Origin: an uncultured Candidatus Saccharibacteria bacterium
Lineage (GTDB): Bacteria; Patescibacteriota; Doudnabacteria; UBA920
NCBI GenBank assembly: GCA_964505635.1
Contig: CAZDIP010000003.1
Coordinates: 79,313-143,312 of the forward strand
Direction of reading: 5' to 3'
Length of the DNA stretch: 64,000 nt
Shown: positions 1 to 64,000 of the stretch, piece by piece
How the letters are laid out: each line of letters opens with the position of its first letter
Position numbering within the stretch: position 1 is the first letter of the stretch
Program-made: the position numbers and the translations under genes
Notes under the pieces: generated by a model
Databases searched by the model: none
Told to the model about the DNA's origin: nothing
The model's input: only the letters and a program-made list of their open reading frames with translations

Positions 1-823
1 CGGCGCTTGAGTCTAAAAACAATACCTTAGTATTTGGCGTAATACCAATGCTTTTCATTGTGTCTAAATATTGGTTTAAAGTTAAAATTGCCATAATCTC
101 CACATTGCCCTGGCCGGTTGCCTGTTTTATTATCTCCACAGACTGCCTAAGCCCGGCGGCAATCGCTTCGCGCTCTAAGGCTATACCTTCACCTTGCAGG
201 CGCTTTCGTTCTTTTTCCGCTTCCGCTTCTTTTACCGCCTGGATTTTTACCGCATCGCCTTTATATTCCGCAGCCTTTTTTAACTGTTCGCTCGCCACCA
301 CCTCGCTCATAGCCTGGGTAATAGTTGCTGGAAAAGAAACTTCAGTAATTTGAAACGAGCTAATTACCATACCCCACTCACTAAACTGCCTTTCTAAATC
401 GTTGCGGATATGAGAGGCTAATTCTTCTTTTTTCTCCAAAATTCCTTCGTGGGTTTCTTTGGCTATATAGGTTCTTAAAGAATTTTCTATAATTGCGCCG
501 ATGGACTGATTGCGAGACACTAAAGAGTACGTATATTTTTTTACACCCTCAACTGTTGGTTCAGCGGCGTAAATTAAGTTTGTGGAAATATCTACAATAA
601 CTTTGTCTTTGGAAGGATAGGTGTTTTTTATGGCGAAATTTTGCTGCCTTAAAGTCACTTTTTCCGCTACACGTTCTAAAAACGGGACTTTAAAATTCAA
701 GCCCGCGGTCATAATGCGGTTAAAACGTCCAAGCATTTCAATTACATAAACCGTGTTCTGCTGGACAATGCGTATGCTGGACAAAACCAGTAAAACAATA
801 ATAATCCAAAATATATACCACAT
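1..823 (-). CDS. SPFH/band-7 (stomatin/HflC-like) membrane protein; the ORF runs off the left edge of the window
   Basis: Minus-strand translation from the ATG at 821-823 gives MWYIFWIIIVLLVL (TM) followed by an SPFH-like core (NTVYVIEMLGRFNRIMTAGLNFKVPFLERV...). No stop before position 1. Confidence 0.7.
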   Translation of the reverse strand, partial: MWYIFWIIIVLLVLSSIRIVQQNTVYVIEMLGRFNRIMTAGLNFKVPFLERVAEKVTLRQQNFAIKNTYPSKDKVIVDISTNLIYAAEPTVEGVKKYTYSLVSRNQSIGAIIENSLRTYIAKETHEGILEKKEELASHIRNDLERQFSEWGMVISSFQITEVSFPATITQAMSEVVASEQLKKAAEYKGDAVKIQAVKEAEAEKERKRLQGEGIALEREAIAAGLRQSVEIIKQATGQGNVEIMAILTLNQYLDTMKSIGITPNTKVLFLDSSA

Positions 824-839
824 AATTTTTATTCTTTTA

Positions 840-957
840 CCATACCGAGTGCGGCCGAGGTATCCCTTTTGATTCAGCTTAAAACCTAAAAAGAGATTCT
901 TCCACCGTCATCCGCCCAAGGCGGACTATGGCGGACAGGTCGCTAGGCTCTGAATGG
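840..957 (-). repeat. R1 leader repeat, copy A (118 nt). Starts 17 nt upstream of the SPFH start codon.
   Basis: CCATACCGAGTGC...GGTATCCCTT...AGAGATTCTTC...GCTCTGAATGG. The terminal inverted repeats and internal hairpin core are shared with copies at 19117, 19514 and 56051. Confidence 0.6.
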
Positions 958-984
958 ATTAATATTCGCGCCCCAATTATATTC

Positions 985-2178
985 CTATTTTCTGGCTTTA
1001 GCAAGTTTCTTAATCGCGCTTACTTTATCCGTTTTCTCCCATGGAAACTTAACATCTGTCCTGCCAAAATGGCCATAGGCCGCGGTTTGTTCATAAATGG
1101 GTTTTTCCAGCTGCAGCTGCTTTATAATATCGGCCGGTTTTACCGGGAAAATTTGTTCGCAAATTGTCTGGAGCCTATCGTCCGCAATTTTACCGGTTCC
1201 ATAAGTTTCTATAAAAATAGAAACCGGCTTGGCCACGCCAATAGCATAAGCTAATTGAACCAAAGCTTTTTTAGCAAAGCCGCTGGCAACTATGTTTTTA
1301 GCAATATACCTAGCCGCGTAAGCTGCGCTTCTGTCCACCTTAGTTACGCACTTGCCCGAAAAAGCCCCGCCGCCGTGCGGCGCATAGCCGCCGTAAGTAT
1401 CTACAATTATTTTTCTGCCCGTAAGCCCCGCGTCCGCCGGCGGCCCGCCAATAATAAACCTACCCGTGGAATTTATAAAAATTTGTGTTTTCTTACTTAG
1501 CCATTTACCCAAAACCGGAGTTATGACATATTTTGTAATATCGCTTCTTAATTTCTCAGTGGTTACATTTTCGCTATGATGCGCCGCAATAACTACCGTG
1601 CCTACGCTTTTGGGTTTGCCATTTACATATTCTACTGAAACCTGGCTCTTGCCGTCCGGCCTAAGATAAGATAATTTTCCATTTTTTCTGACCTCGGACA
1701 ATTTTTTGGTTAATTTATGCGCAAGAGAAATAGGCAAAGGCATTAATTCCTTAGTTTCGTCGCACGCAAAACCAAACATCAGCCCCTGATCGCCCGCCCC
1801 CTGCTCTTTAAATTCCCCCTTGCCTTCGTCCACGCCCTGGGCTATGTCCGGCGACTGCTCGTGAAGCGTAGAAATAACCCCTACATCGCTATAAAAAAAA
1901 CCGTACTCCGGTTTATCGTACCCAATTTTTTTAAGCGTTCTTCTGACTACATCTTGAATATCCACATAAGCTTTAGTCCTGGCCTCGCCGCCAACTACGA
2001 CTAATCCTGTGGTTGCAAAGCACTCTATGCCGGCGTGAGCTTTTTTATCCTGCTTAAGCATTTCGTCGTAAATCGCGTCCGAAATCTGGTCGCAAATTTT
2101 GTCCGGATGCCCTTCGGTTACCGATTCAGAAGTAAATATTGTTCTGTGAGATAATGGTTTTTTGAGCTTCTGGCTCAT
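985..2178 (-). CDS. metK: S-adenosylmethionine synthetase
   Basis: 397 aa. MetK motifs [19 protein letters not shown] and DTYGG are present. Confidence 0.95.
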
Positions 2179-2189
2179 AAAAAAAATTC

Positions 2190-2285
2190 CTTTCTTATCT
2201 CCGCCAACTGGCAGATTGGCACCTTTCGGAAGGTTATTTACCGAAGGTTGCCGTCCCAGGTTAATTAGGGACTCTTGATAAGTAA
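2190..2285 (-). promoter_or_regulatory. SAM-I (S-box) riboswitch in the metK leader
   Basis: Minus-strand read: ACTTATCAAGAG...GGGAC GGCAACC...GGTGCCAA...GGAGATAAGAAAGGAAUUUUUUUAUG. The conserved AUCAAGAG, GGCAACC and GGUGCCAA boxes are present and CUUAUC/GAUAAG form the closing helix (P1). It ends about 12 nt before the metK ATG. Confidence 0.75.
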
Positions 2286-2325
2286 CTTATTATTTTCTGT
2301 ATGTTAATTAACTTTTTTTTGTTTG

Positions 2326-2856
2326 TCAACCAAAACCCGCTAAATGCGTGCCCAAAGGCTTATTTTTAATGCCTGTGCCGGTTGGATCTACGTCTATCCA
2401 TTTATCGCCTACCCGTACCTTCATATATTGGTGAATTATCATATTGGCAAAAGTATGCTTAAGCTTAACATCGCTTGCTTTAAAAAATTTGCTGTTAGCC
2501 AGAAGGGTGTAGAATAAAAAATTCATAGAGGTGCAATAAATAAACTCGTTAGTATTCCAAAGTTGCAAAATGTCTGTAATAAATGCCCGATACGGCCTTA
2601 AAGCCGCGTAAAGCCTTGTATGTTTCCACTGCCTTTGGTTTTTCTCCATTATTAAAGCATACGCCGCCTGCAAATACGACATTTGGTCATACGATTTATT
2701 TTCAAGTTCATAAATCGCTTTTTGTATTTCTGGCGGCACATTTGTGGGCGGGCTATATTGCCTAAAGCCCATAAACGGGATTATAAGCCTAAAGCCTACA
2801 AAAACCAATAAAAAATAACCGCAAATCACAATGGCGATTAATAAAAATAAATTCAT
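2326..2856 (-). CDS. hypothetical membrane protein
   Basis: 176-aa ORF with an N-terminal TM helix. No recognisable family. Confidence 0.5.
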   Translation of the reverse strand: MNLFLLIAIVICGYFLLVFVGFRLIIPFMGFRQYSPPTNVPPEIQKAIYELENKSYDQMSYLQAAYALIMEKNQRQWKHTRLYAALRPYRAFITDILQLWNTNEFIYCTSMNFLFYTLLANSKFFKASDVKLKHTFANMIIHQYMKVRVGDKWIDVDPTGTGIKNKPLGTHLAGFG

Positions 2857-2999
2857 ATTTTTTGTTTAATAAAATTCAACGCTGGGCTCTACGTAATTAT
2901 TTTTGAAGTAGGATAGTGGATGATGTTAGAACCAATTGACAAACCACGAGTGACCACTTCTTTATACCGACACTAACAATGGAATCAGCAAGAAATCCA

Positions 3000-3353
3000 T
3001 TACTGCTTAGAACTTAGGGCAATACAGTTTCCCTCTGAGTCTTCAAATTCTGCAACGAATCCAAATTCTCCAGTTGAAGTCTTTGGGAAAAGCTCTTTGC
3101 CTCCTTTTTCTAAAACATTTTTCATAGTCTCATCGATACTCTTAACATTAAAATATATTCTTGCTCCATCTTTTGATGGCTTATAACTTTCTCCTTTTGC
3201 AAGCGCTCCTACATAACCTGGAAAGAAAGCGAACTCATTCCCATGAATATTCTTAATTTCAAAATCAACACCAAAAACAAAACCATAAAAATCCATTGCT
3301 CTTTTTAAATCGGCTACAGAAATTTCAAAGTAAGATGCAGTTATTTTTGACAT
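3000..3353 (-). CDS. VOC/glyoxalase-bleomycin resistance family protein
   Basis: The ORF is trimmed to the M at 3353 (MSKITASYFEISVADLKRAMDFY...) because the longer ORF overlaps tRNA-Gly. The fold resembles a glyoxalase-like beta-alpha-beta-beta-beta module. Confidence 0.65.
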   Translation of the reverse strand: MSKITASYFEISVADLKRAMDFYGFVFGVDFEIKNIHGNEFAFFPGYVGALAKGESYKPSKDGARIYFNVKSIDETMKNVLEKGGKELFPKTSTGEFGFVAEFEDSEGNCIALSSKQ

Positions 3354-3377
3354 ATAATTTTTCGCTCCTAAATTTAG

Positions 3378-3452
3378 TGGAGCGGGTAGCGGGAGTCGAA
3401 CCCGCATCATCAGTTTGGAAAACTGAGATAATAACCGCTATACGATACCCGC
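3378..3452 (-). tRNA. tRNA-Gly (anticodon UCC)
   Basis: Reverse complement: GCGGGTA acceptor stem, D-arm, anticodon stem TCAGT/ACTGA with loop TTTCCAA, T-arm GGTTCGACTCC, and 3' CCA. Confidence 0.85.
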
Positions 3453-3542
3453 CTGCTTAAAAGCTTCGGCGGGCAAGCCCGCTTAATGCAATAAGTCAAT
3501 TCTTGATGATTATAGCTTTTTCTGACTTTTTTTTCAACCTAA

Positions 3543-3570
3543 AATCCCTCCGCCAGTTGGCGGAGGGATT
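3543..3570. terminator. hairpin terminator downstream of HU
   Basis: AATCCCTCCGCC-AGTT-GGCGGAGGGATT, flanked by an A-run and TATTTTTT. Confidence 0.5.
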
Positions 3571-3576
3571 TATTTT

Positions 3577-3894
3577 TTACATCGCAGGCTCGCTTGCAGG
3601 AGCTGGACCATTACTTCTTAGCTTAACCGCTTCCTTAAAGGCTTCGCCGGCTTTAAACTTTGGGGTGTTTAATTCCGGGATGGTAATTTTTTGCGAAGGA
3701 TTTCTCGGGTTAACGCCGATTCTCGGCGCTCTGTGCGAAACGCTAAACTGCCCGAATCCGCTAATATTAACCTTATCTCCGGCGCGCAGCTGTTCGTAAA
3801 TCATCTGAATTAAAGTATTTAAAAACCGTTCGGCATCGCTATGGGTTATGCCCAATTTAGCAGCCAATAATTCTGTAAGTTGTAATTTATTCAT
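3577..3894 (-). CDS. hup: DNA-binding protein HU with a C-terminal extension
   Basis: MNKLQLTELLAAKLGITHSDAERFLN...GFGQFSV...R.GVNPRN. This is the HU/IHF fold signature. Confidence 0.9.
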   Translation of the reverse strand: MNKLQLTELLAAKLGITHSDAERFLNTLIQMIYEQLRAGDKVNISGFGQFSVSHRAPRIGVNPRNPSQKITIPELNTPKFKAGEAFKEAVKLRSNGPAPASEPAM

Positions 3895-3991
3895 ATATTG
3901 CTCCTTTTGCGATTAATACTAATTCGTAAAAGTATACATACAGTATAGCTTATTTTACCCAAAAATACCAGAAACTAAAAAAACCTAAATT

Positions 3992-4414
3992 TTAGGTTTC
4001 TATAGAAAAATTTTCTTTATATAAAGTGCCCAAAACGCCGTTTACAAACTTTCCGCTTGCATCTCCGCCAAAACTCTTAGCGAGCTCGACTGCTTCGTTA
4101 ATGGCGACTTTTGGCGGAACTTGTTTTAAAAACATTAGCTCATAAATCCCAAGCCGCAACACGTTTCTGTCTACTAAGGTAACTTGTTCCAAAGGCCATT
4201 CCGGAGCGTTCTTTCGTATAATCCCGTCTAGTTCCAAAATTCGGCCGGCTACGCCTTCCGCCAATTCGTAAACAAAACCGTCGTCGTCCAAAGGTTTTTG
4301 CTGCTGGGCTAAATTATTTCTTATGATTGCCTTTAAATCTTCCGGCTTGCTTTTAAAATCCCATTCAAACAAGGATTGCATGGCAATTTGTCTGGCAAGA
4401 TGGCGATTGGACAT
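3992..4414 (-). CDS. nusB: transcription antitermination factor NusB
   Basis: 140 aa. [14 protein letters not shown]...[27 protein letters not shown] is a NusB signature. Confidence 0.9.
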
Positions 4415-4497
4415 AGTTTATTAACTAATAACGATTAACTGATAACCTATAACTTACAAACTGTTACTAGTTATAAATTATCAGTTATAAGTTTGAC

Positions 4498-4665
4498 TTA
4501 AACTACTTTTCTGCCTTTATAATACCCGCAATTTTTGCAGGGCAAGTGCGGCATAGTAGCTGAGCCGCAGTTTTTGCAAGAGGCAAAAGAAGTCTTTTTT
4601 AAAGCGTGATGGCTTCTGCGCTGGTTGCGGCCGCTTCTGGTTTTATGTTTTTTAGGTACGCCCAT
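4498..4665 (-). CDS. rpmF: 50S ribosomal protein L32
   Basis: 55-aa ORF absent from the supplied track (below 60 aa). MGVPKKHKTRSGRNQRRSHHALKKTSFASCKNCGSATMPHLPCKNCGYYKGRKVV is an L32 zinc ribbon. Confidence 0.85.
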   Translation of the reverse strand: MGVPKKHKTRSGRNQRRSHHALKKTSFASCKNCGSATMPHLPCKNCGYYKGRKVV

Positions 4666-5082
4666 AAAATGGTAATTAGTTAATTAGTAATTAGTGAATA
4701 GTAAGACAAAGTAAACAAATTATACCTTTTTCCAACCCTTTCGTCAATTGTAAATTAGACAGAGATGACAATTTTGCCATTTAAGTAAATTTATTTTAAG
4801 CCGGAATTACTTAATAAAATCCGCCGATGATACAGGAAACTGGTTTAAAACATAATCTTAAATCAGCTATCATCAGCGGGTTTTAAAAAACATACTCACA
4901 CCACAATTTACCAAGTATTGATAGACTTTGGTGTGAGGGGCGTTGATTGATCGAACTTCGATCATCCTTTCCGCCCACGCCGCTTGTTTCGCCAGTCCCA
5001 AAGCAGAATAGCTATGCACGGTGCCAAAAAAACCACAAACACCGCAATAACCATGGACTTAAGCGCTTGGCCTATGCCCATT

Positions 5083-5265
5083 CTAGCCCCAAATCTCAGG
5101 CACGATGGCGAAACACCAAAATGCCAGAAAAAAAGAACCAACCACAGCGCACGTAAAAATAGTTACTATGTACGCAATGGTTCTTTCCGCGGGATCCTCA
5201 ACCAAACGGTTGAGTTGACGAAAACGAAATTTGATGGGTGAATTTTTCGGCAGAATCACCCTCAT
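5083..5265 (-). CDS. small membrane protein (60 aa) in a high-GC patch
   Basis: A GGAGG SD sits 5 nt before the ATG. MRVILPKNSPIKFRFRQLNRLVEDPAERTIAYIVTIFTCAVVGSFFLAFWCFAIVPEIWG. Its ATG overlaps the stop of the upstream peptide (ATGA). Confidence 0.45.
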   Translation of the reverse strand: MRVILPKNSPIKFRFRQLNRLVEDPAERTIAYIVTIFTCAVVGSFFLAFWCFAIVPEIWG

Positions 5266-5375
5266 TTCTGCCTCCGAATCCACCAGCCGTAGTGAAGGTT
5301 TCCGGCCAGAACTCCAGCCTTGACCACCACCGCTACGGCCGCCGTAAAAAACACAACGGCCAAAAAAAACTTCAT
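5265..5375 (-). CDS. small hydrophobic peptide (37 aa)
   Basis: AGGAGGA SD followed by ATG. MKFFLAVVFFTAAVAVVVKAGVLAGNLHYGWWIRRQK. The stop overlaps the next start codon. Confidence 0.4.
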
Positions 5376-5462
5376 GGAAATCCTCCTTCTCTCTCCCCGC
5401 TTTGTGCGGGTTGGTTATGGGGCGGCTGTCCTTCTCGACCACCCGCCCCGGAAAAACTGTGG

Positions 5463-5675
5463 TTACCGGATCCCTAAGATCCGGTCTACCAGCCGCTCAA
5501 GCAGCGGCCAGTTACTGCCTGCCTGCCAAAACATGACAAGCAGGACAACGAGTAACGGGGACCACAGAAAGAACACTTTCACCCGGTAGGTGAAAAGGCG
5601 CTTCTTCGCCTTTCCTTCCAGGTGAATTTCGTCCTCATATCTGTCCCCGTACCCCCAGTGAAGTCTAACTCTCAT
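5463..5675 (-). CDS. small membrane protein (70 aa), paralog-like to the 5083 gene
   Basis: GAGGAG SD. MRVRLHWGYGDRYEDEIHLEGKAKKRLFTYRVKVFFLWSPLLVVLLVMFW... It has the same MRV-x-L start and C-terminal TM as the 60-aa protein at 5083. Confidence 0.45.
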   Translation of the reverse strand: MRVRLHWGYGDRYEDEIHLEGKAKKRLFTYRVKVFFLWSPLLVVLLVMFWQAGSNWPLLERLVDRILGIR

Positions 5676-6563
5676 GACAACTCCTCTCTCTTCGGGGGTG
5701 GTTGCTTGGCAGGCGCTTGATGCTTTGTGCGCCTAAAAAGTGCCAAACAGACACGCACAGGCTTTGGAGTAAAAGCCTGCGCTAAAGAGGCCGCTTTTTG
5801 TTGTTCTTATTTGCGGCAAAAATTTTCCATATTTTTATGGCCGGCTTTTTGCCAAAAACAAGTTTATTAAATTTTATCCTATTTTTTAACAAAAAAGTAG
5901 GCGCGGTTAGGTTATAAGCCGCCGCGCCCAAGGAGCAGGAAGTCGTCAGATTGCTTCCACAACCGTAGGTCTAGGACAAAGGGCCATGGGTACATCGGTA
6001 CCCTAAAATAAATTACCCTCCTAGCCCCACGATAGTGAAAATAATCTATAAAAATTGCTATAACCTGGGTTGTTAATTTCTGTAGTCTTCAGCAGTGTAT
6101 TTATCTCTGTAGTTCTGCAGGCAAACAAAAACCGTATACCCAAATTACAGGAGAACCCAAGTTAAGATGTTCTAGTAATTGTCTGTACACGGCTTTCGTC
6201 TGCCCCCAATCCGAATTACCGAAATCAGGAGCATGCGTTTTCGCAAATATTTGTCTGTGTCGCGCCGTATAATCCGGCTGCTAAAAGAAGAATGCTAATT
6301 ATATTTGCTTTTCCCCAAACCAACTCTCACCAACCAGGAAACTTGTTCGAACGAAAATCTATTTTAGTGTCTTTCTGAATTTTGTCTAAAAGTGATGAAA
6401 GTTAGTTTGGGGAAATTATTTGCCATTAGGTTTCCTGTTAACGCTAACCGCTATTTCGTTTTAAAAGGCCACCTTTTTCAAGGTGACCTAATATTATATA
6501 CTATTTTGACTATTTTGTCAATACCAAATTGTAAAAAACTAAATTTTAAGCTTAAATAAGCTA

Positions 6564-7361
6564 TTATTTATCCATCATTTCTTTTTGACTTACATATAAG
6601 CTATAAAAATCTTTATAAAAATCCAGTAAAAGGCTGTAAATTATATCTTTTTTTACCTGATCTTCCATTTCCCTTTTTTCAAACCCCATAATCCTGGTTA
6701 GTTGCCTCTTTACCCATTTTGAATCTTGCTGAAGAGCTGTTTTAACATCCTCCATAAAACTACCCCTAAGGCGTTTCTTCCCTTTCCTAAACTGATATTT
6801 TTCCAATAATGAAAATAATTCCTGGCTTTCCGGGGACAGAGGAATTTTTCTTTGTTCTTTAAAGTTTATGAGAGCTTCTCTATACTTTAAATAACGTGCC
6901 GCCGTGTGCGATTTATTTATTTCCTTTCGGACATATTTAATATACCTTCTTAATTCCTCGCTTAAACCTTGGGTCAGTCCCCCTGCATGCAATTTTAAAA
7001 AAAATCCTAATAAAACATCTTTCTGGGCTGTAAAATTTTCCTTTAAATAATTAAGCAAATTTGGAGTAAAATTTGCCTGTATATCTTTAGAGGGAGTAAG
7101 TGTGCCCAATTTTTCCAAAACGGTTTTTTGAATATAAAGGTCAAGCTGCCTTTTAATTAACAAAAAATCCTCTTGTTGTGGGTTAAACCTTGTTAATTGA
7201 CTGGTTAATTGCCTGGTTTCCTGTGGCTCCATATTTAAACCATATTGAATGAGCCATTGTTTTTCAGCTTCTGAGAGAGGCAAGCTATTTATTGTGCTGA
7301 CTATTTCAGTCTGCTCTGGCCTATAATCTGGTTGGTTTGGAAAGTTAGGATTTTCTGACAT
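6564..7361 (-). CDS. hypothetical protein (266 aa; Lys/Glu-rich)
   Basis: The long ORF is trimmed to MSENPNFPNQ. Upstream codons overlap groEL in another frame and cross a terminator. Confidence 0.6.
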   Translation of the reverse strand: MSENPNFPNQPDYRPEQTEIVSTINSLPLSEAEKQWLIQYGLNMEPQETRQLTSQLTRFNPQQEDFLLIKRQLDLYIQKTVLEKLGTLTPSKDIQANFTPNLLNYLKENFTAQKDVLLGFFLKLHAGGLTQGLSEELRRYIKYVRKEINKSHTAARYLKYREALINFKEQRKIPLSPESQELFSLLEKYQFRKGKKRLRGSFMEDVKTALQQDSKWVKRQLTRIMGFEKREMEDQVKKDIIYSLLLDFYKDFYSLYVSQKEMMDK

Positions 7362-7377
7362 ATTACCACCAGCATAC

Positions 7378-7410
7378 CAAAACCCCGCGCTTTGTAAAGC
7401 GCGGGGTTTT
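7378..7410. terminator. bidirectional intrinsic terminator after groEL
   Basis: AAAACCCCGCGCTTT-GTAA-AGCGCGGGGTTTT. A perfect 11-bp stem flanked by A and T runs. Confidence 0.75.
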
Positions 7411-7483
7411 AAAAATTGCTTCAAAATTAAATCATAAGTATTGAAAAGATAAACCGACAAGGTTTCTCTTTTCAAAGTTTTTA

Positions 7484-9160
7484 TTAGTAATCCATCCCCA
7501 TACCGCCCATTCCGCCCGGCATACCTCCGCCCATGGGGGCAGATGCTTTGGGTTCCGGCTTGTCTACGACTATGGCTTCGGTGGTTACCAAAGTGGAGGC
7601 AATGGAAGCGGCATGCTGCAAAGCCAGCCTCGCGACCTTCAAAGGGTCCACAATTCCGGCCTTCATCATGTCTTCCACTAATCCGGCTTCCCACTTGCCT
7701 TCGCCGTACTTGGTAAAATCATATCCAACATGCGAGGATTTGGAGGACTGAATATAAGAAATAATTCCGGTTGGCTCAATGCCGCTATTGGAGGCTATTT
7801 GCCTTAAAGGAGCTTCCAAAGAATCCTTAACTACTTTAACTCCGGCGCGTTCAGCGTAAGTCATTTCCTTGCCCAAGTCTTCCAGTTTCGGGGCAATTTT
7901 AGCCAAAGCCGCGCCTCCGCCGGCCACAATTCCCTCTTCAACAGCCGCGCGGGTAGCGTTTAGCGCGTCCTCTATCTTAAACTTCTTGGCTTTCATTTCG
8001 GTTTCGGTAAACGCGCCCACTTTTATAACGCCCACGCCGCCGGAAAGGCGCGCCATTCTCTCATGCAATTTTTCCTTGTCGTAATCTGAAGTTGATGCTT
8101 TATATTCGGCTTTAATTTGGTTCACGCGGGCTTCAATCGCGGATTTTTCTCCCTGACCGTCAACTACAGTAGTATATTCTTTAGTGGCTATGACTTTACG
8201 GGCACGGCCAAGCTGCTCTAAAGTAGCAGAGTCTAATTTTAAACCCATTTCGTCGGAAATAACCTGGCCTCCGGTTAAAACGGCAATATCCTGAAGCATT
8301 TCTTTTCTTCTGTCGCCAAAACCAGGCGCCTTGACTGCCAAAACATTAAAAGTACCTTTTAATTTATTTATAACAAAAGTTGTTAAAGCTTCGCCTTCCA
8401 CTTCGTCGGCAATAATTACCAAATCTTTTTTGCCGCTCTGCGCCACTTTTTCCAAAAGCGGTAAAATTTCCTGGACAGAAGAAACTTTTTTGTCAGTAAT
8501 TAAAATATATGGATCCTGCCAAACCGCTTCCATTCTTTGCGTGTCGGTAACCATGTACGGATTTACAAAACCTTTATCAAAGCGCATGCCTTTTACCACT
8601 TCTTTTTGTAAGCCCGTAGTCTGGCCTTCTTCCACGGTAATAACCCCCTCGTGCCCGACTTCTTCCATAGCTTCGGAAATCAATTTCCCCACTTCCGCGT
8701 CCAAACTCGCTATTGTGGCCACCTGCTGGATTTCTTCTTTGGTTTTAACTTCCTTTTTGACTTTCTTTAATTCTTCCACCACAAACTCAACAGCTTTGTC
8801 CATGCCCCGCTTAATGTCGCCTGAATGGCTGGAGGCTAATGCCGCGGCTTCAAAAGCTTTTTCTATCATTTTTTGGGCTAAAACCGTGGCTGTGGTCGTT
8901 CCATCACCCGCCTCTTCATTGGTTTTGTTGGCAACTTCCTGAATTAAAGAAGCGCCGATGTTTTCAAATTTGTCTTCCAACTCAATTTCCTTAGCTACTG
9001 TAACCCCGTCGTCTGAAATAGTGGGACTGCCAAAACCCTTATCCAAAATAACGGCTTTGCCGGTCGGCCCCAAAGTTACTTTTACTGCGTTGGCGGCAAT
9101 ATCCACGCCATTTTTTATAGCCTGCTTGGCTGCAAAGCCAGACTTGATAATTTTTGACAT
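7484..9160 (-). CDS. groL: chaperonin GroEL (Cpn60)
   Basis: 558 aa. [26 protein letters not shown] and a C-terminal GGM repeat. Confidence 0.97.
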
Positions 9161-9313
9161 AGTGATTCCTTAATAGAAATTCGAAGCACTAAGCACGAAA
9201 TCCGAAACAAATTCAAATATTTAAATTATAAACAAAAATTCCAGTTTAAGATTTAATATTTTAGATTTTGACATTGTTTCGAATTTCGGATTTCGAATTT
9301 CGGATTTAATGTT
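9161..9313. repeat. groES-groEL spacer with inverted and tandem repeats
   Basis: CGAAATCCGAAAC (9196-9208) is inverted relative to GTTTCGAATTTCGGATTTCGAATTTCGGATTT (9275-9306). There are two tandem GAATTTCGGATTT units. Confidence 0.5.
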
Positions 9314-9619
9314 TTATTCTACTAACGCTAATATATCGCTGTCGTCTTTTTCTTTGCCGACATACAAAATTTTGTATTCAACTTTTTTCCCGTTTTCTTC
9401 CATTTCAATTTCATCGCCCGCATATTTGCCAAACACCACTGTATCTCCCACCTTAAGTCCTAAGTTGGATATTTCGGAACCATTGCCCAAAGCTACAATT
9501 TTACCTTGCGCTTTCTTTTCTTTATCCGCGGTTTCCGGCAAAACAATTCCTGACTTGGTTACTTCCTCTGTGGAAGACTGCTTTACCAACACTCTGTTGC
9601 CTAAAGGTTTTACTTGCAT
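9314..9619 (-). CDS. groS: co-chaperonin GroES
   Basis: 101 aa. MQVKPLGNRVLVK...GIVLPETA...GDTVVFGKYAG. Confidence 0.95.
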   Translation of the reverse strand: MQVKPLGNRVLVKQSSTEEVTKSGIVLPETADKEKKAQGKIVALGNGSEISNLGLKVGDTVVFGKYAGDEIEMEENGKKVEYKILYVGKEKDDSDILALVE

Positions 9620-9719
9620 ATTTTAGAGTCCTAATTGACCCGAATTTCGCTGCGGCGAAAGTAAAAATATAATAAATTTCGGGTCGGTTAATTATCTTGT
9701 AACTTTATTATAATTAAAA

Positions 9720-9746
9720 TTATCACTCTGTCAAGTAGAGTGATAA
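9720..9746. promoter_or_regulatory. CIRCE-like HrcA operator upstream of groES
   Basis: TTATCACTC-N9-GAGTGATAA. A perfect 9-bp inverted repeat with a 9-nt spacer. Canonical CIRCE is TTAGCACTC-N9-GAGTGCTAA. Confidence 0.8.
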
Positions 9747-9786
9747 TTTACTTAATCTATTTTATTTTAACACCAAAAATAGCGTT

Positions 9787-10701
9787 TTACAAGGCCTCTA
9801 AAGACTTAAAAAATCCCGCTCTGATTTTTGACCTGGGGTCTAAGGCGTGCAATTTTAACATGTACTTATTGGCAATCGTGGTAGCTGTGGCCCAGTGGTT
9901 TTCAGGCAGGTTAAATGTATGGGTAATGTGAATTTTTCTTAAAACAGGCTCCAATAACAAAGCCGGCAAAAAAAATACAACCTCCAGCAAGGGTTTTAAA
10001 TATAAACTCATTGGCTGGTGTACAAGGCCGTAAAAGTGTGGGGTTGGAGTAAAGTTGGGCAAATATTCAAACACCCAGGGGTTGGAGCAAACCAATTTTA
10101 CATAATTTTTTTTCCCAAACAAGGGCTGCATGCTGGCAAGCCAAAAAGCAGTATACGGATCTTCCGGTTTAATTAAAATCTTTTGTAAATCCAAATCCGA
10201 GGCGCTGACATAAAAACCAAAACAAAAACGTTCTTTTATTTTATTTTTAGTTTTGTACGCGCCTAAAAGCCTAAAAATCAAAAATATTATTGTTCGGGCA
10301 AAATAGACAAAATTAGGAGCGGTTATAACAAACAAATCTATATCCGACTCTTCCTTTACATTGCCCATGGCCATACTGTTAATTAAAGACATTTCCCTGA
10401 CAAAAGGCACTAAAGCCAGCAGCCATAAAAATTTTTTTACTTTTTTAATCCGTTTTTCATATTCCCTGCTTCTCTGCTCGGGCAAACCGTCAGCCCATGG
10501 CGTTAAGGCATACATTTCATTTTTAGAAAAAATCTTATTTTGCGAAGCCAAAAAAATGAGAGCATCTTTGACCTGGCTTAAGCCGGCGCTTTGCTTGTAC
10601 AAATACAAAAAAACCTGCTCAGCTGTTAGGGGCACCGAAAACAGGTTAAAAAAACTTAAGGTAGATAAAACAGCTTTGTTAATATCGGTTTCCGGGGGCA
10701 T
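9787..10701 (-). CDS. nucleotidyltransferase-fold (pol-beta superfamily) domain protein
   Basis: 304 aa. The internal motif GNVKEESDIDLFVI matches the GS-x9-DxD minimal nucleotidyltransferase pattern. Confidence 0.45.
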   Translation of the reverse strand: MPPETDINKAVLSTLSFFNLFSVPLTAEQVFLYLYKQSAGLSQVKDALIFLASQNKIFSKNEMYALTPWADGLPEQRSREYEKRIKKVKKFLWLLALVPFVREMSLINSMAMGNVKEESDIDLFVITAPNFVYFARTIIFLIFRLLGAYKTKNKIKERFCFGFYVSASDLDLQKILIKPEDPYTAFWLASMQPLFGKKNYVKLVCSNPWVFEYLPNFTPTPHFYGLVHQPMSLYLKPLLEVVFFLPALLLEPVLRKIHITHTFNLPENHWATATTIANKYMLKLHALDPRSKIRAGFFKSLEAL

Positions 10702-10716
10702 ATAAAATGCTTACTA

Positions 10717-11061
10717 TTAAAGTCCCAGCTTGTCCAAACTAACCTCCTCCCATTCAAAATCCACTTCCTTAAATACCCGTAAGCGGTGGGAAAATTCAGT
10801 TTCAGAATGCTTGTATTGCACCTGGGCGGATTGCCCAGCCCTGTGGGAATATAGCTCTTTTTTTTCTAAGACTACAGGCCGATTTTCCCGCACAAGTTTA
10901 TATTTATCTCCGTTTAAATGGCTAAACTCTAAAACATCCTGCGTGCCCTGCTTAATGGGTCCATCTTGAGTTTGCATTATCAAATCTTCCTGCGAAAGCA
11001 AGCTTTCGCGAAAATTTTTCTTGACCATCTCAACAATTTCCTGCCATTTGTCGTCAGTCAT
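10717..11061 (-). CDS. hypothetical protein
   Basis: 114-aa ORF in an operon with its neighbours. No recognisable family. Confidence 0.5.
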   Translation of the reverse strand: MTDDKWQEIVEMVKKNFRESLLSQEDLIMQTQDGPIKQGTQDVLEFSHLNGDKYKLVRENRPVVLEKKELYSHRAGQSAQVQYKHSETEFSHRLRVFKEVDFEWEEVSLDKLGL

Positions 11062-11134
11062 AGATTATTCAATATTTATCCTCACCAAAAATGGAGAGGA
11101 TGCCACCCGAAGGATAGCGCAAGAACTTGATAAA

Positions 11135-11374
11135 TTACTGATATAATCCCCCAGACCCATAGACATTTCCCAAGCTACTTAAAACCATGGGGATTATGGC
11201 TAAAGCGGCTAAAAGCGGCAAAACCACCAAAGCTATAGTTATATACAGCTGCCACTTCATATAATTTTTAGTCTTGCGGCTGTTTTCTAAAACTTCCAAT
11301 AAAATCTGTTCTTGAGATAAATTTTCATTTTGTTTGCCCCCCGTATTTTCAGCGGGGGTAATGCTATTTTCCAT
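11135..11374 (-). CDS. small membrane protein
   Basis: 79 aa with a C-terminal TM (ITIALVVLPLLAALAIIPMVL). Confidence 0.45.
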   Translation of the reverse strand: MENSITPAENTGGKQNENLSQEQILLEVLENSRKTKNYMKWQLYITIALVVLPLLAALAIIPMVLSSLGNVYGSGGLYQ

Positions 11375-11410
11375 ATATTTTGCTTAATACATTATACTTA
11401 ATACCTAATG

Positions 11411-12337
11411 CTATCTCTGGCACCTGGGGCAATAACTTGCCGTCCTGCCCCCTACTTTCATACTTTCTATTATACTACCACATTTCTTACACTCCTGCCC
11501 TTTGCGTCCGTAAACAAAATGGTATTTGCCCATCTTGCCCCAACTGCCGTCTGTCCTGACAAAATCGCCCACGCTTGAGCCTTTGGCCTGTATGCCTTTT
11601 AGCAAAACTTTTTTGATGTTTTTATGTATTTTCCTTAATACATTATACTCTATACTTGATACTTTCCTTTCCGGCCTTACTCCGGAAAGAAATAATATCT
11701 CATCGCTGTAAATGTTGCCAATCCCAGCTACAACTTTAGAGTCCATTAAAACTTCTTTAATTTTCCCTTTTGATCTTTTTTTCAAAGCCGATAAAAAATT
11801 AGCGAGTGTAAAGTTTTTATTTAGCGGCTCCGGACCAAACTCGTTTAACTCCCTAACCTGATTAATATCGTCATCGTGCACCAATTTTAAATACCCAAAC
11901 TTTCTAACATCGTTAAAATATAAAGTTGAGCCATCGGCAAATTTAAACACTGCGTGGGTATGCTTGTCCGGCAATTTTTTTAAAGGGGCTGACAATTTAT
12001 TGAGCAAACGGTATTTCCCTTTAGTTTTCTCTCGCAAAGCTTTGTCCTCAAAAATAAACTGTCCGGTCATTTTTAAATGCGCGAGCATACTCCATGGTCC
12101 TGACAAATCAAAAATCAACAACTTAGCCCTACGTTTAACCGACAAAAACTTTTGTCCCTGCAGCAACTTGATGAACTTTATAACTTGATAACTTTTAACT
12201 TGTCGCCTATTGGCCATAGTATCTGGACCAATAGCAACCATTTTAGGCGTAAAAATTTTTACCGACTTAATTGTTCGGCCTTTTAATTTTTTATTTAATT
12301 CCCTAACCACTGTTTCTACTTCAGGCAACTCAGGCAT
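11411..12337 (-). CDS. mutM: formamidopyrimidine-DNA glycosylase
   Basis: MPELPEVETV N-terminus and a C-terminal zinc finger CKKCG...CPRCQ. Confidence 0.9.
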   Translation of the reverse strand: MPELPEVETVVRELNKKLKGRTIKSVKIFTPKMVAIGPDTMANRRQVKSYQVIKFIKLLQGQKFLSVKRRAKLLIFDLSGPWSMLAHLKMTGQFIFEDKALREKTKGKYRLLNKLSAPLKKLPDKHTHAVFKFADGSTLYFNDVRKFGYLKLVHDDDINQVRELNEFGPEPLNKNFTLANFLSALKKRSKGKIKEVLMDSKVVAGIGNIYSDEILFLSGVRPERKVSSIEYNVLRKIHKNIKKVLLKGIQAKGSSVGDFVRTDGSWGKMGKYHFVYGRKGQECKKCGSIIESMKVGGRTASYCPRCQR

Positions 12338-12402
12338 ACAAAAAAATAATTTGATGATTTTATGCTACAATAATAACATCTTTAACTGCCAGAATAAAGC
12401 AA

Positions 12403-13905
12403 ATGGTGAAAGATTTTTTACACTCTATTCCGCATAATTTCAAAGAAAAAGACCGAGCGCTTCTAATCAAGTCTTTTGAATTTGCAAAAAAATCACATGC
12501 GGGACAAAAAAGAAAAAGCGGTGAAGAATATTTTCACCATCCCGTGGAAGCAACTATTATACTCGGGCAAATTTTTCCTGACCCGGCTACCTTAGCCGCC
12601 ACGCTTTTGCACGATGTACCGGAAGACTGCGGTGTGCCAATCTTAGAAATTGAAAAATTATTTGGCAAGGAAATAGCCGCTTTGGTAGACGGGGTAACCA
12701 AACTGGGTCATGTTCGCTTGCGCAACAGCAAGGACCAATTTTACGTGGAAAATTTGCGCAAAATGTTCATTGCCACCAGTCAGGATGTTAGGGTTATTTT
12801 AATCAAGCTGGCTGACCGCTTGCATAACATGAGAACCATAGAATACATCCCCAAGGAAAAACAAAAAAAAGTGGCGACTGAGACTTTGGAAATTTATGCT
12901 CCCATAGCCGGCCGCCTTGGGATTGGCAGCTGGAAAGACGAATTGGAAGACTTGTCTTTTAACATTGTCTATCCTAAAGAATACTCCGAAACCCAAAACC
13001 TGCTAACAGCTGAAATAGAAAAACGGCAGGAAAATATTAAAGAAATGCAAAAAAACCTGGCGCACATACTTAGAAATGAGGGCGCGAAATTTTTAGAAGT
13101 GTCGGGCCGGGAAAAGCGGCTTTATTCCCTTTATAAAAAACTCCAGCGCTACGACAGCGATATTAGAAAAATTTACGACCTGATAGCGCTGCGCATTATT
13201 ACCAAATCCACTACCGACTGTTACAACATACTCGGGATTATCCATAACCACTTCCAACCAATTCCCGGCAGGGTCAAAGACTATATTGCCACACCCAAAC
13301 CCAACGGCTACCAATCTTTGCATACTACGGTTTTTGACAAAACCGGCGGGGTGTTTGAAATCCAAATCCGCACCGACTTAATGCACGAAGAAGCGGAAAG
13401 AGGCGTGGCAGCGCACTGGTTTTATACCGAAGAAGGCAAAGAAGACAGTTTGGCCAAAGTCCAAACCAAGTGGATACGAGAACTTAGGGCCTGGCAGGAC
13501 GAAACCACCAATGCTGACGAATTTTTAGAAAGCCTAAAAATTGACTTTTTCCAGGACAGAATTTTCGTTTTAACCCCCAAAGGGGACGTAAAAGACTTGC
13601 CGGCCGGAGCCAGCGTAATAGACTTTGCCTTTGCCGTGCACACTGACTTAGGCCACCATATGATGGGCGCTAAAATCAACAACAAAATGGCCAGTATTTA
13701 TGACGAGCTCAGCCAGGGCGATGTGGTGGAAATTATAAAAAGCAAAAAACCCAGCGTTATTTCCCGCGACTGGCTTAAGGCTGCCAAAACTTCCAACGCC
13801 AAAAGCCGCATCCGCCACTACCTAAACGAACACAATAAAGGCATAATGCAAAGAATCAAGGAGCTAAAAGACATTTCCCTGCCCAAATTTTTTAGAAAGC
13901 AATAA
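12403..13905 (+). CDS. rel: RelA/SpoT-family (p)ppGpp synthetase/hydrolase (short form with HD, synthetase and TGS domains)
   Basis: HD motif HDVPED..., synthetase region YQSLHTTV, TGS region VLTPKGDV. Confidence 0.9.
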   Translation: MVKDFLHSIPHNFKEKDRALLIKSFEFAKKSHAGQKRKSGEEYFHHPVEATIILGQIFPDPATLAATLLHDVPEDCGVPILEIEKLFGKEIAALVDGVTKLGHVRLRNSKDQFYVENLRKMFIATSQDVRVILIKLADRLHNMRTIEYIPKEKQKKVATETLEIYAPIAGRLGIGSWKDELEDLSFNIVYPKEYSETQNLLTAEIEKRQENIKEMQKNLAHILRNEGAKFLEVSGREKRLYSLYKKLQRYDSDIRKIYDLIALRIITKSTTDCYNILGIIHNHFQPIPGRVKDYIATPKPNGYQSLHTTVFDKTGGVFEIQIRTDLMHEEAERGVAAHWFYTEEGKEDSLAKVQTKWIRELRAWQDETTNADEFLESLKIDFFQDRIFVLTPKGDVKDLPAGASVIDFAFAVHTDLGHHMMGAKINNKMASIYDELSQGDVVEIIKSKKPSVISRDWLKAAKTSNAKSRIRHYLNEHNKGIMQRIKELKDISLPKFFRKQ

Positions 13906-13932
13906 AAAAATCCTCATCGCGAGGATTTTTTT
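13904..13932. terminator. bidirectional terminator between rel and ndk
   Basis: AAAAAAATCCTCATCGCGAGGATTTTTTT. Confidence 0.7.
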
Positions 13933-13933
13933 A

Positions 13934-14524
13934 TTAAAACATCACGTCTTCTTCCGCCCGTTTATAGCTATGAATTTCGCCTTCCTTAAACCACAAATTT
14001 ATTTCGTTCTTAGCTTCCTCGGGCGTTTCGCTGGCATGCATAATATTGCGGATAGCCCTGCCTTCCACGTTGGCTATAGCCGGACTGTCAACGGAAAAAT
14101 CCCCGCGCAAAGTGCCCATTTCAGCTTTAAACGGCAAAGTGTGGCCGGCCAGCTTCCTAACCATGTCTATGGCGTGAATGCCTTCTATAACCATAGCCAC
14201 AATAGGCCCCGAAGTCATGTATGCAAAAAGGCTTTCTTTAACTTTCTTGCCAATTTCCATTCTGTCCGCAGTGCCTAAATGTTCTTTGGGGTCTAATTTA
14301 TAATCCGCAAAAGTAGCCAAACCTTTGTCACCCAAACGCCCAATCCATTCTTCACTTTTAGGAAAGTGTTCCTCCAAGTGTTCCCTGCCCACTAAAACCA
14401 TTTTTAAAGCAATAACTTTTAGCCCGCGCCTTTCAATCCTGCCCACAATTTCACCAATTAATCCGCGCTTAACGCCGTCGGGTTTTACTAAAACCAAAGT
14501 TTTCTCCTGTTTTAAATGCTGCAT
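13934..14524 (-). CDS. ndk: nucleoside diphosphate kinase with an internal insertion of about 55 aa
   Basis: TLVLVKPDGVKRGLIGEI and NIMHASETPEEAKNEINLWF. It is 196 aa versus about 140 aa in typical Ndk. Confidence 0.9.
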   Translation of the reverse strand: MQHLKQEKTLVLVKPDGVKRGLIGEIVGRIERRGLKVIALKMVLVGREHLEEHFPKSEEWIGRLGDKGLATFADYKLDPKEHLGTADRMEIGKKVKESLFAYMTSGPIVAMVIEGIHAIDMVRKLAGHTLPFKAEMGTLRGDFSVDSPAIANVEGRAIRNIMHASETPEEAKNEINLWFKEGEIHSYKRAEEDVMF

Positions 14525-14540
14525 ATATTTATATATTTAA

Positions 14541-15299
14541 TTATTTAACGATTTTTACCGTTTCCATTACCACCGGTGTTTTGGGTTTGCCATCCTCGGG
14601 CCCCATTTGCGGAATTATTTCCACTTGCCCGATTTTATCCACTATATCCAAGCCCGAAACGACTTTGCCAAAAATAGTGTAGGCCGGCGGCAGCTGGACG
14701 TCTCCAAGCATAATAAAAAACTGGCTGGTGTTGGTGTTAGGTCCCCGGTTAGCCATGGCTAAAATTCCGTGTTTGTAGCCGGCCTTATAAAGCGCGGAGT
14801 CAGCTTTTATTTCGTCCGCAAATTCGCCGCCAAACGCGCTGTCTCCCCCGCTGCCTGTCCCGGACGGGTCGCCGCCCTGGATTACAAAACCTTTCGCCAC
14901 GCGGTGAATGGTTATACAGTCATAATAACCGCTGTCAACCAGCCTTAAAAAATTCTCCACGGTTTTTGGGGCGTCCTGGTCAAAAAAATTCAGGGTAATT
15001 TTTCCAAAATCCTTTACACTAATTTCCACTGTCCGATTTTTTATATTCACGTTATTAGCTTTTAGTTTATTTGCGTCAAAATTACGGCTGCACTGGTTTT
15101 GCGCAACAGATTCTTCCTGGGTCTGGGTGGAAGTCGGGGTCGGCTGTTGCTCTTCAGGCTGCTGAGTGTTATTTTTTACCTCCTGGTTTTCAGCGTATTT
15201 GTCAGGCTCCTGATTTTGCGTGCGGTTATAAACAAAAATGCCTGCAAAAAACAAAATTAATATACCTAAGACAGACAAAATTAAAGTTTTATTTGACAT
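14541..15299 (-). CDS. membrane-anchored cyclophilin-type peptidyl-prolyl isomerase
   Basis: N-terminal TM plus HRVAKGFVIQGGDP...ILAMANRGPNTNTSQFFI. Confidence 0.9.
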   Translation of the reverse strand: MSNKTLILSVLGILILFFAGIFVYNRTQNQEPDKYAENQEVKNNTQQPEEQQPTPTSTQTQEESVAQNQCSRNFDANKLKANNVNIKNRTVEISVKDFGKITLNFFDQDAPKTVENFLRLVDSGYYDCITIHRVAKGFVIQGGDPSGTGSGGDSAFGGEFADEIKADSALYKAGYKHGILAMANRGPNTNTSQFFIMLGDVQLPPAYTIFGKVVSGLDIVDKIGQVEIIPQMGPEDGKPKTPVVMETVKIVK

Positions 15300-15352
15300 A
15301 TTTTTTTATGCGAGTTAAAAATGATTTTTAATATTTTAACTAAATTACTTTA

Positions 15353-16795
15353 TCACAAAGCAGCCTTTTCATCAACCGTGAGTTTTTTGGGTTTTAAAAA
15401 ATAATATAGCAAAAAAACCGCTGAAACCGAGACCCAAAAACTCACAGCGCCCAAATGCAGTTCCAAGCTGGCATATTTAAAGCTTGATAAAATTTTCACC
15501 GCCCACAAGACATAAGCCAGCAAATGTCCCGAAAGATAAGCAAACCCGGTTCCCAAAAAAGGCAACACGCTTAAAAATCCAAACAGCATAATAAACGGCA
15601 ATATGGGCAGTATGAGCAAATTGGCTAAAGGAGCAACTAAACTTAAGCGCCCAAAATAAAGCAAAGTTAAAGGCAAAGTAGCGACTATGGCCGACAAGGT
15701 TGTAATCAGCAGCTGTTTGGCGCCAAAAAAATCCGCCAGCCCGGCTAACCGCTCTATGCCGGGCGGCACAAAAAAAATTATCCCCAAAGTCGCGGCAAAG
15801 GAAAGCTGGAAACCCACGTCCCAAAACAAAATTTTTGGATTCGCAGACAGCATAATAAGAGCAGAAAAAAATAAAGCTGGCACAACGCTGTACTGCCTGC
15901 CTGTGTTAAAAGCCCCCAGCAGTAAAAAGCCCATTAACCCCGCCCTTATTACGGAAGCGGAAGCCCCGGCAATTACCACAAAAGCGCAAATAAAAATTAA
16001 AGTAACAAAAAAACTGGCGCGCCTGCCTAAAATTCTAGCTGTTATCATTAATGCGGCAATAATTATTGTGATATTAAAACCCGAAACCGCCACAATATGG
16101 GACAAGCCGGTTGTATTGAATGAATCCAGGATGTTTGGGGGTAAAGTTTTTTTCGCTCCTACCAATATACCCAAAAGCAAACCGCCCTGGGGTTCCGTAA
16201 ACAGTCGGTTAATTTTTTTCGCAAAAGAGGTTTTAATTTTCAACAAAAAAAATTTGATTTCATTTGCCTGCCCGCTTTTTAAAATCAAAATTTTCGGGTA
16301 CCTGGACAAGGCGTAGATGTTATACCTTTCCAAATATTTCGGGTAGTCAAAATCGTCAAAGGCTTTGGCCTCAACCATTTTCCCGCTTACAACCAAACGA
16401 TCGCCGTAAAAAAAGCTCTGGGCTTTGGTGGTTGTAAGCAAGATATTCTGGCTAAAACCGTCCGGCAAAAAGGTAATTAACTGGTGGTTTTGCCTTATGT
16501 CCGGTTCTTCTACTACCAAACCTTCGTAAGTTTGCTGCTGATTTAAAACTTCTAAAAATTGACTGGGAACTTCGGCCATTTGCAGACGCAGCGCCCCCAA
16601 ACCCAACACAAACAAAAACAACGCCGCTTGGGCGCCGAAATATTTGCCTTTTAAAAAGGCAGTCATGAACAGCAAAATAAATAAAAGCAAGTAAAAGTAT
16701 ACCGCTACCCTGGAAAAGTCATAGGCTGAAGCAAGCAATATGCCCAAGGCAAAAAAGACGGAAATTACTATTAATGCCTGGCTCTTTGAAAGCAT
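15353..16795 (-). CDS. comEC: ComEC/Rec2 DNA-uptake channel (competence domain only; no metallo-beta-lactamase domain)
   Basis: Polytopic. LSHIVAVSGFNITII...VIRAGLMGF is the ComEC competence domain. Confidence 0.8.
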   Translation of the reverse strand: MLSKSQALIVISVFFALGILLASAYDFSRVAVYFYLLLFILLFMTAFLKGKYFGAQAALFLFVLGLGALRLQMAEVPSQFLEVLNQQQTYEGLVVEEPDIRQNHQLITFLPDGFSQNILLTTTKAQSFFYGDRLVVSGKMVEAKAFDDFDYPKYLERYNIYALSRYPKILILKSGQANEIKFFLLKIKTSFAKKINRLFTEPQGGLLLGILVGAKKTLPPNILDSFNTTGLSHIVAVSGFNITIIIAALMITARILGRRASFFVTLIFICAFVVIAGASASVIRAGLMGFLLLGAFNTGRQYSVVPALFFSALIMLSANPKILFWDVGFQLSFAATLGIIFFVPPGIERLAGLADFFGAKQLLITTLSAIVATLPLTLLYFGRLSLVAPLANLLILPILPFIMLFGFLSVLPFLGTGFAYLSGHLLAYVLWAVKILSSFKYASLELHLGAVSFWVSVSAVFLLYYFLKPKKLTVDEKAAL

Positions 16796-17013
16796 TAGAT
16801 TATTTTAAAAGTCTTAAGCTTGGACTTTAAACCTTTGATTAAAACTACCTGGGATTTGCTGACTTTAAAATATTCTGCCAGGGTTTCTACACAGGCCTTA
16901 TTAGCCTTGCCTTCTTGGGCCGGCTGGTTTACATAAACATGCAGCTGGCCGAACAAGTCTTTTTCAACCCTGGGTTTTTTGGAATTAGGATGCACAATTA
17001 CGGCAATGTTCAC
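16795..17013 (-). CDS. DUF167/YggU-family protein
   Basis: 72 aa. VNQPAQEGKANKACVETLAEYFKVSKSQVVLIKGLKSK. Confidence 0.7.
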   Translation of the reverse strand: MNIAVIVHPNSKKPRVEKDLFGQLHVYVNQPAQEGKANKACVETLAEYFKVSKSQVVLIKGLKSKLKTFKII

Positions 17014-17444
17014 AAAATATGTTGATATTTTTTTAAAAACTTAGGCAACTGAGAATGCAGCTGGTCTGTTGGGGGCAGAGAATTTAAATTAAACCATTTC
17101 ACTTCTTCAAATTTATGAGGTTCGCCGTTTTTAACCAGACTCGGCTCAACCAGCACTTTAAAGTCCAGGGTAATCCAATGGGTTTTTTCTCCTTTATATT
17201 CCCTAAAAACATCGCGAAAACCTAAAAATTCAGTTTCAACAACTTTGGTGCTGTATTCTTCCATAATTTCCTTGCGCAAAGTTTCTTCTACGCTGTCCAA
17301 AACCTCCAATCCGCCTCCGCCAATGTCCCACCTGCCGTGCTCATCCCGCGCGTTTTGCGAGCGCTTGGCCATAACAAAATTATTCTTGCCGTCATGGCAA
17401 AAATACACCACGCTTACCCCGACAAAATCTACGCCTTTTTGCAT
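17010..17444 (-). CDS. NUDIX hydrolase
   Basis: Nudix box GGGLEVLDSVEETLRKEIMEE. Confidence 0.85.
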   Translation of the reverse strand: MQKGVDFVGVSVVYFCHDGKNNFVMAKRSQNARDEHGRWDIGGGGLEVLDSVEETLRKEIMEEYSTKVVETEFLGFRDVFREYKGEKTHWITLDFKVLVEPSLVKNGEPHKFEEVKWFNLNSLPPTDQLHSQLPKFLKKYQHIL

Positions 17445-17461
17445 AATTTTAGTCTTGGAGT

Positions 17462-17998
17462 TTATTGAGAAGCTAAAATTTCATTGGTTCTCGACTTGGC
17501 TCGAACAATATTTATTACAATTGCGTACCCGCCAAATAAAGCTACCGAATAAAACATATCGCCCATAAGAGTTCCGCGTAAAAATGGCAAACCGTTTACA
17601 TAAGCCTGCGTAATTCCTGAAAAATTATGCGGGTAGTTGGAATACAAAAAGGCAAAATTGGTGACTAAGAAAAATACAGCGGAAGCAGCAAGTGAGGATC
17701 CGACTATTTTTGGCCATCGATGGGTATTTGAATGCTTAATCCAAACCCCAAAAAGTATTCCGGACAAATGCGAAGCATAAATTGCCAGCATCATCGGCCA
17801 GGACACAAAGCCAATAAATATGTCGCTTACAAGCCTTGCGGCCAAAGTTATACCCGCTGCTTTTTTCCATTCCATATTTGCGGCGGCAAAAATCGCCAAA
17901 GCCGTAATCGGCGCAAAGTTAGGGATATGAGGGATAAAACGGGAGATAACCGCTAAAATTATAACTAAATATATAATCATAAATTTTGCTTTATACAT
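17462..17998 (-). CDS. polytopic membrane protein, family unknown
   Basis: 178 aa with 5-6 predicted TM helices. Confidence 0.5.
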   Translation of the reverse strand: MYKAKFMIIYLVIILAVISRFIPHIPNFAPITALAIFAAANMEWKKAAGITLAARLVSDIFIGFVSWPMMLAIYASHLSGILFGVWIKHSNTHRWPKIVGSSLAASAVFFLVTNFAFLYSNYPHNFSGITQAYVNGLPFLRGTLMGDMFYSVALFGGYAIVINIVRAKSRTNEILASQ

Positions 17999-18006
17999 AA
18001 TACTTG

Positions 18007-18426
18007 TTACTTAATTGCCTCCAGTTTCCACTCTATAAAATCTTTATCTTTAGGCTTATAGATAGCCGCACCTTCAGTAGCCTGCTGATTATTTACATAA
18101 AAAGCCCAAAAATTTTTACCTGTTTCTTCTTTTTTCCCGTTTACGGCAGTTACGTATTCGCCTACGCCAGAAAAAGTTTTCGTTTCCACGGTATGCCCCA
18201 TTCTCAACAAATCGAGCGCGGTTTTGTTTTCATTAACATAAATATTAAACAAACTGTCCGCCATATCCCCTTCCACCATCTGGCGGATTTGAATTGTTTG
18301 TTGTTCTTCGGCTGACTGTTTGTTGCTTACCGCTGATTGCTGATTACATCCTGCCGCAATTAAACTCACGACCGATAGTATTAAAAATAACTTTGTAATT
18401 TTCAGTTGTAATTTGATATTTTGCAT
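18007..18426 (-). CDS. DUF4430-like lipoprotein (family often found beside B12 genes)
   Basis: Lipobox LIAAGC. The FWAFYVNN region is typical of DUF4430. Confidence 0.55.
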   Translation of the reverse strand: MQNIKLQLKITKLFLILSVVSLIAAGCNQQSAVSNKQSAEEQQTIQIRQMVEGDMADSLFNIYVNENKTALDLLRMGHTVETKTFSGVGEYVTAVNGKKEETGKNFWAFYVNNQQATEGAAIYKPKDKDFIEWKLEAIK

Positions 18427-18433
18427 TTTTGCC

Positions 18434-18463
18434 TTGCTACTTACTACCTACTACTTGCTACTG
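18434..18463. repeat. R3 direct repeat, copy 1
   Basis: gccttgcTACTTACTACCTACTACTTGCTACT. The 25-mer is identical to 19641-19665. Confidence 0.7.
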
Positions 18464-18468
18464 ACTAT

Positions 18469-19107
18469 CTAATAATCTATTCCTCTCTGCGCCAATATAC
18501 CTTTATAGTACGGGTGCTTAATCATAGACATTTCCGTTATTAAATCGCACCGTTCCATAATTTTAGGGTATTTATTGTGCCCAGTCAAAACCAAATGTTG
18601 AAGCGGCATTTTTATATCTATTAAATCCACAATATCACGCTCTTCTATTAATTTAGATTCCAAAGCCGATATTATTTCATCTAAAATAATTACTTGGTAC
18701 TTTCCGCTGGTTATTATTTCTTTGGCTCTGTTTAAACCATCCAGCGCCGCCTTTATATGCGCCTCTTTTTCTTTCTTGTCGCCCAATATGCCTACAAAAC
18801 CGGCGCCCAGCTGTTCATTATCTATACGTCCTATACGACTTATATGGCCTATATTGTTTAAAAACTCAATTTCACTGCTTACCGGCCACTCCCCGTCTTT
18901 AATATCCTCCGATGACTTCCCTTTAGCCTTAACAAATTGCAAAATGCAAACATTCATCCCAGCGCCTGCAGCTCTAATGGCCATACCCATAGCCGCCGTA
19001 GTCTTCCCCTTGCCCGCGCCTAAATAGCAAATCACCAAACCTTTAGGTTCGTCTGAAAATTTTGTGGGCATTTTCAGTTTTGATTTTTTAGATTTATTTT
19101 TGATCAT
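18469..19107 (-). CDS. cobA: cob(I)yrinic acid a,c-diamide / corrinoid adenosyltransferase (CobA/CobO/BtuR type)
   Basis: GAGKGKTTAAMGMAIRAAG...ILQFVK. Confidence 0.85.
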   Translation of the reverse strand: MIKNKSKKSKLKMPTKFSDEPKGLVICYLGAGKGKTTAAMGMAIRAAGAGMNVCILQFVKAKGKSSEDIKDGEWPVSSEIEFLNNIGHISRIGRIDNEQLGAGFVGILGDKKEKEAHIKAALDGLNRAKEIITSGKYQVIILDEIISALESKLIEERDIVDLIDIKMPLQHLVLTGHNKYPKIMERCDLITEMSMIKHPYYKGILAQRGIDY

Positions 19108-19116
19108 ACAATCTTA

Positions 19117-19199
19117 ACCATTCCGAACGAAGTGAGGAATCCCTTTGTAGTTTATTGAGGGACTCTTCCCCCTCGCAAAGCCTCGGGGTCTGAGTGGTT
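19117..19199 (-). repeat. R1 leader repeat, copy D. Starts 10 nt upstream of the cobA ATG.
   Basis: AACCATTCCGAACG...GGAATCCCTTT...GGGACTCTTCC...GGTCTGAGTGGTT. Confidence 0.6.
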
Positions 19200-19211
19200 A
19201 CAATTATTTGA

Positions 19212-19502
19212 TTACAATAAATTCTGATACAAATCTTTCCACCCGGGATTTATTGTGCGAATTAAATCTTCTTTCTTTTTTCTGCTCCAGCCCTTTACTT
19301 GCTTTTCTCTAGCCAAAGCGGCATCGAAACAATCCGATACTCCATAATAAACCAACTTATGACAACCATATTTTAAAGTAAACCCTTTAACTACTCCATT
19401 TTTATGTTCCCATACTCGCTTGACTAAATTGCTTGTAAATCCTGTATACAAAGTACCACTATTGCTGGCCATTATATAAACTGCGTAAATAGCTTCTTCC
19501 AT
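19212..19502 (-). CDS. GIY-YIG nuclease-domain protein (YhbQ-like)
   Basis: AVYIMASNSGTLYTGFTSNLVKRVWEHK. Confidence 0.8.
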   Translation of the reverse strand: MEEAIYAVYIMASNSGTLYTGFTSNLVKRVWEHKNGVVKGFTLKYGCHKLVYYGVSDCFDAALAREKQVKGWSRKKKEDLIRTINPGWKDLYQNLL

Positions 19503-19513
19503 GACATTAGCTT

Positions 19514-19599
19514 AACCATTCCGACCCCGAAGGCTCCAGCGAGGGGAAGGAATCCCTTTATTTAAGAATAAGAGATCCTTCGCTACGCTCTGGATGGTT
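19514..19599 (-). repeat. R1 leader repeat, copy C. Starts 12 nt upstream of the GIY-YIG ATG.
   Basis: AACCATTCCGACCCCGAAGG...GGAATCCCTTTA...AGAGATCCTTCGCTACGCTCTGGATGGTT. Confidence 0.6.
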
Positions 19600-19632
19600 A
19601 TTTTACTTAATAGGCGGCGGGAAACCGCCGCC

Positions 19633-19665
19633 TTGCTTGATACTTACTACCTACTACTTGCTACT
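19633..19665. repeat. R3 direct repeat, copy 2
   Basis: gccttgcttgaTACTTACTACCTACTACTTGCTACT, preceded by the hairpin GGCGGCGGGAAACCGCCGCC. Confidence 0.7.
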
Positions 19666-19736
19666 AAAATAAACCTCTCTGCCTCGGATGCACTCGACAT
19701 CTCTCCCAAAAGGAGAGAAATATATTGTGCTTCGCT

Positions 19737-22415
19737 CTATCCACATTTGCTGTACCCGCAATGCTCGCACTTCATGCAGCCTTCGGCAAAAACCATCATA
19801 TTGGCGCAAGTGGGGCAAACCGGCGCGTTGCCCAAATTAGCAATACTAACTCTCTGGGTTTTTTGGGTAATAGTCGCGCCGTTTAATGACACTTCTTTTT
19901 TAGACAAAGTCTCCACAACTTTTTCCTGCACCTCTACAACCTCCTCTGTCTTTACCGGAAAAACTTTTTGCGAAGGGTCATGCGCCGGCCTTGCGTCCGG
20001 TAAATTCAGCTGCTGCTGTCCCCTTTTTATGTGCTTTTCCAAAATTTTGGCTATAGCATCCGGCAAGCTAAACACCATGCCTTCCTGTGAAAATGACACA
20101 TCCGGGCCGCGAATACCCTTTAGCTGGTCAATAATTTCCTCTATGGCAATATTAGATCGGAGCGAAAGAGAAATAAGCCGGGTTATGGCTTCGGTCTGGG
20201 CTGAAAAGAATCCGCCGGCTTTGCCCATTTGGGCAAAGACTTCAAACGCGCCGTGCTGGTCTTCATTAATGGTTACGTACAAATTGCCGTAGGGGGTGTT
20301 GATTTTATATGTAATACCCATCATTACATCCGGCCTTTGTCTTGGCGCTATTTTGATTTGCACATTACCCCCGCTTACTGACATAACTTCCTGAACTCTG
20401 TTTTCCTTGGAAGATGATGTTCCTTTTTTACTTTCCACCTGCTCAGCCGCGTCCTTGCCTAACTTTTTATGGTCAGTGGCCAAAATTTGTTCGTCACGGC
20501 TGCCGTCTCGGTATATGGTTCCCCCTTTGCAGCCCAAGTCGTACATTAAAGTATAAAGCTGCTTAGTCTGTTCAATGGTATATTCCGAAGGCGCGTTCAC
20601 AGTTTTGGAAATCGCCGAGTCTGTCCAGCGCTGGACAGCAGCCTGCACTCTTACATGCTCTTCCGGGGTCAAGCTCATGGCAGTGGCAAAATAATCCGGC
20701 AATTCCTTTTCACCGGGGTGCTTGTCCAGCCAGTCCTGAGCCAATTTTATTTTTTCCTCGTGCACGCCAAGGCGGGACTTTCTAAAATACGTCCAGGAGA
20801 AAAACGGCTCTATCCCCGTGCTGGTGCCGACCATGGTTCCTACCGTGCCGGTCGGCGCCTGAGTCATAATTGTCACGTTTCTTATACCGTGTTGCCTTAC
20901 CAGCTGCCTTATATATTCGGGCATGCTCTTCATAAACCCGCTTTGTAAAAATTTTTCGGAATCAAACTTTTCAAACGCTCCCTTTTCCCTGGCCAGTTCA
21001 ACCGAAGTTTCGTAAGCCGTAATGGCAATAAACTGGTATAGTTTGTCTATAAACTCCACGGCTTCTGTACTGCCGTATCTTAAACCTTTATAAATAAGCA
21101 TCTCTGCCAAACCAATAGTACCCATTCCGACGCGCCTTTCCGAAAGCTGCTGTTTTTTATTTTCTTCAAAAAAGTAAGGGGTGGCGTCTATGACATTGTC
21201 CTGGAACCTGACAGCCTGGGAGACTGTGGTTTTTAATTCATCCCACAAAACTTCCCCGCTCTCTTTATTTATATGTTTCGCCAAATTAACATGCCCTAAA
21301 TTACATACGCCCCAGGCCGGCAAAGGCTGCTCGCCGCAAGGGTTAGTACAAGGCAAAGAAGCATAATACCAGGAGTTGGAATAATAATTCGCTCGGTCAA
21401 TAAAATACATGCCGGGCTCAGCGGAAGACCAGGCTGACTCTATAATATTAGTCCAAATATCCTGCGCTCTTACGGTTTTATGCTTAACCACCTTGCCGCC
21501 CAGAGCTTTCCACCTTCGGATATCACCCTGGCAATCCTGCCAGTGGCTGTCATACAAAGGGTCGGAAGTGTCGGGAAAAACCAAGTCCCAGGGCTTGTCA
21601 TTTTTAACCGCCTCCATAAAATCGTCGGTAATGCCCACTGAGATATTGGCGTTTTCAATCTTGCCCGCTTCCTTTTTCGCATTAATAAAATCCAGGACGT
21701 CCGGGTGCCAAACATTTAAAATAAGCATTAAAGCGCCTCTGCGGCTGCCGCCCTGCTCAATAAGCCCGGTTACAAAACTGTATAAGGAAGCCCAGGACAC
21801 AGCACCGCTTGAGCGGCCGTTAACGCCTTTCACATAGGAATATTTGGGGCGCAAAGTTGAAACATTCAGACCGTTGCCCCCGCCACGCGAAAAAATTTCC
21901 GCCATATCGGACAAGGCTTTAAAAATTCCTCCCCGGCTGTCTTTAGGACAAGGCAATACATAGCAATTATAAAAAGTTAAATTCTGCCCCGTACCCGCGC
22001 CGGTGAAAATTCTGCCGGCCGGCACGTAACGAAAATCGTCCATTAATTGCCTAAACTTAACTTCCCATTCTTTCTTTTTTTCTTCAGTTTTTTCCACCGA
22101 GGAAATATGCCTGGCAATCCTTTCAAACATTTGCTCTGGTACTGTTTCCAGCGGTTTGTCTATATGCTCAATTGCCCTGTGCTCCAACTGGCCGTCGCGC
22201 ATGCGCACGTCAACTTCTTTTTTTTCAAAGTCCAAATTTTCTATGACGCCGATTTCCCGCTGGCCGGTTTTGGGATTAACTAAAACAACAGCCAAATCTC
22301 CCACCGCCAATGTGGTGCGCTTAACATCCTTTACCGCGTACCTGTCTAAAAAAATTTTTTCGCCCAATTCTGAAAGGGCATTTTTTGTCCTGGTTTGCAG
22401 ATTTTCTCTTTGCAT
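19737..22415 (-). CDS. nrdJ: class II adenosylcobalamin-dependent ribonucleotide reductase
   Basis: 892 aa. No ATP cone. Class II N-terminal region (FERIARHIS...W...F). C-terminal CPTC...CEHCGYSKCG zinc ribbon. Confidence 0.9.
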   Translation of the reverse strand: MQRENLQTRTKNALSELGEKIFLDRYAVKDVKRTTLAVGDLAVVLVNPKTGQREIGVIENLDFEKKEVDVRMRDGQLEHRAIEHIDKPLETVPEQMFERIARHISSVEKTEEKKKEWEVKFRQLMDDFRYVPAGRIFTGAGTGQNLTFYNCYVLPCPKDSRGGIFKALSDMAEIFSRGGGNGLNVSTLRPKYSYVKGVNGRSSGAVSWASLYSFVTGLIEQGGSRRGALMLILNVWHPDVLDFINAKKEAGKIENANISVGITDDFMEAVKNDKPWDLVFPDTSDPLYDSHWQDCQGDIRRWKALGGKVVKHKTVRAQDIWTNIIESAWSSAEPGMYFIDRANYYSNSWYYASLPCTNPCGEQPLPAWGVCNLGHVNLAKHINKESGEVLWDELKTTVSQAVRFQDNVIDATPYFFEENKKQQLSERRVGMGTIGLAEMLIYKGLRYGSTEAVEFIDKLYQFIAITAYETSVELAREKGAFEKFDSEKFLQSGFMKSMPEYIRQLVRQHGIRNVTIMTQAPTGTVGTMVGTSTGIEPFFSWTYFRKSRLGVHEEKIKLAQDWLDKHPGEKELPDYFATAMSLTPEEHVRVQAAVQRWTDSAISKTVNAPSEYTIEQTKQLYTLMYDLGCKGGTIYRDGSRDEQILATDHKKLGKDAAEQVESKKGTSSSKENRVQEVMSVSGGNVQIKIAPRQRPDVMMGITYKINTPYGNLYVTINEDQHGAFEVFAQMGKAGGFFSAQTEAITRLISLSLRSNIAIEEIIDQLKGIRGPDVSFSQEGMVFSLPDAIAKILEKHIKRGQQQLNLPDARPAHDPSQKVFPVKTEEVVEVQEKVVETLSKKEVSLNGATITQKTQRVSIANLGNAPVCPTCANMMVFAEGCMKCEHCGYSKCG

Positions 22416-22474
22416 AGTAATCTTTTTTCCATCCGGCTGGGTTTTAGTTCCCGGATAATTAATAGTTTTGTTTT

Positions 22475-22921
22475 TTACAATTTTTTTAATTCTTCTTTAA
22501 ATTCTTCCACGTCTTCAAATTGCCTATAAACCGAAGCGAACCGGATATAAGCAACCTTGTCCACTCTCTTTGTTTTTTTCATGACAATTTCGCCTATGGT
22601 TTCAGATTTAATTTCGCCGTCCTTAGCTTGTTTTTGAATTTCTATTTCAATTCCGGAAACCAGTTTTTTTAAAGTATCTTCACTGACCGGGCGTTTTTCA
22701 AATGCTCTTTTTATTCCGCCTTCCATTTTTTCTTTACTAAACAATTCTTTACGGCCGTTCTTTTTTATTACAGTTAATCCTAAAATCTCAATTTCTTCAT
22801 AGGTGCTAAACCGAAACTCGCATTTTTCGCATTGCCTGCGCCTGCGTATGGCGCTCCCTTCTTCCACGGGCCTGCTGTCTAAAACTTTGGTATCTTCATT
22901 TTGGCAGTTTGGGCATTTCAT
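22475..22921 (-). CDS. nrdR: transcriptional repressor NrdR
   Basis: MKCPNCQNEDTKVLDSR zinc ribbon plus an ATP-cone. Confidence 0.92.
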   Translation of the reverse strand: MKCPNCQNEDTKVLDSRPVEEGSAIRRRRQCEKCEFRFSTYEEIEILGLTVIKKNGRKELFSKEKMEGGIKRAFEKRPVSEDTLKKLVSGIEIEIQKQAKDGEIKSETIGEIVMKKTKRVDKVAYIRFASVYRQFEDVEEFKEELKKL

Positions 22922-23050
22922 TGTATTTTATATTTTTCTATATATAGGTGCTCGCTTAACCATTGTACTACCACGAATAGTATTAAGTCAAAAATTAAAA
23001 AAAGCCCTAAAATCTTAAAAGTTGCAGCAACCCTGTCCGACATATCCACA

Positions 23051-23080
23051 AAAAACAGCCTTAAGTTTTAAGGCTGTTTT
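23051..23080. terminator. bidirectional terminator after the methyltransferase gene
   Basis: AAAAACAGCCTTAAG-TTTT-AAGGCTGTTTT. Confidence 0.7.
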
Positions 23081-23099
23081 AGCAAAATAGATAGCCTGT

Positions 23100-23792
23100 T
23101 TATGATGCGGGGCTAAACTCAAAAATTCTATAAACTTCATACCCCGGGTTTAGCTCTGCCCTAACCTTGCTATTAAGCCCGGATTTTTTTGCCAGCTCAG
23201 CGAAAAAATTTATTGAATTACCCACTGAAAGCTCACAGGCAGTAGAATTTGCCATATATGCTTTTCCTTCAGGATTCAAATGCGCCCTAAGCCCGGAAAT
23301 AAACCTTTTTGTAACCAGCATTTCGGGACTGTCGGCAATTGCGGCTTCAAGCCGGGTTTCAGGCCATGCCGGCAACAAAGGAGGATTGGCCATAATTAAG
23401 TCAAACTTTTCTGTATCCTTAACCGCTTGCCATACATCGCCCTGGCGGAACTCACAATTGTTGAATCCCAAATTCCTGGCATTTATTTTAGCGCAGTCTA
23501 TTGCTTTTTCTGAAAAATCAATTCCCAGCGCCCGGCAGCCTTGCTTTGCGGCTAACAAACTTAATACCCCGCTTCCGGTAAACATATCCAGGCAAGTACG
23601 GTTATTTTGAAATTCCCCTTCAATGCTCTCCGCTAAAAAACTGGTAACCTTAGTATAATTGGGGTTAAAAACTTCGGGATTAATAATTAGCTCTAAACCC
23701 CGAAAGTTTATGCGGTAAGGTGTTTTGTGCTCCTTGTGCTTATTTAGCAAGGAGAGGGCTGGCTCAATGTTAAAGTTTGTGTCTTTCATCAA
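23100..23792 (-). CDS. class I SAM-dependent methyltransferase (HemK/PrmC-like, NPPY-type motif)
   Basis: DMFTGSGVLSL (motif I) and IMANPPL (motif IV). Confidence 0.7.
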   Translation of the reverse strand: MMKDTNFNIEPALSLLNKHKEHKTPYRINFRGLELIINPEVFNPNYTKVTSFLAESIEGEFQNNRTCLDMFTGSGVLSLLAAKQGCRALGIDFSEKAIDCAKINARNLGFNNCEFRQGDVWQAVKDTEKFDLIMANPPLLPAWPETRLEAAIADSPEMLVTKRFISGLRAHLNPEGKAYMANSTACELSVGNSINFFAELAKKSGLNSKVRAELNPGYEVYRIFEFSPAS

Positions 23793-23980
23793 ATAAAAAT
23801 CATTTTATATTTGTTAAATTATATAAATATTTTTTGTATTAGTCCATTAAAAATTTATCAACCTCTTTTCCCCTAAGGCTCAGGGCTTTTTAAAGTGAAC
23901 TAATCTGGTAAAACAAAAACTCCCGGGGGCACAGCCGGGAGTTTTAGAGTAATATTTATCTTTCCAATTTTTTACAAAAA

Positions 23981-24445
23981 CTATTGAACCAATATTGAGT
24001 AAAGCGCCTGCAAAACCCCTTGAGTTTCCAGCGCGCTTTTTTGCACCATGCCAACGTAGTCATAAGCGCCTGCCACAACTGGCTGGTTATTCATAAAAGC
24101 AAGCTGTTCAGATGAAATCTGAGGCAGCTCCTCTATCCCAGCCATGGCGTAAAGGCCGCTCTTGGCATTGCTGCCTATCCAGGCTAAATTTTCTCCGGCC
24201 AACGCGTAGTCATAAGACACTGAGTCTATAACATAAGCGTATAAAAAGTTACTGTAAGAATTGGCGGCGTGGTCTATAAACCCAACTACATTCTGCGGAT
24301 CAAACGGACTGGGCATGGCCACTTCCGTGCGTTCAAAGCTGGCGTCGGTATAAGCCGCTCCGAATAAAAAAGCCAAAGACAGCAAAGCGGCTCCTAAAAG
24401 CGACATAACTTTGCCGGTAGATTCCTGAGTCATTGCGTGAGTCAT
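23981..24445 (-). CDS. hypothetical secreted protein
   Basis: Signal-peptide-like MSLLGAALLSLAFLFGAAYT. The true start may be M14. Confidence 0.5.
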   Translation of the reverse strand: MTHAMTQESTGKVMSLLGAALLSLAFLFGAAYTDASFERTEVAMPSPFDPQNVVGFIDHAANSYSNFLYAYVIDSVSYDYALAGENLAWIGSNAKSGLYAMAGIEELPQISSEQLAFMNNQPVVAGAYDYVGMVQKSALETQGVLQALYSILVQ

Positions 24446-24770
24446 TGCACATTAACCTTTAAACAACAACTCCTTAACAAAAAGAAGTATTCGCGCGAGG
24501 ATTACTCCTTTGCACGCAAAGAGTTTGTTGTTTATATTAATTTTTATTTTTGTTTTGGGTTGCTTTTTACAACCTTTTTTTGTTTCTTTTCGCTTGTATT
24601 TCTATCCTTTTTTGGATAATCGACCCTGAAATACTTAAACTATATATATTATAGCACAACTAACAAAAAATTGCAAGCTTTTTTATTCAACTAATTATTA
24701 ACTCTGCCCGTTGGCCAATGCTAATTCTAACCGCATTAAAAATTCTCTTTTACTGAACATTCTACATTAT

Positions 24771-25679
24771 TTATTTTGTAAAAGTTGCAAAAAAATAACT
24801 GGTAATGTCTTTGGAATCCAAGTTGCCGCTCATGTGGGCAGAATTGGTATTAATAAATTCAATTTTACTCGCGCCGTGTAATCTTAAATAAGCAAACAGC
24901 ACCGCCAAAGACTGCGGACTGTCGGCTTCAATGTTTTGAAGATTTTCCAGATCCAAGTTTTTTAAAATATGCGTGCTGTTTAAATCGTGCTTTAAGGTTG
25001 CTTTTAAATCCTGGTGGTGGGAAAAATCCACACTGGCCAAAACCAAACTTTCCGGGGGCAGATTATTGTAAAGCCACTCCCCTATTTTTTCCATTGATTG
25101 TGTTTTTAAATTGCGTTTTAAAATAATTGGCACAATTTGGCTGTTTGGAAAAATATTTTTTATAAAACCGGTTAAGACCGAAATCGAATGTTCGGTCTCA
25201 AACGGCTGTTCCTGATTTTGCGCCAAACCATCAGTCTGTATTTTTTTTAAAATTGTTAAATTCGGTTCAAGCAAACCCCACGGTGTTTGGTAGGGCCAGT
25301 AGGAAACCAAAGCCGGTCCACTGCCGGCGTTAAAATGATTCGGCCCGACAATGACAATATTTTTATACTCCTGGTTTCTCAAAGCAAGCAGCATTTGGGA
25401 AATTTCTTTTTCTGCAAAAAAATGGTGCGACACAATAACTCCATAAACTTTCTTTTCAACAGGCCTTACGTTGTCTTTTGCAGTCAGGTTGGTATAAAGC
25501 TCTGCCTGACTATAAGAAGAAAAGTGTTTCTGGACATAAGTTTGACTAACAACGTTTTTGGTCGTTGGAGAAGCTTCCGGCGAAACCAAAGGCCGCAGCA
25601 AAATTATTGCTGCGGCAAAAACTATCAAACCTAGAATTAGTAAATATTTTTTCACTACCTTAATACCACTCCTCCCCAC
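24771..25679 (-). CDS. AmmeMemoRadiSam system protein B (MEMO1-like)
   Basis: VIVSHHF...IVGPNH...VDFSHH. No AMMECR1 or radical-SAM partner lies in the window. Confidence 0.75.
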   Translation of the reverse strand: MGRSGIKVVKKYLLILGLIVFAAAIILLRPLVSPEASPTTKNVVSQTYVQKHFSSYSQAELYTNLTAKDNVRPVEKKVYGVIVSHHFFAEKEISQMLLALRNQEYKNIVIVGPNHFNAGSGPALVSYWPYQTPWGLLEPNLTILKKIQTDGLAQNQEQPFETEHSISVLTGFIKNIFPNSQIVPIILKRNLKTQSMEKIGEWLYNNLPPESLVLASVDFSHHQDLKATLKHDLNSTHILKNLDLENLQNIEADSPQSLAVLFAYLRLHGASKIEFINTNSAHMSGNLDSKDITSYFFATFTK

Positions 25680-27334
25680 TCTACCAATACAAACCCGTGC
25701 CTTGTTTGCGGCTGGGGCAAAATTTGCGGATATACTACCTGCCTTTCGCTTAAACCTTTAGCTGTCATAAGAACGCGAATAAAACTGTCAGGTATTTCTC
25801 CCTCAAATTTTAACGGCGCGATTTCATTAAATTGCTCTTGCTTTAAAAAGCTCAAGCGATAAAAAGGACGTTCGGTTAACCGGTTAGTCCAATATTCCAT
25901 AAAGTCTTCCTGTTCCCTGCCTAAAAGACCCAATTTAGGCAACATGTCCTGCAAAAATTGCTTAACGTCTTTTTGCTCCACCACCCAGCCTTCTTCTCCC
26001 AGCGGGTAATTTAACCCAACCCCTTCCCAAAACAGATATGGGTAAAATTGGTTAGTTTGTTTTTCCAAAATTCTGCCGTCCGGATACGCGGTTACTTTCC
26101 AGCCTTGGTTATAAGGCGGATTAGTGTAAGTAAAACCTCCGTTTGGGAAAACTTTAACCGTTAAGTCGGTCGGCTTAGTAGGATACAGATAAATTACCGG
26201 CTTGCACATTTCCGCCGCGGGAATAAAACGTTGGTTTTTAAATTCAATCCAGCGCCCTAACGGGTCTTTCCAGTAAAGCAGGGGCTTGTAAGATAAAAAT
26301 TCCTGATAGGAATATTTACTCAAACCGTTTTTTTGATAGTTTTCGGAATAATAGGCTACGGTATTTTCATCTTCATATAAAGCTTTCAAACTTGGGTCAT
26401 TCGAATTAAGCAGTTCAAATATTTCTTCCGCGTTAGCCGTTTTACCAACTGCCTTTAACCTTTCTTGAGGCTTTAATTCACTATCAGACACGGCTAAATA
26501 ATAACATAAAGCGCCGCAGCCAGTTATACGATTAAACACGTAAGTTTCGGAGTTTTTCTGGCCGCTACTAAAAGTAAAGTCAATCTGCCCGTTTTCTCTA
26601 TTAACAAAAGGAATAATCAGATCATAAGATAAAGCTGTTTGGTCGGGCAATTTAACCATAATACAACCGTTATCCATTAAATACACGCCGCCTAAAGTCG
26701 GGTGGTCGAACAGCTTTACTACGATTTTTAAATTGGCAAAAAGTTCAGCCCGGCTATACACCACCTTTTTAAATTTATAATCCGAATTAGGCAGGCTAAT
26801 TTCTTCCGGTGCATCATCTAGTCCCTTAAACTTATAAATAATTTTTGACTCGTAAGCAGAAAAGTCTGGTCCAAGCTCAGACTGAGAAATTAGCGGATGG
26901 TAATGTAAAATCGTGCCCAGGCCAGGCTCTAATTCCAAAACCAATTCCTTGCCCGTATATTCGCCGCTTAAAAGTTTCCCTACCACTATGCAGTCTGTAA
27001 AGTTTTTATCACTGCAGGTACGGTCTTTTGGCTTTGTATACCATTCTACAGTCAACCACACTTCCGGTTTTTGCGTGCCACTGTCTATAAGCTCCGGACT
27101 GGGGGTAGGTACAGGCAGCTGCTCATTGCCAGAAGAAATGTCAGGTAAATTTTTAGGCGGCATAGGCACAACAGCATAGCGTCCTCTTGCCCACCAACCC
27201 AAAAAAACTAAAATTAATACCAAACCAATTACGCCCAAAAGCTTAACCGGCAAGGCCCAATGTTTTTTTGAAACATTTGTTGGCTCAAGCGGCACAGGAT
27301 TTTGATTCGATGATTCTGGAATATTTGTGTCCAT
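25655..27334 (-). CDS. hypothetical membrane-anchored protein (559 aa)
   Basis: N-terminal TM (LLGVIGLVLILVFLGWW) followed by a large extracytoplasmic domain. No recognisable family. Confidence 0.55.
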   Translation of the reverse strand: MDTNIPESSNQNPVPLEPTNVSKKHWALPVKLLGVIGLVLILVFLGWWARGRYAVVPMPPKNLPDISSGNEQLPVPTPSPELIDSGTQKPEVWLTVEWYTKPKDRTCSDKNFTDCIVVGKLLSGEYTGKELVLELEPGLGTILHYHPLISQSELGPDFSAYESKIIYKFKGLDDAPEEISLPNSDYKFKKVVYSRAELFANLKIVVKLFDHPTLGGVYLMDNGCIMVKLPDQTALSYDLIIPFVNRENGQIDFTFSSGQKNSETYVFNRITGCGALCYYLAVSDSELKPQERLKAVGKTANAEEIFELLNSNDPSLKALYEDENTVAYYSENYQKNGLSKYSYQEFLSYKPLLYWKDPLGRWIEFKNQRFIPAAEMCKPVIYLYPTKPTDLTVKVFPNGGFTYTNPPYNQGWKVTAYPDGRILEKQTNQFYPYLFWEGVGLNYPLGEEGWVVEQKDVKQFLQDMLPKLGLLGREQEDFMEYWTNRLTERPFYRLSFLKQEQFNEIAPLKFEGEIPDSFIRVLMTAKGLSERQVVYPQILPQPQTRHGFVLVEWGGVVLR

Positions 27335-27372
27335 ATTTTTTGTTTAATTATTTAGAGTATATAGCACAAAAA

Positions 27373-27398
27373 AAATTCCCGCAAAAGCGGAAATTTTT
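27373..27398. terminator. terminator after ftsZ
   Basis: AAAAAAATTCCCGC-AAAA-GCGGAAATTTTT. Confidence 0.65.
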
Positions 27399-27407
27399 GA
27401 AAAACGG

Positions 27408-28610
27408 CTATTTCATTTTCTTTCTTATAAATGCCGGAATGTCCAGTTCTTCGTCGCTGTTCTCTTCAGCCGGAATTTCTATGGGCGCTATAGGCTGAAC
27501 GGGTTTTGGATTAAACAAAGGCTTGCGTGCTTCCACGGGCGGAGAAGGCGGACTTTTCGGTTCGCTAAAAATGGATTTTTGGGTATCTTGGTGCATTAGA
27601 ATTTGTCCCGGCAAAGGCCGCTTGCTGGACTCGTCAAAACCCGTGGCAATAACCGTAATGCGAACTTCCTCGCCCATTTCTTCATCAATAACCGCGCCAA
27701 ACTTAACCTTGGCATCCGGATCAATACTCTTGGTAATAACTTTGGCGGCTTCATCTATTTCAAACATGCCTAAATCCCTGCCGCCGGTTATATTAAACAA
27801 CACGCCCTTGGCGCCGTCAATAGCCAATTCAAGCAAAGGCGAATTAATAGCCAGACGGGCAGCTTCCTGAGCCCGGTTGTCTCCGCTGGCCCGGCCAATA
27901 CCCATAAGCGCGGTGCCGGCGTCCTGCATAATGCTGCGTACATCGGCAAAGTCCGCGTTAACTATTCCGTGGGTAGTGATTAAATCGGAAATACCGGAAA
28001 TGCCCTGGCGCAAAACTTCGTCCACGGTTTTAAACGCTTCTATTAAAGAAGTTTTTTTGTCTATAATCTGCAATATGCGGTCGTTGTGGATGGAAATTAT
28101 GGCGTCAACTTTGTCTTTTAAATTATCGTAACCTATTTCAGCTACCTCTTTTCTCTTGCTGCCTTCAAAGGTAAACGGCTTGGTAACCACGGCCACGGTT
28201 AGAATATTTTTGTTCTTGGCCAGTTCGGCTACAATAGGAGCCGCGCCCGTGCCCGTGCCGCCGCCAAGGCCGCAGGTTATAAATACCATGTCCGCGTTGT
28301 CAATTACTTCTTCCAGCTCCTCCACGCTTTCTTCCGCCGCCTGCCTTCCTAATTCAGGATTCATGCCGCTGCCCAAACCCTTGGTGGTGGTTTTACCAAT
28401 GTGAACTTTTTTGTCTGCCTGGTTATTGTGCAAAGCCTGGGCGTCCGTGTTAATGGCTATAAACTCCACGCCGCGAATGCCCAAAGCAGCCATTCGGTTA
28501 ACCGCGTTGGTGCCCGAGCCGCCAATACCTAAAACTTTAATCCTCGCAAATGTCTCTAATTTTGGTTTAACTTCCATATAATTTTTTTTACCCCCGTTTG
28601 AATTTTTCAT
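27408..28610 (-). CDS. ftsZ: cell division protein FtsZ
   Basis: [25 protein letters not shown]. By alignment to other FtsZ the real start may be the internal M at 28577. Confidence 0.95.
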
Positions 28611-28731
28611 AAATACTTAGTAATAATCCTTTCTATGGCTTTTTGCCGGACAAAATTTTGATTTCCGAGATACTTGCCAGAACTAAAATTTTAAATTGCC
28701 TGAATTCTGCCATCTCATTTAACAAAACAAA

Positions 28732-28794
28732 AAGCCAGCTCTATAAGGTTTACTAACGGTCTTTAGCTTGGCTTTTTGTTTTTGATTTTATATT
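28732..28794. terminator. terminator-like hairpin after the giant gene
   Basis: AAGCCAGCT...AGCTTGGCTTTTTGTTTTT. Confidence 0.45.
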
Positions 28795-28832
28795 TATTTG
28801 ATTATAGCACAAAGGCCTTAAGATGCAAAAAA

Positions 28833-31800
28833 CTACCTTCTCCTGCCAACCCTTCGCCTGGCTCTTGCGGGAGCCTGGATACTGCCAGAAGCATAATCTG
28901 CTATAACCGCTCTCCCCTCGCTCTCAAACCTGGCCAGAGTAGCAGGCTCAACTTTAATTTTTTGCCCTCGCCTTAGACCCATTCTCTGCGCGACTTCTGC
29001 CATTAAAAAAGGCTTACTTCTTAATACTACATCTACCAGCTCAAACGGCCTAATGTCGTAAACTGCCGCCAAATCATTTATTTGTTGGTCATTTAAGGTT
29101 TTGTTTTCCAAAGCGTCTTTCAAAGTTCTTCTGTTTACATCTTTAACCCACTTAGTATAGGCTACCGGCTCATTTCTTTGCCAGATGTCTTTAACAGCCG
29201 GGTCCTGGCTAAGTCTTAGCTGCATTAAAGCCATAAGCATTTTTTGGGGCGTGGTAGCGCCGGGAGCTATTATAGTTGCGGCCACAGGCCTAATATTTTC
29301 AACCTGCTCGGGCGTAAAGCCGTAAGATTCGTACAAACCAGTAACAAAATCATTAATTTTTAATTTTCGGTTTTTTACTTCACCTAAGCCTGTGCCGTAA
29401 ATAAACCGGGTTGGGTTTTGCTCAAAGCTATTTCTCAAATCCTGAGGCAAGATCTTTTCCTTATTCATATTTTGTAACCGCTCGCGCTTTGGCTTCCATT
29501 GCCCCAACTTTTTATTTAAATGATCCAGTCTTAAAATTTTTATACCTCTGACTTTTTTAGTACTTCCATCTGCATTTTTTATTTCTATCTCAGCAATTTC
29601 GTAATCTTTATACTTAACATACCTTGAATCATCGTTAATATCAGTAATAACATTACCAGCAGCATCTACCGGATCACCATCGTCGTTCGTTTCTATGCCC
29701 GCCAAACCTAACCACGCAGCAGCCCGTTGAATTTCCTGTGAATCAGCGGAAACTCCCCATTTTCTGGAAGTCTCATAAAACTCTCTTTGAAGCCTTTCAA
29801 TATTCAAATCTTCCGTGTCACCGGAAATTTGCTCGGCAAAAGACTTGCCATATACATTCATTTCACCCCATTCATTCCAAGCATTAGCCACAGGTTCGCC
29901 TTTTTTATACATACCTAATTCTCTTCTAGGGTCAGTCTCAAGCCAGGCTTTATTTTCATACTTAAACGGATTCCTATTTTTTGGCAACAAATTTTCACTC
30001 CCCCTTCGGCCGTTTCTTACCATATCTCCCAGTTCGGTGTCAGCCCCGGCATCTTTTTCCACCCTGGCTCCCCCAACTGCGCAATACGCACTGCCTCTAA
30101 TGGCGGTATTTCTCCCTTGTGTTATAACTTGTTTTTCACCGTTTCGTTTATCAACAACCAAATAGCCGGTATTTGGATCTACATACGGGACTTCTGTACC
30201 CTTATATCCATATCTATTCTGAGCATCCAAAAATTGGTCAAATCGGCTGGCCAAGAAAAAATTTGGCCACTTTTTATAGGTTTCATTATCATGGTCTATC
30301 CTTCCCACGAAACCGTCTAATCTTACTTCACTACCTGCACTGAAAGCCTGTTCGTTAGCATCAAATTCATCTATCATAATGCGTAAATATTTATCAGACA
30401 TATCTCTTAAATCAGCATCATTAGTCAAAATAAGAAAGTCTTTATTTTTTGGATTTTTTCTTGCCCCAGCCCTAATACAAGCCGCGTCATAAGCATATTT
30501 AATAATCCAGCCCCACATAGGGCGTTGTTCAAATTCTTTTTTCATAACCCGAATTTTTAGTTCAGGGTGTTTGACCTTATACTGTTTAATTACTTCTTCA
30601 GTATCATAAGCCTCAGGCATTCCATTTCGCACCCGCTGTTCAGCCCCATCCATTGTCTGGCCTTTTGCCGCCAACTCCGACTGAAGCTGTAACAATTTAT
30701 CTTTGGGGTGGTTTAAAAACAATATAACTTCAAATTCTTCAGATTTAACAGACCCGTTAGTAACCTGCTTTCTGTATTGCTCAAGTGTATGTTCTATTCC
30801 TTTACCCTCACCAAGAGTATAAACGGGTATACAAGCAACCGCCCTGCATTCATTTGTCATGCGTTCTCTTATGCCAGGCTGGCGCATTATTTCGGACAAA
30901 TCATTAAGGTAGTTTTGATCATTTTCAACCCGATTCTGCATATACCAAGAAAGTTCGTTTTCAAAATCCAAAACCGCCTGAGAGTTTTCTCTTAAAGTCG
31001 GAGACATTCGCTCAGTAAAAATTCTCCGTAACTCTGGGTTTTCTCTGCCATACCCGCCGTAAACAATATCCGTTCCTTCATCAGGAGCGGAACCCTTCAT
31101 CTCCTCAAGCCCCTTCCTTCGTCCCCTATACACCGGCACCGGCGGCACTACCACAAACGGCAAATGTTCTCCGCCTCCTTCCGGCGCGGTAATTTGAGTA
31201 ACAGGCGCGCTGACAATTTCCTTGGCAAAGCCCTGGGCTGTTGCCATGGTATGCCCGTCAAAACGCGCTTCCAAAAACCTAAACGGCAAGTTGCCGTCCT
31301 TAAGCTGGCTTTGGTCGGTAAACATTTTAGACCATTGTTCTCCCAAATATATCCTGCCTTTATTGTCCGCGCCTTCTATTAAATCGCTCAAACCTGACTT
31401 GTTCGCCCCTTCGGTGGGTATGACTGCGGCGCCAAAACGCTTAAAAAAACTGCCGTCGTTTATAGAAGCCTGTAGCTGCTCTTTTAAATGTTTTAATTTT
31501 TCAGCCACAAACTGGTTACCGCTCGCATCCTTATAGCCTTCCACCTCTCCAAAACCCGGCATGGTGTTTCCGCTTGCATCTATCTGCTTTTGAATATTTT
31601 GCAAAAAATTGTCAGCCATTTTGGAAATGTTTAAATAAACCTTGTCCCCGTGTTTTTCCAAATAGCCCATTTGCTGAGTGCCCTCAAACTCCAGCCACTT
31701 TTTGTGAATCTCGCTCCAAAACTGTCCGGGCTCGTCATGCCAATCCACTCTGGGATGCTCGCTTAAACCCGGATAAAGTTTTAAAGTTTCAGCCTTGTCT

Positions 31801-33770
31801 AAATTATGTATTCCGCTTAAAGTTTTGCCGCCCGGGGTTTCCGTTAAATTAAAGCCGTGTTTGGTAAGCCAGTCCTTGGCTTTGGTTGTCAAACTGCCGT
31901 CTGAGTTTAATTCCAGCCTGTCGCTTATTTTATTTCCCGAACCGTCCACTATATAATAGTCATTCGGGCTTGTGGTAGCGGCATCAGGCTTAAAGCTCAA
32001 ACCCGAGTCTAGTTTAAATTTATGCCCTCCCACTAAAACTTCACGCATAGTGCCGCCCAGCTTTACTCCCGGGGTTTCAAACAACTCTTCCGCCCGCCTT
32101 ACAGCCCCTTCTGCTAAAGTAGTTTTCTCGCCCACTGCCGCAAAGTGGGTTTTGTTCCGGACAAAATCAACGCCTCTTTCCAAAAGGCCTCTGGTTTCGT
32201 CATCCATCAACGCCCTGGCTTCCTGAACAGCCAAACCGAACGCTCCGCTCAAAAGCGCTGACTTAATAAAAGCTTTTCGCACTTTTTGTGTTTTTAATTC
32301 GGCAAAAATCTTGTTCTTAGCCTCTACCCCGCCCTCGCCTAAAAGCAAGGTGTCCCTATGGTCTGCCAAATAAATTCTAAAGTCTTCTTCAAAATTTCTG
32401 CCGTTAGCTTCGGTCCATTTTTTTAATGCTACTTTTGCCTTTGCGCGCATTATGTCTAGCTCTGTTTGCTCTTGGGCAGTCTTAGTTAAGTCCGAATAGC
32501 CTATTAAATCCACTTTGTACTTATTTTTCCTGTGTAAAAAGCCTTTGCGCTCTACCCCGGTGTCGGAAAGCTCAATTCTGGCTTCCAGGTCAGCTAAAAT
32601 CTGCATGGCGCTCGCAAATTCCGCCCTGGTTAAGTCTTTAGGTTCTTTACTTGCCAGTTTTTCAAACAACGAAACTTCCATTTCGCGTTTAATGTGCGCA
32701 GCCTTTTTAAACCCTATGCGCGACTCTTCCATCTCTTTCCTTCTTTCAGCTTTGTCTTGGTCAAATACTTTACCCTGCGCCATTTCCCTGGCATGCTGCG
32801 CGCGCTCTACTTCCAGTTTTCTGCTTTCCCGCATGGCGCCCACAGCGCCTGTCACCGCCATGCCCGCGCCGAAAACCGCGGCCGCTTTTTTTAGGCTCCC
32901 CTGCACGGCTTTGCCAGCCACGCTGTAAACCGCGGCCACTCCCACGGCCACGCTTGCCTCGTTTAAAACGCCGCCTGTCCACTTTTGAATGAAGTTGGTA
33001 ATTTTGTCCACCGCGTTTAACTGAGCCTCGGTCCTCACCGCGTCTTTTGCCCGGCCGACGACCACCTCAAAATGCTCATCCAGTTTTTGCAATGCCAAAG
33101 TATGCTGCAAGCCCTGCTCCACCTGTCTTTTTACTTCCTCCTTTGCCCACTTGGCTACCTCAAGCAAATTATCGGCAAACATTTTTCCCTTGCCAAACGC
33201 CTCGGGCGCGGCAGTCTTAACCCTGTCAAGTAATTTGTTTTTTTCCAGGTTAAAAGTTTCTTCGCTTATGCCGCCCTGGCTTTCTCCCCTGGCATAAGCT
33301 TTTATGAGGCCTAAAATTTCATTTTTAAAACTGCCGTCTGTAAGCTCCTGCCTGTGTTCGCCGGCCGCGGTATGGATAAATTCTTTTTCAAACTGCCTAC
33401 TTGCGGAAAATCTGTCGGTAATTGCCTGTACGGTGTTTTTATGGGCAATTTCCGCGTCCCTTCTCTGCGCTTCGCTTACGGTGTTGCCTCCTGCTTGCTT
33501 GTCTGAGTACAAGTTGCCGGAACTTCTTATTTCTTTCTCCGCATTATACCTGTCCAGCGTCTGCTTAAGCTCGCTGCGCTTCCATACAGTCTTGCCAAAA
33601 TGCTTTAGACGATTTAAAAAACCCTGAGGCTTTTGTGTTTCCTCGGTAGATTTTTCCGCGGCCACGTCTTTGGCGCGGCTTTCCGCTAAAGAGCTAATGT
33701 CAACAATGGCAATTCTTTTTTTGCCGCCGGTTAACTCTTGGTTTGACAGTCCCGAAAAACGCTCGGTCAT
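28833..33770 (-). CDS. giant protein (1645 aa) with an internal GT-A-like (family-2 glycosyltransferase-like) region. Function otherwise unknown.
   Basis: Uninterrupted 4.9-kb ORF. The segment ACIPVYTLGE...FEVILFLNHPKD...LILTNDADLRDMSD resembles GT2 motifs (DxD). Confidence 0.6.
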   Translation of the reverse strand: MTERFSGLSNQELTGGKKRIAIVDISSLAESRAKDVAAEKSTEETQKPQGFLNRLKHFGKTVWKRSELKQTLDRYNAEKEIRSSGNLYSDKQAGGNTVSEAQRRDAEIAHKNTVQAITDRFSASRQFEKEFIHTAAGEHRQELTDGSFKNEILGLIKAYARGESQGGISEETFNLEKNKLLDRVKTAAPEAFGKGKMFADNLLEVAKWAKEEVKRQVEQGLQHTLALQKLDEHFEVVVGRAKDAVRTEAQLNAVDKITNFIQKWTGGVLNEASVAVGVAAVYSVAGKAVQGSLKKAAAVFGAGMAVTGAVGAMRESRKLEVERAQHAREMAQGKVFDQDKAERRKEMEESRIGFKKAAHIKREMEVSLFEKLASKEPKDLTRAEFASAMQILADLEARIELSDTGVERKGFLHRKNKYKVDLIGYSDLTKTAQEQTELDIMRAKAKVALKKWTEANGRNFEEDFRIYLADHRDTLLLGEGGVEAKNKIFAELKTQKVRKAFIKSALLSGAFGLAVQEARALMDDETRGLLERGVDFVRNKTHFAAVGEKTTLAEGAVRRAEELFETPGVKLGGTMREVLVGGHKFKLDSGLSFKPDAATTSPNDYYIVDGSGNKISDRLELNSDGSLTTKAKDWLTKHGFNLTETPGGKTLSGIHNLDKAETLKLYPGLSEHPRVDWHDEPGQFWSEIHKKWLEFEGTQQMGYLEKHGDKVYLNISKMADNFLQNIQKQIDASGNTMPGFGEVEGYKDASGNQFVAEKLKHLKEQLQASINDGSFFKRFGAAVIPTEGANKSGLSDLIEGADNKGRIYLGEQWSKMFTDQSQLKDGNLPFRFLEARFDGHTMATAQGFAKEIVSAPVTQITAPEGGGEHLPFVVVPPVPVYRGRRKGLEEMKGSAPDEGTDIVYGGYGRENPELRRIFTERMSPTLRENSQAVLDFENELSWYMQNRVENDQNYLNDLSEIMRQPGIRERMTNECRAVACIPVYTLGEGKGIEHTLEQYRKQVTNGSVKSEEFEVILFLNHPKDKLLQLQSELAAKGQTMDGAEQRVRNGMPEAYDTEEVIKQYKVKHPELKIRVMKKEFEQRPMWGWIIKYAYDAACIRAGARKNPKNKDFLILTNDADLRDMSDKYLRIMIDEFDANEQAFSAGSEVRLDGFVGRIDHDNETYKKWPNFFLASRFDQFLDAQNRYGYKGTEVPYVDPNTGYLVVDKRNGEKQVITQGRNTAIRGSAYCAVGGARVEKDAGADTELGDMVRNGRRGSENLLPKNRNPFKYENKAWLETDPRRELGMYKKGEPVANAWNEWGEMNVYGKSFAEQISGDTEDLNIERLQREFYETSRKWGVSADSQEIQRAAAWLGLAGIETNDDGDPVDAAGNVITDINDDSRYVKYKDYEIAEIEIKNADGSTKKVRGIKILRLDHLNKKLGQWKPKRERLQNMNKEKILPQDLRNSFEQNPTRFIYGTGLGEVKNRKLKINDFVTGLYESYGFTPEQVENIRPVAATIIAPGATTPQKMLMALMQLRLSQDPAVKDIWQRNEPVAYTKWVKDVNRRTLKDALENKTLNDQQINDLAAVYDIRPFELVDVVLRSKPFLMAEVAQRMGLRRGQKIKVEPATLARFESEGRAVIADYASGSIQAPARARRRVGRRR

Positions 33771-33771
33771 A

Positions 33772-34089
33772 TTATTGGATTCCCAAATACGACTTCCTAA
33801 AATTGCTTAATTCTTCCTTAACCACTTCCTGCAAATTAGGGACATTCTGCTCGGTAAAGCTTGCTATTTGCTCTCCAGTGCCGTGCTTTAAAAGTTTTTC
33901 AAATTCTTCCAGTTTTTCGGGCGGCAAATGCGCCACAATCGCCGCGTTAACTATGTTTTCCACCCTGCCGGCCAAATCCTCTTTTATTTGAGCTAAAACT
34001 TCATCTTCCAAATTCTCAAACTTTTTTTCGGCAACCAAAAGTTCCACAAATTCTTTTATGTTCGGGTTGTTTAGCGCGCTTTGTGTCAT
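33772..34089 (-). CDS. hypothetical small protein, translationally coupled to the giant gene
   Basis: 105 aa. Its stop lies 2 nt from the giant-gene start. Confidence 0.5.
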   Translation of the reverse strand: MTQSALNNPNIKEFVELLVAEKKFENLEDEVLAQIKEDLAGRVENIVNAAIVAHLPPEKLEEFEKLLKHGTGEQIASFTEQNVPNLQEVVKEELSNFRKSYLGIQ

Positions 34090-34225
34090 ATGTTTTTAGC
34101 TTTTGTTTCTTTATAGTTAAATACAATCTTTGCTTTATTAAAGCATAAAAATAAAAATATGGCAAAAGTTGTCAAAGAAAAAATATAATGTTAATTTTTA
34201 TTATATATAATAAGTTTCTTAGTAT

Positions 34226-34465
34226 ATGTCCCAGGACTTTAAATCCATTTTTGCTTTTTTAGATCAAATGAAAATTGATCTAAAAAACGAAATTATTGAT
34301 GAATTGGCACCAAAATTTGATCGAATTCAGACTTCTTTAAACAACTTAACTTAAATGGTTAAGGGTTTTGAAGAAGAAATGATAGTAAACAGAAAAAGAA
34401 TAGAAAGACTGGAAGAATGGGCCAAACAGGTTTCCCAAAAAACTGGAATTCCGATTCCTTTTTAA
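34226..34465 (+). other. two tandem in-frame micro-ORFs (42 aa and 36 aa) separated only by TAA
   Basis: MSQDFKSIFAFLDQMKIDLKNEIIDELAPKFDRIQTSLNNLT-TAA-MVKGFEEEMIVNRKRIERLEEWAKQVSQKTGIPIPF. Both are coiled-coil-like. Confidence 0.2.
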
Positions 34466-34469
34466 AAAT

Positions 34470-34733
34470 TCATCCCTCACTTATTTTTGAAAGGCTTGAG
34501 CTAAGACGGTTTTTCAGATGTGTCATGCTTTGTCCAAAATTTTTCAATTTCTTTTCTCTTAGCCTGGCGTCTAATTCTGAAAAATATGCCTCATAATAAA
34601 CAAGTTTCCAAACATGTCCCTTAGTATAGCTAGATCTACCGCTATTATGTTCTATCATTCTTCTTTTTAAATCTATTGTAGATCCTAAATAGCTATCGCC
34701 AACTTCATTAATGATCAAATAAACATAAGTCAT
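34470..34733 (-). CDS. GIY-YIG nuclease-domain protein, second copy. Sits at the island border.
   Basis: YVYLIINEVGDSYLGSTIDLKRRMIEHNSG. Confidence 0.75.
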   Translation of the reverse strand: MTYVYLIINEVGDSYLGSTIDLKRRMIEHNSGRSSYTKGHVWKLVYYEAYFSELDARLREKKLKNFGQSMTHLKNRLSSSLSKISEG

Positions 34734-34773
34734 ATAAAAATTATATCAAAAATAAGTGAGGGATAAAAAGAAA

Positions 34774-34819
34774 AGAGCCCAGGGTCCAGTCGCAGATGCG
34801 AGTGGAAACCTTGGGCTCT
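34774..34819 (-). terminator. intrinsic terminator of island gene 1
   Basis: AGAGCCCAGGGT...ACCTTGGGCTCT. A 12-bp stem followed on the minus strand by UUUUCUUUUU. Confidence 0.65.
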
Positions 34820-34879
34820 TACAGCTTCTCGCCGCCTGGTGACAATTTAGTGCGTCATCCAGGGCGGCTGCTTGAAACG

Positions 34880-36250
34880 TTACGGCTGGGCCGGGGTCAT
34901 GACCGGCTTTGCGGCAGACGGCTGAGGCGCGGACTTGCCCTTCTGCGGCTTGGGCTCTTTGAGGGCGTTCTTCACGCCCCGGTTGCCCTTCGCCGCGAGC
35001 AACGCGCGCAGCGCCTCGGCCTTGTCCTTCACTTCGGCCACGGTCGCCGTGTTGGCGGCCATGTCCGTTCGCAACTTTCCAATCGCCGTCTTGTGCTCGT
35101 CCACATCCGTGCGGAGCGACGCTACCTGAGTCTTAACCCCCGAAACTTCATCAGCGGCCCAACCCCGAACCTGCGTCTCAGTCACACCACTACCACTTGT
35201 ACTTGCAGCGGACAACGCCTGAATGGCGTTGTTCATTGCGGTCATTGCGGTAGTAATCCGATCATCCGAAACAGCAGAGTCCACGGCTTCCTTCTTGATG
35301 CCGTTTCGACAAATCTTACCCGCTTCGGCAGAGCTACCCTTGCGGGCGCCCCATGCGCCCCTCCTCCAATCCGCGTCGGCGTTACAAAGACCTTCGATTG
35401 TCAATTTGAGAGTGGCGACTTGGCCTTCCAAACGGACAATGCGCGGATCAACAGTCGGGGGCGTAGGCGGAGCGGGTGCGGGTGCGGCGAGGATCTCGAT
35501 TTCAGAGGTGGTGGAGGCAAAACTGCCACCAACCGTCTCCAAAGCCTCAATCGTCCGCATACCGACCGTCGCAGCCACGTCCACCGCGACCATGATGTTG
35601 CTAACGCAGTCGCCGGCCTGGGAAGCACGAGACACGTCAACAACCACACCACTGCCCGAAACCCGAACGTTCTGGAGCGGGTCTTTGGTGCAGAAGGTCA
35701 TCGCCGTTGTGGTTCCAGCCTTCAACTGCGCCGGTTCCACCTTGGTGAAAGTCACCGCAGCGTCGGAACGCAGAGCGCCACCAGCACCGAGCAAGGCAAG
35801 GAGAGCGATGGCGTGAGTGATGCTGGGCGGCGTCTCGTGACCCCTGCGTCGACGACGGACAAACCACCATACCGCAAGAATCAAGGCCGAAACAACAATC
35901 AGCCACATCCAATTGCGACCAAACCAACCCCAGTCAATTTCAAAGACTGGTTCGGTCTTGTTGTCACGTTGGGTGTTGAGTTTGAGTTGGTCGACGAGCT
36001 TGTCGACTTTCGTCATAAGCTCGCCCATCTCGTCCCGGGTAGCGACCCCACCGAGTTTGGTTTCGATCGCCTCGAGCTTATCCGTCAAGACCTTCAGTTG
36101 CTCGGGCGTTGCGGCGGGCGCGGGGACTGCGGGCACGACGACGACGGGTTGGCCGGTTGCCGGCTTCCCGATCTGGGCGGTCGCGTTGTTTGTTACCATC
36201 GCCGCGAGGGCGACGGCGAGAGCGAACGAGAAAAACTTGGAGTTGCACAT
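34880..36250 (-). CDS. high-GC secreted/membrane coiled-coil protein (island gene 1)
   Basis: 456 aa. Signal peptide MCNSKFFSFALAVALAAMVTNNATAQ. TM WMWLIVVSALILAVWWFVRRRRR. PAPAPPTPPT linker. About 60% GC. The antisense ORF 34796-36274 is rejected. Confidence 0.7.
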   Translation of the reverse strand: MCNSKFFSFALAVALAAMVTNNATAQIGKPATGQPVVVVPAVPAPAATPEQLKVLTDKLEAIETKLGGVATRDEMGELMTKVDKLVDQLKLNTQRDNKTEPVFEIDWGWFGRNWMWLIVVSALILAVWWFVRRRRRGHETPPSITHAIALLALLGAGGALRSDAAVTFTKVEPAQLKAGTTTAMTFCTKDPLQNVRVSGSGVVVDVSRASQAGDCVSNIMVAVDVAATVGMRTIEALETVGGSFASTTSEIEILAAPAPAPPTPPTVDPRIVRLEGQVATLKLTIEGLCNADADWRRGAWGARKGSSAEAGKICRNGIKKEAVDSAVSDDRITTAMTAMNNAIQALSAASTSGSGVTETQVRGWAADEVSGVKTQVASLRTDVDEHKTAIGKLRTDMAANTATVAEVKDKAEALRALLAAKGNRGVKNALKEPKPQKGKSAPQPSAAKPVMTPAQP

Positions 36251-36711
36251 GTGTGTTTCCTTGTAGAAGTTTGAGAATTCGGTTATTGATGCATTTCAAA
36301 TACGATGCACCAAAAACAAACTTGCAAAAATTCGCCAAGGCCACTTTCGTGCCCTTTGCAAAAAAAGTTAAAGGTAATTTTATTCTTCGAGCTGGTCGAG
36401 AAGATAAAATTATCAATATGTTCTCCATAAAGTCGAACAATATTGATTTCAACCCTTTTCGCAAAGGACACTGCTTTCTGCGCAACTGCCTGCAAAAACT
36501 TATAAATAACGTTTCAAAAATTCCTCCAACGACTTCTCCGCTGTTAATTTTATAGCGAAGTCGTGCTCCGAAGCTCTCTTGTTTAAATCAAATGATAACA
36601 TTTAATTCAAACGGCCTCGTAACACATGTCGCATGTAAATTAATTAGCGAAGGAGTACTACAAATTGTTAAACAACTTGTCAAAATAAAGCTTTTGTACA
36701 GCAATAATTTT

Positions 36712-36752
36712 GACCTAATATTATAACAAATATTTTACTTATTGTCAATACT
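36712..36752 (-). promoter_or_regulatory. consensus sigma70-type promoter for island gene 1
   Basis: Minus strand: TTGACA (36744-36749), 18-nt spacer, TATAAT (36720-36725). Confidence 0.55.
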
Positions 36753-36881
36753 TTTAGCAAAATTAGCGCATATTTAAAACAAATAATGCATAAAGTCTTA
36801 TATTTATAACAAAAAATCAAGGTGGCGAGACTGGCTCAACCACCCTGACAGATGTTGTTTGCCTATAACTTCCTAACGCCT

Positions 36882-36931
36882 GTCATTCCGGACTTGCCTG
36901 CCCGCTTTTGGCGGGATCCGGAATCCAGTAT
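36882..36931. repeat. R2 hairpin element, copy 1
   Basis: GTCAT-TCCGGA-cttgcctgcccgcttttggcggga-TCCGGA-ATCCAGTAT. Confidence 0.5.
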
Positions 36932-36960
36932 TTTAGATAAGCTTAAGCTCTTTTGAATCG

Positions 36961-38136
36961 TTACGGCGTGGGCATTACAACCCGGGTCGGGAGCTTCACA
37001 AGCTCGCTCCCGGCAGGCCAAAAATACCACCCTGCGCCTGCGCCCACAACACACAACCCCTTCTCTACAATGTCACCCGCACCGTGGCGCTTAAAGCCCC
37101 CCAGACCCGGGATTAGCTGATACCCGCAGTTCAGAAGGGGTATCTTACTCCAGGTCGGTCGTCCCGGCTTTTTTGTAGGAGCATTCACTGTGACCACGAA
37201 ACTACAGGTCACTGTGTGCCCTTGGCTGTCCTTGCCGGTTACTCGAAAGCGGTGTGAGCCAGGTGCGAGGGTGCTAGGGTCAATATTGATAGCCGGAGTT
37301 CTGAGTCCGCCTTCAACACCTTCCTGTGTCCACTCAAGATCCGTGACCTCACCTTTGAAGTGAGGTATTACCTTGAACAGGGGTGTACTCGGATCTATAT
37401 TCGTCAGTTGTACAGACGACTCAAACCCCACGCACACCGCGCATTCGTGCGACGGCGGCTTGGCAATGGCCGTTGGCGGAGGCGGTGGCGGAAGGAATTG
37501 GCGATTTTTGAACAAAACCACCGACACCTTCCCGCTTTCCACTGCGACTCTGCTAGCCGAGGCGTAGATCATCTCCCACCCTTCGCTAGGAAGTTCACTA
37601 ATGTCATAGCTGCCTTGCGGCAACTCAACATCCGCGAACCCGCGATGATCCACCCGAACTCTGTGGTTTCCGACGCGGAACTCAAAAGGTAGCACATTGG
37701 ACATGCGACGGCTGTCGCTATCAAACTGCTCCTTCTGAATTCGTACGATTCCGGGGGGCGGAGGAGGAGGTGGCGGAGCGGGCTTGGGGGGGCAGCCTTT
37801 GCAGCGCGCCTGGTTGACGCACTGTTCCAGCACCACCCTCAAGCCGTCATCCGACAGCCAACCGAGTGTTCCAGCCGGAACGCGGTACGTGTTGCGGTCG
37901 TCCACCAACGAGTGGCGACCCTCAACACAATACTGCATGCCGATAAGCGACTCAGATCCGGAAAAAACGTAACGGCGCATTAACTTTCCTTGTGCCTTCA
38001 CGCTCTCCAATTCCGCGCCGCACCGTCTCATTGCCGTAGGCGAATCCTGCCGCGGTACCAAATTACGAGTCTGCTGCCCCAGCGCCAGGCCGGCGCCGAG
38101 GACAACGGAAATAAACCAGAAAACGATTCTAGACAT
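36961..38136 (-). CDS. high-GC secreted protein with polyproline linkers and a HYR/Ig-like C-terminal domain (island gene 2)
   Basis: CAGGAGGAGcaaaATG SD. Signal peptide MSRIVFWFISVVLGAGLA. Two PPPPPPP tracts. HTVTCSFVVTVNAPT is HYR-like. Confidence 0.7.
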   Translation of the reverse strand: MSRIVFWFISVVLGAGLALGQQTRNLVPRQDSPTAMRRCGAELESVKAQGKLMRRYVFSGSESLIGMQYCVEGRHSLVDDRNTYRVPAGTLGWLSDDGLRVVLEQCVNQARCKGCPPKPAPPPPPPPPGIVRIQKEQFDSDSRRMSNVLPFEFRVGNHRVRVDHRGFADVELPQGSYDISELPSEGWEMIYASASRVAVESGKVSVVLFKNRQFLPPPPPPTAIAKPPSHECAVCVGFESSVQLTNIDPSTPLFKVIPHFKGEVTDLEWTQEGVEGGLRTPAINIDPSTLAPGSHRFRVTGKDSQGHTVTCSFVVTVNAPTKKPGRPTWSKIPLLNCGYQLIPGLGGFKRHGAGDIVEKGLCVVGAGAGWYFWPAGSELVKLPTRVVMPTP

Positions 38137-38267
38137 TTTGCTCCTCCTGTGAGCTGTCTGAAAAACTCTAAAATCTTGCGGCCCAGCATGGGTCGCTGAC
38201 ATGTGCCAGCGGCTTGCCGGACACTGTTTAAAGCCATAAAAAGCCTTAAACAACGTACGGCAATTTG

Positions 38268-38305
38268 ACTATATATTATATCAATTTTTTACATAAATGT
38301 CAATA
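38268..38305 (-). promoter_or_regulatory. consensus promoter for island gene 2
   Basis: Minus strand: TTGACA (38298-38303), 17-nt spacer, TATAAT (38275-38280). Confidence 0.55.
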
Positions 38306-38340
38306 TTAATACTAAAATTAACTTATTTAAAAAGAAAAAA

Positions 38341-38373
38341 GCCTCCTACCCAAAACACGTCCGGGCAGGAGGC
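38341..38373 (-). terminator. intrinsic terminator of island gene 3
   Basis: GCCTCCTACCC...GGGCAGGAGGC, followed on the minus strand by UUUUUUCUUUUU. Confidence 0.65.
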
Positions 38374-38480
38374 GAATACCCAAGGCTGCAGCTCATACCT
38401 CAACGCGCGCTTATGCGCGCCTTGCGGGAGCACCTCAAAGCCTTGAGTTAGTTTAGATGAAAACGATTCAGCCGCCGAAC

Positions 38481-39656
38481 TTAGGAAACCACTTGTAGTC
38501 TCCTTTTTTTCCGATGGCCAAAATAGATCTTGTACGCCACCAAGGACGTGGTTCCTGGTACTTCTTCAACATAATGTGCCAGGCCGGCACTCTCTAAACA
38601 CTTCAAAATGGGCCTTAGCTGCCTCTTCGATGTAACCCTCTGATCAAAGGCCATAAAGCGGCCATCGGCGTCCTCTCGGAGATTCTGGGCCAGAAGAGCA
38701 CTGGCAAGCGAGTTTTCTTTGACAGCCTTAATCACGGTTGCCAAAAACAGCTCCTCGGGCGACATCTTCATGTACGCAATCTCCTCTTCCGAGAAAGAGG
38801 AGCTTGCGGGCACAATCTTCGGTGGACGCTCCTCACCGTCTTGCGAAGAAAGCGCCACCCAAATTATGCACACAAAGATCACCGCTACTAAGGCAACCGC
38901 CAAAAACACAAAAAGTTTTTCCGGAGCCGGATCACCCTTCCTGTCTTCTGGCGGTGGAGGAGGGATAAATACATCACCCATTTCCGGTGCAGTCTTCGGC
39001 AAAAGTCTAGACGCATACGCATCCGCAACGGGATCCTGTTCTCCTTCCTTTGCCTTCTCCGCTGAGTCCGCCGAAGCAGATCCTGGAACAGTCGGGGTCG
39101 AAGTGGATGTGGGGGCTGGTGTTGATGCTGGTGTCGGTACGGAAGCTGATGCGGGCGTCGGTATTTGGGCGCTCGCCGCCAGCTTATTATTCTTGGATGC
39201 GGATTCAGCCTTTGGCTTTGGCGCTGTGACCGTTGTGCTCACGAGGGGTTTTGCCACTTCTGTTGTTGGTTTGGGGTCAGAAGTTGGCGTTGCCACCTTT
39301 TCCTTGCCTTTGCCAAACAGTTGGTTCTCAACTGCGAGACAGCGAGCAAGCCGTTTCTGATCCACCTTGGCTCCGTCGGGCAGCCAGTAGATACGAGACT
39401 TCAGCCGCCGGATTTCAAACGTCGCCGGATTTTCGCAAGACAGCCGTGGGCCGTCTGGAGAGCCATGGCGCAATTCCGTGTAAAGATTAGGGTCAAGTCC
39501 GGCGTTTTTCAGAACGGCCATCGGGCCCCTCTTGGAGACCCCACCGTCTTCTTCAGCCCTGGCATACAACGTAATTTCGCGATCTTCGGCCTGCAGGCTT
39601 GCGCCCAGCAGGAAAAAGACCGCTAACGCGAACAGAAAGATTCTCTTCGTTTTCAT
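38481..39656 (-). CDS. high-GC single-pass membrane protein with a Pro/Thr/Ala/Ser-rich stalk (island gene 3)
   Basis: Signal peptide MKTKRIFLFALAVFFLLGASLQA. PT-rich low-complexity region. TM LFVFLAVALVAVIFVCIIWVAL. C-terminal cytoplasmic domain. Confidence 0.7.
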   Translation of the reverse strand: MKTKRIFLFALAVFFLLGASLQAEDREITLYARAEEDGGVSKRGPMAVLKNAGLDPNLYTELRHGSPDGPRLSCENPATFEIRRLKSRIYWLPDGAKVDQKRLARCLAVENQLFGKGKEKVATPTSDPKPTTEVAKPLVSTTVTAPKPKAESASKNNKLAASAQIPTPASASVPTPASTPAPTSTSTPTVPGSASADSAEKAKEGEQDPVADAYASRLLPKTAPEMGDVFIPPPPPEDRKGDPAPEKLFVFLAVALVAVIFVCIIWVALSSQDGEERPPKIVPASSSFSEEEIAYMKMSPEELFLATVIKAVKENSLASALLAQNLREDADGRFMAFDQRVTSKRQLRPILKCLESAGLAHYVEEVPGTTSLVAYKIYFGHRKKRRLQVVS

Positions 39657-39780
39657 CTCTCATTTCCTCTTTTGTATTTTTTCAAGAACTCAGCCAAAAA
39701 CAAAACTGCTGTTTTGGTCTGGTCGCTGTCCATAAAATAAAAACAACAATCAAACCAAAAGATATAACATATAACGAAAT

Positions 39781-39809
39781 ATTTTATCATAAATTTCACA
39801 TATTGTCAA
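39781..39809 (-). promoter_or_regulatory. promoter for island gene 3 (divergent partner)
   Basis: Minus strand: TTGACA (39804-39809), 17-nt spacer, TAAAAT (39781-39786). Confidence 0.5.
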
Positions 39810-39819
39810 TAATCTTTTA

Positions 39820-39848
39820 TTGACATATACAAGCAATTATTATATAAT
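39820..39848 (+). promoter_or_regulatory. consensus promoter for island gene 4
   Basis: TTGACA (39820-39825), 17-nt spacer, TATAAT (39843-39848). The two divergent -35 boxes lie in the inverted repeat TATTGTCAATAA/TTATTGACATA. Confidence 0.55.
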
Positions 39849-39987
39849 ATTTTGATTAAATATATTGTTCAGTTGGCAGTGCTGCCTGCTGATAGTATCT
39901 TTAAGCCCTCCTAACTAGGCGGGTAAACACGAAAACCAAAAACCCCAAACGCCTAAAAGCTTTGGGCAAGCCTTAAGGAGGCGCGCA

Positions 39988-40590
39988 ATGAAATGGTTAT
40001 TTTGGATTACGTTGGTGGTGTTTGTGTGGGTGGGTGGATGCCAGAGCCTGGCTCTGGGCCCGGTTGACTTGTTGGTTGAGCTGCTGGGGGTGGGACTCAT
40101 AACGCTTGCCAATGCGCTCTTGGCTTGGCTGATAATGTCTTGGCTGGCGAACTGGATGCAGGTTCAAAGTCCGAGGCTCGTAAAATCCTGGATTTTGTTC
40201 CTTCTCCTGTTAGGAATACCTCACTACTACGCCAGCTACAAGCTGGCGCCGCTCAAGCGTCAGTTCCGAACCATCGCGAGCGGCAGCGGGCAGGTGGAAG
40301 CCGGAGAACCCGGCGGCATCAACACCCTCAACTTTGGGGGGGAGTTAGACAAAATTGTCTTCCTCCGCATGCGGTGGCTGGCACAGCACCAGTACCTGCC
40401 AGCAGGTTCTGGTAAGTGGTGGGTGACTGACGGCTATTCGCCCAATCTGGCGATGTTGTACTTCCGGTTACCGCTTACAAAAAAGTGGTACGACAGAATG
40501 ATGGTCGACGCCATCGGCGCCGACTACTACAAACTCCTGGGCGAAAGCCCACCAGCAGAAACCAAAGCGCAGCCTAAAAAGCTGCGCTAA
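39988..40590 (+). CDS. high-GC polytopic membrane protein (island gene 4)
   Basis: AAGGAGG SD 6 nt before the ATG. 200 aa. Three N-terminal TM helices followed by a soluble domain. Confidence 0.7.
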   Translation: MKWLFWITLVVFVWVGGCQSLALGPVDLLVELLGVGLITLANALLAWLIMSWLANWMQVQSPRLVKSWILFLLLLGIPHYYASYKLAPLKRQFRTIASGSGQVEAGEPGGINTLNFGGELDKIVFLRMRWLAQHQYLPAGSGKWWVTDGYSPNLAMLYFRLPLTKKWYDRMMVDAIGADYYKLLGESPPAETKAQPKKLR

Positions 40591-40607
40591 GAACCAACAT
40601 ACAGCAA

Positions 40608-40644
40608 AGAGCCGCGCCCTTTTCGGAAGAAGGGTCGCGGCTTT
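40608..40644 (+). terminator. intrinsic terminator of island gene 4
   Basis: AGAGCCGCGCCCTT-TTCGGAAG-AAGGGTCGCGGCTTTT. Confidence 0.65.
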
Positions 40645-40701
40645 TAACTTGCACTTAATTTACTATTTTAAAACTAAAAATTGTACGGCGTAGATTACTT
40701 A

Positions 40702-41949
40702 TTATGGTAAAAAAGATTTAAACCAATTTTTCATTTTATTTAAATTTTGACTGAGGCCAAAGTTTTTAAACATTTTTCCAAACTCCGCTCCGGAGCCGCT
40801 GCCCAAACGGTTGCCCCATAAAATCAGCCCGACTGCTGTGGCAAAAGAAGGTTCATTTACTCTGTCAATGACCGAGTTTATATTCTGCGCCTGGCCTATG
40901 GTAACAGGCAAGCGCAAATGCTTTTTAGCGTATTCGGCAATACCGGGCATTTTGGCTCCCCCGCCTACCAACACAATGCCTGAGGGCAATTTGCCGTCGC
41001 GATTGATTTTTTTCAGCTCAGCGTTTATATGGTCAAAAATTTCCTCAAGCCTGGCCTGCATAATCTCCACCACCAAACCGCGGGTGGTAGACTGTTCTTC
41101 GGAAGCATCTATTTTTGACAAGTCTATTTCTTCGTTTTTGTCTATGGCTTTTAAGTCGGTATGCCCGAAGGCCAATTTTACTTTTTCCGCCGTCTCAATG
41201 CTGGTTCTAAGGCCAATAGCAATGTCGTTGGTTATATGCTGGCAGCCAATAGGCAAAACACTGGTATGCAGCAAATCCCCTTCTTCGTAAACAGCAATGC
41301 CGGTAGTGCCGGCTCCCAAGTCCACCACGCACACGCCCAAATCTTTTTGCCGCTTGTTAAGCACGCTTTCTGAAGCCGCACACACAGACAAAACCAGGTT
41401 GTCTATTTCCAGTCCGGCCTGCGCAATACAACGGCTTAAATTTCTCACAAACGGCAAACCGGCCTGCACAATAATAGTTTCCACTTCCAAACGGATGCCC
41501 GTCATGCCCAACGGATCTTTTATTCCACCCTGCCCGTCCAAAGTAAAAGTTTTAGGAAAAACGTGCAAAACTTCCTTGTTTTGCGGAATAGAAATGGCCT
41601 GACTGGCGTCTATGCAGCGCACAATGTCGCTTTCCGAAATCTCCCCGTCCGCCCGGCTAACGGCAATCACGCCATGGGAGTTAACCGAGGAAATATGGTT
41701 GCCGCCCACGGAAACATTGGCTGAAGTTATGGGTACGCCGGTCATCCTTTCCACTTTTTCCAAAGCAGAAGAAATGCCGGACACCGCCTCTTCCACGTCC
41801 ACAATCACGCCTTTGCGAATGCCGGTAGAAGGCACCTCGCTGACGCCAATAATATTTAAAGTCGGGGAATTCGGCGAAAGCTTGGCCAAAACCGCGCGCG
41901 CAAAAAAAGTGCCTATGTCCAAACCTACAATGTAATGTTCTTTTGCCAT
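40702..41949 (-). CDS. ftsA: cell division protein FtsA
   Basis: MAKEHYIVGLDIGT...VVDLGAGTT...LVGGGA actin-fold ATPase. Confidence 0.92.
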   Translation of the reverse strand: MAKEHYIVGLDIGTFFARAVLAKLSPNSPTLNIIGVSEVPSTGIRKGVIVDVEEAVSGISSALEKVERMTGVPITSANVSVGGNHISSVNSHGVIAVSRADGEISESDIVRCIDASQAISIPQNKEVLHVFPKTFTLDGQGGIKDPLGMTGIRLEVETIIVQAGLPFVRNLSRCIAQAGLEIDNLVLSVCAASESVLNKRQKDLGVCVVDLGAGTTGIAVYEEGDLLHTSVLPIGCQHITNDIAIGLRTSIETAEKVKLAFGHTDLKAIDKNEEIDLSKIDASEEQSTTRGLVVEIMQARLEEIFDHINAELKKINRDGKLPSGIVLVGGGAKMPGIAEYAKKHLRLPVTIGQAQNINSVIDRVNEPSFATAVGLILWGNRLGSGSGAEFGKMFKNFGLSQNLNKMKNWFKSFLP

Positions 41950-42013
41950 TTATATTGCACAAATTACTAAATTTTACTACTTAATGGCGTTAGTATAATT
42001 CGTAATTAGTAGT

Positions 42014-42466
42014 TTATTTTAATTTTTCTTTCAACACTTTAGCCAACAAAGCCCCGTCAGCCGCATTGCCGGCCTTCAATTTTAGCTGGCCCATTAACTT
42101 GCCAAAATCGCCGGTTGTGTAAGCTTGTCCAGACAGCATGCCTTCTACCATTTGGGCTATTTGTTCTTCTGACATTTGCTGGGGCAAATATTTTTGAAAA
42201 ACATCAGCCTCACCCAGCTCTTTCTCCATAAGCTCGGTTCGTCCGCCGGTTTTAAAACTTTCCGCCGCTTCCTTGCGCTTTTTTAACTCCGAACGGATTA
42301 AGGCTAAAATTTCATCTTCACTTAAATCTTCTTTCATTTTAGCTACTTTTTCATTTTGAATCCTGGTTTTTAAGCCGCGCAAAGCCTCCAAAGCAAGGCG
42401 GTCTTTGGCTTTTAGCGCTTCTTTTAAATCGTTTTCAATTTGAGAAAGTGACAACATTGTTTTCAA
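42014..42466 (-). CDS. GatB/YqeY domain protein
   Basis: 150 aa. LKEALKAKD...ELKKRKEAAE...GKLMGQLK. Confidence 0.85.
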   Translation of the reverse strand: MKTMLSLSQIENDLKEALKAKDRLALEALRGLKTRIQNEKVAKMKEDLSEDEILALIRSELKKRKEAAESFKTGGRTELMEKELGEADVFQKYLPQQMSEEQIAQMVEGMLSGQAYTTGDFGKLMGQLKLKAGNAADGALLAKVLKEKLK

Positions 42467-42562
42467 TAAATCTCAAGTTACAAATTTCAAATAAACTCCG
42501 CTCGCTGTTTTATGTCTAAAAATCTATTTGAAATTTGGCTTTTGGAATTTAATTTAAAGAAC

Positions 42563-42811
42563 CTATCTCCTGCCGTATCTTTTTGCCGGCATGGGCTTGC
42601 CCAATTTTTTCAACTCTTCTTTCTGAGCGCGAATTTGAGTTCGTCTGCGGGCGGCAACTTTTTGCAAATTGCGGCTTTTGGGCGATTCAAAAAAACGGAT
42701 CTTGCGGGCGCGGATTAATACCCCGCTCTGCTGGATCTTGCGGTTAAATCTTCTCAACAAAGAATCAAACGATTCATTGTCCTTTCTTTTAACTTCTACC
42801 AATTTACTCAC
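42563..42811 (-). CDS. rpsU: 30S ribosomal protein S21
   Basis: ESFDSLLRRFNRKIQQSGVL...RKIRFFESP. Confidence 0.9.
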   Translation of the reverse strand: MSKLVEVKRKDNESFDSLLRRFNRKIQQSGVLIRARKIRFFESPKSRNLQKVAARRRTQIRAQKEELKKLGKPMPAKRYGRR

Positions 42812-42978
42812 TCTCCTTTCAAATTAGATGAACTTATTATAAAATAGTTTCGTCTTTTGGTCAAACAAACTCCCAAAAATACAAATTCGCGGCACCGCGG
42901 CGCACAAAAAAACTACAGAACCAAAAATATTTAGATTCTGTAGGTATTTGCAGCGTTACTTAAAGCTGTGGTTTAGAA

Positions 42979-43314
42979 TTACTCCGGCAGCTGTTTTCCA
43001 CCCATCAAATGTAAATGCAGGTGCGGTATGACTTGCCCGCCATCTCGTCCGACGTTGAAAATCAGTTTATAACCGGTCTCAGCCACTCCGAATTTTTCCG
43101 CCATTTGCTTGGCTAAAAAAACCATTTGCCCCACCAAAGCCTGATGCTCTGTCCCAATATGGTTGACCGACAACAGGTGCGCTTTTGGTATGACCAACAA
43201 ATGAACCGGAGCTTTAGGCAAAATGTCCTTAATGACAATTAAGTCGCTGTTTTCAAACTGGATTTGGGACTGTATGGTTTTATTTACTATATTGCAAAAT
43301 ACGCAATCTTCCAT
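42979..43314 (-). CDS. HIT-family (histidine triad) hydrolase
   Basis: CVFCNI...HLLVIPK...HLHLHL. Confidence 0.9.
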   Translation of the reverse strand: MEDCVFCNIVNKTIQSQIQFENSDLIVIKDILPKAPVHLLVIPKAHLLSVNHIGTEHQALVGQMVFLAKQMAEKFGVAETGYKLIFNVGRDGGQVIPHLHLHLMGGKQLPE

Positions 43315-43374
43315 AATCTTACCCCAAAGCTTGTTAAGCTGTTTTTAGCTTATTAAGCTTATTAGCTTATAAAT

Positions 43375-44673
43375 CTACCTACCTAAACGTTTTTTTACCT
43401 CTGAAACTATTTTATCATACGAAATTATCTCCTGCATACCGCTTTTTACATCACGCAAAATCACCATTTCGTCCGCCGCCTCTTTTTGGCCCATAATCAG
43501 GGCTATTGGCGCTTTGTAAGTTTCTGCGGCTTTTAACTGGTTTTTTACCCCGCTTTCTCCAAAATGGTCATAGACCGTAACTTTTTCCAGGACTAAATCC
43601 CTAAAAAGCCGCAAAGACTTCTTGGAAGCCAACTCTCCCAAAGGAACCAAAAATACTTCGCTTTTTTGCTCCCTGGCCACCTCCACGCCTGCCTGCTGCA
43701 TGGCTTTTTTAACCTCTACCAAACTTCCGGTAAATCCGAAGCAGCAATAATTTTTGCCGCATAGGTTATGCATTAAAGTGTCATGATAACCGCCTTCACC
43801 AACCTGATAAATTACATCTTTAACCCTTGCCTTAATCGCAAAATTGGTTTTATGATATCCGCTCGGACCCACATATAGCGGGTTAAGTTGATACGGAATA
43901 GAAAGCTCGTCTAAGGCTTCTAAAATATTGGTAAAATGTTTGTGCGATTCCTGGTCTAAAAAATCCAAAATAGTCGGGGCTTCGGAAACTATGGCCTGGC
44001 AGTCTAAATTAGAACATCTAAAAACATTCATGGGCCTGGTGTTAATATGCTCATTGCAGGCATCGCACAATTCATATTTTTTACCAAGTAAAAAATCCTG
44101 CAAACTGCCCTGATACGCCACCTGGCAATCGGCCTGCCCTACGCTGTTTATCTCCAAAGTCAGGTCCTTAAGCCCCAGGCTTTGCAAAAAATGCCATACC
44201 CCGGAAATAATTTGCGCCTCGGCCAAATGGTTGAACCCGCCAAAAACCTCAAAACCAAATTCAACATCCTGCAAAGTTGTCCTTAGGTTCGGGTCAAATT
44301 TAGATACGCTGCCCCAGTAAGCCCACTTGCTGCTTAAATGAGCTTCGTAAACTTTATGTTGGTAGTAGCTTCTTAATATGGCCGGCAAAAAAGACGGACG
44401 CAAAGCAGCGGCTTGCCCGGCAATGTCCATGCTTAAAACCTTTCCCAACTCAGCCGGGGAATCTTTAAAAAAATTTTCATAAAGCCTTAAGTCTTCCAAA
44501 AGCGGAGTTTCAGTTTTTTCAAAACCATACACCCGGCAAATTCTTTGCAAACGGCTTAAAATCGCGTCCCAAAAAGGATCAGCCTGGGCAATCACATCCT
44601 GGGCTCCGGGCAGGCCTTGCACTTTTTTAGGCACATAAGAAGAAGCGGTTTTATTTTTTTTAGGTCTCCCCAT
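43375..44673 (-). CDS. hisS: histidine--tRNA ligase
   Basis: Class II core (ALRPSFLPAILRSY, LEINSVG) plus a C-terminal anticodon-binding domain. Confidence 0.8.
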   Translation of the reverse strand: MGRPKKNKTASSYVPKKVQGLPGAQDVIAQADPFWDAILSRLQRICRVYGFEKTETPLLEDLRLYENFFKDSPAELGKVLSMDIAGQAAALRPSFLPAILRSYYQHKVYEAHLSSKWAYWGSVSKFDPNLRTTLQDVEFGFEVFGGFNHLAEAQIISGVWHFLQSLGLKDLTLEINSVGQADCQVAYQGSLQDFLLGKKYELCDACNEHINTRPMNVFRCSNLDCQAIVSEAPTILDFLDQESHKHFTNILEALDELSIPYQLNPLYVGPSGYHKTNFAIKARVKDVIYQVGEGGYHDTLMHNLCGKNYCCFGFTGSLVEVKKAMQQAGVEVAREQKSEVFLVPLGELASKKSLRLFRDLVLEKVTVYDHFGESGVKNQLKAAETYKAPIALIMGQKEAADEMVILRDVKSGMQEIISYDKIVSEVKKRLGR

Positions 44674-44710
44674 AAATATGGTTTTAGTTATATGGCTAAA
44701 ATTTTAAAGC

Positions 44711-45316
44711 TTACTCCGAGTATGAAACTGCCGGCACAAATCCAAAACTTTGAACAGGCAGCACCCTAAGCCATGCTTTTCCTATAATATCATTCTTCGG
44801 CAAAATTCCCCACACCCGGGAATCCGAACTGGCCGTGCGGTTATCGCCGAGTACAAAATATTCCTCGCTGCCTAAAGTGACCGCTTCCGGCCGACCCAAA
44901 GTAATGCCCTGGGAAGGCAAATAATCTTCCCTGAGCCGAAAACCTTGCGGATTTTCAGCGTTATAAACAAGCACATGGCCTTGCTCCAGCCGGACTGTTT
45001 CCCCGGGCAAGCCCACAATACGTTTAATAAAAAACTGGGAGGTGTCTTTTGGAAATTTAAGGACAACTACATCTCCTCTTTTTGGCTCGCTGCGATGATA
45101 AGTCAGCCTGTCCACGATTAAATAGTCGCGGTTGTGAAAATTCGGCACCATGGAAGACCCGCTCACAACAAAAGGCTCGGCCACAAACATCCTAAAAGGC
45201 ACAATAATAGCCAGGGCAAAAATTACAATCTTCGCCAAGTCCCACAAAAATCCCCCTACGGCCTGAAACTGGGAAGAATTTTCGGAATTTTGATTTTGAT
45301 TTGTATCAAAAGACAT
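44711..45316 (-). CDS. lepB: signal peptidase I
   Basis: SGSSMVPN, GDNRTASSDSR. Confidence 0.9.
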   Translation of the reverse strand: MSFDTNQNQNSENSSQFQAVGGFLWDLAKIVIFALAIIVPFRMFVAEPFVVSGSSMVPNFHNRDYLIVDRLTYHRSEPKRGDVVVLKFPKDTSQFFIKRIVGLPGETVRLEQGHVLVYNAENPQGFRLREDYLPSQGITLGRPEAVTLGSEEYFVLGDNRTASSDSRVWGILPKNDIIGKAWLRVLPVQSFGFVPAVSYSE

Positions 45317-45466
45317 TAAACTTAAATAAAAATATAGCGCGTACTGTCATTCTAATGAAATTTTTGAAACGGTCAAGTGAACAAAGAAGCCAATTGATAT
45401 CGGCACTCCTTTAAAAAACTCTAGACGTCAACGTATTTAATTTTTAGCTTACGCCAGCTAAAAGCT

Positions 45467-45587
45467 AAAGTTATTTCGCAACATTTGGTGGACAATAGAG
45501 GACTCGAACCTCTGACCTCGCCGATGTGAACGGCGCGCTCTAACCAACTGAGCTAATTGTCCTCACCAAGTGTTGCGAAATAACTTT
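45467..45587. repeat. 17-bp perfect inverted repeat bracketing tRNA-Val
   Basis: AAAGTTATTTCGCAACA (45467-45483) pairs with TGTTGCGAAATAACTTT (45571-45587). Confidence 0.8.
45486..45562 (-). tRNA. tRNA-Val (anticodon CAC)
   Basis: Reverse complement: GGACAAT acceptor stem, D-arm GCTCAGTTGGTTAGAGC, anticodon loop TTCACAT, T-arm GGTTCGAGTCC, and 3' CCA. Confidence 0.85.
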
Positions 45588-45785
45588 TTAGCCATACCGA
45601 CATCTGTTCAACTCTTTAAAATTTGAGGGATTTTAATAACTTAACAAAATCCGCATACCGCTCTCTTTTATCAACGGCACAAATATTAACTGCGCAGATA
45701 AAATATAACGATTTTTTTCATTCAATGCAACTGTCGCCCAAAAAGGAATTTTATACTATAATATTTAGGCAATTTAGAAAAACTT

Positions 45786-47228
45786 ATGTCCAATTTAGAC
45801 TCAATTCAGAAGAAAAACCTGCCTCAATCTCCCAAAATCAATTCTTATTCACCCCTGCCGCCTCAGCAAAAAAAAAGTTTTACCCCAGCGACTGCCGGCA
45901 CTTCTTCCGGCAAGAAGGTTTTAAGGTTAATTTTAACAGCCATTATCTGCGTAATTTTAGCTCTATCCGTTATTGTGATAGCTAAAGCAGTCAATCTGTC
46001 CAACAAAATCTTTGTGGGCACTAAAACCTCTTTTGTCAGCAAGGTTATAGAAGTAATTAAAAATGCCAGCGGCCTGGGAACTTCCAATAATGAACTTAAA
46101 AATACAAATATTTTGCTTTTGGGAATCGGGGGAGAAGGCCACGACGGCCCGTATTTGACCGATACCATGATAGTTGCCCAAATTAGAACTGATCTTAAAG
46201 AAATAAGCCTCACCTCCATTCCCCGGGATTACTTGGTCCAGCTGCCAAACCTGGACGGAAGAAAAATCAATGCCGCTTTTGCGGAAGGTTACAGCAAGCA
46301 TAAAGACTGGAATGAAGGCGGACAGATGGCTTTAAAAGCTGCTCAAGAAATTAGCGGTCTCTCTATCCCCTATTTTGCGGTAGTGGACTTTCAAGGCTTT
46401 GTAAAAGCCGTAGACAAAGTCGGGGGAATTGAAATCAATGTAGAAAGGACTTTTACGGACCGGCAATTTCCGGATGACTTTGTTAAAGACACCAAAGGTT
46501 ATTTGCCTCCAATAACCTTTACCGCGGGCCAGGAAACCATGGGCGGGGAAAGAGCCCTGCAATTTGCCCGTTCGCGCCACGCCGAAGGCGTTGAAGGTTC
46601 TGATTTTGCCAGAAGCCAAAGACAACAAAAAGTCATCCAAGCTTTTAAAAATAAAATGCTGGGGCTGAACCTGATTACTGACGCCAAAACCCTAAATAAT
46701 TTGGTAACAATTTTTGCCAACCATTTCCACACCAATTTAGACCCAAGTAAAATTATTGCTTTATATAATTTTATAAAAACCGAGGGCCTGCATGAGTTTA
46801 TTTCCACTAGTTTGGACGAGCAAACCAAATTAATTTGTCCGCGAATTTTAGAAACTTCGGGCGCTTACGTTCTCTCTCCCTGCATAGGCAAAAATAACCA
46901 GGATATTCAAAGCTTCTTTAAAAACAGTTTTTCACTGGGCAAAATTTATTCCGAGCGCCCGGTTATTTGGATGGGAAACTCCACTGAAGACTTAAAGCTA
47001 TACCAGAAAGCCGATTTGCAACTAACAGCCGCGGGTTTGACAGTTTGGGAAATTTCTTACAGCAAGGACAACTATCCCCAAACCATTATGTACCAAGTTA
47101 ACCCCAAACCTGCCACCGCGGAATATTTGCTCAATACTTTTAAGGCCAAGGAAGTCAGCTTGCCGCCGCCGGGTATAAAAATTGACAAAAATAAGGTTGA
47201 TATTGTGCTAATTTTAGGAACCAACTAA
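45786..47228 (+). CDS. LytR-CpsA-Psr (LCP) family protein
   Basis: N-terminal TM plus an LCP core (LLLGIGGEGHDGPYLTDTMIV...SIPRD). Confidence 0.8.
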   Translation: MSNLDSIQKKNLPQSPKINSYSPLPPQQKKSFTPATAGTSSGKKVLRLILTAIICVILALSVIVIAKAVNLSNKIFVGTKTSFVSKVIEVIKNASGLGTSNNELKNTNILLLGIGGEGHDGPYLTDTMIVAQIRTDLKEISLTSIPRDYLVQLPNLDGRKINAAFAEGYSKHKDWNEGGQMALKAAQEISGLSIPYFAVVDFQGFVKAVDKVGGIEINVERTFTDRQFPDDFVKDTKGYLPPITFTAGQETMGGERALQFARSRHAEGVEGSDFARSQRQQKVIQAFKNKMLGLNLITDAKTLNNLVTIFANHFHTNLDPSKIIALYNFIKTEGLHEFISTSLDEQTKLICPRILETSGAYVLSPCIGKNNQDIQSFFKNSFSLGKIYSERPVIWMGNSTEDLKLYQKADLQLTAAGLTVWEISYSKDNYPQTIMYQVNPKPATAEYLLNTFKAKEVSLPPPGIKIDKNKVDIVLILGTN

Positions 47229-47252
47229 ATCAAAAATTTTTAATGTATTTTT

Positions 47253-48659
47253 ATGAATAAAAAAAATTTTCCGATTATTGCCATTGTCGGCCCGCCCAAT
47301 GCCGGCAAATCCAGCCTGATCAATAAAATTGGCAACAAACCCATTGCTGTCACCTCGGCCGTGGCAGGAACCACCCGCGACCGCCAATATTTGGATTTGG
47401 AATGGAATAAAAAAACTTTTACCCTGGTTGACACGGCCGGATTGGCCTTGGGCATTAACAATGAACTTGAAAGCAATGTGCAAAAACAAATTGACGTAGC
47501 CTTACAGGAAGCAGAAATGCTGGTTTTAGTCGTAGACGGCAAACAGCCATCTTTTGCCTTGGAACAGGCAATATTAAAAAAATTCCGTAAAATCAAAAAA
47601 CCGATTGCCCTGGCAGTTAACAAACTAGACTCCCCGAACAAGCTGGAAGAAAAAACTGCGGAATTTATGCGCTTAGGAATTAAAAACGTATTTCCGATTT
47701 CAGCCGTAACCGGCCGGGGTATTGGCGACTTACTTGACCATATAGCACAACACCTGCCCAAGCAGGCAATTGCTGAAAAACCGGAAACTGCCGAGCAGGA
47801 CAAAACACAGCAAACCATTGCTGTCAGCATTGTCGGAAAGCCCAATGTGGGAAAATCAAGTATTTTTAACCACATTTTAAAAACGGAACGAGCGGTGGTT
47901 TCTTCCATACCGGGAACAACCCGAACCTCGGTAGACGAAAGAGTTAACATTCAAGGCACAGATTACTTGTTTATAGACACCGCGGGCTTAAAAAAGAAAG
48001 AACATCGCCAGGAACAACCCGATATTTTTTCAGGTTTTCAGACATATAAATCCATACGCAAGAGCGATGTCTGCCTGCTCGTAATTGACGCTAATTCTGA
48101 AATTACCAAGCAAGACCAACGCATAGCTCAGGAAATTATTGCCATGGAAAAAGGCTGCGTTATTTTAGCAAATAAAATAGATCTCTATTCACAAACTGAA
48201 AAAAAGGCGCTAAAAAATAAAAAACATCAGGACAAAGGGCTAAGCGATAACCGCTACCAAAATCTGCAAGATTATATAAGCCACCACTTCCCTTTTTTAT
48301 GGATGTGTCCGGTTTATTTTGTATCTGCTTTTACAGGCGAGGGTATTCAAAAAAGCGTTGAGTCGGTAAAAACTATTTTTCAGGCCCGCGGAAGAACAGT
48401 TGACAATCAAACGCTTTCAGAATTCTTAAATCGTATTTTGAAAAAAAACCCGCCCAAACTTCTGCGCGACCAAAAAAAACCCAAAGTCTTCTCGCTAAAG
48501 CAAATAGGCATTAACCCTCCGATTTTTGAACTTAAAGTCAACCACCCGGCAGCTATTTCCAGGCAATTCAGAAAATACCTGGAAAATTCAATTATCCGAG
48601 ATTTGAACTTTTGGGGAACACCCATCAGCTTAAACTTGCTGGGCAAAGACAAAGCTTAA
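47253..48659 (+). CDS. der: ribosome-associated GTPase EngA/Der (tandem GTPase domains)
   Basis: GPPNAGKSSL and GKPNVGKSSI P-loops. Confidence 0.92.
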   Translation: MNKKNFPIIAIVGPPNAGKSSLINKIGNKPIAVTSAVAGTTRDRQYLDLEWNKKTFTLVDTAGLALGINNELESNVQKQIDVALQEAEMLVLVVDGKQPSFALEQAILKKFRKIKKPIALAVNKLDSPNKLEEKTAEFMRLGIKNVFPISAVTGRGIGDLLDHIAQHLPKQAIAEKPETAEQDKTQQTIAVSIVGKPNVGKSSIFNHILKTERAVVSSIPGTTRTSVDERVNIQGTDYLFIDTAGLKKKEHRQEQPDIFSGFQTYKSIRKSDVCLLVIDANSEITKQDQRIAQEIIAMEKGCVILANKIDLYSQTEKKALKNKKHQDKGLSDNRYQNLQDYISHHFPFLWMCPVYFVSAFTGEGIQKSVESVKTIFQARGRTVDNQTLSEFLNRILKKNPPKLLRDQKKPKVFSLKQIGINPPIFELKVNHPAAISRQFRKYLENSIIRDLNFWGTPISLNLLGKDKA

Positions 48660-48700
48660 CGCTTTTTGGACTTTTTATTTTCCTTTAATATAATATTTTT

Positions 48701-49261
48701 ATGAAACTTATAGTCGGTTTAGGCAACCCCGGGGAGAAATATAAACAAACCCGCCACAATGCTGGTTTTATGGCTTTGGATTTTTTACTAAATGACAATG
48801 ACGGATTTATGACCGCCAAGGAAAGCCATGAATTTAAATCTATAATGTATACCTGGCAATCCCAAAACGGTGAAAAAATTATTTTTTTAAAACCGCAGAC
48901 ATATATGAATGATTCCGGGCAGGCTTTAAAAGTAATTTGCAACTTTTATAAAATGAACCTGCCCCAGGAACTATTAGTTGTGCACGACGAGGCGGACTTG
49001 CCGTTCGGCAGCATCCGTTTAGCTCAATCCTCCTCGGCAGCCGGGCATAACGGAGTAAAAAGCATAATTGAAAATTTAGGTACCCAAAATTTCTTCCGCG
49101 TCCGCATTGGCATAGAAACCAGAACAGCTCCCAAAACCCCAAGCACAGACGAATTCGTCCTACAAAACTTTTCACCGGAAGAAGTAGTAAAACTGAACGC
49201 CGAAATTTTGCCCAAAGTTAAAGCCGAAATAGAAAAATTTATCGGCCTGACAAAAAAATAA
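48701..49261 (+). CDS. pth: peptidyl-tRNA hydrolase
   Basis: MKLIVGLGNPGEKYKQTRHNAGF. Confidence 0.92.
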   Translation: MKLIVGLGNPGEKYKQTRHNAGFMALDFLLNDNDGFMTAKESHEFKSIMYTWQSQNGEKIIFLKPQTYMNDSGQALKVICNFYKMNLPQELLVVHDEADLPFGSIRLAQSSSAAGHNGVKSIIENLGTQNFFRVRIGIETRTAPKTPSTDEFVLQNFSPEEVVKLNAEILPKVKAEIEKFIGLTKK

Positions 49262-49269
49262 GCACTATT

Positions 49270-49292
49270 AAATCCCGCCTTTAGCGGGATTT
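49270..49292 (+). terminator. intrinsic terminator after pth
   Basis: AAATCCCGCC-TTTA-GCGGGATTT followed by ACTTTTGC. Confidence 0.65.
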
Positions 49293-49293
49293 A

Positions 49294-49320
49294 CTTTTGC
49301 TTACTACCCTACCTGCAAGT
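49294..49320. repeat. partial third copy of R3
   Basis: CTTTTGCTTACTACCCTACCTGCAAGT. Confidence 0.4.
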
Positions 49321-49519
49321 GAAAGACTGCTGACAAACGCCAACGAATCTTTACTTGGTGCTAATGGCAAGTGTTAGGAGGGATGTCACCTACCTTCGCG
49401 ACTTGCAAATAGGGTGGTAAACAAAATAATTAATTCTTAATATATAATTATACACCCTTTTATGGGTTTTGTCAATCTCTTGTGCTCAATTTCCTTATAA
49501 ATAAGCATAAAATTACAAA

Positions 49520-50617
49520 ATGACTGAAAAAAACGCTCTATATATACATGCTTTTAACCTTCTGCCGGAATTCGGCCCAAGCAGGTTGTTAAAAATTTTT
49601 AAGGGCTTCAAAGAACCCAAAAGTGCTTTTTTTAGCGATTATGAAGGTTTGATTAAAGCCGGAATAGAAGAAAAAGTTGCTGAAAGTTTTTTAAATTTTA
49701 GGGATAAAATTAACCTGCAAAATGAAGCTGACAAACTGAATCAAGCGGGTATTCAACTTTTAAGCTTTGAGGATGAAAATTATCCGAAACTACTGTTGGA
49801 AATTCCCAGATTTCCTCCCCTGCTTTATTTTCGAGGTAAGATGGATGCAAATGAAGAATTATGTATTGCTGTTGTCGGCAGCCGGAAAATTACCGCATAT
49901 GGGCTGACAATAATTCCCGATTTGATTGGACCGCTGGTTGAGGCCGGCGTAACCATAGTCTCCGGCCTGGCTTTTGGAGCTGACAGCGAAGCTCACAAGC
50001 AGGCTACCAAAAAAAATAAAAGGACTGTGGCTGTTTTGGGCGGCGGCATAGACGACCCCTCTATATATCCAAAACATCACCAACTACTGGCTCAGGAAAT
50101 ACTGGCTGCCGGCGGCGCTCTTTTAAGCGAATACCCCATGGGCACGCCGAACTTTAAACAAAATTTTGTTGCCCGCAACCGAATTATTTCCGGCCTTAGC
50201 CTCGGGACTGTTGTTACTGAATGCAATTTAAGCAGCGGCTCCTTAATTACCGCAAAATACGCCCTTGAACAAAATCGCCAAGTCTATGCCGTACCCGGAC
50301 CGATTTACGCCGAAATGTCAAAAGGGCCAAACAATCTAATTAAAATGGGAGCCAAACTCATAACCGAAACTAATGACATTTTAGAAGATTTAAATTTAAC
50401 CAAACTGCCTAAACAACAGGAAATTCAAAACAGCTTCAGTGACACCCCGACAGAAACCGCAATTTTAAAATTGTTAACCAAGGAACCGATGAATGCTAAT
50501 ATAATAATAAAATCCCTAAGTCTTGATGCCGGGGAAATAAGTTCGGCTTTGACTTTTTTGGAAATGAAAGGTAAAGTAAGAAACTTGGGCGGGCAACAAT
50601 ATATCCTATCAAGGTAA
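49520..50617 (+). CDS. dprA: DNA processing protein DprA/Smf
   Basis: GSRKITAYG...SGLAFGADSEAH...RNRIISGLS. Confidence 0.9.
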   Translation: MTEKNALYIHAFNLLPEFGPSRLLKIFKGFKEPKSAFFSDYEGLIKAGIEEKVAESFLNFRDKINLQNEADKLNQAGIQLLSFEDENYPKLLLEIPRFPPLLYFRGKMDANEELCIAVVGSRKITAYGLTIIPDLIGPLVEAGVTIVSGLAFGADSEAHKQATKKNKRTVAVLGGGIDDPSIYPKHHQLLAQEILAAGGALLSEYPMGTPNFKQNFVARNRIISGLSLGTVVTECNLSSGSLITAKYALEQNRQVYAVPGPIYAEMSKGPNNLIKMGAKLITETNDILEDLNLTKLPKQQEIQNSFSDTPTETAILKLLTKEPMNANIIIKSLSLDAGEISSALTFLEMKGKVRNLGGQQYILSR

Positions 50618-50638
50618 CTAATATTCTTAATCTAATAT

Positions 50639-51976
50639 ATGAACGGATTTTGGAAGATAATAATCGGCGTACTTTTGGGAGCGGCTGTTTTACTGGGCTT
50701 GCTCCAAAGAAGCCGCGACCCTTATGTTAACGAGCCCATTGGTTATATGGGCGTAACCGACGGTCAATTAAAAGACTACTACCAAAAAGCCCGGCAACTA
50801 AAACAGGATAGCCTACCGCAAAAAACAGCGGTCAATTTTTTAGCTGTTGGCGACATAATGCTTTCCAGAAAAGTTGCTAAAGCCATGGACAATAACAATG
50901 ACTGGCTGCTGCCTTATTCAAAAACCGAAGAATTGTTAAATAATTCCGACTTTGTATTTGGCAATTTAGAATCGCCATTTAACGGCAGTGAATATTATAA
51001 TCCGGGAGAAACTTTAATTTTTAACGCGCCCCTTAAAACTATTGAGGGACTAAAGCTAAATAACTTTCAAGTACTTCAATTGGCTAACAATCACGCGCTT
51101 GACCAAGGCATAAAGGGCTTGCGTTATACGGAAAATTTGTTGGACGAATTTAATATTCAGCACATAGGCACTGGCAGCACCACAACCGAGGCTTTTAAGC
51201 CGGCAATTATAGAGAAAAATGGGATTAAAATTTGTTTTATTGGCGCTTCCTACGCTTCTGTAAACGACGGCGGCAAAGCTCACAATACTTTTGTCGCCAG
51301 AATAGAAGAGATTGAAAATTTAAAATTGGAAATTGAAAACTCAAAGTCATACTGCGACTTTGTGGTTGTAAGTATGCACGCGGGTACGGAGTATACTTAT
51401 AAGCCAAACAAAGCGCAAATTAATTTTGCGCATGCTGCGATTGACTTTGGCGCGGATATGGTAATTGGCCATCACCCTCACTGGATACAAACAATAGAAA
51501 GGTATTGTCCCAATACCTTAACATTATCTGCTTCTCCCCTTGTGGGAGAAGGTGTCCCCACAAAAGGAGGGACGGATGAGGGGACAAATAAACAGTGTAC
51601 AAACCCTAAATACATATTCTACAGTTTGGGCAATTTTATTTTTGACCAAATGTGGAGTAAAGAAACTACAGAGGGACTTACTTTAAAAATAACAATCTCA
51701 AAAAATGCGTGTCACCCCGAAAACTTGAGTTCATCCGAGAGTTATCCGGGATCCAGCGCTTCTAATCTGGATTCCGACTTCCGCCAGAGGCGGACAGGCA
51801 TGGCCGGAATGACATGCGGCAATAACCTCCAAGGGCCAAAAACCCCGGCTACTTTAGACCAAATTGAGCTTATTCCGATAATTATAGAAAACTACTCCAC
51901 CCCCCGCCCGGCAACAGAACAAGAAACAAAAAATATTCTAAACAAAATTGGAGAAAAAAATAATATTTTAAAGTAG
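50639..51976 (+). CDS. CapA/PGA_cap-family metallophosphoesterase-like membrane protein
   Basis: VGDIMLSR, GNLE, HHPHW. Confidence 0.75.
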   Translation: MNGFWKIIIGVLLGAAVLLGLLQRSRDPYVNEPIGYMGVTDGQLKDYYQKARQLKQDSLPQKTAVNFLAVGDIMLSRKVAKAMDNNNDWLLPYSKTEELLNNSDFVFGNLESPFNGSEYYNPGETLIFNAPLKTIEGLKLNNFQVLQLANNHALDQGIKGLRYTENLLDEFNIQHIGTGSTTTEAFKPAIIEKNGIKICFIGASYASVNDGGKAHNTFVARIEEIENLKLEIENSKSYCDFVVVSMHAGTEYTYKPNKAQINFAHAAIDFGADMVIGHHPHWIQTIERYCPNTLTLSASPLVGEGVPTKGGTDEGTNKQCTNPKYIFYSLGNFIFDQMWSKETTEGLTLKITISKNACHPENLSSSESYPGSSASNLDSDFRQRRTGMAGMTCGNNLQGPKTPATLDQIELIPIIIENYSTPRPATEQETKNILNKIGEKNNILK

Positions 51977-52015
51977 AAGCTGGCTTCGGCACACAGTACC
52001 AAAGCCAGCCTAGGG

Positions 52016-52141
52016 TTAAAATGAGACGGCCTTTGCCACGCCCTCGAGAAAGGGCAAGAAAATACGCCATCCCGTTTCCGTAAACAGAAAGAAACAAACC
52101 GCCGCCAGCACGGCGGCGGCCTTCAGCAGATTCAATTTCAT
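52016..52141 (-). CDS. small hydrophobic peptide (41 aa) with a strong SD
   Basis: AAGGAGGcagatATG. MKLNLLKAAAVLAAVCFFLFTETGWRIFLPFLEGVAKAVSF. Confidence 0.4.
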   Translation of the reverse strand: MKLNLLKAAAVLAAVCFFLFTETGWRIFLPFLEGVAKAVSF

Positions 52142-52307
52142 ATCTGCCTCCTTGCAAAGAAATATATTATAAATTTGTTGAAATATCAAATATAAACTTC
52201 TGTAGTTTTCCGTAGTGGAATTTTTAGCTTCTGCATCTTTGTTTGACAAATAATAATTAAATCAGTAAAATCACTTTTGTATTCACTCGTCATTCATAAT
52301 TCTTTAA

Positions 52308-54614
52308 ATGTCCAAACCTCTTATAATAGTTGAATCCCCTACCAAAGCTAAAACCATTAGCCGTTTTCTGGGCGGGCATTATACCGTAAAAGCGAGCATG
52401 GGACATGTTCGGGACTTGCCCAAGAGTAAAATCAGCATAGATGTAAAAAATAATTTTGAGCCTACTTATATAATTCCTCCCAAGGCCAAAGAAGTAATTA
52501 CGGAACTTAAAAAAGACGCTAAAGCAGCGCCCTCTATAATACTCGCGACTGATGAAGACCGCGAAGGCGAGGCTATTTCGTGGCATCTTGTGCAGGCACT
52601 TGGCCTTGGCGATGAAGAGCAAATTGCCAAAGGAAAAGAAGATGCCCGCATAAAACGCATAGTTTTTCACGAAATTACCAAAACTGCCATTGAAAACGCG
52701 CTTAAACACCCGAGGGATTTGGATTTAAATCTTGTGGATGCCCAACAGGCGCGCAGAGTTTTAGACCGCCTTGTAGGCTACGAACTCTCCCCTTTCTTAT
52801 GGCGCAAAATCCGCTACGGTCTTTCCGCCGGACGCGTGCAAAGCGTTGCTGTACGTTTGGTAGTGGAACGCGAACGGGAAATTCAAAAATTTAAAAGCGA
52901 AGAATACTGGAGCATAGAAGCTTCTCTTTCTAAAAAAGACGATGAAAAAACTTTTGTTGGCAAACTCCACAAAATTGGTGAAAAGAGCGTTGGTAAAATG
53001 GATATTAAAAGTGAAGCTGATGCCAAAAAAATTGTTGCGGATTTAGCAGGCGCTGAATATAAAATTACTGACATACAACAAAAAGAAGTAAAAAGAAATC
53101 CTAGCGCTCCGTTTACCACTTCTACCTTGCAGCAGGAAGCTGCTAGAAAATTAGGTATGTCCGCCAAACAAACTATGATGGTCGCCCAAAGGCTTTATGA
53201 AGGCATAGAATTAGGCGAAGAAGGCCATGTGGGGCTTATTACCTATATGCGCACGGACAGTTTAAATTTGGCCGTTTCCGCCCAAACCGCCATAGCGGAA
53301 TTAATTAAAACTCACTTCGGCAAGGAATACGCGCTTACAGAGCCTCGCCATTTCACTAACAAGTCCAAAGGCGCGCAGGAAGCCCACGAAGCCATACGTC
53401 CTACAGACGTGACCAAAAAACCCGAGGACGTAAAAAAATATTTAGACAGAAGCCAGTTTAAGATTTATGAACTAATTTGGAAACGCACTATAGCCTGCCA
53501 AATGACTCCGGCTGTCTTAGAACAAACAGCAGTTGATATTTTAGCAAAAGATAATTACACCTTTAGGGCGAATGGGCAGATAATTAAATTTGACGGCTTT
53601 ATTCGCGCCTACACCGAAGGCCAGGATGAAAAAGCGGAAGATGAAATAGAAGGCGTTCTGCCGGAATTAAAATTGGAAGAATTACTAAAACTGCACGAGC
53701 TATTGCCCCTCCAGCATTTTACCGAACCTCCGGCCCGCTACACTGACGCGACTTTAATTAAAGCCTTAGAAGCTCACGGCGTGGGCAGGCCTTCTACTTA
53801 CGCCCCTACCCTCTCAACCATTCAAGAACGCGGATACGTAACCAAAGAAGAAAAAAAATATAAGCCAACGGAAGAAGGCTTTATGGTTAACGATATGCTG
53901 GTAGAAAATTTCCCTGAAATCGTGGACATAAATTTTACTTCGCATATAGAAGAAGAACTAGACCATATTGCCGAGGGCAAAATCAAATGGACCGAGGTCA
54001 TGCACGAATTTTACGGCCCTTTTAAGCAGCACTTAACAGAAAAAGAAGAAAGCGTGCAAAAGGAAATAATTGTTTCAGAAACACCGTGCCCCCACTGCGG
54101 AAAAATGATGCTAATTAAATTCGGGCGCACCGGAAAATTTTTAGCCTGCCCGGAGGAAGGAAGCAAAGTAACCAAGCCTATGCCCGAAGAAGAAGCCCAG
54201 ATTAAAGCTTTAGAAGAAAAAACCAAAGGCGAAATGTGCCCTATTTGCGGCAAGGAAATGAAAGTTAAAAAGGGACGTTTTGGCTTTTTCTTAGGCTGCG
54301 TGGACTACCCAAAGTGCAAAGGCATAAGCAAAATTTGGAATAAAACCGGCTTTAAGTGCCCTGCATGTCTAGAATCTAAAGACCGTAAAGATAAACCGGG
54401 TGATGTGGTAGAACGCAAATCCCGCGGCCGGGGAAAACCTTTCTATGCCTGCAACCGCTTCCCTGACTGTAACTTTATAATGAATAAAAAACCAGAGTCA
54501 GAAGCAGACCTAAAAGAAGTTTTAAAATATTGGAAAGAAAATCCGCCGAAACAAAAAAAAGATTATAAGTCCCGCAAAGCCGGATCCGGCGCCGCCGGAA
54601 AGAAAACAGAATAA
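52308..54614 (+). CDS. topA: DNA topoisomerase I with C-terminal zinc ribbons
   Basis: 768 aa. TOPRIM IIVESPTKAK. Multiple C-terminal CxxC pairs. Confidence 0.95.
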   Translation: MSKPLIIVESPTKAKTISRFLGGHYTVKASMGHVRDLPKSKISIDVKNNFEPTYIIPPKAKEVITELKKDAKAAPSIILATDEDREGEAISWHLVQALGLGDEEQIAKGKEDARIKRIVFHEITKTAIENALKHPRDLDLNLVDAQQARRVLDRLVGYELSPFLWRKIRYGLSAGRVQSVAVRLVVEREREIQKFKSEEYWSIEASLSKKDDEKTFVGKLHKIGEKSVGKMDIKSEADAKKIVADLAGAEYKITDIQQKEVKRNPSAPFTTSTLQQEAARKLGMSAKQTMMVAQRLYEGIELGEEGHVGLITYMRTDSLNLAVSAQTAIAELIKTHFGKEYALTEPRHFTNKSKGAQEAHEAIRPTDVTKKPEDVKKYLDRSQFKIYELIWKRTIACQMTPAVLEQTAVDILAKDNYTFRANGQIIKFDGFIRAYTEGQDEKAEDEIEGVLPELKLEELLKLHELLPLQHFTEPPARYTDATLIKALEAHGVGRPSTYAPTLSTIQERGYVTKEEKKYKPTEEGFMVNDMLVENFPEIVDINFTSHIEEELDHIAEGKIKWTEVMHEFYGPFKQHLTEKEESVQKEIIVSETPCPHCGKMMLIKFGRTGKFLACPEEGSKVTKPMPEEEAQIKALEEKTKGEMCPICGKEMKVKKGRFGFFLGCVDYPKCKGISKIWNKTGFKCPACLESKDRKDKPGDVVERKSRGRGKPFYACNRFPDCNFIMNKKPESEADLKEVLKYWKENPPKQKKDYKSRKAGSGAAGKKTE

Positions 54615-54836
54615 TTGAAAAGCCTGCCCCGCACCGAAGCTTCAGCTTCTGGTGCGGGGACAACCCACCGAAACCAAAAAAAACCGTACAAGAAAAAAAC
54701 TGCCGAATAGGTGGTTTTTTTATAACCTAATATCGCCTTCTCTGGCGTCTAGATCCGTAGCATAAAGTTGGGCACTGGCGCTGTAGTGTTTTCTTTAAAA
54801 CGAACAAAAGTGGGGAAGTATAAGTGACACCAAAGT

Positions 54837-54875
54837 GTCATCCCGGGCGAGTCGGCGAGACCCGGGATCCAGAAT
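54837..54875. repeat. R2 hairpin element, copy 2
   Basis: GTCAT-CCCGGG-cgagtcggcgaga-CCCGGG-ATCCAGAAT. Confidence 0.5.
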
Positions 54876-54888
54876 AATTAAACAAAAG

Positions 54889-54925
54889 AAAAAGCGAGAA
54901 TGGTTTTCACCAAACTCGCTTTTTT
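54889..54925. terminator. bidirectional terminator between topA and the DHS-like gene
   Basis: AAAAAGCGAG...CTCGCTTTTTT. Confidence 0.65.
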
Positions 54926-54937
54926 GATGTAGAGATT

Positions 54938-56038
54938 TTACAGGTCTAATAGTATTGCCGCGATCCAAGGAAAAACCACTGTGGCGTCGCTTTGAATTAT
55001 TTGGTAGTAGCTTTTAGTAGAAAGTTTATCCCAAGTAATTTTTTCTTTTCCTCCAGCGCCGGAGTAAGAGCCGTAAGACATAGGTGAGGAGCCTATTTCT
55101 ATAAACCCGGCCCAGTCGCGAACATTGTGGTGGCGAAGGTCGTGCTTTATAGAAGGCACTACGCAAATAGGAAAGTCGGCCGCAATGCCGCCGCCAAGCT
55201 GTAAGAAAGCAATTGGAGAATTTTTAGACTCTTTAATATACCAGTCGTACATTAAGTGAAAGTATTCTAAACCACTTTTCATAACCTGACCGTCTAAAAA
55301 TACATCGTTCTTACCCTTTAGACTGCCTGAGTAAGTGTAAGAAGCAAAAATATTTCCCATGGTGGAGTCTTCAAAACCGGGAATTACAATAGGAATGTCT
55401 TTTTCGTAAGCCGCATAGGTCCAGCTGTCGAGCGGGTTAGCTTTTTTGTCTGGCTTGATTAATTTTTCTTTGTAAAGCCTTCTAAAATATTCGTGGGGGA
55501 AGTAGCGTTCTTTTTTCTTTTCGGCCTCCTGCCACATCTTTAAAAGATGCGGCTCCATAATTCTTACGCTTTCGTCTTCCGGTAAAAAGGTGTCGGTAAT
55601 TCTCCGTAGCCCAGCGTCCCTAAGTTCTGCTTCTTGCTCGGGCGTAAGTTCGGTATAACGAGGAATATAAGCGTAGTGTGAATGAGCAACATAACGGTAA
55701 TAGCTTTCTTCGTGGTTAGCGCCGGTGGCAGAAACTAAGTGAACTTTGTTTTTCCTAATTAATTCTGCCAGCATAACGCCCACTTGGAAAGAGGAAAGCG
55801 CCCCGGCTATGGTAACTACTAATTTACCGCCATTTTTTAAATGTTCCTTAAGCCACAAAGCGGACTGAAGGGCAGCCCCGGCGTTTAAGTGGTTTAAAGT
55901 TCTTTCCGCGTAGGCGGAAACCGGCCGACCCGCACCTTTTACATGAGCGGTTATACTGCCTGTAGTTTTGCTGTTTGGTTCTTCGTGTATAAGTTTTTGC
56001 AAACCTTTGGAAAGTTTACCTATTTTTTTAGTGTCCAT
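54938..56038 (-). CDS. deoxyhypusine synthase-like protein (candidate homospermidine synthase)
   Basis: Collinear with DHS: VVTIAGA, IPGFEDSTMGNIF, LQLGGGIAADF. Confidence 0.8.
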   Translation of the reverse strand: MDTKKIGKLSKGLQKLIHEEPNSKTTGSITAHVKGAGRPVSAYAERTLNHLNAGAALQSALWLKEHLKNGGKLVVTIAGALSSFQVGVMLAELIRKNKVHLVSATGANHEESYYRYVAHSHYAYIPRYTELTPEQEAELRDAGLRRITDTFLPEDESVRIMEPHLLKMWQEAEKKKERYFPHEYFRRLYKEKLIKPDKKANPLDSWTYAAYEKDIPIVIPGFEDSTMGNIFASYTYSGSLKGKNDVFLDGQVMKSGLEYFHLMYDWYIKESKNSPIAFLQLGGGIAADFPICVVPSIKHDLRHHNVRDWAGFIEIGSSPMSYGSYSGAGGKEKITWDKLSTKSYYQIIQSDATVVFPWIAAILLDL

Positions 56039-56050
56039 AAATATTTTTTA

Positions 56051-56117
56051 CCATACCGAGTGCACCCGAGGTATCCCTTAAATTAATTAAAGGGATTCTT
56101 CGCTACGCTCTGAATGG
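56051..56117 (-). repeat. R1 leader repeat, copy B (minimal 67-nt form). Starts 13 nt upstream of the DHS-like ATG.
   Basis: CCATACCGAGTGCACCCGAGGTATCCCTTAAATTAATTAAAGGGATTCTTCGCTACGCTCTGAATGG. Confidence 0.6.
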
Positions 56118-56260
56118 TGGTTTGTTTCCCCGCGAATTCCTGTCTTTCAAGTTCGAGCGGCTTAATTACAAAATAATTTTAACAAATAAGATTTGTGTGT
56201 CAATCTAAATACTAAAGTAGCGGCTGTTGCCTCTCGACTTTGTTCGAGACATTCGCCAGC

Positions 56261-57301
56261 TTAGGCTGGCTGCTGCTGGGTCATGCAGTGAACTGCTCCC
56301 CCGCCGTAAATCAAATCACGGCAGTCTATAGGAACAATTTTTCTGTCAGGGAAACACTCTTGGAGAATTTTCAAAGCCTTCTCGTCATTCGGGTCATTGT
56401 AAACCGCAGCCAGCACTACGTTGTTACCTATGTAAAAATTTGTATATGACACGGGGGCTTTAGCATCTTGCCCTGAAATTCCCGCAGCTGTCCCTGTAAA
56501 TTGCATATGCGGCATGGGTAATTTTACTAATTCAAAAGGCTTGCCTTCCAAGTTAGTCGCGGCCTCTAAAGTTTCGTAATTATTTTTTAATATAACGTGG
56601 TTTTCGTCTTTTTCGTCCTCCTCATAAGCACAAACTATTTTGTTTGGAGCGACGAACCTGGCAAGGTCGTCTATATGACCGTCAGTGTGGTCGTTAACTA
56701 TCCCCCTAAATAGCCATATGGTTTTTTTTATGCCCAAATATTTATTTAAATGCTCTTCTATATCTTTTTTTGTTTTGCCGTAATTCCGGTTTTCATTAAG
56801 CACGCACTGCTCGGTGGTTAAACATAGTCCCTGACCGTTTACATCTATTGCGCCGCCTTCAAGGACTAATTCAGGCTGCTCCATAGGCAGGTTAAGCCAC
56901 TCTTTTATTTTGTAGGGCAGTTTGTCGTCTGGCAAAAGGTCCAAAAATTTACCACCCCACATATTAAAAATCCATTTTATTAAAACTGGATTTCCTTGTT
57001 CGTCTTTTACCCACATGGGCCCACAGTCGCGCATCCAGCCGTCCATATATTCGGCAAAGCGAAAAGTTACTTTGCTTAAATCTACTTTGTATTCCGAAAG
57101 CTTGTTTTCCGCCTGCGCCTTCATTTCTGGGTTTAATACAAAAAGTTCCACCTGCTCATAGAGGTGGATGGCGGAAATTATTTTAGCTACGTCGTCCTGG
57201 ACTTTAGGGACACGGCCGGGAAAAGAAATTTCGTCGTGGGGCCAGGAAAGCCAAATGGCTTTGTGCTGTGCCCATTCTGGGGGCATGGTGTAGATTGGCA
57301 T
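56261..57301 (-). CDS. aguA: agmatine deiminase
   Basis: MPIYTMPPEWAQHKAIWLSWPH. Porphyromonas-type peptidylarginine deiminase fold. Confidence 0.9.
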   Translation of the reverse strand: MPIYTMPPEWAQHKAIWLSWPHDEISFPGRVPKVQDDVAKIISAIHLYEQVELFVLNPEMKAQAENKLSEYKVDLSKVTFRFAEYMDGWMRDCGPMWVKDEQGNPVLIKWIFNMWGGKFLDLLPDDKLPYKIKEWLNLPMEQPELVLEGGAIDVNGQGLCLTTEQCVLNENRNYGKTKKDIEEHLNKYLGIKKTIWLFRGIVNDHTDGHIDDLARFVAPNKIVCAYEEDEKDENHVILKNNYETLEAATNLEGKPFELVKLPMPHMQFTGTAAGISGQDAKAPVSYTNFYIGNNVVLAAVYNDPNDEKALKILQECFPDRKIVPIDCRDLIYGGGAVHCMTQQQPA

Positions 57302-57331
57302 GAATTAAAAAAATTAAATGAATGACAAAAA

Positions 57332-58288
57332 TTATAACTGACCAAGGGCGCGTTTTTCGTCTTCGTAGTGGGCCACGTTTTGGAGTTTTTTAGATTTTTT
57401 AATTAGCTTGCTAGAAGTTAAATCTTTATAGGTGTCCGGGCGGCGATTTCTTAAAAAGCCCCAGCCTTCGCTTAAAAATTTGTTGTATTCTAAATCTAAT
57501 TTTTGCACAATAATTTCTTCTTTGTCTTTACTGGCGCGTTTTAAAATTTTACCCCAAGGATCGCTTATAAAAGACTGCCCCCAAAATCGGCTGCGTCCTT
57601 CTACCCCAACGCGATTAGGCGCAGCTACGTATACGGAGTTGGCAATAGCATGGCCGCGCATACTGGTTTCCCAGGCATCGTGCCAATCGTTTTTGTGTTT
57701 ATAGCCAATAATATCCGCAATGGCAGTTGGATAAAAAATTATTTCAGCGCCTTGTAGTCTTGCCATTCTGGCGGCTTCCGGAAACCACTGGTCATAGCAA
57801 ATAAGCACGGCAAACTTTACGCCGTCCACCTCAAAAATTTTATAACCCTCGGTTGAGTGTTCAAAATATTCTTTTTCGTAAAAACCCGGGTCATGAGGGA
57901 TATGGATTTTGTGGTATTGGCCGATTATTTTTCCACCGGGGTTAATTACTATAGCGGTATTGTAATACTTCCCGCCCCCGGTACTGCGTAGGGTACGGGA
58001 CACGGCTTTCTTTTCGTAAATTGGTACAACTAAAGTTACGCCAAATTTTTTGGCTGTTTTTTTCATTTCAGTAATAGTATAGCCCTCTAAGCTTTCCGCA
58101 AAGTCGTCTTTCTTCATTTTTTCCCACTGGGGGAAATAAGGAGTCTGGAAAAGTTCCTGAAGCGCGATTATTTTAGCGCCTTTTTTAGCCGCTTGTTCTA
58201 CCATTTTAATGCTCTTTTGAACATTGGCTTTTACATCAGAGGAAACTTTGGTTTGAATAAGGCCAATGGTTATAAATTTAGTCTTCAT
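57332..58288 (-). CDS. aguB: N-carbamoylputrescine amidase (CN-hydrolase)
   Basis: Nitrilase-superfamily catalytic residues E, K and C are in place (LQELFQ...). Sits next to aguA. Confidence 0.88.
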   Translation of the reverse strand: MKTKFITIGLIQTKVSSDVKANVQKSIKMVEQAAKKGAKIIALQELFQTPYFPQWEKMKKDDFAESLEGYTITEMKKTAKKFGVTLVVPIYEKKAVSRTLRSTGGGKYYNTAIVINPGGKIIGQYHKIHIPHDPGFYEKEYFEHSTEGYKIFEVDGVKFAVLICYDQWFPEAARMARLQGAEIIFYPTAIADIIGYKHKNDWHDAWETSMRGHAIANSVYVAAPNRVGVEGRSRFWGQSFISDPWGKILKRASKDKEEIIVQKLDLEYNKFLSEGWGFLRNRRPDTYKDLTSSKLIKKSKKLQNVAHYEDEKRALGQL

Positions 58289-58823
58289 CGGATTTGTTAA
58301 ATTTCTTGTTATTTTTTATGTGCCCGGCCACATGGTACGGCCTGGGAATGTGTTTTAAATGAATTATTTTTTCTATCCCTCTTGCCCCGTAAGTTAATTT
58401 TAATACCCCTGTATCCAAAATTTTGCCTATTATTCCTTGGTCAACTTCCGCCTCATGAATATTTTCTATGTCTAAAATTTCTTCACGACTGAAAAATATT
58501 CCCTTTCTAATAATAATGCGGTCTGTTTTAAATATATAGTATTCATAAACCCATCTGAGCACAATAATCAAAAGCAGTATTCCAAAAAGTAATTTTACTG
58601 TCCAGAATAGAAAAAAATAAACATCGTCGGTATTAAAAAATGTAAGGCTTTTTTCCTGTAAAATAAATTCCGAGGAAATAATTTCCCGATTATTTTGCCA
58701 AAATGAGAGAAGCCAGTCAAAGAAAAAATATAACAACCAGGCTATCCCGCCTTTAAACAAAAGCACTGCTACGCTTTTGCGAACTAAATGCTCATGCAGG
58801 TTGATAGTTTCAAGCTCGTTCAT
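58278..58823 (-). CDS. bacterial PH-domain (YdbS/YdbT-like) membrane protein
   Basis: Two TM helices followed by a PH-like domain. Confidence 0.55.
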   Translation of the reverse strand: MNELETINLHEHLVRKSVAVLLFKGGIAWLLYFFFDWLLSFWQNNREIISSEFILQEKSLTFFNTDDVYFFLFWTVKLLFGILLLIIVLRWVYEYYIFKTDRIIIRKGIFFSREEILDIENIHEAEVDQGIIGKILDTGVLKLTYGARGIEKIIHLKHIPRPYHVAGHIKNNKKFNKSDED

Positions 58824-58928
58824 ATTTTCCCTTCTGCCTAAAAATAGGCTTTATACGGAAAATCTACTATTATTTTAGCTCTAAAACGCTTACTTTGCAA
58901 TGTTTTTTTTGGAGAGTATAATTCAATC

Positions 58929-60032
58929 ATGGAGTTTTTTCTTACAATCCGCAACATAATAACTAAAGGCCTGTACCAAAACCTGCTTAAGCCGGGTTTT
59001 TTTATGCAGGATCCGGAAAAAGTGCACGATAGAATGGCCATAGCCGGGAAATTTTTGGGCTCAAATTTTATTACCCGCGGCTTAACGAGTTTTGCTTTTT
59101 CTTACAGCCATCCAATGTTGGAACAAACAGTAGCCGGAATTAAATTTAAAAATCCCTTAGGCCTGGCCGCGGGGTTTGACAAGGAAGCCGTCTTAACTCA
59201 AATTTTACCAAGCGTGGGCTTTGGTTTTGAGGAAGTCGGGAGCATAACCGCAAAGCCTTACGAAGGCAACCAAAAACCCAGACTGTACCGATTACCCGAA
59301 AAAAATGCTTTAAGGGTGAATTACGGTCTTAAAAACAGCGGCGCTGACAGTATTTATAATCGGTTAAAAAAACTAAAATTTCAATTTCCATTAGGTATAA
59401 ACATTGCTAAAACCAACAGCGAAAAAACTTCTCACGTAGAAACCGGTATAAAAGATTACCTATATACTTATAAAAAATTTTCAGACGTAGGCGCTTATGT
59501 AACTATTAATATAAGTTGCCCCAATACCTGCGAAAAAAAACCAATTTTTGCAGTGCCAGAAAATTTAGAGCTGCTTTTAAAAGCTATTTTTAAAGAGCCA
59601 AAAGTAAAGCCCATTTTTATAAAACTGTCGCCGGATTTAACAGATGAAAACTTATACGCGCTTTTGGAAGTTTGCAAACAGTATCCGGTAGACGGCTTTG
59701 TTTGCGGAAATCTAACAAAAGAAAATTCCTACAACCATGAAGGTCGGGGCGGTTTTTCCGGCAAATTAGTTGAGGAACTATCAAACCGGCTGATTTCCAA
59801 AGTCTATAAATACTTTAACGGACAAAAAATTATCATCGGCTGCGGAGGAATATTTTCCGCTCAAGATGCCTACAAAAAAATTCGCCTGGGCGCGAATTTA
59901 TTGCAACTTATAACCGGCATGGTTTACCAAGGTCCCCAGTTAATTAGTGAAATTAATTCGGGCCTTGTAAAACTTGTTAAAACAGACGGCTATAAAAATA
60001 TTTCAGAAGTTGTTGGAGCTGGCAGTTACTGA
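58929..60032 (+). CDS. pyrD: dihydroorotate dehydrogenase (quinone), class 2
   Basis: GLAAGFDK, GSITAKP, NISCPN. Confidence 0.9.
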   Translation: MEFFLTIRNIITKGLYQNLLKPGFFMQDPEKVHDRMAIAGKFLGSNFITRGLTSFAFSYSHPMLEQTVAGIKFKNPLGLAAGFDKEAVLTQILPSVGFGFEEVGSITAKPYEGNQKPRLYRLPEKNALRVNYGLKNSGADSIYNRLKKLKFQFPLGINIAKTNSEKTSHVETGIKDYLYTYKKFSDVGAYVTINISCPNTCEKKPIFAVPENLELLLKAIFKEPKVKPIFIKLSPDLTDENLYALLEVCKQYPVDGFVCGNLTKENSYNHEGRGGFSGKLVEELSNRLISKVYKYFNGQKIIIGCGGIFSAQDAYKKIRLGANLLQLITGMVYQGPQLISEINSGLVKLVKTDGYKNISEVVGAGSY

Positions 60033-60772
60033 TTTTGTTTTAGCTGTTTTTCCGCCACTTCTAAATCTTTTGGGGTATTTACCCCCAAAACCTGGTAAGG
60101 GTCAATAACCAAAGAATTTACATACTCCCCTGACTTAATAGCCACTTCCACGATATCGGTTAAATAATACTCACCCTGCATATTCTGGTTTTTGACTAAA
60201 CTTATTTTTTCCCAAAGCCACTTGGCATTAAACATATAAATACCTGGGTTCACTTCTTTAAGTTCGCGTTCTTTTAGATTTGCGTCTTTGTATTCCACAA
60301 TTTTTACAATTTGGCCTTTTTCGTCGCGTATTATGCGGCCGTAAAAATTCAGTGATTCCAAATCGCCTTCAAAACTTTCCGCCTTAGCCGTAAACATGGA
60401 AATATTGGCGCTTTTTTCTTTATGTAAACGCATTAAATTTTTCAGGCTTTCGGCTTTTATAAACGGCATATCTCCGTACAAAACCAAAATATTTTCCGCT
60501 CCGACCTTGGACTTGGCGGCCATAAGCGCATGCGCCGTGCCCAACTGTTCTTTTTGCAAGGCAAAAAAGTAATTATTGCCTAAAATAGTCCTGACCTTTT
60601 CCGCCTCAAAACCGACCACCACCACCGGCTTTATAAGCTGGTTGATTTTTTCCATTTCCTCCAAAATATACAAAATTAAAGGTCTGTGGTTTAAATTAAC
60701 CAATACCTTAGGGATATCCCCGCCCATTCTGGTGCCTTTGCCGGCGGCTAAAATTACAATTTGATTCCTCAC
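60026..60772 (-). CDS. UDP-GlcNAc pyrophosphorylase-type nucleotidyltransferase (GlmU N-terminal domain only)
   Basis: ILAAGKGTRMGGDIPKVL, QKEQLGTAHA and LYGDMPFI match the GlmU uridyltransferase domain. No LbH acetyltransferase domain. Confidence 0.8.
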   Translation of the reverse strand: MRNQIVILAAGKGTRMGGDIPKVLVNLNHRPLILYILEEMEKINQLIKPVVVVGFEAEKVRTILGNNYFFALQKEQLGTAHALMAAKSKVGAENILVLYGDMPFIKAESLKNLMRLHKEKSANISMFTAKAESFEGDLESLNFYGRIIRDEKGQIVKIVEYKDANLKERELKEVNPGIYMFNAKWLWEKISLVKNQNMQGEYYLTDIVEVAIKSGEYVNSLVIDPYQVLGVNTPKDLEVAEKQLKQNQ

Positions 60773-60861
60773 AAATTATTAAATTATTTTAGATTAAAAA
60801 CTTTGTTTATTCTATCAAAAATTTTAAAAAGAAAAAAGGCCTTCGCAGAATTGTCGTTCCG

Positions 60862-61818
60862 CTAGGCCTTTGCGAGATGCTGTTCCACCTCTGTCCGTGT
60901 CGGGCCGTTGTTGCCCCCGGACTTTGCTACTTTCAATCCAGCGGTTACGGCCGCAAAATGTGCGGCCTCTAAAACCAGCGGAAAAGAAAGCTGACGGGTG
61001 TTGTTTACGCCCTTGTCGCACAGAAAGCCAAGCAGGCCTCCTGTGAACCAATCTCCTGCGCCCACCTCGCTGACCATAACCCCACCCTTGGTATAGGATG
61101 GAATATGCGCAATGTGGCCGCCAAAAGACAGGTATGCGCCGTGAGAGCTGTTGGTTACAATCAACAGCTTTACGCCGAGGCCATGCACTGCCTCGGCGGT
61201 TTCGTGGGTAACGCGCGCGTTGCCGGTAAATGCCCGAAACTCGTCGGCATTGCAGACCAAGACATCGGTCTGCCTTAAAACGAGTTTGGCGCAGTCCGGC
61301 TGCGTCATGAGCGATTCACGGGGATTTAAAACCCGCTGGCCCTCTCGCCCTTCAAAAAGGGCAATGGCCAACGGCAGTTCGTCTGAAATTAAGCCGGTGG
61401 CAACCCGCCAACCGACATTTTCAGACACTGCCCGTTGAATTTTTTTAACAGCGTTTGGCACTTTGCCCAAAACCAGATGGCTCTTTAGGCCAATGGCTGG
61501 CATGTGCACGCCGCCGTCAATTCGCACCAATGCTGCGTTGGTTTGCTGGCGAATCGGCATCAAGACATGCTTAACGCCGTTTCTCTTCAGCAGATGCCGC
61601 AGCAAGTGGGTTTTGGTATCATCCCCATTCCCAGCCGTAGCTAAAAGCAAGGACTGATGACCAAATTCCCTCAGTGCCGAACAAAGGTTGACCGAGGTGC
61701 CGCTAAGCCCAAACGAGAAGGACTCAGCCGGCACCTTCGCCGAATGTAAGGTGGAATCATACTTGACTACCACCTCTGGGTTCGCTGAGAACCCTACAGC
61801 GATGGTAGTGTCTGACAT
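60862..61818 (-). CDS. PfkB-family carbohydrate kinase (high GC)
   Basis: GAGDWFTGG signature. About 60% GC. Confidence 0.8.
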   Translation of the reverse strand: MSDTTIAVGFSANPEVVVKYDSTLHSAKVPAESFSFGLSGTSVNLCSALREFGHQSLLLATAGNGDDTKTHLLRHLLKRNGVKHVLMPIRQQTNAALVRIDGGVHMPAIGLKSHLVLGKVPNAVKKIQRAVSENVGWRVATGLISDELPLAIALFEGREGQRVLNPRESLMTQPDCAKLVLRQTDVLVCNADEFRAFTGNARVTHETAEAVHGLGVKLLIVTNSSHGAYLSFGGHIAHIPSYTKGGVMVSEVGAGDWFTGGLLGFLCDKGVNNTRQLSFPLVLEAAHFAAVTAGLKVAKSGGNNGPTRTEVEQHLAKA

Positions 61819-61879
61819 CTTTCCTCCTTACTGAAATTTGGCGCTAACCTTTTCGTTAAGCTAGCCCCCTGACCGTTTC

Positions 61880-62196
61880 CTAACTGGCGATGTACTCCTG
61901 TACTTGCCGTTCTGCATACTGTTTTGGCCAGCAATCTGGCCAGACTGTAGGACTGCACTGTAAGAGCATGATGCTGATTTGATGAGCCGCCGTCCGGCGG
62001 CTATAAGGATCAGCCAAATAGTGTCCGGGATAACGCCTGTCATTGCGACAAGAATTGCCGGCCTTTAGCAACTCTGCGATCAACAGCTGCTTTTCCCCGT
62101 CGTTAGCTGTTTGCAGGATATGGCTTTTTACACCAGCCCCTGCGGGAGTTTGACACCACTCAAAAAAGAGTGGAATGCGGTGGCGCTTCTTCATCA
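61880..62196 (-). CDS. hypothetical protein (105 aa, high GC), upstream partner of the kinase
   Basis: AGGAGAAGGGTG then ATG. MKKRHRIPLFFEWCQTPAGAGVKSHILQ... The longer ORF overlapping the TrmB gene is rejected. Confidence 0.4.
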
Positions 62197-62255
62197 CCCT
62201 TCTCCTAATAAATATACTCACAATCCAAGAAAGGATTGCTGAAATTAACCAGAAT

Positions 62256-63014
62256 CTAAAGTTTTTTCCAGTTAAATTCAAAAATCATTTTTTGGGTTTG
62301 GTATATTTCTTCATTCTGCACCACTACGCCTATGGGATTTAAGGCGTTGTCCAAAGAAATATGCGCGACCTTGCCTGCGTAAATTAATTCATATGTTACT
62401 TTTAAATTTTTAGCCGAAACTTCCATCCACTTGCGTTCGTCCAGACCGTGCAATTTCCCGCCCTCGCCCAATGCAATAGTTTTTACGCAAATGCCCTTTT
62501 TCACTCTTTTTTGACTAAAGTTAGGCATGGCTTCGTAAACATTGTTGCGGACGCTGCTGGAAGAATAAACATAATAAGTTTTCTCAGTTGCCTTTTCCAT
62601 ACTATGTAAAACGTCTTCCAAAATAAACTTAACCCCCTGCTTGCCTTCATATAGCTTAACCGAGGGCTTGCCCCCCTGTTTTTCAAACAGGGTTTGAAGC
62701 AAAGGCAAAGAACTTTCCACGTTTTTTCTAACTTCGTCCAAATCTTCTTTTTTTTGATCTATCGCCGACAGCAATTTTTCCGGGCTTTCCGCGGCAAAAT
62801 ACTGCTTAGATTCTTTGTTATAATAGGCCACTATACCCAACGCAATTAAAGCTTTTAATATATCGTAGGTGGTGCCCCGATTAACTTTGGATTTAGCGGC
62901 TATCTCCCTAACAGAGGCATGGCCAAGCTCAATTAAAGCCAAATAAACGGCAATTTCTTTTTCACTTAAACCAAAATGTTTTAAGATTATTTGAATTTCC
63001 ATAAGCCCCGGCAT
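62256..63014 (-). CDS. TrmB-family sugar-responsive transcriptional regulator
   Basis: N-terminal wHTH (LSEKEIAVYLALIELGHASVREIA...TTYDILKAL) plus a C-terminal sugar-binding-like domain. Confidence 0.7.
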   Translation of the reverse strand: MPGLMEIQIILKHFGLSEKEIAVYLALIELGHASVREIAAKSKVNRGTTYDILKALIALGIVAYYNKESKQYFAAESPEKLLSAIDQKKEDLDEVRKNVESSLPLLQTLFEKQGGKPSVKLYEGKQGVKFILEDVLHSMEKATEKTYYVYSSSSVRNNVYEAMPNFSQKRVKKGICVKTIALGEGGKLHGLDERKWMEVSAKNLKVTYELIYAGKVAHISLDNALNPIGVVVQNEEIYQTQKMIFEFNWKKL

Positions 63015-63217
63015 TGCTCTCTTTATACAAAGCTAATAATATCTAAATGATATACGCAAAAAATATTATTGTCAACTTTTTTCCTGCAATTTATTCTAAA
63101 ATTAAAAAAAGCCTTAAATAAAGGCTTTTAATTAAATTTAAATGTAAGTAAATTTTCTACAATAATTTACATGAGTTTTATAAACGGCCGTGTAAAAAGC
63201 TCATGTAACCTATAAAA

Positions 63218-63751
63218 CTATTTTTTGTAAACATAAATTTCATGGTCTTTAGGTAAAAAATATTTTTCCGAGTAACCTAAATTCGGAAAGGGAAAGTCGC
63301 GAATTATAGCAACGCTCCCCTGCTTGCACTCTTGTAAAAACTTTTGTTCTATCCGCGCCATAAGCGGGGGGTACAAATAAGCATAAATATAATCGGCTTT
63401 AGACCAGTTGCCGGAAAAAAAATTTTGCATTTTAAAGTTGACATTGCCTTTTGCGAATTTGGATTTTATTTTGGCAAATATGCACGTCCACCAGCCAAGT
63501 TCAAAACCCAAACACTCAGCCCCGGTTAAATTGTTAACCAAAAAACAAACCTTGCCGTTGCCGCTGCCTAAATCATAAAATACTTGGTTAGATTTTATGT
63601 CCAATTTTTTTACAATAAACTCAATGTCGGTAGAATGCGTGGGCACAAACGGCACGCGCGTTCTTAAAAACGCCACAAACTCGCTTACGACTAAAAACAA
63701 AACTGTTAATGCCAAAATAAGCAAGCTCAACATAACTAAAGTTAAAATCAT
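63218..63751 (-). CDS. membrane-anchored class I SAM-dependent methyltransferase
   Basis: N-terminal TM. YDLGSGNGKV is motif I. Confidence 0.65.
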   Translation of the reverse strand: MILTLVMLSLLILALTVLFLVVSEFVAFLRTRVPFVPTHSTDIEFIVKKLDIKSNQVFYDLGSGNGKVCFLVNNLTGAECLGFELGWWTCIFAKIKSKFAKGNVNFKMQNFFSGNWSKADYIYAYLYPPLMARIEQKFLQECKQGSVAIIRDFPFPNLGYSEKYFLPKDHEIYVYKK

Positions 63752-63809
63752 AAATTAAGTATAGCAAAAAATTAAAAAACCCCACTGATTTAGTGAGGTT
63801 TCTTATAAA

Positions 63810-63925
63810 CGGGCAACCACCTACTTTCCCTTCCGCATGCGCGGCAGTATCATCGGCACTAGCTCGTTTGACTGCTGAGTTCGGGATGGGATCAGGTCGT
63901 ACCGAGCCGTAAATGTCACCCTCGT
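63810..63925 (-). rRNA. rrf: 5S ribosomal RNA
   Basis: Reverse complement ...CCTGATCCCATCCCGAACTCAGCAGTCAAACGAGCTAGTGCCGATGATACTGCCGCGCATGCGGAAGGGAAAGTAGGTGGTTGCCCG is collinear with bacterial 5S (CCGAACUCAG, GCCGAUGGUA boxes). The helix I ends pair with G-U wobbles. A terminator hairpin plus U-run follows at 63770-63800. Confidence 0.8.
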
Positions 63926-64000
63926 CGTACTTTATTAAATATAATAAAAAACGAGAAGGGTGCACTTTTATTCATTGTCACAAATTGCTAGTCAAATAGA

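Follow-up and report, generated by a model that had tools for sequence, protein, structure and literature searches.

Four copies of a structured repeat, here named R1, lie in the 64-kb window, which is the whole stretch of DNA that was analysed, each in the sense orientation relative to the gene downstream (Table 1). These genes encode an SPFH/Band_7 protein, CobA/BtuR, a GIY-YIG protein and a deoxyhypusine-synthase-like (DHS-like) protein, as the preliminary description of this DNA had correctly named them; it had also located the four copies exactly or to within 1-3 nt. The distance to a minus-strand start codon, described there as 9-17 nt, is 16 nt for copy 1 (SPFH ATG at 823), 10 nt for copy 2 (cobA ATG at 19107), 13 nt for copy 3 (GIY-YIG ATG at 19502) and 12 nt for copy 4 (ATG of the DHS-like gene at 56038). 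Copy 2 starts 11 nt past the GIY-YIG stop codon, and the GIY-YIG ORF has therefore a copy 13 nt upstream and another 11 nt downstream. None of the four copies (0/4) is inside a gene.

Table 1. Positions of the R1 copies, of the parts of the minimal copy and of the GIY-YIG gene in the window
Feature	Position	Strand	Size	Context	Detection
R1 copy 1	839..958	-	120 nt	metK-to-SPFH spacer	core pattern; covariance model, 43.8 bits, E = 3e-9
R1 copy 2	19117..19198	-	82 nt	between GIY-YIG gene and cobA	core pattern; 49.8 bits
R1 copy 3	19515..19598	-	84 nt	RNR-to-GIY-YIG spacer	core pattern; 54.0 bits
R1 copy 4	56050..56118	-	69 nt, minimal form		core pattern; 54.7 bits
Copy 4, outer 5' arm	56107-56118				
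Copy 4, inner 5' arm	56090-56101				
Copy 4, loop	56080-56089	-			
Copy 4, inner 3' arm	56068-56079				
Copy 4, outer 3' arm	56050-56060				
GIY-YIG gene	19212..19502	-	96 aa, single domain	R1 copies 3 and 2 on its two sides	

The core pattern GAAGRRTCYCTY-N(5-35)-AAGGGATWCCTY has four matches in the window, all on the minus strand and identical with the four copies, and none in 100 shuffled sequences. Taken singly, the short R1 motifs show no excess over chance, and the combined architecture alone stands above it. A covariance model of 61 family members, the four window copies among them, was run with filters off and returned exactly these copies (E = 3e-9 to 4e-12), with no other site in the window above 12.5 bits; the minus strand outscored the plus strand by 12-21 bits for each copy, the 21 bits being those of copy 1. 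The architecture given in the preliminary description was borne out. The terminal inverted repeats, CCAYYCAGAGC and CTCGGWATGG, are imperfect; GAAGRRTCYCTY pairs with AAGGGATWCCTY in a central helix closed by variable loops of 10-22 nt. The inserts, which lie between outer and inner helix, vary too, and the total length is 69-120 nt. The insert of copy 1 is an extra hairpin module of 39 nt. As a separate observation, the palindrome CCATCGATGG at 17714-17723 of the window is an example of a possible R1 target.

Architecture and distribution of the R1 family

Searching with the core pattern turned up about 60 relatives, spread over Patescibacteria, Acidobacteriota, Chloroflexota and others; their canonical form is TGTCATCCTGAGC..GAAGGATCCCTT-loop-AAGGGATTCCTC..GCTCGGAATGACA. 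Both conserved outer arms, which are no part of the search pattern, are present in 62 of its matches, among them the four window copies. The earlier idea of a modular family of structured repeats with terminal inverted repeats, comparable to MITEs, was right, and the folding and covariation check proposed with it supports the helices when run across the family: 85% of the cells in the family alignment are paired, against 41-52% in slid controls, and compensatory changes occur in the outer helix and in an extension of the inner helix. The loop varies from 5 to 35 nt, neither its length nor its sequence being conserved, and the internal, non-terminal sequence is as well conserved as the ends. 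In every R1, two units stand in inverted orientation, tags outward. The tag upstream of the stem is TGTC-AT or CGTC-AT in canonical relatives and AACC-AT, ATCC-AT or CACC-AT in the window copies; the stem of the unit is interrupted (ATCCT-GAGCGAAGCGA-AGGAT) and its tail is CCCTT or CTCTT. Tandem arrays also occur.

R1 is present in some relatives and absent from others at the same site. The metK-SPFH spacer carries it in the window and in L058, and lacks it in the syntenic L067; the L058 copy is orthologous to copy 1, and its four arms are 46/47 (98%) identical, compared with 78.5% for the adjacent gene. A DUF6580 gene has a 30-aa in-frame R1 insert in L084 and L087, and is empty in the window, L085 and L079. 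At least 12 copies lie in frame inside conserved or housekeeping genes, in either orientation. Ten such genes encode UvrD, UvrA, PriA, DnaX, DinB, MnmA, a beta-CASP nuclease, a Mur ligase, a class I aminoacyl-tRNA synthetase and a GT4 glycosyltransferase. Nine of the ten have Pfam domains on both sides of the copy or one domain match spanning it, and in DnaX (L040) the strong Pfam matches are all upstream of the insert, with one weak match (26.6 bits) after it. As for the 'intergenic' copies, five pairs of flanking ORFs were tested, and all are separate genes rather than split ones. R1-type repeats yield spurious small ORFs and odd inserts of 30-40 aa in the conserved proteins of metagenome-assembled genomes. 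Peptides that in-frame copies would encode include ...IPSASEGSL... in DUF6580 and ...VIPTE..EESL... in UvrD.

In plasmid collections, R1-type matches were confined to two Hymenobacter plasmids, in a perfect-palindrome variant, and the phage collections searched gave none. Literature searches on Patescibacteria MITEs or RNA motifs found nothing relevant to R1, and those with R1 sequence words returned coincidental primer matches only; the main text of a survey of conserved prokaryotic MITEs refers neither to GIY-YIG nor to Patescibacteria (PMC11602168).

The GIY-YIG gene and its flanking repeats

The presence of two R1 copies around the GIY-YIG gene, already remarked upon in the preliminary description, was confirmed and turned out to be the decisive clue. 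The protein matches GIY-YIG as its sole Pfam family (E = 1.7e-14, residues 6-78) and none of the NCBIfam models, and the only solved structures that it matches are UPF0213 proteins, of which 1ZG2 and 1YWL are the nearest. Single-domain GIY-YIG proteins of ~94 aa, called Ssn, cut single-stranded DNA just upstream of the hairpin repeats which flank their genes (Chenal et al. 2025, Nat Commun, PMC11893778). Repeats of this kind have been found near 71% of ssnA homologues, the NTS-ssnA-NTS layout is likened to an insertion sequence, and cutting has been shown for four Ssn homologues, double-stranded DNA, RNA and the reverse strand being left uncut (PMC11893778). With a single domain, 96 aa and no DNA-binding extension, the window protein fits the layout of the Ssn family (CDD cd10448), whose members measure about 94-100 aa, and its Tyr/Tyr/Glu residues, read from the translation as Y9, Y19 and E66, resemble the Y6/Y17/E64 mutated in that study (PMC11893778). 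Its identity with proteins of Nitrosomonas nitrosa and Leptolyngbya PCC 6406 is 59-61%. The Leptolyngbya protein, P0102, is 61% identical over 92% of the length, and the three repeats around its gene agree with the Neisseria NTS consensus throughout, so it forms a bridge between the window protein and the Ssn system. The window protein is a candidate for the cognate Ssn-type single-stranded-DNA nuclease of the R1 family.

Within the clade of the window, the order RNR-[GIY-YIG]-[R1]-cobA is kept in five lineages (the window, L084, L085, L087 and L090). In all of them R1 between the GIY-YIG gene and cobA occupies the same place on the sense strand, with 6-13 nt between it and the cobA ATG, and in the four relatives it starts at or overlaps the GIY-YIG stop codon. 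In L079, the RNR-cobA region has no GIY-YIG gene and no R1 anywhere in its 7 kb. The constancy of place in the five lineages does favour a non-random position for this copy, which travels with the GIY-YIG gene and not with cobA. The copy-3 site is more variable: among the syntenic relatives checked, a full R1 is found only in L090 (a weak match of 21.8 bits), L084 and L087 have a half element abutting the GIY-YIG ATG together with a full R1 after the gene, L085 has remnants and L079 nothing.

Homologues retrieved by protein alone added four further contexts, namely between pheS and pheT (L091), after transketolase and before GAPDH (both L093), and before recA (L095). In L091 and both L093 contexts two halves of the element enclose the ORF exactly, the 5' half being TGTCATTCCGAG..GAGGAATCCCTT and the 3' half AAGGGATCCCTC..CTCGGGATGACA. 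The recA context is more complex, with nested inverted repeats to either side of the gene. In L068 and L076 the ORF is bracketed alike by variant repeat sequences. The layout is not uniform: the tags face the gene in Leptolyngbya, and L084 and L087 combine a half element with a full one. In L023, GIY-YIG genes are found inside tRNA genes. The association of R1 with GIY-YIG became clear only when the search began from the protein: in loci derived from the element an enrichment of GIY-YIG genes was not demonstrable (3/68 loci).

Interpretation of the repeat and its alternatives

The shared orientation and spacing of the window copies had been taken in the preliminary description as a sign of a function in expression, which would make R1 a cis-acting element, i.e. 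a mobile 5'-leader, a promoter cassette or a regulatory RNA hairpin for the transcription, mRNA stability or translation of the downstream gene. The ends of the copies 10-16 nt before an ATG, the constancy of place and strand before cobA and the near-identity of the L058 arms all speak for this, as do promoter-like sites upstream of copies 1 and 4 (near-consensus for copy 4, at 56203-56176), which would place both copies in 5' UTRs, where they would therefore merely be transcribed. Orientation and position statistics were drawn from related genomes, because 64 kb of its own genome was all there was. Family-wide, co-directional spacers contain 22 sense and 10 antisense copies (p = 0.05), a weak sense excess which also lends the expression role some weight. 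Against it, copies are often antisense, in convergent or divergent spacers, or in frame inside genes, and the antisense ones in L039, L051 and L042 are close relatives with CCAT-type ends like those of the window. No start-proximal bias exists (R1 is nearer the start codon in 15 cases and nearer the stop in 18, with medians of 25 vs 28 nt), and mixed orientation and position of further copies had been named beforehand as the observation that would speak against a role in expression. The reading as a leader or regulatory RNA finds no RNA-strand signal either: the transcribed strand is the better-folding one in 16/32 spacer copies (16 vs 16), and in the window the non-transcribed strand folds better in 3/4. 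No sigma-70-like promoter was seen inside any window copy, and the orthologous cobA in L079 and SPFH gene in L067 are not preceded by R1. Moreover, 43/54 window genes are on the minus strand and the GC skew has one sign throughout, so gene strand and replication strand are confounded with R1 orientation there, and the position of 4/4 copies on one strand is not attributable to expression. The regularity before the window's start codons is no evidence of regulation; a role of R1 in gene expression is not supported, and we regard it as very unlikely.

Slightly less improbable, but still unlikely, is that R1 and the nuclease are independent, R1 being a palindrome moved by something else or kept by the host (e.g. 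as a mark of own DNA in natural transformation), and the GIY-YIG gene a free-standing, homing-endonuclease-like gene with a preference for landing in or near such palindromes; target choice would then account for their association. Its location between housekeeping genes (RNR/cobA, pheS/pheT, near recA) is that of free-standing homing endonuclease genes; the tRNA genes occupied in L023, the varying repeat layout and the many R1 loci with no GIY-YIG gene within 8 kb point the same way, and the documented role of the Neisseria pair is the restriction of transforming DNA, not transposition (PMC11893778). However, the landing site would have to be the loop, whose length and sequence are not conserved, the published biochemistry has Ssn proteins recognising the repeat itself (PMC11893778), and L079, without the nuclease gene, is also without R1 in its 7 kb. 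Hardly credible, in our estimate, is a classical MITE, for which R1 would have arisen by deletion within an insertion sequence and would depend on a DDE-type transposase, supplied in trans and binding the terminal inverted repeats. R1 is small, multi-copy and mostly intergenic, its terminal inverted repeats measure 10-12 bp, and its presence differs between relatives. But of 69 copies, 31 have no direct repeat at their borders, and the best one measures 2-3 nt in 27 others and 4-5 nt in the remaining 11; these repeats agree in neither length nor sequence, and no consistent target-site duplication emerges. The interior of R1 is conserved as well as its ends, the coding versions that were found all contain a GIY-YIG gene rather than a transposase, and in-frame survival and a design as a dimer of units fit REP/RPE-type repeats better.

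Other candidate classes were rejected on their own features. The core motifs of self-cleaving ribozymes (hammerhead, twister, hairpin) are absent by eye and no Rfam model matches. At gathering thresholds Rfam found only 5S rRNA and tRNAs in the window and only tRNAs in 18 loci with canonical copies, and at permissive thresholds the R1 copies gave generic miRNA-like hairpin noise and no family; an Rfam-type structured RNA was discarded on this absence and on the strand result given above. An intrinsic terminator would require a T-run, and none follows the R1 hairpin on either strand. An integron attC site was considered because the imperfect palindrome has conserved mismatches, and dismissed since there are no GTTRRRY/RYYYAAC cores and the tandem arrays have no cassettes. 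An intron-like element removed from RNA, considered because R1 copies lie inside genes, is at odds with the intragenic copies, all of which keep the frame, and with the five flanking ORF pairs, which are unrelated complete genes. A promoter within R1 was set aside for want of any promoter-like site in the window copies.

R1 behaves as selfish DNA, with mixed orientation, unbiased position in spacers and tandem arrays. We consider it probable that R1 is a selfish non-coding palindromic DNA repeat of the superfamily accompanying small single-domain GIY-YIG nucleases, which comprises Ssn with its NTS/SRM repeats and overlaps with the 'CGTC-tagged REPs', Neisseria dRS3 and Rickettsia RPE-4/-6. The R1/GIY-YIG pair is most likely a divergent form of the Ssn repeat/nuclease pair and not an expression leader. 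In this selfish-repeat reading, R1 consists of two inverted repeat units whose tagged ends point outward and whose tails face each other across a short loop. The GIY-YIG gene is bracketed by the same two units, both in the window, where it stands between copies 3 and 2, and in gene neighbourhoods of other bacteria that are unrelated to this one, so that the short copies look like gene-less versions of a unit-nuclease-unit cassette. R1 would become single-stranded during replication, DNA uptake or repair and then fold; the cognate nuclease would bind the folded form and nick a few bases outside the tag, and nicking might either drive the copying of R1 to new sites or restrict incoming R1-bearing DNA. 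The start-proximal positions in the window would then follow from the tolerance of insertions at such sites and from the landing place of the nuclease cassette, and copies 1 and 4 are probably no more than transcribed hairpins in 5' UTRs.

A bolder extension, which we offer tentatively and think possible though not to be expected, makes the Ssn-type nuclease the mobilising enzyme ('transposase') of a class of its own of hairpin-ended elements acting through single-stranded DNA, with unit-nuclease-unit as the autonomous form and R1 as its gene-less derivatives. If this were true, gene-less R1 would have spread through compact Patescibacteria genomes and survived even as in-frame inserts in essential replication and repair genes, and the 'missing enzyme' of CGTC-type REPs and Rickettsia-type palindromic elements would be supplied. 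It predicts co-evolution, in this lineage, of nuclease specificity and the altered tag (ACC or TCC, not GTC). A nuclease gene between repeat halves, combined with gene-less copies in frame, provides evidence for asking whether Ssn nucleases mobilise their repeats.

R1 among known repeat systems

The Correia elements of Neisseria, as MITEs, resemble R1 in being small, with terminal inverted repeats, present in many copies, often near gene starts and able to be co-transcribed. R1 differs in having neither a target-site duplication nor an internal promoter-like sequence, and no related element with a DDE transposase was found. REP/REPIN repeats with their RAYT genes (REPtrons) share with R1 short palindromic units, usually in inverted pairs and in many dispersed copies, and a layout in which these repeats flank one gene, whose product acts on single-stranded DNA. 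In contrast to them, R1 has no GTAG tag, is accompanied by a GIY-YIG nuclease rather than an IS200-like tyrosine (HuH) transposase, and is also found inside genes.

Closer likenesses exist with the CGTC-tagged repeats, which, as reported by Di Nocera et al. 2013, are arranged as inverted dimers, are found within replication and repair genes and lacked a known dedicated enzyme (PMC3733652). As described there, their tag is CGTC, TGTC or CCTC, their stem begins with AT, they are mostly inverted dimers in several phyla, and they include Neisseria dRS3 and Rickettsia RPE-4/RPE-6; R1 relatives share the in-frame location in replication and repair genes (UvrD, UvrA, PriA, DnaX, DinB), and no transposase was known for the CGTC-tagged repeats (PMC3733652). 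The R1 stem likewise starts with AT and is followed by C, a comparison made with the published description only. By that description, CGTC-tagged units have stems of 8-9 bp, loops of 4-5 nt and a CCA tail (PMC3733652), whereas R1 has interrupted stems, a GAGCG..GCGAA interior, a CCCTT/CTCTT tail and variable inserted hairpins.

The Ssn/NTS system shares most with R1: a single-domain GIY-YIG gene of ~95 aa with a multi-copy structured repeat on either side, a unit made of a tag, a stem starting and ending with AT, and then C with a pyrimidine-rich tail, a 61%-identical Leptolyngbya homologue with exact NTS-consensus repeats, and canonical R1 relatives beginning with TGTC-AT or CGTC-AT. The (C/T)GTC bases matter most for cleavage in Neisseria (PMC11893778); this tag is present in the R1 family at large and not in the window subfamily, which has ACC or TCC instead. 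The SRM search sequence HGTCWYN(0-2)YYVSBRHN(0-5)WNVSBRGN(0-2)RNCYNB, run on both strands, matched 0/4 window copies and 0/71 R1 elements of at least 43 bits; its sole match in the window (40402-40428) is unrelated to R1, and the flanks of GIY-YIG homologues used as positive controls gave three matches in L102 and one in L068. As the published motif misses the whole R1 branch (0/75 copies), censuses of Ssn-related repeats probably undercount. A further difference lies in folding. R1 units have 4-5 continuous base pairs and no stable fold alone: half-units reach -0.3 to -1.9 kcal/mol with z about 0, no better than shuffles, and a half-unit with an inserted hairpin reaches -5.7 kcal/mol (z = -0.2), against -8.9 kcal/mol (z = -4.6) for an NTS control unit. 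Only as a whole does the inverted dimer fold stably, into two nested helices with side hairpins that vary; copy 4 as single-stranded DNA folds at -10.1 kcal/mol (minus strand, z = -2.2) and -11.3 kcal/mol (plus strand, z = -3.4). The failure of the SRM motif and the half-units that do not fold alone mark R1 as a divergent dimeric variant. Furthermore, many R1 copies are in frame inside genes, compared with 2% of NTS being intragenic in N. meningitidis (PMC11893778).

Patescibacteria are unmentioned in the Ssn study, where Ssn proteins are proposed as tools for cutting single-stranded DNA (PMC11893778), and each divergent nuclease/repeat pair is a candidate for a new specificity among such tools. 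R1 joins three literatures that give separate names to one kind of object, on the Rickettsia palindromic elements, on the CGTC-tagged REPs with Neisseria dRS3, and on the Ssn/NTS system of 2025. The Rickettsia palindromic elements in general are reportedly covered in work by Ogata and colleagues from 2000. With R1, the Ssn/REP/RPE kind of repeat is extended to Patescibacteria and soil phyla.

Extent and architecture of the R1 family

The four R1 copies reported in the preliminary description are present in the window as written, and the names it gave to the four downstream genes were borne out by Pfam. The combined inner-arm pattern matched the window four times and none of 100 shuffles, while the short motifs taken one by one were not above chance frequency in the window. 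A covariance model built from 61 family members, the window's four copies among them, was run on the window with filters off and matched exactly these copies (E = 3e-9 to 4e-12), the minus strand outscoring the plus by 12-21 bits in each; no other window site exceeded 12.5 bits.

Coordinates and parts of R1 elements and associated features (window positions unless an L number, denoting a sequence locus from another genome, is given; arms in minus-strand reading)
Feature	Position	Strand	Details
R1 copy 1	839-958	minus	ends 16 nt before ATG of SPFH gene
R1 copy 2	19117-19198	minus	ends 10 nt before ATG of CobA gene
R1 copy 3	19515-19598	minus	ends 13 nt before ATG of GIY-YIG gene
R1 copy 4	56050-56118	minus	ends 12 nt before ATG of deoxyhypusine-synthase-like gene
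R1 outer 5' arm			CCAYYCAGAGC, common to the four window copies
R1 variable segment 1			5-44 nt, between outer and inner 5' arms
R1 inner 5' arm			GAAGRRTCYCTY
R1 loop			10-22 nt in window copies
R1 inner 3' arm			AAGGGATWCCTY
R1 variable segment 2			7-23 nt, between inner and outer 3' arms
R1 outer 3' arm			CTCGGWATGG
GIY-YIG gene	19212-19502	minus	96 aa
Spacer between RNR gene and copy 3	19612-19634 and 19650-19735	minus	hairpin AAGGCGGCGGTTTCCCGCCGCCT; stretch TTCTCTCC...GGAGAGATGTCGAGTGCATCCGAGGCAGAGAGG
Unit-like sequence	45592-45640	plus	CCATACCGACATCTG...GAGGGATTTT
tRNA gene beside it	45489-45562
Promoter-like site, copy 1	1004-976	minus	TTGCTA-17-TATAAT, 10/12 matches; overlaps metK stop codon
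Promoter-like site, copy 4	56203-56176	minus	TTGACA-16-TAAAAT, TG extension, 11/12 matches
DUF6580 gene	17462-17998	minus	downstream of cobA
Empty site in DUF6580 gene	17714-17723		perfect 10-bp palindrome CCATCGATGG
R1 insert in DUF6580 gene	L084 6259-6348; L087 6680-6769		30 aa, in frame
ORF pair, metK-SPFH spacer	L067 4481-4944		overlapping, 82 and 72 aa
GIY-YIG homologue	L091		pheS-[gene]-pheT, Buchananbacteria genome
GIY-YIG homologues, two genes	L093		after transketolase; before GAPDH; Doudnabacteria genome
GIY-YIG homologue	L095		before recA
GIY-YIG ORFs in apparent tRNA genes	L023 6951-7229 and 7893-8000
ComEC-type gene	L084 7287-8291; L085 7612-8291		DUF4131 + Competence
Bacteroides faecalis copies	L045 5699-5779; L052 6759-6839

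R1 is a member of a very large repeat family. Scanned once with the inner-arm pattern, 185,579 reference genomes yielded 78 loci against an estimated 8 or so expected by chance, and 62 pattern matches, counting the window's four, also carry both outer arms, which lie outside the search pattern. Most of the host genomes belong to Patescibacteria (Magasanikbacteria, Doudnabacteria, Saccharibacteria, Gracilibacteria and several MAGs that bear the label Gammaproteobacteria); the others are from Acidobacteriota, Chloroflexota, Armatimonadota, a Caldithrix MAG, a Clostridiales MAG and Bacteroides faecalis. In its canonical form the element reads tGTCATCCTGAGCg...GAAGGATCCCTT-loop-AAGGGATTCCTC...cGCTCGGAATGACa; the window subfamily ends in (A)ACCAT...ATGGT(T) where the canonical form has TGTCAT...ATGACA. 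In the 61-sequence alignment the two helices are 85% paired, versus 41-52% with one side slid, the inner arms being fixed by the search pattern and the free evidence for pairing coming from the outer helix and the helix extension only. Compensatory changes were seen both in the outer three pairs and in the inner-helix extension. A version on a Hymenobacter plasmid, GTCATGCTGAGCG..GAAGCATCTCTAC, is a perfect palindrome, free of the mismatches that the canonical form has. Neither the window copies nor canonical copies matched any Rfam family.

Each R1 is an inverted pair of units with tags outward, and other arrangements of units were also observed. Head-to-tail tandem arrays of full and partial units, GTCATCCTGAGCGGAGCGAAGGATCTC..., occur in the flanks of five loci from Acidobacteriota and other non-Patescibacteria (L029, L036, L053, L071 and L078), where the dimer model detects some units only; they are reminiscent of the clusters in which Neisseria and Wolbachia repeats are reported to be organised. 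Beside a tRNA gene of the window lies a sequence similar to one degenerate unit, in the order outer arm, interior, inner-arm-like GAGGGAT. Since the dimer model misses it, single units or remnants may be undercounted. The two B. faecalis copies, on separate contigs of one cultured strain, are identical, as are their flanks for at least 70 nt on each side, so the element there is part of a larger duplicated unit.

A nuclease gene nested between repeat units

The GIY-YIG gene is the key to R1. Its 96-aa product has 336 homologues at E <= 1e-10; its solved-structure matches are UPF0213 proteins only, and no NCBIfam model matches it. Homologues 72-76% identical occupy the same slot, NrdR - RNR - [GIY-YIG] - CobA, and in all of them R1 begins at or overlaps the GIY-YIG stop codon (the TAA of TAACCAC...), its other end lying 6-13 nt short of the cobA ATG. 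This locus holds two R1 copies in L084 and L090, and in L084 and L087 a half element lies upstream of the GIY-YIG gene with its inner arm abutting the ATG.

Homologues picked by protein similarity alone occur in other neighbourhoods as well, where three of the four are physically nested between two R1 units. In L091 and both L093 contexts the ORF sits exactly between the two halves of an R1-type element, as in TGTCATTCCGAGGGAGTGCATCCGACCGAGGAATCCCTT-agt-ATG...TAA-taaact-AAGGGATCCCTCGGCCGTATTCCCAGGCCTCGGGATGACA of L093. Next to recA, in L095, the inverted repeats are nested and more complex, and lie on both sides of the gene. The same two-helix bracket, variant in sequence, surrounds homologues in L068 and L076, and related units surround homologous genes (59-61% identical) in the cultured Nitrosomonas nitrosa and Leptolyngbya PCC 6406. 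R1 copies 2 and 3 are the borders of a nuclease cassette that landed just upstream of cobA.

Several observations concern the surroundings of such genes. The GC-rich hairpin between the RNR stop codon and copy 3 has counterparts in L079, L084, L085 and L087, and the TTCTCTCC...GGAGAGATGTCGAGTGCATCCGAGGCAGAGAGG stretch of this spacer is conserved with L084. The GAGTGCATCCGAG motif of this stretch is found again as a module in the variable segments of R1 copies in L048, L070 and L093, so the stretch may be a decayed unit. In L023, two more small GIY-YIG homologues lie inside apparent tRNA genes, whose 5' and 3' halves directly flank the ORF; these may be instances of the group I introns that PMC13011429 describes for tRNA genes of Patescibacteria.

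Gain, loss and position of R1 copies

R1 behaves as selfish DNA and is gained and lost at orthologous sites. In the metK-SPFH spacer of L058 the element is present as in copy 1, with 46 of 47 arm positions identical (SPFH gene, 78.5%), and loop and variable segments that are unrelated to those of the window and 48 nt shorter. L067, syntenic with window positions 1-3924, has no R1 in this spacer; two small ORFs in a toxin-antitoxin-like arrangement take its place, so that different small mobile cassettes have landed repeatedly in this spacer. L079, syntenic from the ribonucleotide reductase gene onward (CobA 83% identical), lacks the GIY-YIG gene and any R1 copy in 7 kb, even with filters off. 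The in-frame R1 insert in the DUF6580 gene of L084 and L087 is absent from the window, L085 and L079; the palindrome at the window's empty site is similar to the joined CCAT...ATGG ends of R1 and, judged on its sequence, may hint at a target. No consistent target-site duplication was found at family copies.

At least a dozen copies lie within long ORFs, in both orientations and different frames. Ten, each adding ~27-42 residues, were examined with Pfam (L018, L027, L034, L040, L043, L063, L064, L069, L072 and L006); they lie in frame within conserved housekeeping genes for UvrD, beta-CASP nuclease, PriA, DnaX, MnmA, DinB, Mur ligase, class I aminoacyl-tRNA synthetase, GT4 glycosyltransferase and UvrA, with an excess of replication and repair genes like that reported for CGTC repeats. 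In nine genes, recognised domains lie on either side of the insert or one domain match spans it; in the tenth, DnaX (L040), the strong matches all lie upstream and only a weak one after. For "intergenic" copies with very close flanking ORFs a split gene was rejected, the five pairs tested being unrelated complete genes rather than halves of one. Intragenic copies therefore appear to be translated inserts and not introns.

The preliminary description took the shared orientation and spacing before an ATG as a sign of a role in expression. Promoter-like sites do precede copies 1 and 4, which would begin ~11 and ~50 nt into the predicted transcripts and would thus be transcribed as 5'-UTR hairpins. 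The regularity nevertheless has ordinary explanations, and the orientation of relatives is mixed. Among 88 elements, with a simple ORF-based gene call that is crude in the loci, co-directional spacers held 22 sense and 10 antisense copies (p = 0.05, the loci being drawn from many genomes and not independent samples). The downstream start codon is nearer in 15 copies and the upstream stop in 18 (medians 25 and 28 nt), the better-folding strand is the transcribed one in 16 of 32 cases, and convergent and divergent spacers also hold copies. Of the relatives that share the CCAT-type ends of the window copies, those in L039, L051 and L042 are antisense and those in L058 and L062 sense. Window genes favour the minus strand 43:11 and GC skew keeps one sign throughout, so a shared orientation is expected from gene or replication strand alone; given the family-wide sense fraction of ~0.7, arithmetic from the 22:10 count puts the chance of four sense copies in four at ~0.24. 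The constant placement just ahead of start codons is likewise accounted for in ordinary ways, with copies 2 and 3 as cassette borders and copies 1 and 4 as hairpins downstream of promoter-like sites. A Shine-Dalgarno-like motif at -18 to -6 precedes only 12 of 54 window genes (predicted, at least 100 aa), and most starts, including those of the four R1-downstream genes, follow A/T-rich sequence; judging from these start regions, initiation in this organism seems to be mostly SD-independent.

Relation to Ssn nucleases and CGTC-tagged repeats

Ssn proteins are ~94-aa single-domain GIY-YIG proteins (CDD cd10448) whose genes are flanked by NTS, the long form of dRS3 (CGTCATTCCCGCGMAVGCGGGAATCYRG), and its relatives (SRM), with repeats near 71% of Ssn genes (Chenal et al. 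2025, PMC11893778). Four purified homologues bind the folded repeat as single-stranded DNA only, with the cut a few bases upstream of its tag. Transformation of N. meningitidis by NTS-bearing DNA is restricted in this way, and the authors likened NTS-ssnA-NTS to an insertion sequence (PMC11893778). Each of the three repeats surrounding the Leptolyngbya gene agrees with the NTS consensus at all positions, which ties the window protein family to Ssn.

By analogy with this literature, the 96-aa protein would recognise the folded R1 repeat on single-stranded DNA and nick outside its tag. That such nicking mobilises the repeat is speculative; alternatively, it might, as in Neisseria, only restrict incoming DNA. 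A ComEC-type competence gene lies ~3 kb downstream of the GIY-YIG/R1 cassette in L084 and L085, possibly by coincidence; the proximity is of interest given that transforming DNA is what the Neisseria Ssn system acts on. Our R1 data from this genome itself cover the 64-kb window.

CGTC-tagged palindromic repeats, the equivalents of Neisseria dRS3 and Rickettsia RPE-4/-6, carry a CGTC, TGTC or CCTC tag and a stem whose first bases are AT, together with a short loop and the tail CCA; they are mostly inverted dimers, occur in five phyla and inside genes for replication and repair, and lacked a dedicated transposase at that time (Di Nocera et al. 2013, PMC3733652). R1 falls outside the published definition of an SRM. 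The literal SRM search sequence matched the controls but not a single one of the four window copies or of 71 family members, and the SRM/NTS tag GTC is absent from the window copies. A single R1 unit has only 4-5 continuous pairs, ATCCT...AGGAT around a GAGCGAAGCGA interior, and as single-stranded DNA folds no better than shuffles, whereas the NTS unit reaches -8.9 kcal/mol; the stable R1 fold is that of the whole inverted dimer. R1 is therefore filed not as an SRM in the published sense, but as a divergent, dimeric variant of the Ssn-related kind of repeat.

Follow-up and report, generated by a model that had tools for sequence, protein, structure and literature searches.

Cell division is, to our knowledge, almost unstudied in the Patescibacteria (the CPR), ultra-small bacteria with reduced genomes that mostly live as episymbionts. 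In the canonical dcw arrangement of the E. coli and B. subtilis type, the cluster ends in ftsQ-ftsA-ftsZ, with ftsZ immediately after ftsA. A survey of dcw clusters explicitly left out CPR genomes (PMC8871954). The 64-kb window analysed here (the whole stretch of DNA, 64,000 nucleotides) resembles the canonical arrangement in that ftsZ comes after ftsA on the same strand and the two encode the full canonical domains, with a Tubulin/FtsZ GTPase domain and an FtsZ C-terminal domain in FtsZ, and an actin-like domain with the inserted SHS2 (1C) subdomain in FtsA. It departs from that arrangement in several respects: at least eight genes and 12.1 kb separate the two, ftsA follows YqeY rather than ftsQ, and the two genes carry separate terminator-like and promoter-like signals. 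As argued below, the ftsA–ftsZ interval is probably a vertically inherited, lineage-wide architecture of one patescibacterial clade and not a recent insertion; any use of "ancestral" is confined to that clade, some of whose records are labelled Doudnabacteria.

Layout of the ftsA–ftsZ interval

The preliminary description of this DNA had reported ftsA and ftsZ on the same strand and in the usual order, separated by a segment holding a 105-aa gene, a 1645-aa gene, two micro-ORFs, a GIY-YIG gene and a high-GC island. Both observations hold: the two genes lie on the minus strand with a gap of 12,091 bp (28611-40701), and all the listed contents are in place, the 105-aa gene being a DUF5663 gene, the 1645-aa gene the one called giant below, and the island a GC-rich stretch of 5.9 kb (Table 1). 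FtsA is 68-73% identical to the FtsA of four relatives, and FtsZ has at least 120 clusters at 79-85% identity. Upstream of ftsA lie YqeY, which directly precedes it, and the genes for S21, HIT, HisRS and signal peptidase; on the other side a downstream backbone of NrdR-RNR-CobA-ComEC-PPIase-NDK is found both in the window and in relatives. Pfam scans of the larger ORFs detected no ftsQ, mur, ftsW or ftsI gene in the 64 kb, and neither the small ORFs in the AT-rich spacers, the 42-aa micro-ORF included, nor the 559-aa gene after ftsZ had a Pfam match. At gathering thresholds, Rfam placed a 5S rRNA (63808-63923) and two tRNAs in the window, all outside the GC-rich stretch; the tRNA nearest to the interval (Val, 45486-45562) is 3.5 kb beyond ftsA, and a permissive Rfam scan of 27000-42500 returned nothing.

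Table 1. Annotated features of the ftsA–ftsZ locus, in window coordinates; arrows give the direction of reading.
Feature	Position	Strand	Remarks
ftsZ	27408-28610	-	Pfam Tubulin PF00091 (9e-47) and FtsZ_C PF12327 (1e-36)
Hairpin, A-tract/stem/U-tract	28724-28782	-	-21.1 kcal/mol, z = -5.0; 0/200 shuffles fold as well
Predicted ftsZ promoter, TTTGCA-17-TGcTATAAT	28801-28829	-	Extended -10 TGCTATAAT at 28801-28809, TTTGCA 17 nt before
Giant gene, 1645 aa	28833-33770	-	Conserved, mostly helical N-terminal region of ~900 aa, then GT-A domain and helical tail
GT-A (GT2-like) glycosyltransferase domain of giant	29931-30842	-	~aa 977-1280; D-A-D at aa 1118-1120
DUF5663 gene, 105 aa	33772-34089	-	Pfam PF18908 (3e-12), above gathering score
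Promoter-like site, TTGACA-16-TATTTT	34148-34175	-	10/12 positions; ~55 nt upstream of DUF5663 gene; putative
Putative micro-ORF, 42 aa	34226-34354	+	Convergent with GIY-YIG gene; second short ORF just downstream
GIY-YIG gene, 87 aa	34470-34733	-	Pfam PF01541 (4e-14); enclosing element 34469-34767
456-aa ORF	34880-36250	-	Signal peptide, one TM segment; GC3 0.69
Predicted promoter, TTGACA-N14-TGtTATAAT, perfect	36720-36748	-	~470 nt upstream of 456-aa gene
isl430-family gene, 391 aa	36961-38136	-	Secreted, Cys-rich, poly-Pro protein
Predicted isl430 gene promoter, perfect extended	38303->38275	-	
Predicted terminator after the 38481-39656 ORF	38373->38341	-	14-bp stem
391-aa ORF	38481-39656	-	Signal peptide, Ala/Pro/Ser-rich region, one TM segment
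Predicted promoter of the 38481-39656 ORF, 11/12 with TG	39809->39781	-	Pattern scan
Sigma-70 consensus for the 200-aa ORF, 12/12	39820-39848	+	
200-aa ORF	39988-40590	+	Lipoprotein-like signal peptide, hydrophobic segments; GC3 0.70; coding less certain
Two terminator-like hairpins after ftsA stop	40566-40641	-	Overlap 3' end of the convergent 200-aa gene; putative function
ftsA	40702-41949	-	Pfam FtsA PF14450 (1e-36) and SHS2_FTSA PF02491 (3e-28)

Gene order and transcription signals in relatives

The DUF5663–giant pair occupies the ftsA–ftsZ interval in 12 independent relatives, whose FtsZ proteins are 76-84% identical to that of the window. In ten loci the pair lies 0.2-8 kb upstream of FtsZ, in six it lies 4.4-8.7 kb downstream of YqeY-FtsA, and in the four relatives with both ends visible ftsA and ftsZ are 11.3-18.9 kb apart, so that ftsZ does not immediately follow ftsA there either. 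The preliminary description had read the interval as accessory DNA inserted into an adjacent gene pair, and had conceded that a giant gene commonly found between ftsA and ftsZ in related genomes would make the arrangement ancestral for the clade. Synteny comparison of the region found exactly this, since the pair sits between the two genes in every relative in which the region is visible, and the arrangement is clade-wide. One locus (L043) is set aside from this count; there, the 10 kb upstream of ftsZ hold no giant gene. In another (L007), the 9.5 kb upstream of DUF5663 hold no ftsA, and the architecture of the locus is therefore not rigid. In L005, upstream genes of 415 and 432 aa were considered as FtsA and HisRS on account of their equal lengths, but proved unrelated by BLASTP.

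Gene gain and loss are confined to the two flanks of the DUF5663–giant core. After ftsA, relatives carry 5.6-8.7 kb of mostly non-homologous genes, and on the other flank L008 has 8 kb between the giant gene and ftsZ, L044 has 6 kb with a T4SS_pilin gene among the contents, and L043 has at least 10 kb. The presence/absence pattern of an island is not seen in the relatives sampled, in which the core and the GC-rich block are found at the same site and the flanks alone vary. No ORF of the interval has an integrase, recombinase or transposase domain in Pfam or NCBIfam, and neither flanking direct repeats nor a tRNA were found at the interval edges.

Promoter, terminator and topology calls in this work are readings of sequence patterns. 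The extended -10 element ahead of ftsZ was found as previously described, and 10 of 11 related genomes carry the same predicted promoter ahead of ftsZ, regardless of which gene lies upstream. A stable hairpin is likewise present in this spacer, slightly offset from the 28732-28794 first assigned to it; an analogous hairpin was identified in L002 (z = -4.5), and none reached significance in L008. This hairpin could be either the terminator of a giant operon or an ftsZ mRNA leader. The earlier reasoning from this hairpin needs correcting, as it lies downstream (3') of the ftsZ promoter in the direction of transcription and thus cannot simply insulate ftsZ while sparing the promoter's own transcripts. 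At the opposite end of the interval, the two hairpins behind ftsA comprise one with a 10-bp stem containing 6 GC (40588->40566, from the scan) and one with a GCCGCG..CGCGGC stem and a T-run (40641-40601, from direct reading). Given putative terminators of its own after ftsA and a recurrent promoter of its own before ftsZ, the two division genes would be expressed separately, in agreement with the earlier proposal that ftsZ is probably transcribed independently.

The DUF5663–giant pair, the GC-rich stretch and the GIY-YIG gene

The 105-aa and 1645-aa genes had been described as translationally coupled, and a single base indeed separates the DUF5663 stop from the giant start codon (TAAtATG). DUF5663 is the constant upstream neighbour of giant homologues across the CPR wherever context was examined, and the pair recurs in records that carry the labels Parcubacteria, Moranbacteria, Uhrbacteria, Nomurabacteria and Saccharibacteria, in which it does not adjoin ftsZ. 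The 105-aa protein is a member of Pfam DUF5663 (PF18908), a family without known function and without mention in the literature searched, for which the constant pairing with the giant is the sole context clue. The giant family itself is large, its N-terminal profile matching 1212 clusters at 50% identity in a representative library, yet it has no Pfam model; a metagenome scan with the single giant protein had yielded one extra locus only. Within the clade the protein has diverged to 34-49% identity.

Single-sequence and profile searches gave no Pfam, NCBIfam or PDB sequence match for the giant protein, and no match to any Pfam glycosyltransferase model. The AF2 model of its C-terminal half nevertheless contains a GT-A core with pLDDT ~90, and Foldseek against the PDB retrieved nine GT2 structures (E = 1e-5 to 6e-4, probability 1.0), led by PcManGT (6yv7, 1e-5) and followed by chondroitin polymerase K4CP (2z87), hyaluronan synthase (7sp7), TarS (5tzi) and GtrB. 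A D-x-D motif of type D-A-D is invariant in 13 sequences (alignment columns D238, A239 and D240). The model of the N-terminal 900 aa has moderate quality (pLDDT 63), and its fold search returned nothing below E = 0.1. C-terminal variation in relatives includes a GT9 domain replacing GT-A, an added Ser/Thr kinase and a separate HAD gene. The protein has no signal peptide; this and the GT-A fold of the C-terminal model suggest that the giant is probably an enzyme on the cytoplasmic face rather than the surface protein it had been taken for. We infer that it may be membrane-associated and glycosylate the envelope from that side.

Between this pair and ftsA, the GC content rises to 53-63% across ~34750-40600, against 42.6% for the window, and falls to 30-41% in the spacers. 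GC3 of the genes in this stretch is 0.55-0.70; the 52 other ORFs average 0.44 (sd 0.06), which puts these genes 2-4 sd higher. At the corresponding position relatives reach 55-73% GC, again with AT-rich spacers between, and the composition jump was seen at this locus in at least five assemblies that are independent and come from different samples. Homologue searches for the isl430 family gave 11 hits, all metagenomic; members were found in the same interval of five relatives, among them both homologues whose contigs were examined (P0025 in L040 and P0032 in L045). Weak homologues of the 456-aa ORF were detected (L008_5972 and L002_7033), the homologue search for the 200-aa ORF was empty, and the 391-aa ORF at 38481-39656 had neither a Pfam or NCBIfam match nor a detectable homologue. 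The proposal of surface-protein genes at the locus is supported as far as the GC-rich genes go, their products having signal peptides or membrane anchors.

The predicted promoters of these genes also have counterparts elsewhere in the clade. A 39-nt promoter module (family D1) is present in three copies, at 36717, 38272 and 39778, and is common to L002. The motif TTGACA-N14-TGnTATAAT occurs twice in the 64-kb window, both times within the GC-rich stretch, against 0 expected by chance, and recurs in variable regions of relatives. A conserved leader of the 456-aa gene was also considered, and the promoter module alone was found to align with relatives. As position, composition, gene families and promoter module are all common to relatives, the stretch is not the accessory insert that it had been described as. 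Its GC is conserved in place and one of its genes has same-site homologues, which rules out both a chimera and a recent import. The GC-rich genes may be highly expressed, but codon bias from high expression does not explain their GC3, since SAM synthetase, GroEL, FtsZ and RNR reach only 0.45-0.52. An rRNA operon had been suspected, the stretch being open on both strands and of high GC within a low-GC genome, but was dismissed after the Rfam gathering scan found no rRNA there, and no template/variable repeat pair of the DGR type was found in the interval. Vertical descent by itself leaves the GC3 excess unexplained, and the stretch may be of old foreign origin.

The AT-rich GIY-YIG gene (GC 30%) is enclosed by a 22-nt inverted repeat (arms 34469-34490 and 34746-34767, 95% complementary) and had no match in the loci of close relatives; it is the only clearly private insert in the window's interval. 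The GIY-YIG catalytic domain is present, and neither a homing endonuclease DNA-binding domain nor an intron, intein or defined homing site was found. The protein is thus a bare catalytic domain, free-standing between genes, and the inverted repeats are a separate feature.

Interpretation and comparison with known systems

In the explanation we favour, that of an inherited clade-wide architecture, the backbone of the locus reads HisRS-HIT-S21-YqeY-FtsA-[variable GC-rich genes]-DUF5663-giant-[0.2-8 kb]-FtsZ-...-NrdR-RNR-CobA-...-ComEC. Its fixed core is the tightly coupled DUF5663–giant pair with its own promoter-like site, a CPR-wide pair that would have reached its place directly before ftsZ when the clade arose, and whose giant member combines a mostly helical N-terminal ~900 aa without a recognisable fold with GT-A, the C-terminal enzyme domain being swapped or supplemented in relatives. 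The fast-evolving part, between ftsA and DUF5663, consists of three to five genes, each probably transcribed on its own, whose Pro/Ala-rich products are secreted or membrane-anchored, each with a near-perfect sigma-70 promoter in an AT-rich spacer and a coding region GC-rich at all three codon positions. Transcription of ftsA would stop at its own terminators, and the conserved extended -10 promoter would drive ftsZ. Turnover is limited to the flanks of the core, with the GIY-YIG gene and its inverted repeats as the sole private addition in the window. Of this picture, the synteny, composition, homology, motifs and fold are shown, while the action of the promoters and terminators, the topology and activity of the giant and the high expression of the GC-rich genes are inferred.

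The alternative raised at the outset, in which ftsA and ftsZ were once adjacent and a hotspot recently received ~12 kb of accessory surface-protein DNA, draws on the different gene content of related genomes at both flanks of the core, on the atypical GC of the interval and on the GIY-YIG gene with inverted repeats, private to this genome. Part of it stands, in that the edges do turn over genes and the products of the GC-rich genes carry signal peptides or membrane anchors. The core, however, is inherited: it is kept in place in the 12 independent relatives, an isl430-family gene is also found at this site, the high GC is conserved in place, the AT-rich spacers are host-like and the promoters shared, the interval lacks an integrase, a tRNA and flanking direct repeats, and the giant looks like a cytoplasmic enzyme rather than an evident surface protein. 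For the DUF5663–giant core, recent insertion is refuted, and for the locus as a whole we consider it improbable. Very improbable is an origin of the GC-rich stretch as foreign DNA, through a chimeric metagenome join or as an island from a high-GC donor, even though its GC and GC3 contrast with the rest of the window and its proteins lack Pfam or NCBIfam matches. Against this reading stand the same composition jump at the same locus in independent assemblies, the isl430 homologues on the examined contigs, and AT-rich spacers that carry the genome's own promoter type. An assembly chimera is excluded, and the stretch may have been acquired at the base of the clade long ago.

A functional explanation, in which the interval is a division or envelope module whose placement is kept by selection, the giant and the GC-rich secreted proteins working with FtsA/FtsZ, for example in building or glycosylating the septal surface, has somewhat better prospects but is still unlikely. 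The pair persists directly upstream of ftsZ across the clade, in which the giant has diverged, L002 and L042 carry a tubulin/FtsZ-like paralogue (585-615 aa) within the interval, and in seven loci, mostly labelled Saccharibacteria/Saccharimonadales and one Parcubacteria, the giant is 8-10 kb from YqeY, with FtsA also at the locus edge in two of the seven (L029 and L037). Elsewhere in the CPR, however, the pair does not adjoin ftsZ; in L029, the one Saccharimonadia-type locus examined gene by gene, the intervening genes are the unrelated housekeeping genes fmt, def, priA and recJ; the giant and ftsZ can be separated by as much as 8 kb of unrelated genes; and each unit has its own promoter-like or terminator-like signal, which argues against an operon. 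More doubtful than this, if less so than recent insertion, is its extension to a Patescibacteria-specific module, in which the giant family would act with FtsA/FtsZ, the GC-rich secreted proteins and, in some genomes, the tubulin-like paralogue to build or glycosylate the surface at the division site, and in which the GC enrichment would stem from GC-biased gene conversion, recombination being unusually frequent at a surface-protein locus that diversifies.

On the inherited-architecture explanation, the ftsA/ftsZ split is a real but modest gene-order oddity, and the locus provides a concrete shortlist of candidates for envelope or division factors specific to the lineage. The separation of ftsA from ftsZ and the local rise in GC are inherited in this group, and neither should be taken to indicate recent insertion or misassembly. 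Compared with known systems, the giant is like GT2-family GT-A enzymes in the predicted fold and D-x-D type of aa 977-1280, but this domain forms part of a 1645-aa protein, follows an uncharacterised N-terminal region of 900 aa and lacks a Pfam GT match. The interval resembles genomic islands and integrative elements in its atypical composition, its secreted or membrane proteins and its content varying between genomes, and differs from them in having no integrase, tRNA target or flanking repeats, in its constant site among the relatives sampled and in its host-type promoters. With lineages in which the dcw cluster is dispersed or reduced, such as Cyanobacteria (PMC8871954), it shares the placement of division genes off the mur/fts cluster as a lineage-wide trait, whereas here the two genes remain linked, 11-19 kb apart, and bracket one conserved pair.

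Position of the DUF5663-giant pair between ftsA and ftsZ

ORF listing and a Pfam scan place ftsA (FtsA 1e-36, SHS2_FTSA 3e-28) and ftsZ (Tubulin 9e-47, FtsZ_C 1e-36) on the minus strand, with ftsA preceding ftsZ in the direction of transcription and 12,091 bp between them, confirming the split reported in the preliminary description. A Patescibacteria (CPR) bacterium is indicated as the host by DUF5663, by the gene content and by how related records are named ('Patescibacteria group bacterium', 'Candidatus Doudnabacteria').

To place the intervening genes, we collected loci of relatives (L-handles below) from giant-protein homologues and their contigs, a giant-profile scan of species-representative genomes, one metagenome locus, contigs of FtsZ homologues and the contig of an island-protein homologue, and compared each with the window proteins by tblastn. 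Within the close clade, identity to the window is 76-84% for FtsZ, 68-73% for FtsA and 34-49% for the giant protein. The order YqeY-FtsA-[4.4-8.7 kb]-DUF5663-giant recurs in L001, L002, L008, L039, L040 and L045, and DUF5663-giant-[0.2-8 kb]-FtsZ in L001, L002, L005, L007, L008, L009, L040, L042, L044 and L046; in the four relatives with both ends visible, ftsA and ftsZ lie 11.3-18.9 kb apart. In L043 other genes fill at least 10 kb 5' of ftsZ, and a giant gene, if present, lies beyond the flank covered. Since the giant gene commonly lies within the ftsA-ftsZ interval of relatives, this arrangement is ancestral for the clade, and the insertion proposed earlier is contradicted.

In distant CPR records, labelled Parcubacteria, Moranbacteria, Uhrbacteria, Nomurabacteria and Saccharibacteria, DUF5663 and giant genes are still paired but do not adjoin ftsZ. 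YqeY is found 8-10 kb downstream of the giant gene in seven loci (L020, L025, L029, L031, L032, L036, L037; labels mostly Saccharibacteria or Saccharimonadales, one Parcubacteria), with FtsA visible at the edge of L029 and L037. L029 has fmt, def, priA, comF-like and recJ between giant and YqeY, adk and methionine aminopeptidase between YqeY and FtsA, and a second DUF5663 gene after the giant one.

Features of the ftsA-ftsZ interval, its surroundings and related loci (window positions unless a relative's locus is named)
Feature	Coordinates	Strand	Basis
ftsA	40702-41949	-	ORF listing, Pfam scan
200-aa ORF, convergent	39988-40590	+	ORF listing
391-aa ORF	38481-39656	-	ORF listing
391-aa ORF	36961-38136	-	ORF listing
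456-aa ORF	34880-36250	-	ORF listing
39-nt promoter module, three copies	36717-36755; 38272-38310; 39778-39816		
AT-rich leader of 456-aa gene	36250-36720		
GIY-YIG segment	34469-34767		
Inverted-repeat arms	34469-34490; 34746-34767		
87-aa GIY-YIG gene	34470-34733		Pfam scan
Micro-ORFs	near 34226-34460	+	
Promoter-like site before DUF5663-giant	34175->34148		
105-aa DUF5663 gene	33772-34089		Pfam scan
1645-aa giant ORF	28833-33770	-	ORF listing
Hairpin before ftsZ	28724-28782		
ftsZ	27408-28610	-	ORF listing, Pfam scan
559-aa protein	25655-27334		
Memo-like gene	24771-25679		
Adjoining genes, possible polyamine pathway cluster	54938-58288		
PfkB-family sugar kinase gene	60862-61818		
5S rRNA gene	63808-63923		
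Tubulin-like paralogue	L002 4424-6271; L042 1-1674		
T4SS_pilin (PF18895) gene	L043 8510-9643; L044 8510-9679		
PaaX_M-like gene	L040 3954-4502; L045 2907-3461; L005 10484-11023; L046 10423-10971		
bAvd / 23S-rRNA-IVS-type gene	L001 16998-17354; L002 16164-16529; L040 18856-19194; L044 11322-11660		
Region from giant through YqeY to FtsA	L029 5293-19561		
Second DUF5663 gene	L029 10224-10658		

Variable flanks and GC-rich secreted-protein genes

The suggestion that the locus is an insertion hotspot holds for two flanking stretches, ftsA-DUF5663 and giant-ftsZ, where gene content turns over among genomes, but does not extend to the entire interval, which retains a conserved core; the locus does not pass the tests for a mobile island. 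Between ftsA and DUF5663, L002 and L042 carry an extra tubulin-like paralogue of 585-615 aa with a divergent Tubulin/FtsZ GTPase domain, the two copies being 32% identical to each other and the gene being absent from the window, and the variable stretch of L001 encodes a trypsin-like protease. In L043 and L044 a T4SS_pilin gene on the opposite strand directly 5' of ftsZ belongs to a block of 6 to >10 kb between giant and ftsZ, and a PaaX_M-like gene (~180 aa) with no counterpart in the window lies right after ftsA or right before ftsZ, depending on the relative. The GIY-YIG gene is the only window element that lacks a counterpart in any relative at this site. A 22-nt inverted repeat (95% complementary) surrounds it, one arm lying over its last codons and the other in its upstream region, and this repeat, the 30% GC of the AT-rich segment and its absence from relatives at the site suggest that the segment may be a miniature mobile unit.

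From about 34750 to 40600, GC reaches 53-63% versus 42.6% for the window, with 30-41% in the spacers between genes. Rfam scans rule out an rRNA operon, and a chimeric join is ruled out by L001, L002, L005, L007 and L008, which come from independent samples and have 55-73% GC at the same locus, likewise with AT-rich spacers. The island genes evolve fast, yet are related across genomes. The 391-aa product of 36961-38136 carries a signal peptide and a poly-proline linker; conserved in it are a Cys-containing domain of ~100 aa and the C-terminal region. Homologues occur at this place in L001, L008, L039, L040 and L045, and a search of 5.8 billion proteins yielded only 11 hits, all unnamed and metagenomic; weak homologues of the 456-aa protein are found in L008 and L002. 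All four predicted island products have signal-peptide-like or lipoprotein-like N-termini, and three of the four have further hydrophobic segments.

These four genes have GC3 values of 0.55-0.70, whereas 52 other ORFs average 0.44 (sd 0.06). The enrichment affects every codon position. Amino-acid composition does not account for it, nor does ordinary expression-linked codon bias, as GC3 is not raised in the genes for SAM synthetase, GroEL, FtsZ and RNR. It may stem from GC-biased gene conversion at a surface-protein locus undergoing recombination, or from genes acquired long ago, at the base of the clade. A gene for a non-secreted PfkB-family sugar kinase is likewise GC-rich (GC 0.55, GC3 0.61).

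A 39-nt promoter module stands before each minus-strand GC-rich gene, its three copies ~1.5 kb apart, and each GC-rich gene is predicted to have its own promoter. Perfect TTGACA-N14-TGnTATAAT occurs twice in the 64 kb, both times in the GC-rich stretch (0 expected by chance), and also in variable regions of L002, L005, L008, L039, L043 and L044. For the 456-aa gene, the module can be aligned to the one before the L002 homologue. An AT-rich stretch of about 470 nt without an Rfam or Pfam match separates a perfect promoter from the 456-aa ATG; the L002 and L008 homologues have leaders of 250-550 nt, in which the promoter module is the sole aligning part.

The giant protein and its DUF5663 partner

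The earlier reading of the locus as a site of surface-protein genes is not borne out for the giant gene: its product has no signal peptide, and its C-terminal part models as a GT-A fold. Sequence searches of Pfam, NCBIfam and PDB gave no match to the giant protein. A profile of its first 900 residues, searched against 1.84 billion representatives, recovers a family of 1212 clusters at 50% identity (828 at E <= 1e-30) for which there is no Pfam model; the matches listed are mostly 1,200-2,000 aa long. Residues 1-900 are modelled by AF2 as mostly helical, with moderate confidence (pLDDT 63) and no match to a known fold; a Gly/Ala-rich hydrophobic stretch at ~250-300, of low confidence in the model, could form a membrane hairpin. 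In the model of residues 881-1645, Foldseek matches a confident core (pLDDT ~90) to GT-A/GT2 glycosyltransferases (PcManGT, chondroitin polymerase, hyaluronan synthase, TarS and GtrB; E = 1e-5 to 6e-4, probability 1.0), and a D-A-D motif is invariant across the family alignment.

Across the family, a conserved N-terminal region of ~900 aa is joined to differing C-terminal parts: the homologue P0005 (L045) has a GT9 domain instead of the GT-A domain, P0006 (L005) an added Ser/Thr kinase domain and P0016 (L003) an unrelated C-terminus, while in L046 a shortened giant gene is followed by a separate HAD-like gene. The giant protein is best read as a predicted membrane-associated enzyme of the cytoplasmic face rather than a surface protein. 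The DUF5663 gene is its constant upstream partner, at gaps of 1-51 nt; in the window a single base separates the DUF5663 stop from the giant ATG (TAAtATG). No mention of DUF5663 was found in the literature searched.

Transcription units, cell division and the dcw cluster

Two terminator-like hairpins follow ftsA, and a promoter-like site precedes DUF5663-giant. Before ftsZ, TGCTATAAT at 28801-28809 has TTTGCA 17 nt upstream, and 10 of 11 genomes carry TTTGC-N17-TG[C/T]TATAAT or a variant with 1-2 mismatches upstream of ftsZ, between -45 and -330 relative to the ATG, among them genomes in which another gene than giant is the upstream neighbour. This recurrence supports a predicted ftsZ-specific promoter, in line with the independent transcription suggested in the preliminary description. 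The terminator-like hairpin noted there is also present and stable (-21.1 kcal/mol, z = -5.0; A-tract, 17-bp stem, U-tract), but it lies 3' of the promoter, which alters the original logic, since any transcript begun there has to run through it. An analogous hairpin is found in L002 (z = -4.5), and none of significance in L008, whose giant gene and ftsZ are 8 kb apart. We infer that the hairpin is the terminator of the giant operon that would be read through by ftsZ transcripts; alternatively, it may act as a regulatory or stabilising leader.

A functional link of the DUF5663-giant module to cell division is possible, if weakly supported. Its stable place next to ftsZ, the tubulin-like paralogue in the same interval of two relatives and the loose linkage to YqeY (and, in two loci, FtsA) in loci mostly labelled Saccharibacteria are consistent with such a link; however, the pair is located elsewhere in most CPR, each transcription unit has separate signals, and unrelated genes can intervene. 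Overall, the split is real and the arrangement ancestral, and the initial interpretation is partly supported. The ancestral split is of modest significance; the giant/DUF5663 family and the GC enrichment of secreted-protein genes are the points worth following.

HisRS, HIT, S21 and YqeY lie upstream of ftsA, and genes without assigned function followed by NrdR, ribonucleotide reductase, CobA, ComEC, PPIase, NDK and RelA/SpoT downstream of ftsZ. Where four relatives have a bAvd / 23S-rRNA-IVS-type four-helix-bundle gene directly 3' of ftsZ, the window carries genes for a 559-aa protein without assigned function and a Memo-like protein instead. Farther away, adjoining deoxyhypusine-synthase-like, agmatine/peptidyl-arginine deiminase and carbon-nitrogen hydrolase genes suggest a polyamine pathway cluster, and the window closes with a 5S rRNA gene, so the rest of an rRNA operon may lie just beyond. 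Given housekeeping neighbours and the absence of mur, ftsW, ftsI and ftsQ from the 64 kb, the surroundings of ftsA and ftsZ are a housekeeping backbone rather than a dcw cluster. Other phyla are known to have dispersed dcw genes, in a survey that does not include CPR genomes (PMC8871954). The locus represents a lineage-specific variant of the dcw cluster at its ftsA-ftsZ end: its FtsA and FtsZ are canonical, whereas the adjacency of their genes and the upstream mur/fts context of the canonical cluster are lost.

Follow-up and report, generated by a model that had tools for sequence, protein, structure and literature searches.

Why does the ftsA-ftsZ interval of a tiny Doudnabacteria-type bacterium hold four GC-rich coding sequences (CDSs), all of them for exported or membrane products? 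The original prediction regarded this block as a surface module acquired horizontally, possibly from a high-GC, e.g. actinobacterial, donor. The block was examined within a 64-kb stretch of DNA (the window) and in related genomes, and is read here, with moderate confidence, as this genome's version of a surface-protein locus that is found throughout the clade and varies between strains, composed of strongly transcribed units and GC-rich by a shared codon dialect.

Composition and unit architecture of the island

Island CDSs had GC contents of 0.60 (ORF1), 0.57 (ORF2), 0.54 (ORF3) and 0.55 (ORF4), with GC3 of 0.55–0.70, against 0.33–0.48 in the 47 other window genes (sole exception pfkB, 0.55), so that the non-uniform composition is real; the predicted value of about 60% GC holds for ORF1 alone, the full 5.9 kb having a mean of ~51%. 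In 200-nt windows, GC rose from 0.33 to 0.64 at the left border (~34.8 kb) and dropped from 0.53 to 0.36 at the right border (~40.6 kb), in agreement with the abrupt borders predicted, and spacers inside the island were at 0.27–0.38. Roughly half of the GC excess stems from amino-acid make-up (A, P, V, T and R up; I, K, N and E down). The remaining half lies in the choice among synonymous codons (+0.04 to +0.09); for the background genes this component has a standard deviation of 0.018 and reaches 0.030 at most. The window encodes 15 further membrane or exported proteins, and their GC is normal.

The island adjoins an 87-aa GIY-YIG nuclease gene (34469..34767, minus strand; Pfam GIY-YIG, E = 4e-14), which is flanked on both sides by a perfect 19-nt inverted repeat and was present, among the fetched loci, solely in the window and in the sister strain (L004), i.e. 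in one species. The conserved partners that close most of the interval copies seen, identified by Pfam and synteny, occupy 28833..34089 on the minus strand: a DUF5663 gene (33772–34089) and a giant gene for a 1645-aa orphan protein (28833–33770). Beyond the giant gene lies ftsZ (27408–28610).

Alternating GC blocks could also be the look of an assembly or binning chimera, in which foreign GC-rich fragments were joined into a low-GC contig. We give this practically no credence, as an independent Logan contig (L001) was 100% identical over 38443–40948, spanning ORF3, ORF4 and ftsA, and the sister-strain contig from a second sample covered the end of ORF2, ORF1, GIY-YIG and DUF5663. Furthermore, the alternating pattern recurred in more than 15 independent assemblies from different studies, and the host-type promoters in the spacers are contiguous with the CDSs.

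The four near-perfect promoters predicted were all recovered by promoter scan. Those of ORF1 (36720..36748, minus strand, with TG upstream of the -10 box) and ORF2 (38275..38303, minus strand, ~130 nt 5′ of the start codon) are perfect sigma-70 consensus sites, TTGACA-17-TATAAT. The promoter of ORF3 (39809–39781, minus strand) matches at 11/12 positions and lies back-to-back with the perfect 12/12 promoter of ORF4 (39820–39848, plus strand). In this divergent region (39781..39848), both -35 boxes are located within a near-perfect palindrome, ATATTGTCAATAA-tctt-TTATTGACATAT (~39800–39831), which is the shared inverted repeat noted before. The entire window contained six perfect promoter sites against 0.05 expected, three of them inside the island; an extended promoter similarity family (D1) ties together the ORF1, ORF2 and ORF3 promoters. 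Strong AGGAGG-type Shine-Dalgarno sequences, claimed for each gene, were exact in ORF2 (AGGAGGAG) and ORF4 (AAGGAGG) and weaker in ORF1 (AAGGAA) and ORF3 (GAGGAA).

A hairpin with T-run follows all four genes, as had been proposed; the ORF3 terminator came from a scan and the other three were read from the sequence. The ORF1 terminator (34762..34820, minus strand) forms the left border, with a 12-bp stem AAGAGCCCAGGG / CCTTGGGCTCTT followed by TTCTTTTTAT on the minus strand; leftwards from it the sister strain is 100% identical. The ORF2 terminator (36810..36847, minus strand) has a 7-bp stem AGGGTGG / CCACCTT and then GATTTTTTGT. A larger hairpin upstream of it (~36885–36935) is a dispersed repeat with another copy at 51767–51818. 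For ORF3, a 14-pair stem followed by TTTTTTCTTT was found at 38341..38373 (minus strand), and for ORF4, GCCGCGCCCTT...AAGGGTCGCGGC and then TTTTAACTT at 40611..40650 (plus strand), the right border; the stop codon of ftsA, which runs convergently, is ~60 nt away. The ORF1 transcript would carry a structured 5′ leader of ~463 nt (36251..36713, minus strand; MFE -154 kcal/mol, z = -9.0) with a long imperfect inverted repeat (36349–36385 / 36435–36471) and without a match in Rfam. A dispersed palindromic repeat has one copy in this leader (36375–36452) and a second at 17444–17520.

Morons of lambdoid prophages are inserted genes that bring their own promoter and terminator and deviate in base composition. 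A sigma-70 promoter, an intrinsic terminator and a composition unlike that of the neighbours at each island gene fit this classic description, and a GIY-YIG nuclease gene is adjacent, features that would suit a prophage remnant or morons from a temperate phage. However, PHROG searches returned nothing significant for ORF2–4 and weak coiled-coil-type matches for ORF1 (E ~3e-4), phage records, IMG/VR contigs and plasmids gave no match, and the interval is devoid of structural, integrase and repressor genes. Being fixed and syntenic across many species of a bacterial clade rather than sporadic, and lacking prophage context, the locus is very unlikely to be of phage origin.

The four encoded proteins

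Signal-like hydrophobic N-terminal segments were present in 4/4 proteins, which supports their predicted exported or membrane nature; signal peptides and transmembrane segments (TMs) were called by crude hydropathy heuristics.

ORF1 (34880..36250, minus strand; 456 aa, GC 0.60, GC3 0.69) agrees with the anticipated combination of signal peptide, coiled coil and TM. In order, it comprises a signal peptide, a helical (coiled-coil-like) segment, a TM by hydropathy (113–131) and a second hydrophobic helix, followed by a putative beta-sandwich (~175–254), a PAPAPPTPP linker, long helices (270–421) and a basic Pro-rich tail; secondary structure, including the coiled-coil-like helices, was taken from a low-confidence AF2 model (pLDDT 37).

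For ORF2 (36961..38136, minus strand; 391 aa), the order is signal peptide, conserved Cys-containing head (~22–115), poly-Pro, CnaB-like beta-sandwich (~121–220), second poly-Pro tract, second beta domain and a Gly/Ala-rich hydrophobic C-terminus. Two polyproline tracts around a beta-sandwich thus stand as predicted; the HYR assignment does not, since neither HYR nor any other Pfam domain scored above threshold. The CnaB-like fold of the stalk domain was confidently modelled, at 8–21% identity to Gram-positive CnaB adhesins and sortase pilins (TIE protein 6fwv, GBS52 3phs, RrgB, SpaA, SdrD). Unlike these, ORF2 has no Cna_B Pfam match, no LPXTG sorting signal and no sortase nearby, and its head domain is unrelated to known ligand-binding domains.

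ORF3 (38481..39656, minus strand; 391 aa) is a predicted type-I membrane protein by hydropathy and composition, with a signal peptide, a conserved ~100-aa head, a PTAS-rich stalk (150–206), a TM (249–267) and a ~120-aa cytoplasmic tail, matching the stalk and single TM described originally. ORF4 (39988..40590, plus strand; 200 aa, GC3 0.70) starts with a signal or lipobox-like segment (VWVGGC), followed by one or two more hydrophobic helices (two to three in total by hydropathy) and a soluble C-terminal part of ~110 aa. It was a singleton in 90% clustering, and neither the fetched loci nor the searches of viral contigs, plasmids and phages yielded a relative. The island protein families are undescribed.

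Distribution of the locus across the clade

Homologues of ORF1–3 were confined to Doudnabacteria-type sequences when 5.8 billion clusters and 1.84 billion representatives were searched. ORF1 had one homologue among the 5.8 billion clusters, at the identical locus of the sister strain, and one more in a relative (L009). ORF2 had 15, and those with visible neighbours were all located downstream of ftsA, before DUF5663 and giant genes. ORF3 had five remote homologues among the 1.84 billion representatives, related within the head domain only (residues ~42–177), two of which (P0028, P0029) match the gene that directly follows ftsA in the relatives L005 and L010. The order ftsA-[island]-DUF5663-giant gene(-ftsZ) was observed for every ORF1–3 homologue on a long-enough contig, with GC-rich genes there too, and the order of DUF5663 and giant gene was repeated in L085, L087, L089, L093, L008 and L090.

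Most close relatives with enough post-ftsA sequence carried, directly behind ftsA, GC-rich segments (52–69%) with spacers of ~30–36% GC, leading to DUF5663, the giant gene and ftsZ where the contig extends that far. The insertion was absent from a few close relatives (L015, L019), and in L018 the insert was present but not GC-rich. Genomes that carry ftsA-ftsZ minus the block do exist: ftsA directly adjoins ftsZ in two of the close relatives as well as in those further away. Since the two genes are adjacent in outside relatives, the interval represents an insertion at the base of the subclade and is not unique to the present genome. Across 17 genomes, interval ORFs with a signal peptide or TM had a mean GC3 excess of +0.16 and the others -0.03; 38/43 GC3-rich interval ORFs were exported (Fisher p = 1e-8), and promoters with at least an 11/12 match preceded 21/45 GC-rich genes vs 0/25 others (p = 2e-5).

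These data weigh heavily against a recent acquisition from a high-GC donor, with later placement under host-type promoters. Strongly atypical composition and codon usage, abrupt borders and the adjacency of ftsA and ftsZ in more distant relatives would all suit such an import. However, the closest homologues of ORF1–3 were found in low-GC sisters at the matching locus, syntenic and with similarly high GC, and no high-GC donor relative, nor any other homologue outside Doudnabacteria-type sequences, was detected in the 5.8 billion clusters and 1.84 billion representatives. Phage, plasmid and viral relatives of the island were likewise not matched. There is no tRNA beside the block, no bracketing direct repeat, and no integrase or mobility family among the proteins scanned. 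Within the clade, FtsA identities are 67–78%, so synonymous sites are expected to be saturated and a lone old import to have ameliorated. The proposed origin from a high-GC donor is therefore very improbable.

Allele exchange and a locus-specific codon dialect

Between the window and the sister strain, dS was 0 for GIY-YIG and 0.05 for DUF5663, and the spacer with the ORF1 promoter region (36508–36808) was 98–99% identical, the adjoining CDSs 30–65%. The sister ORF1 allele (P0009) shares 51% identity, its ends being conserved and its middle diverged. In the middle, pS was 0.73–0.74 (saturated) with a dN/dS of 0.08–0.27, which also marks ORF1 as coding; the ends were intermediate. Near-identical flanks, saturated ORF1 synonymous sites and low dN/dS together indicate that old alleles were swapped by recombination and that ORF1 is under purifying selection. 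As read by eye, the ORF2 C-terminus of the sister strain belongs to a different module class, common to P0012 of another species. Hypervariability at population level is taken from one within-species strain pair. ORF2 head-domain identities did not correlate with FtsA identities (Spearman -0.22, n = 15 non-independent pairs), a mismatch that may hint at exchange or paralogy.

Targeted hypermutation, by a diversity-generating retroelement (DGR) or gene conversion from silent cassettes, was considered as another source of variability. CPR genomes are DGR-rich, and a bAvd-like gene occurs right after ftsZ in L085 and L089 and after hisS in L093. The divergence nevertheless extends over whole genes, at saturated synonymous sites and a low dN/dS, unlike the short variable region with adenine-specific changes that a DGR leaves. 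Neither a TR/VR-like repeat nor a silent-cassette copy of an island CDS was found in the 64-kb window, and the Avd family was absent among the scanned window proteins (a subset of ORFs); we regard this source as highly improbable.

Relative synonymous codon usage (RSCU) of the island correlated neither with the host background (r = 0.11) nor with GroEL (r = 0.16), whereas GroEL followed the background (r = 0.79). GroEL combines a perfect promoter with normal codon usage; hence the island's usage cannot be put down to expression level alone. Islands of six species resembled one another (r = 0.55–0.79), but not their own flanks or hosts (r = -0.41 to 0.13). At four-fold sites, G and C were both elevated in all six, and islands converged while host backgrounds differed widely. 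The GC-richness is a locus-specific codon dialect common to different species, irrespective of host composition.

This pattern is hard to reconcile with a single ancient transfer into the subclade ancestor followed by vertical descent, in which amino-acid constraints and slow amelioration preserved the GC content. An insertion common to the subclade and missing outside agrees with such a transfer, as does the half of the excess attributable to amino-acid composition. The other half is synonymous, with GC3 of up to 0.80 beside genes at 0.34; island genes, with a higher rate of evolution than the genes around them, should also ameliorate faster; and the four-fold sites converge in very different hosts. 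Saturated-dS alleles in near-identical strains are impossible by vertical descent, and the distances between ORF2 head domains do not agree with those between FtsA proteins. We consider this transfer unlikely, albeit less so than a recent import.

Among known systems, the locus comes close to hypervariable ("flexible" or "metagenomic") islands and recombination hot regions for exposed structures of the cell surface, e.g. variable surface antigens and phage-receptor loci. Such islands are usually AT-richer than their genome. The present locus shares with them a fixed position between conserved flanks, diverged alleles in near-identical strains imported by homologous recombination, exported or surface products and an atypical composition; it differs in being much GC-richer than the genome, in keeping its anomaly across species as a common dialect, in having every gene monocistronic with a consensus promoter, and in separating ftsA from ftsZ. 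Recombination hot regions are enriched for surface proteins (PMC4866539), and surface proteins of ultra-small symbionts (Nanoarchaeota) show elevated non-synonymous variation (PMC6142677). GC-biased gene conversion in bacteria, by which recombining genes have a higher GC3, is reported to amount to a few GC3 points genome-wide (PMC4450053); the island effect of +10 to +37 points is far larger. Our best guess for the upkeep of the dialect is a recombination-associated GC-biased process, which would hold the alleles GC-rich as one recombining pool.

Under the favoured reading of a strain-variable surface-protein locus, the insertion that parts ftsA from ftsZ in one subclade of the Candidatus Doudnabacteria (Patescibacteria/CPR) would hold separate, strongly transcribed units, each with consensus sigma-70 promoter, Shine-Dalgarno sequence and own terminator. 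Their products, presumably highly expressed, would reach the cell surface or membrane, usually with a small head domain behind the signal peptide, then a stalk that is CnaB-like or rich in Pro/Thr/Ala, and an anchor in the membrane. Conserved AT-rich spacers and flanks apparently serve as homology anchors, between which GC-rich coding cassettes, probably old and deeply diverged alleles, would be traded by homologous recombination among otherwise near-identical genomes. Such a pattern of cassette exchange is what frequency-dependent selection should produce in exposed proteins, and the selective agent may be host-cell attachment specificity, phage receptors, or both. A putative role of the locus in adhesion or phage reception is the best reading of these sequences.

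Composition and transcription units of the island

The window (GC 42.6%) is part of a 143.6-kb NCBI contig, and its FtsA is 67-78% identical to that of Candidatus Doudnabacteria MAGs (Patescibacteria/CPR). ftsA (40702-41949, minus strand) and ftsZ (27408-28610, minus strand) are 12 kb apart, with ORF4 to ORF1, a GIY-YIG gene, a DUF5663 gene (33772-34089, minus strand) and an orphan gene of 1645 aa (28833-33770, minus strand) between them. The island comprises ORF1 (34880-36250, minus strand, 456 aa, GC 0.60), ORF2 (36961-38136, minus strand, 391 aa, GC 0.57), ORF3 (38481-39656, minus strand, 391 aa, GC 0.54) and ORF4 (39988-40590, plus strand, 200 aa, GC 0.55), with GC3 values of 0.55-0.70. 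The remaining 47 genes of the window were at GC 0.33-0.48, with a pfkB kinase gene (0.55) as the sole exception. Borders were sharp, and the three inner spacers went down to 27-38% GC (200-nt windows). The original prediction of a GC anomaly with abrupt boundaries was thereby confirmed, its figure of about 60% holding for ORF1 but not for ORF2-4. About half of the GC excess came from amino-acid composition and the other half was synonymous (+0.04 to +0.09, at a background sd of 0.018). The 15 other membrane or exported proteins of the window are encoded at ordinary GC, so the anomaly is a property of the locus and not of exported proteins in general. The pfkB-family sugar kinase gene (60862-61818; GC 0.55, GC3 0.61), the only other clear compositional outlier, encodes a cytoplasmic protein, is intermediate in codon usage (r = 0.49 versus the island, 0.35 versus the background) and may be an ordinary horizontal acquisition.

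The island is not an assembly artefact. A Logan contig from SRR16481186 was 100% identical to 38443-40948, spanning the ORF4/ftsA border; a sister-strain contig from another sample (L004, SRR11567540) runs from the ORF2 end through ORF1 and the GIY-YIG and DUF5663 genes into the beginning of the giant gene; and the alternating GC pattern was repeated in many unrelated assemblies. That the ORFs are coding follows from a dN/dS of 0.08-0.27 between ORF1 alleles, protein-level conservation of the ORF2 head and a pLDDT of 88-98 for ORF2 residues 121-220.

Upstream of the four genes lie promoters that match TTGACA-17-TATAAT perfectly in three cases and at 11/12 positions in the fourth, and 6 perfect sites were observed in the whole window versus 0.05 expected, one of those outside the island lying upstream of the GroEL gene. 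A hairpin with a T-run follows each of ORF1-ORF4, and the ORF3 and ORF4 promoters stand back-to-back within a near-perfect palindrome (39800-39831); both the predicted autonomous promoter-gene-terminator units and the inverted repeat shared by two divergent promoters were thus found. The strong Shine-Dalgarno sequence expected for every gene was exact (AGGAGG) in ORF2 and ORF4 but weaker in ORF1 and ORF3. No riboswitch or known RNA was matched in the island spacers (Rfam, E <= 1). The ORF1 leader is predicted to fold very stably (z = -9), at least partly because of dispersed palindromic repeats. Such REP- or MITE-like dispersed hairpins occupy 36375-36452 and 36877-36928 in the ORF1/ORF2 spacer, with diverged copies at 17444-17520 and 51767-51818, and one is also present in the island of a relative (L085, 7427-7470).

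Two further perfect promoters were recorded. In a second GC-rich region with membrane peptides and a strong promoter (4700-6521, minus strand), the consensus promoter (6521-6493) is directly followed by a hairpin, about 800 nt without an ORF and then, in a patch of 50-57% GC, a cluster of four short ORFs for hydrophobic peptides of about 37-70 aa, some of them preceded by strong Shine-Dalgarno sequences; no Rfam family scored above threshold there. The other, TTGACA-N17-TATAAT at 49447-49475 (minus strand), is aimed at the 3' end of a gene on the plus strand (48701-49261). Downstream of this promoter no minus-strand gene is evident, and transcription from it could yield an antisense or small RNA.

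Predicted proteins

ORF1-4 were searched against Pfam, NCBIfam and PHROGs, yielding only sub-threshold coiled-coil or proline-rich noise; the HYR domain predicted for ORF2 was accordingly unsupported. PDB sequence searches with ORF3 and the giant protein gave no match, and the latter was likewise without a Pfam, NCBIfam or PHROG match. For ORF1, an AF2 model from a two-sequence alignment (pLDDT 37, only secondary structure usable) gave with low confidence the order signal peptide, helical segment, TM, beta-sandwich, long helices and basic tail. In ORF2 the confidently modelled residues 121-220 are predicted to adopt a CnaB-type beta-sandwich, as in sortase-anchored adhesins and pilins; in contrast to these, ORF2 has no Pfam Cna_B match, and its C-terminus (...LVKLPTRVVMPTP) is without the arrangement of LPXTG, hydrophobic stretch and basic tail. 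ORF3 consists of signal peptide, head domain, PTAS stalk, TM and cytoplasmic tail, and ORF4 is a small membrane protein. The head-stalk-anchor build, taken with the consensus promoters, fits abundant surface proteins, and the signal peptides, TMs, stalks and CnaB-like fold suggest that the products are located at the cell surface. The originally proposed surface module is supported, as far as predictions from sequence and models reach.

Homologues and the interval in relatives

Among 5.8 billion clusters, ORF1 had a single homologue (P0009, 51% identical), encoded at the same position in the sister strain; a second relative was detected in L009 by iterative search of the fetched loci. The 42-aa 'representative' of the 90% cluster of ORF1 (P0002) was rejected as a clustering artefact, being an unrelated protein on an unrelated contig. 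ORF2 had 15 homologues, with a common Cys-containing head domain and, in part, the C-terminal module, and those on longer contigs all lay inside the same interval (L007, L010, L020, L085, L087, L089, L090, L093); a search with the trimmed head-domain alignment returned only 3 JGI metagenome loci. For ORF3, five remote relatives matching in the head domain only were obtained from 1.84 billion representatives, two of which (P0028, P0029) match the first gene past ftsA in L005 and L010. ORF4 had no relative in the fetched loci, phages, plasmids or viral contigs.

Relatives were surveyed through 80 FtsA-anchored loci, with 10 kb fetched. In L015, L019 and nearly every relative whose FtsA identity is <=64%, ftsZ follows ftsA at a distance of 100-400 bp; most of the closest relatives have it shifted 5-14 kb away or past the fetched 10 kb. 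In these, the sequence just after ftsA alternates between segments of 52-69% GC and spacers of about 30-36% GC and is followed by DUF5663, a gene of 900-1780 aa and, where the contig extends far enough, ftsZ. The locus is thus fixed in more than 10 genomes, with yqeY-ftsA on one flank and DUF5663-giant(-ftsZ) on the other. Relatives with ftsA and ftsZ but without the block, for which the original prediction had proposed to look, are L015, L019 and all more distant ones; most close relatives (FtsA 67-78%) carry the GC-rich insertion. Literature searches returned no account of the island locus or of DUF5663.

The DUF5663 gene and the orphan giant gene are always paired in this subclade between GC-rich island and ftsZ (28833-34089 in the window; L085, L087, L089, L093, L008), splitting ftsA from ftsZ, which are usually adjacent, with giant proteins of 1420-1780 aa in these six loci. 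Low-GC genes with a PaaX_M-like domain, which may encode regulators, occur among the GC-rich cassettes of two relatives (L085, 3954-4502, with a weak Cas2-like match; L087, 6273-6932) and have no equivalent in the window. The island genes of L089 include a Trypsin_2 gene. Matches to 23S_rRNA_IVP were recorded directly 3' of ftsZ in L085 (18856-19194) and L089 (19748-20104), where bAvd matched too, and 3' of hisS in L093 (2822-3178). bAvd is an accessory protein of diversity-generating retroelements; genes of this type were seen only in these relatives, with no counterpart among the window genes scanned.

All homologues of ORF1-3 were of Doudnabacteria type and, on informative contigs, at the same locus. 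The recent import from a donor of high GC that was originally predicted is therefore unsupported, this being the outcome which the prediction itself had named as speaking against it. The island resembles a genomic island of foreign origin in its atypical base composition and codon usage (RSCU versus host r = 0.11); it differs in that searches for mobility signatures at its borders gave none and its ORF1-3 homologues are not in a donor lineage. No tRNA is located at a border (nearest at 3378 and 45486), no integrase or transposase family was detected in the flanking genes scanned, and no direct repeat bracketing the block was found. The locus cautions against taking each compositional island for the product of recent horizontal transfer. 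Own promoter and terminator together with deviant composition are also features of phage morons, but the island is not in a prophage, the interval holds no phage-type genes, and DNA and protein searches gave no phage, plasmid or viral relative; morons and a prophage remnant were rejected. The only nearby element is the small GIY-YIG unit (34469-34767), in which an 87-aa nuclease gene (34470-34733, minus strand) is framed by an inverted repeat with perfect 19-nt arms (TCAAAAATAAGTGAGGGAT; 34472-34490 and 34746-34764). This unit of about 300 bp has the appearance of a mobile or homing element in miniature and was present, among the fetched loci, only in the window and L004.

Allele replacement between strains

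Between the window and L004, the GIY-YIG gene (dS 0), the DUF5663 gene (dS 0.05) and the promoter spacer 36508-36808 (98-99% identity) were nearly unchanged, and the ORF1 middle and ORF2 end retained a nucleotide identity of only 29-66%. The ORF1 alleles (51% amino-acid identity) were saturated in the middle (pS 0.73-0.74) at low dN/dS and intermediate at the N- and C-terminal ends (dS 0.2-0.3). Allele replacement despite near-identical flanks was seen in this one strain pair, where the substitution pattern indicates old ORF1 alleles recombined into near-identical genomes and not recent hypermutation; L093, L094 and L095 were unsuitable as a second strain set, being 100% identical. The sister-strain ORF2 C-terminus, read by eye, belongs to a different module class, as in P0012 of another species, and ORF2 head-domain identities do not follow FtsA identities, a weak observation from 15 non-independent pairs. 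The window was found to hold no further copy of an island CDS, whether as template repeat or as silent cassette. Targets of a diversity-generating retroelement are considered unlikely, with no TR/VR repeat of island CDSs in the window, gene-wide divergence and low dN/dS, and the hypervariable PTD-repeat gene of Gracilibacteria (PMC6851277) is a different phenomenon.

Shared codon usage and its interpretation

ORFs of >=120 aa were called between ftsA and ftsZ in 17 genomes. Mean GC3 excess over the upstream housekeeping genes was +0.16 with and -0.03 without a signal-peptide-like or TM segment (Mann-Whitney p = 7e-9), and 38 of the 43 GC3-rich ORFs were exported (Fisher p = 1e-8). A promoter of >=11/12 within 500 nt upstream was found for 21/45 GC-rich genes versus 0/25 other interval genes (p = 2e-5), 15 of these 21 being perfect with a 17-nt spacer. 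In six species, RSCU was correlated between islands (r = 0.55-0.79) and among flanks (r = 0.63-0.84), and island versus own flanks gave r = -0.41 to 0.13. Composition at four-fold sites is convergent between islands (A 0.10-0.18, C 0.25-0.37, G 0.29-0.38, T 0.15-0.26), the host flanks varying from 28% to 54% GC.

Translational selection for 'high-expression' codons was rejected, as the codon usage of GroEL and other housekeeping genes is that of the background (GroEL-background r = 0.79, island-GroEL r = 0.16). Sense-strand adenine depletion by a self-templated process resembling that of diversity-generating retroelements was discarded on account of an inconsistent AT skew along ORF1, and the sense-strand G3-specific shift of the window is not general, other species raising both C3 and G3. 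With FtsA identities of 67-78% in the clade, saturation of synonymous sites should have been reached long ago, and a single ancient import would be expected to have ameliorated; something maintains the dialect. Recombination-linked GC-biased conversion fits the evidence for recombination and the fact that G and C increase together, its reported effect being far smaller than that of the island (PMC4450053). A hidden GC-rich pool or vector is another candidate, and selection on mRNA properties is possible, with GroEL speaking against a simple link to expression.

The best-supported reading of these sequence comparisons is a locus for surface proteins that are strongly expressed and vary between strains. 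The AT-rich spacers and the flanks, both conserved, would act as homology anchors for recombination, by which coding cassettes would be exchanged between clade members; the function may lie in the specificity of host attachment, in the variation of phage receptors, or in both. Recombination hot regions and flexible islands for exposed structures follow the same pattern (PMC4866539), and raised surface-protein variation in Nanoarchaeota is a parallel (PMC6142677). A fixed locus, conserved flanks and strain-level allele replacement are shared with hypervariable surface-protein islands, from which this one differs in being conserved and GC-rich, in its shared codon dialect and in its monocistronic units.

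A more tentative proposal, which we consider doubtful, is a private pool of surface genes at a fixed ftsA-ftsZ site in a subclade of Doudnabacteria, kept 10-37 GC3 points above the genome in a dialect shared across species regardless of host composition. If true, it would imply an ongoing gene-specific compositional driver instead of ordinary horizontal transfer followed by amelioration, either GC-biased conversion, linked to recombination and of exceptional strength, at an antigenic locus that hyper-recombines, or a vector, so far unrecognised, that shuttles cassettes between conserved AT-rich promoter/terminator spacers, and the cassettes would be recognition determinants for the host cells or phages of these episymbionts. 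With two codon dialects within a few hundred bases, stable across species, the locus is an unusually clean natural case bearing on what maintains bacterial GC content (mutation bias, selection or biased gene conversion).

To our knowledge, host recognition, attachment and phage escape in CPR/Patescibacteria are largely unknown beyond a few cultivated Saccharibacteria. For these processes the locus offers a small and clearly bounded set of candidates, which are probably strain-variable proteins of the cell surface with very high expression, one of them carrying an adhesin-type stalk domain, and which can be traced by metatranscriptomics, proteomics and population genomics.
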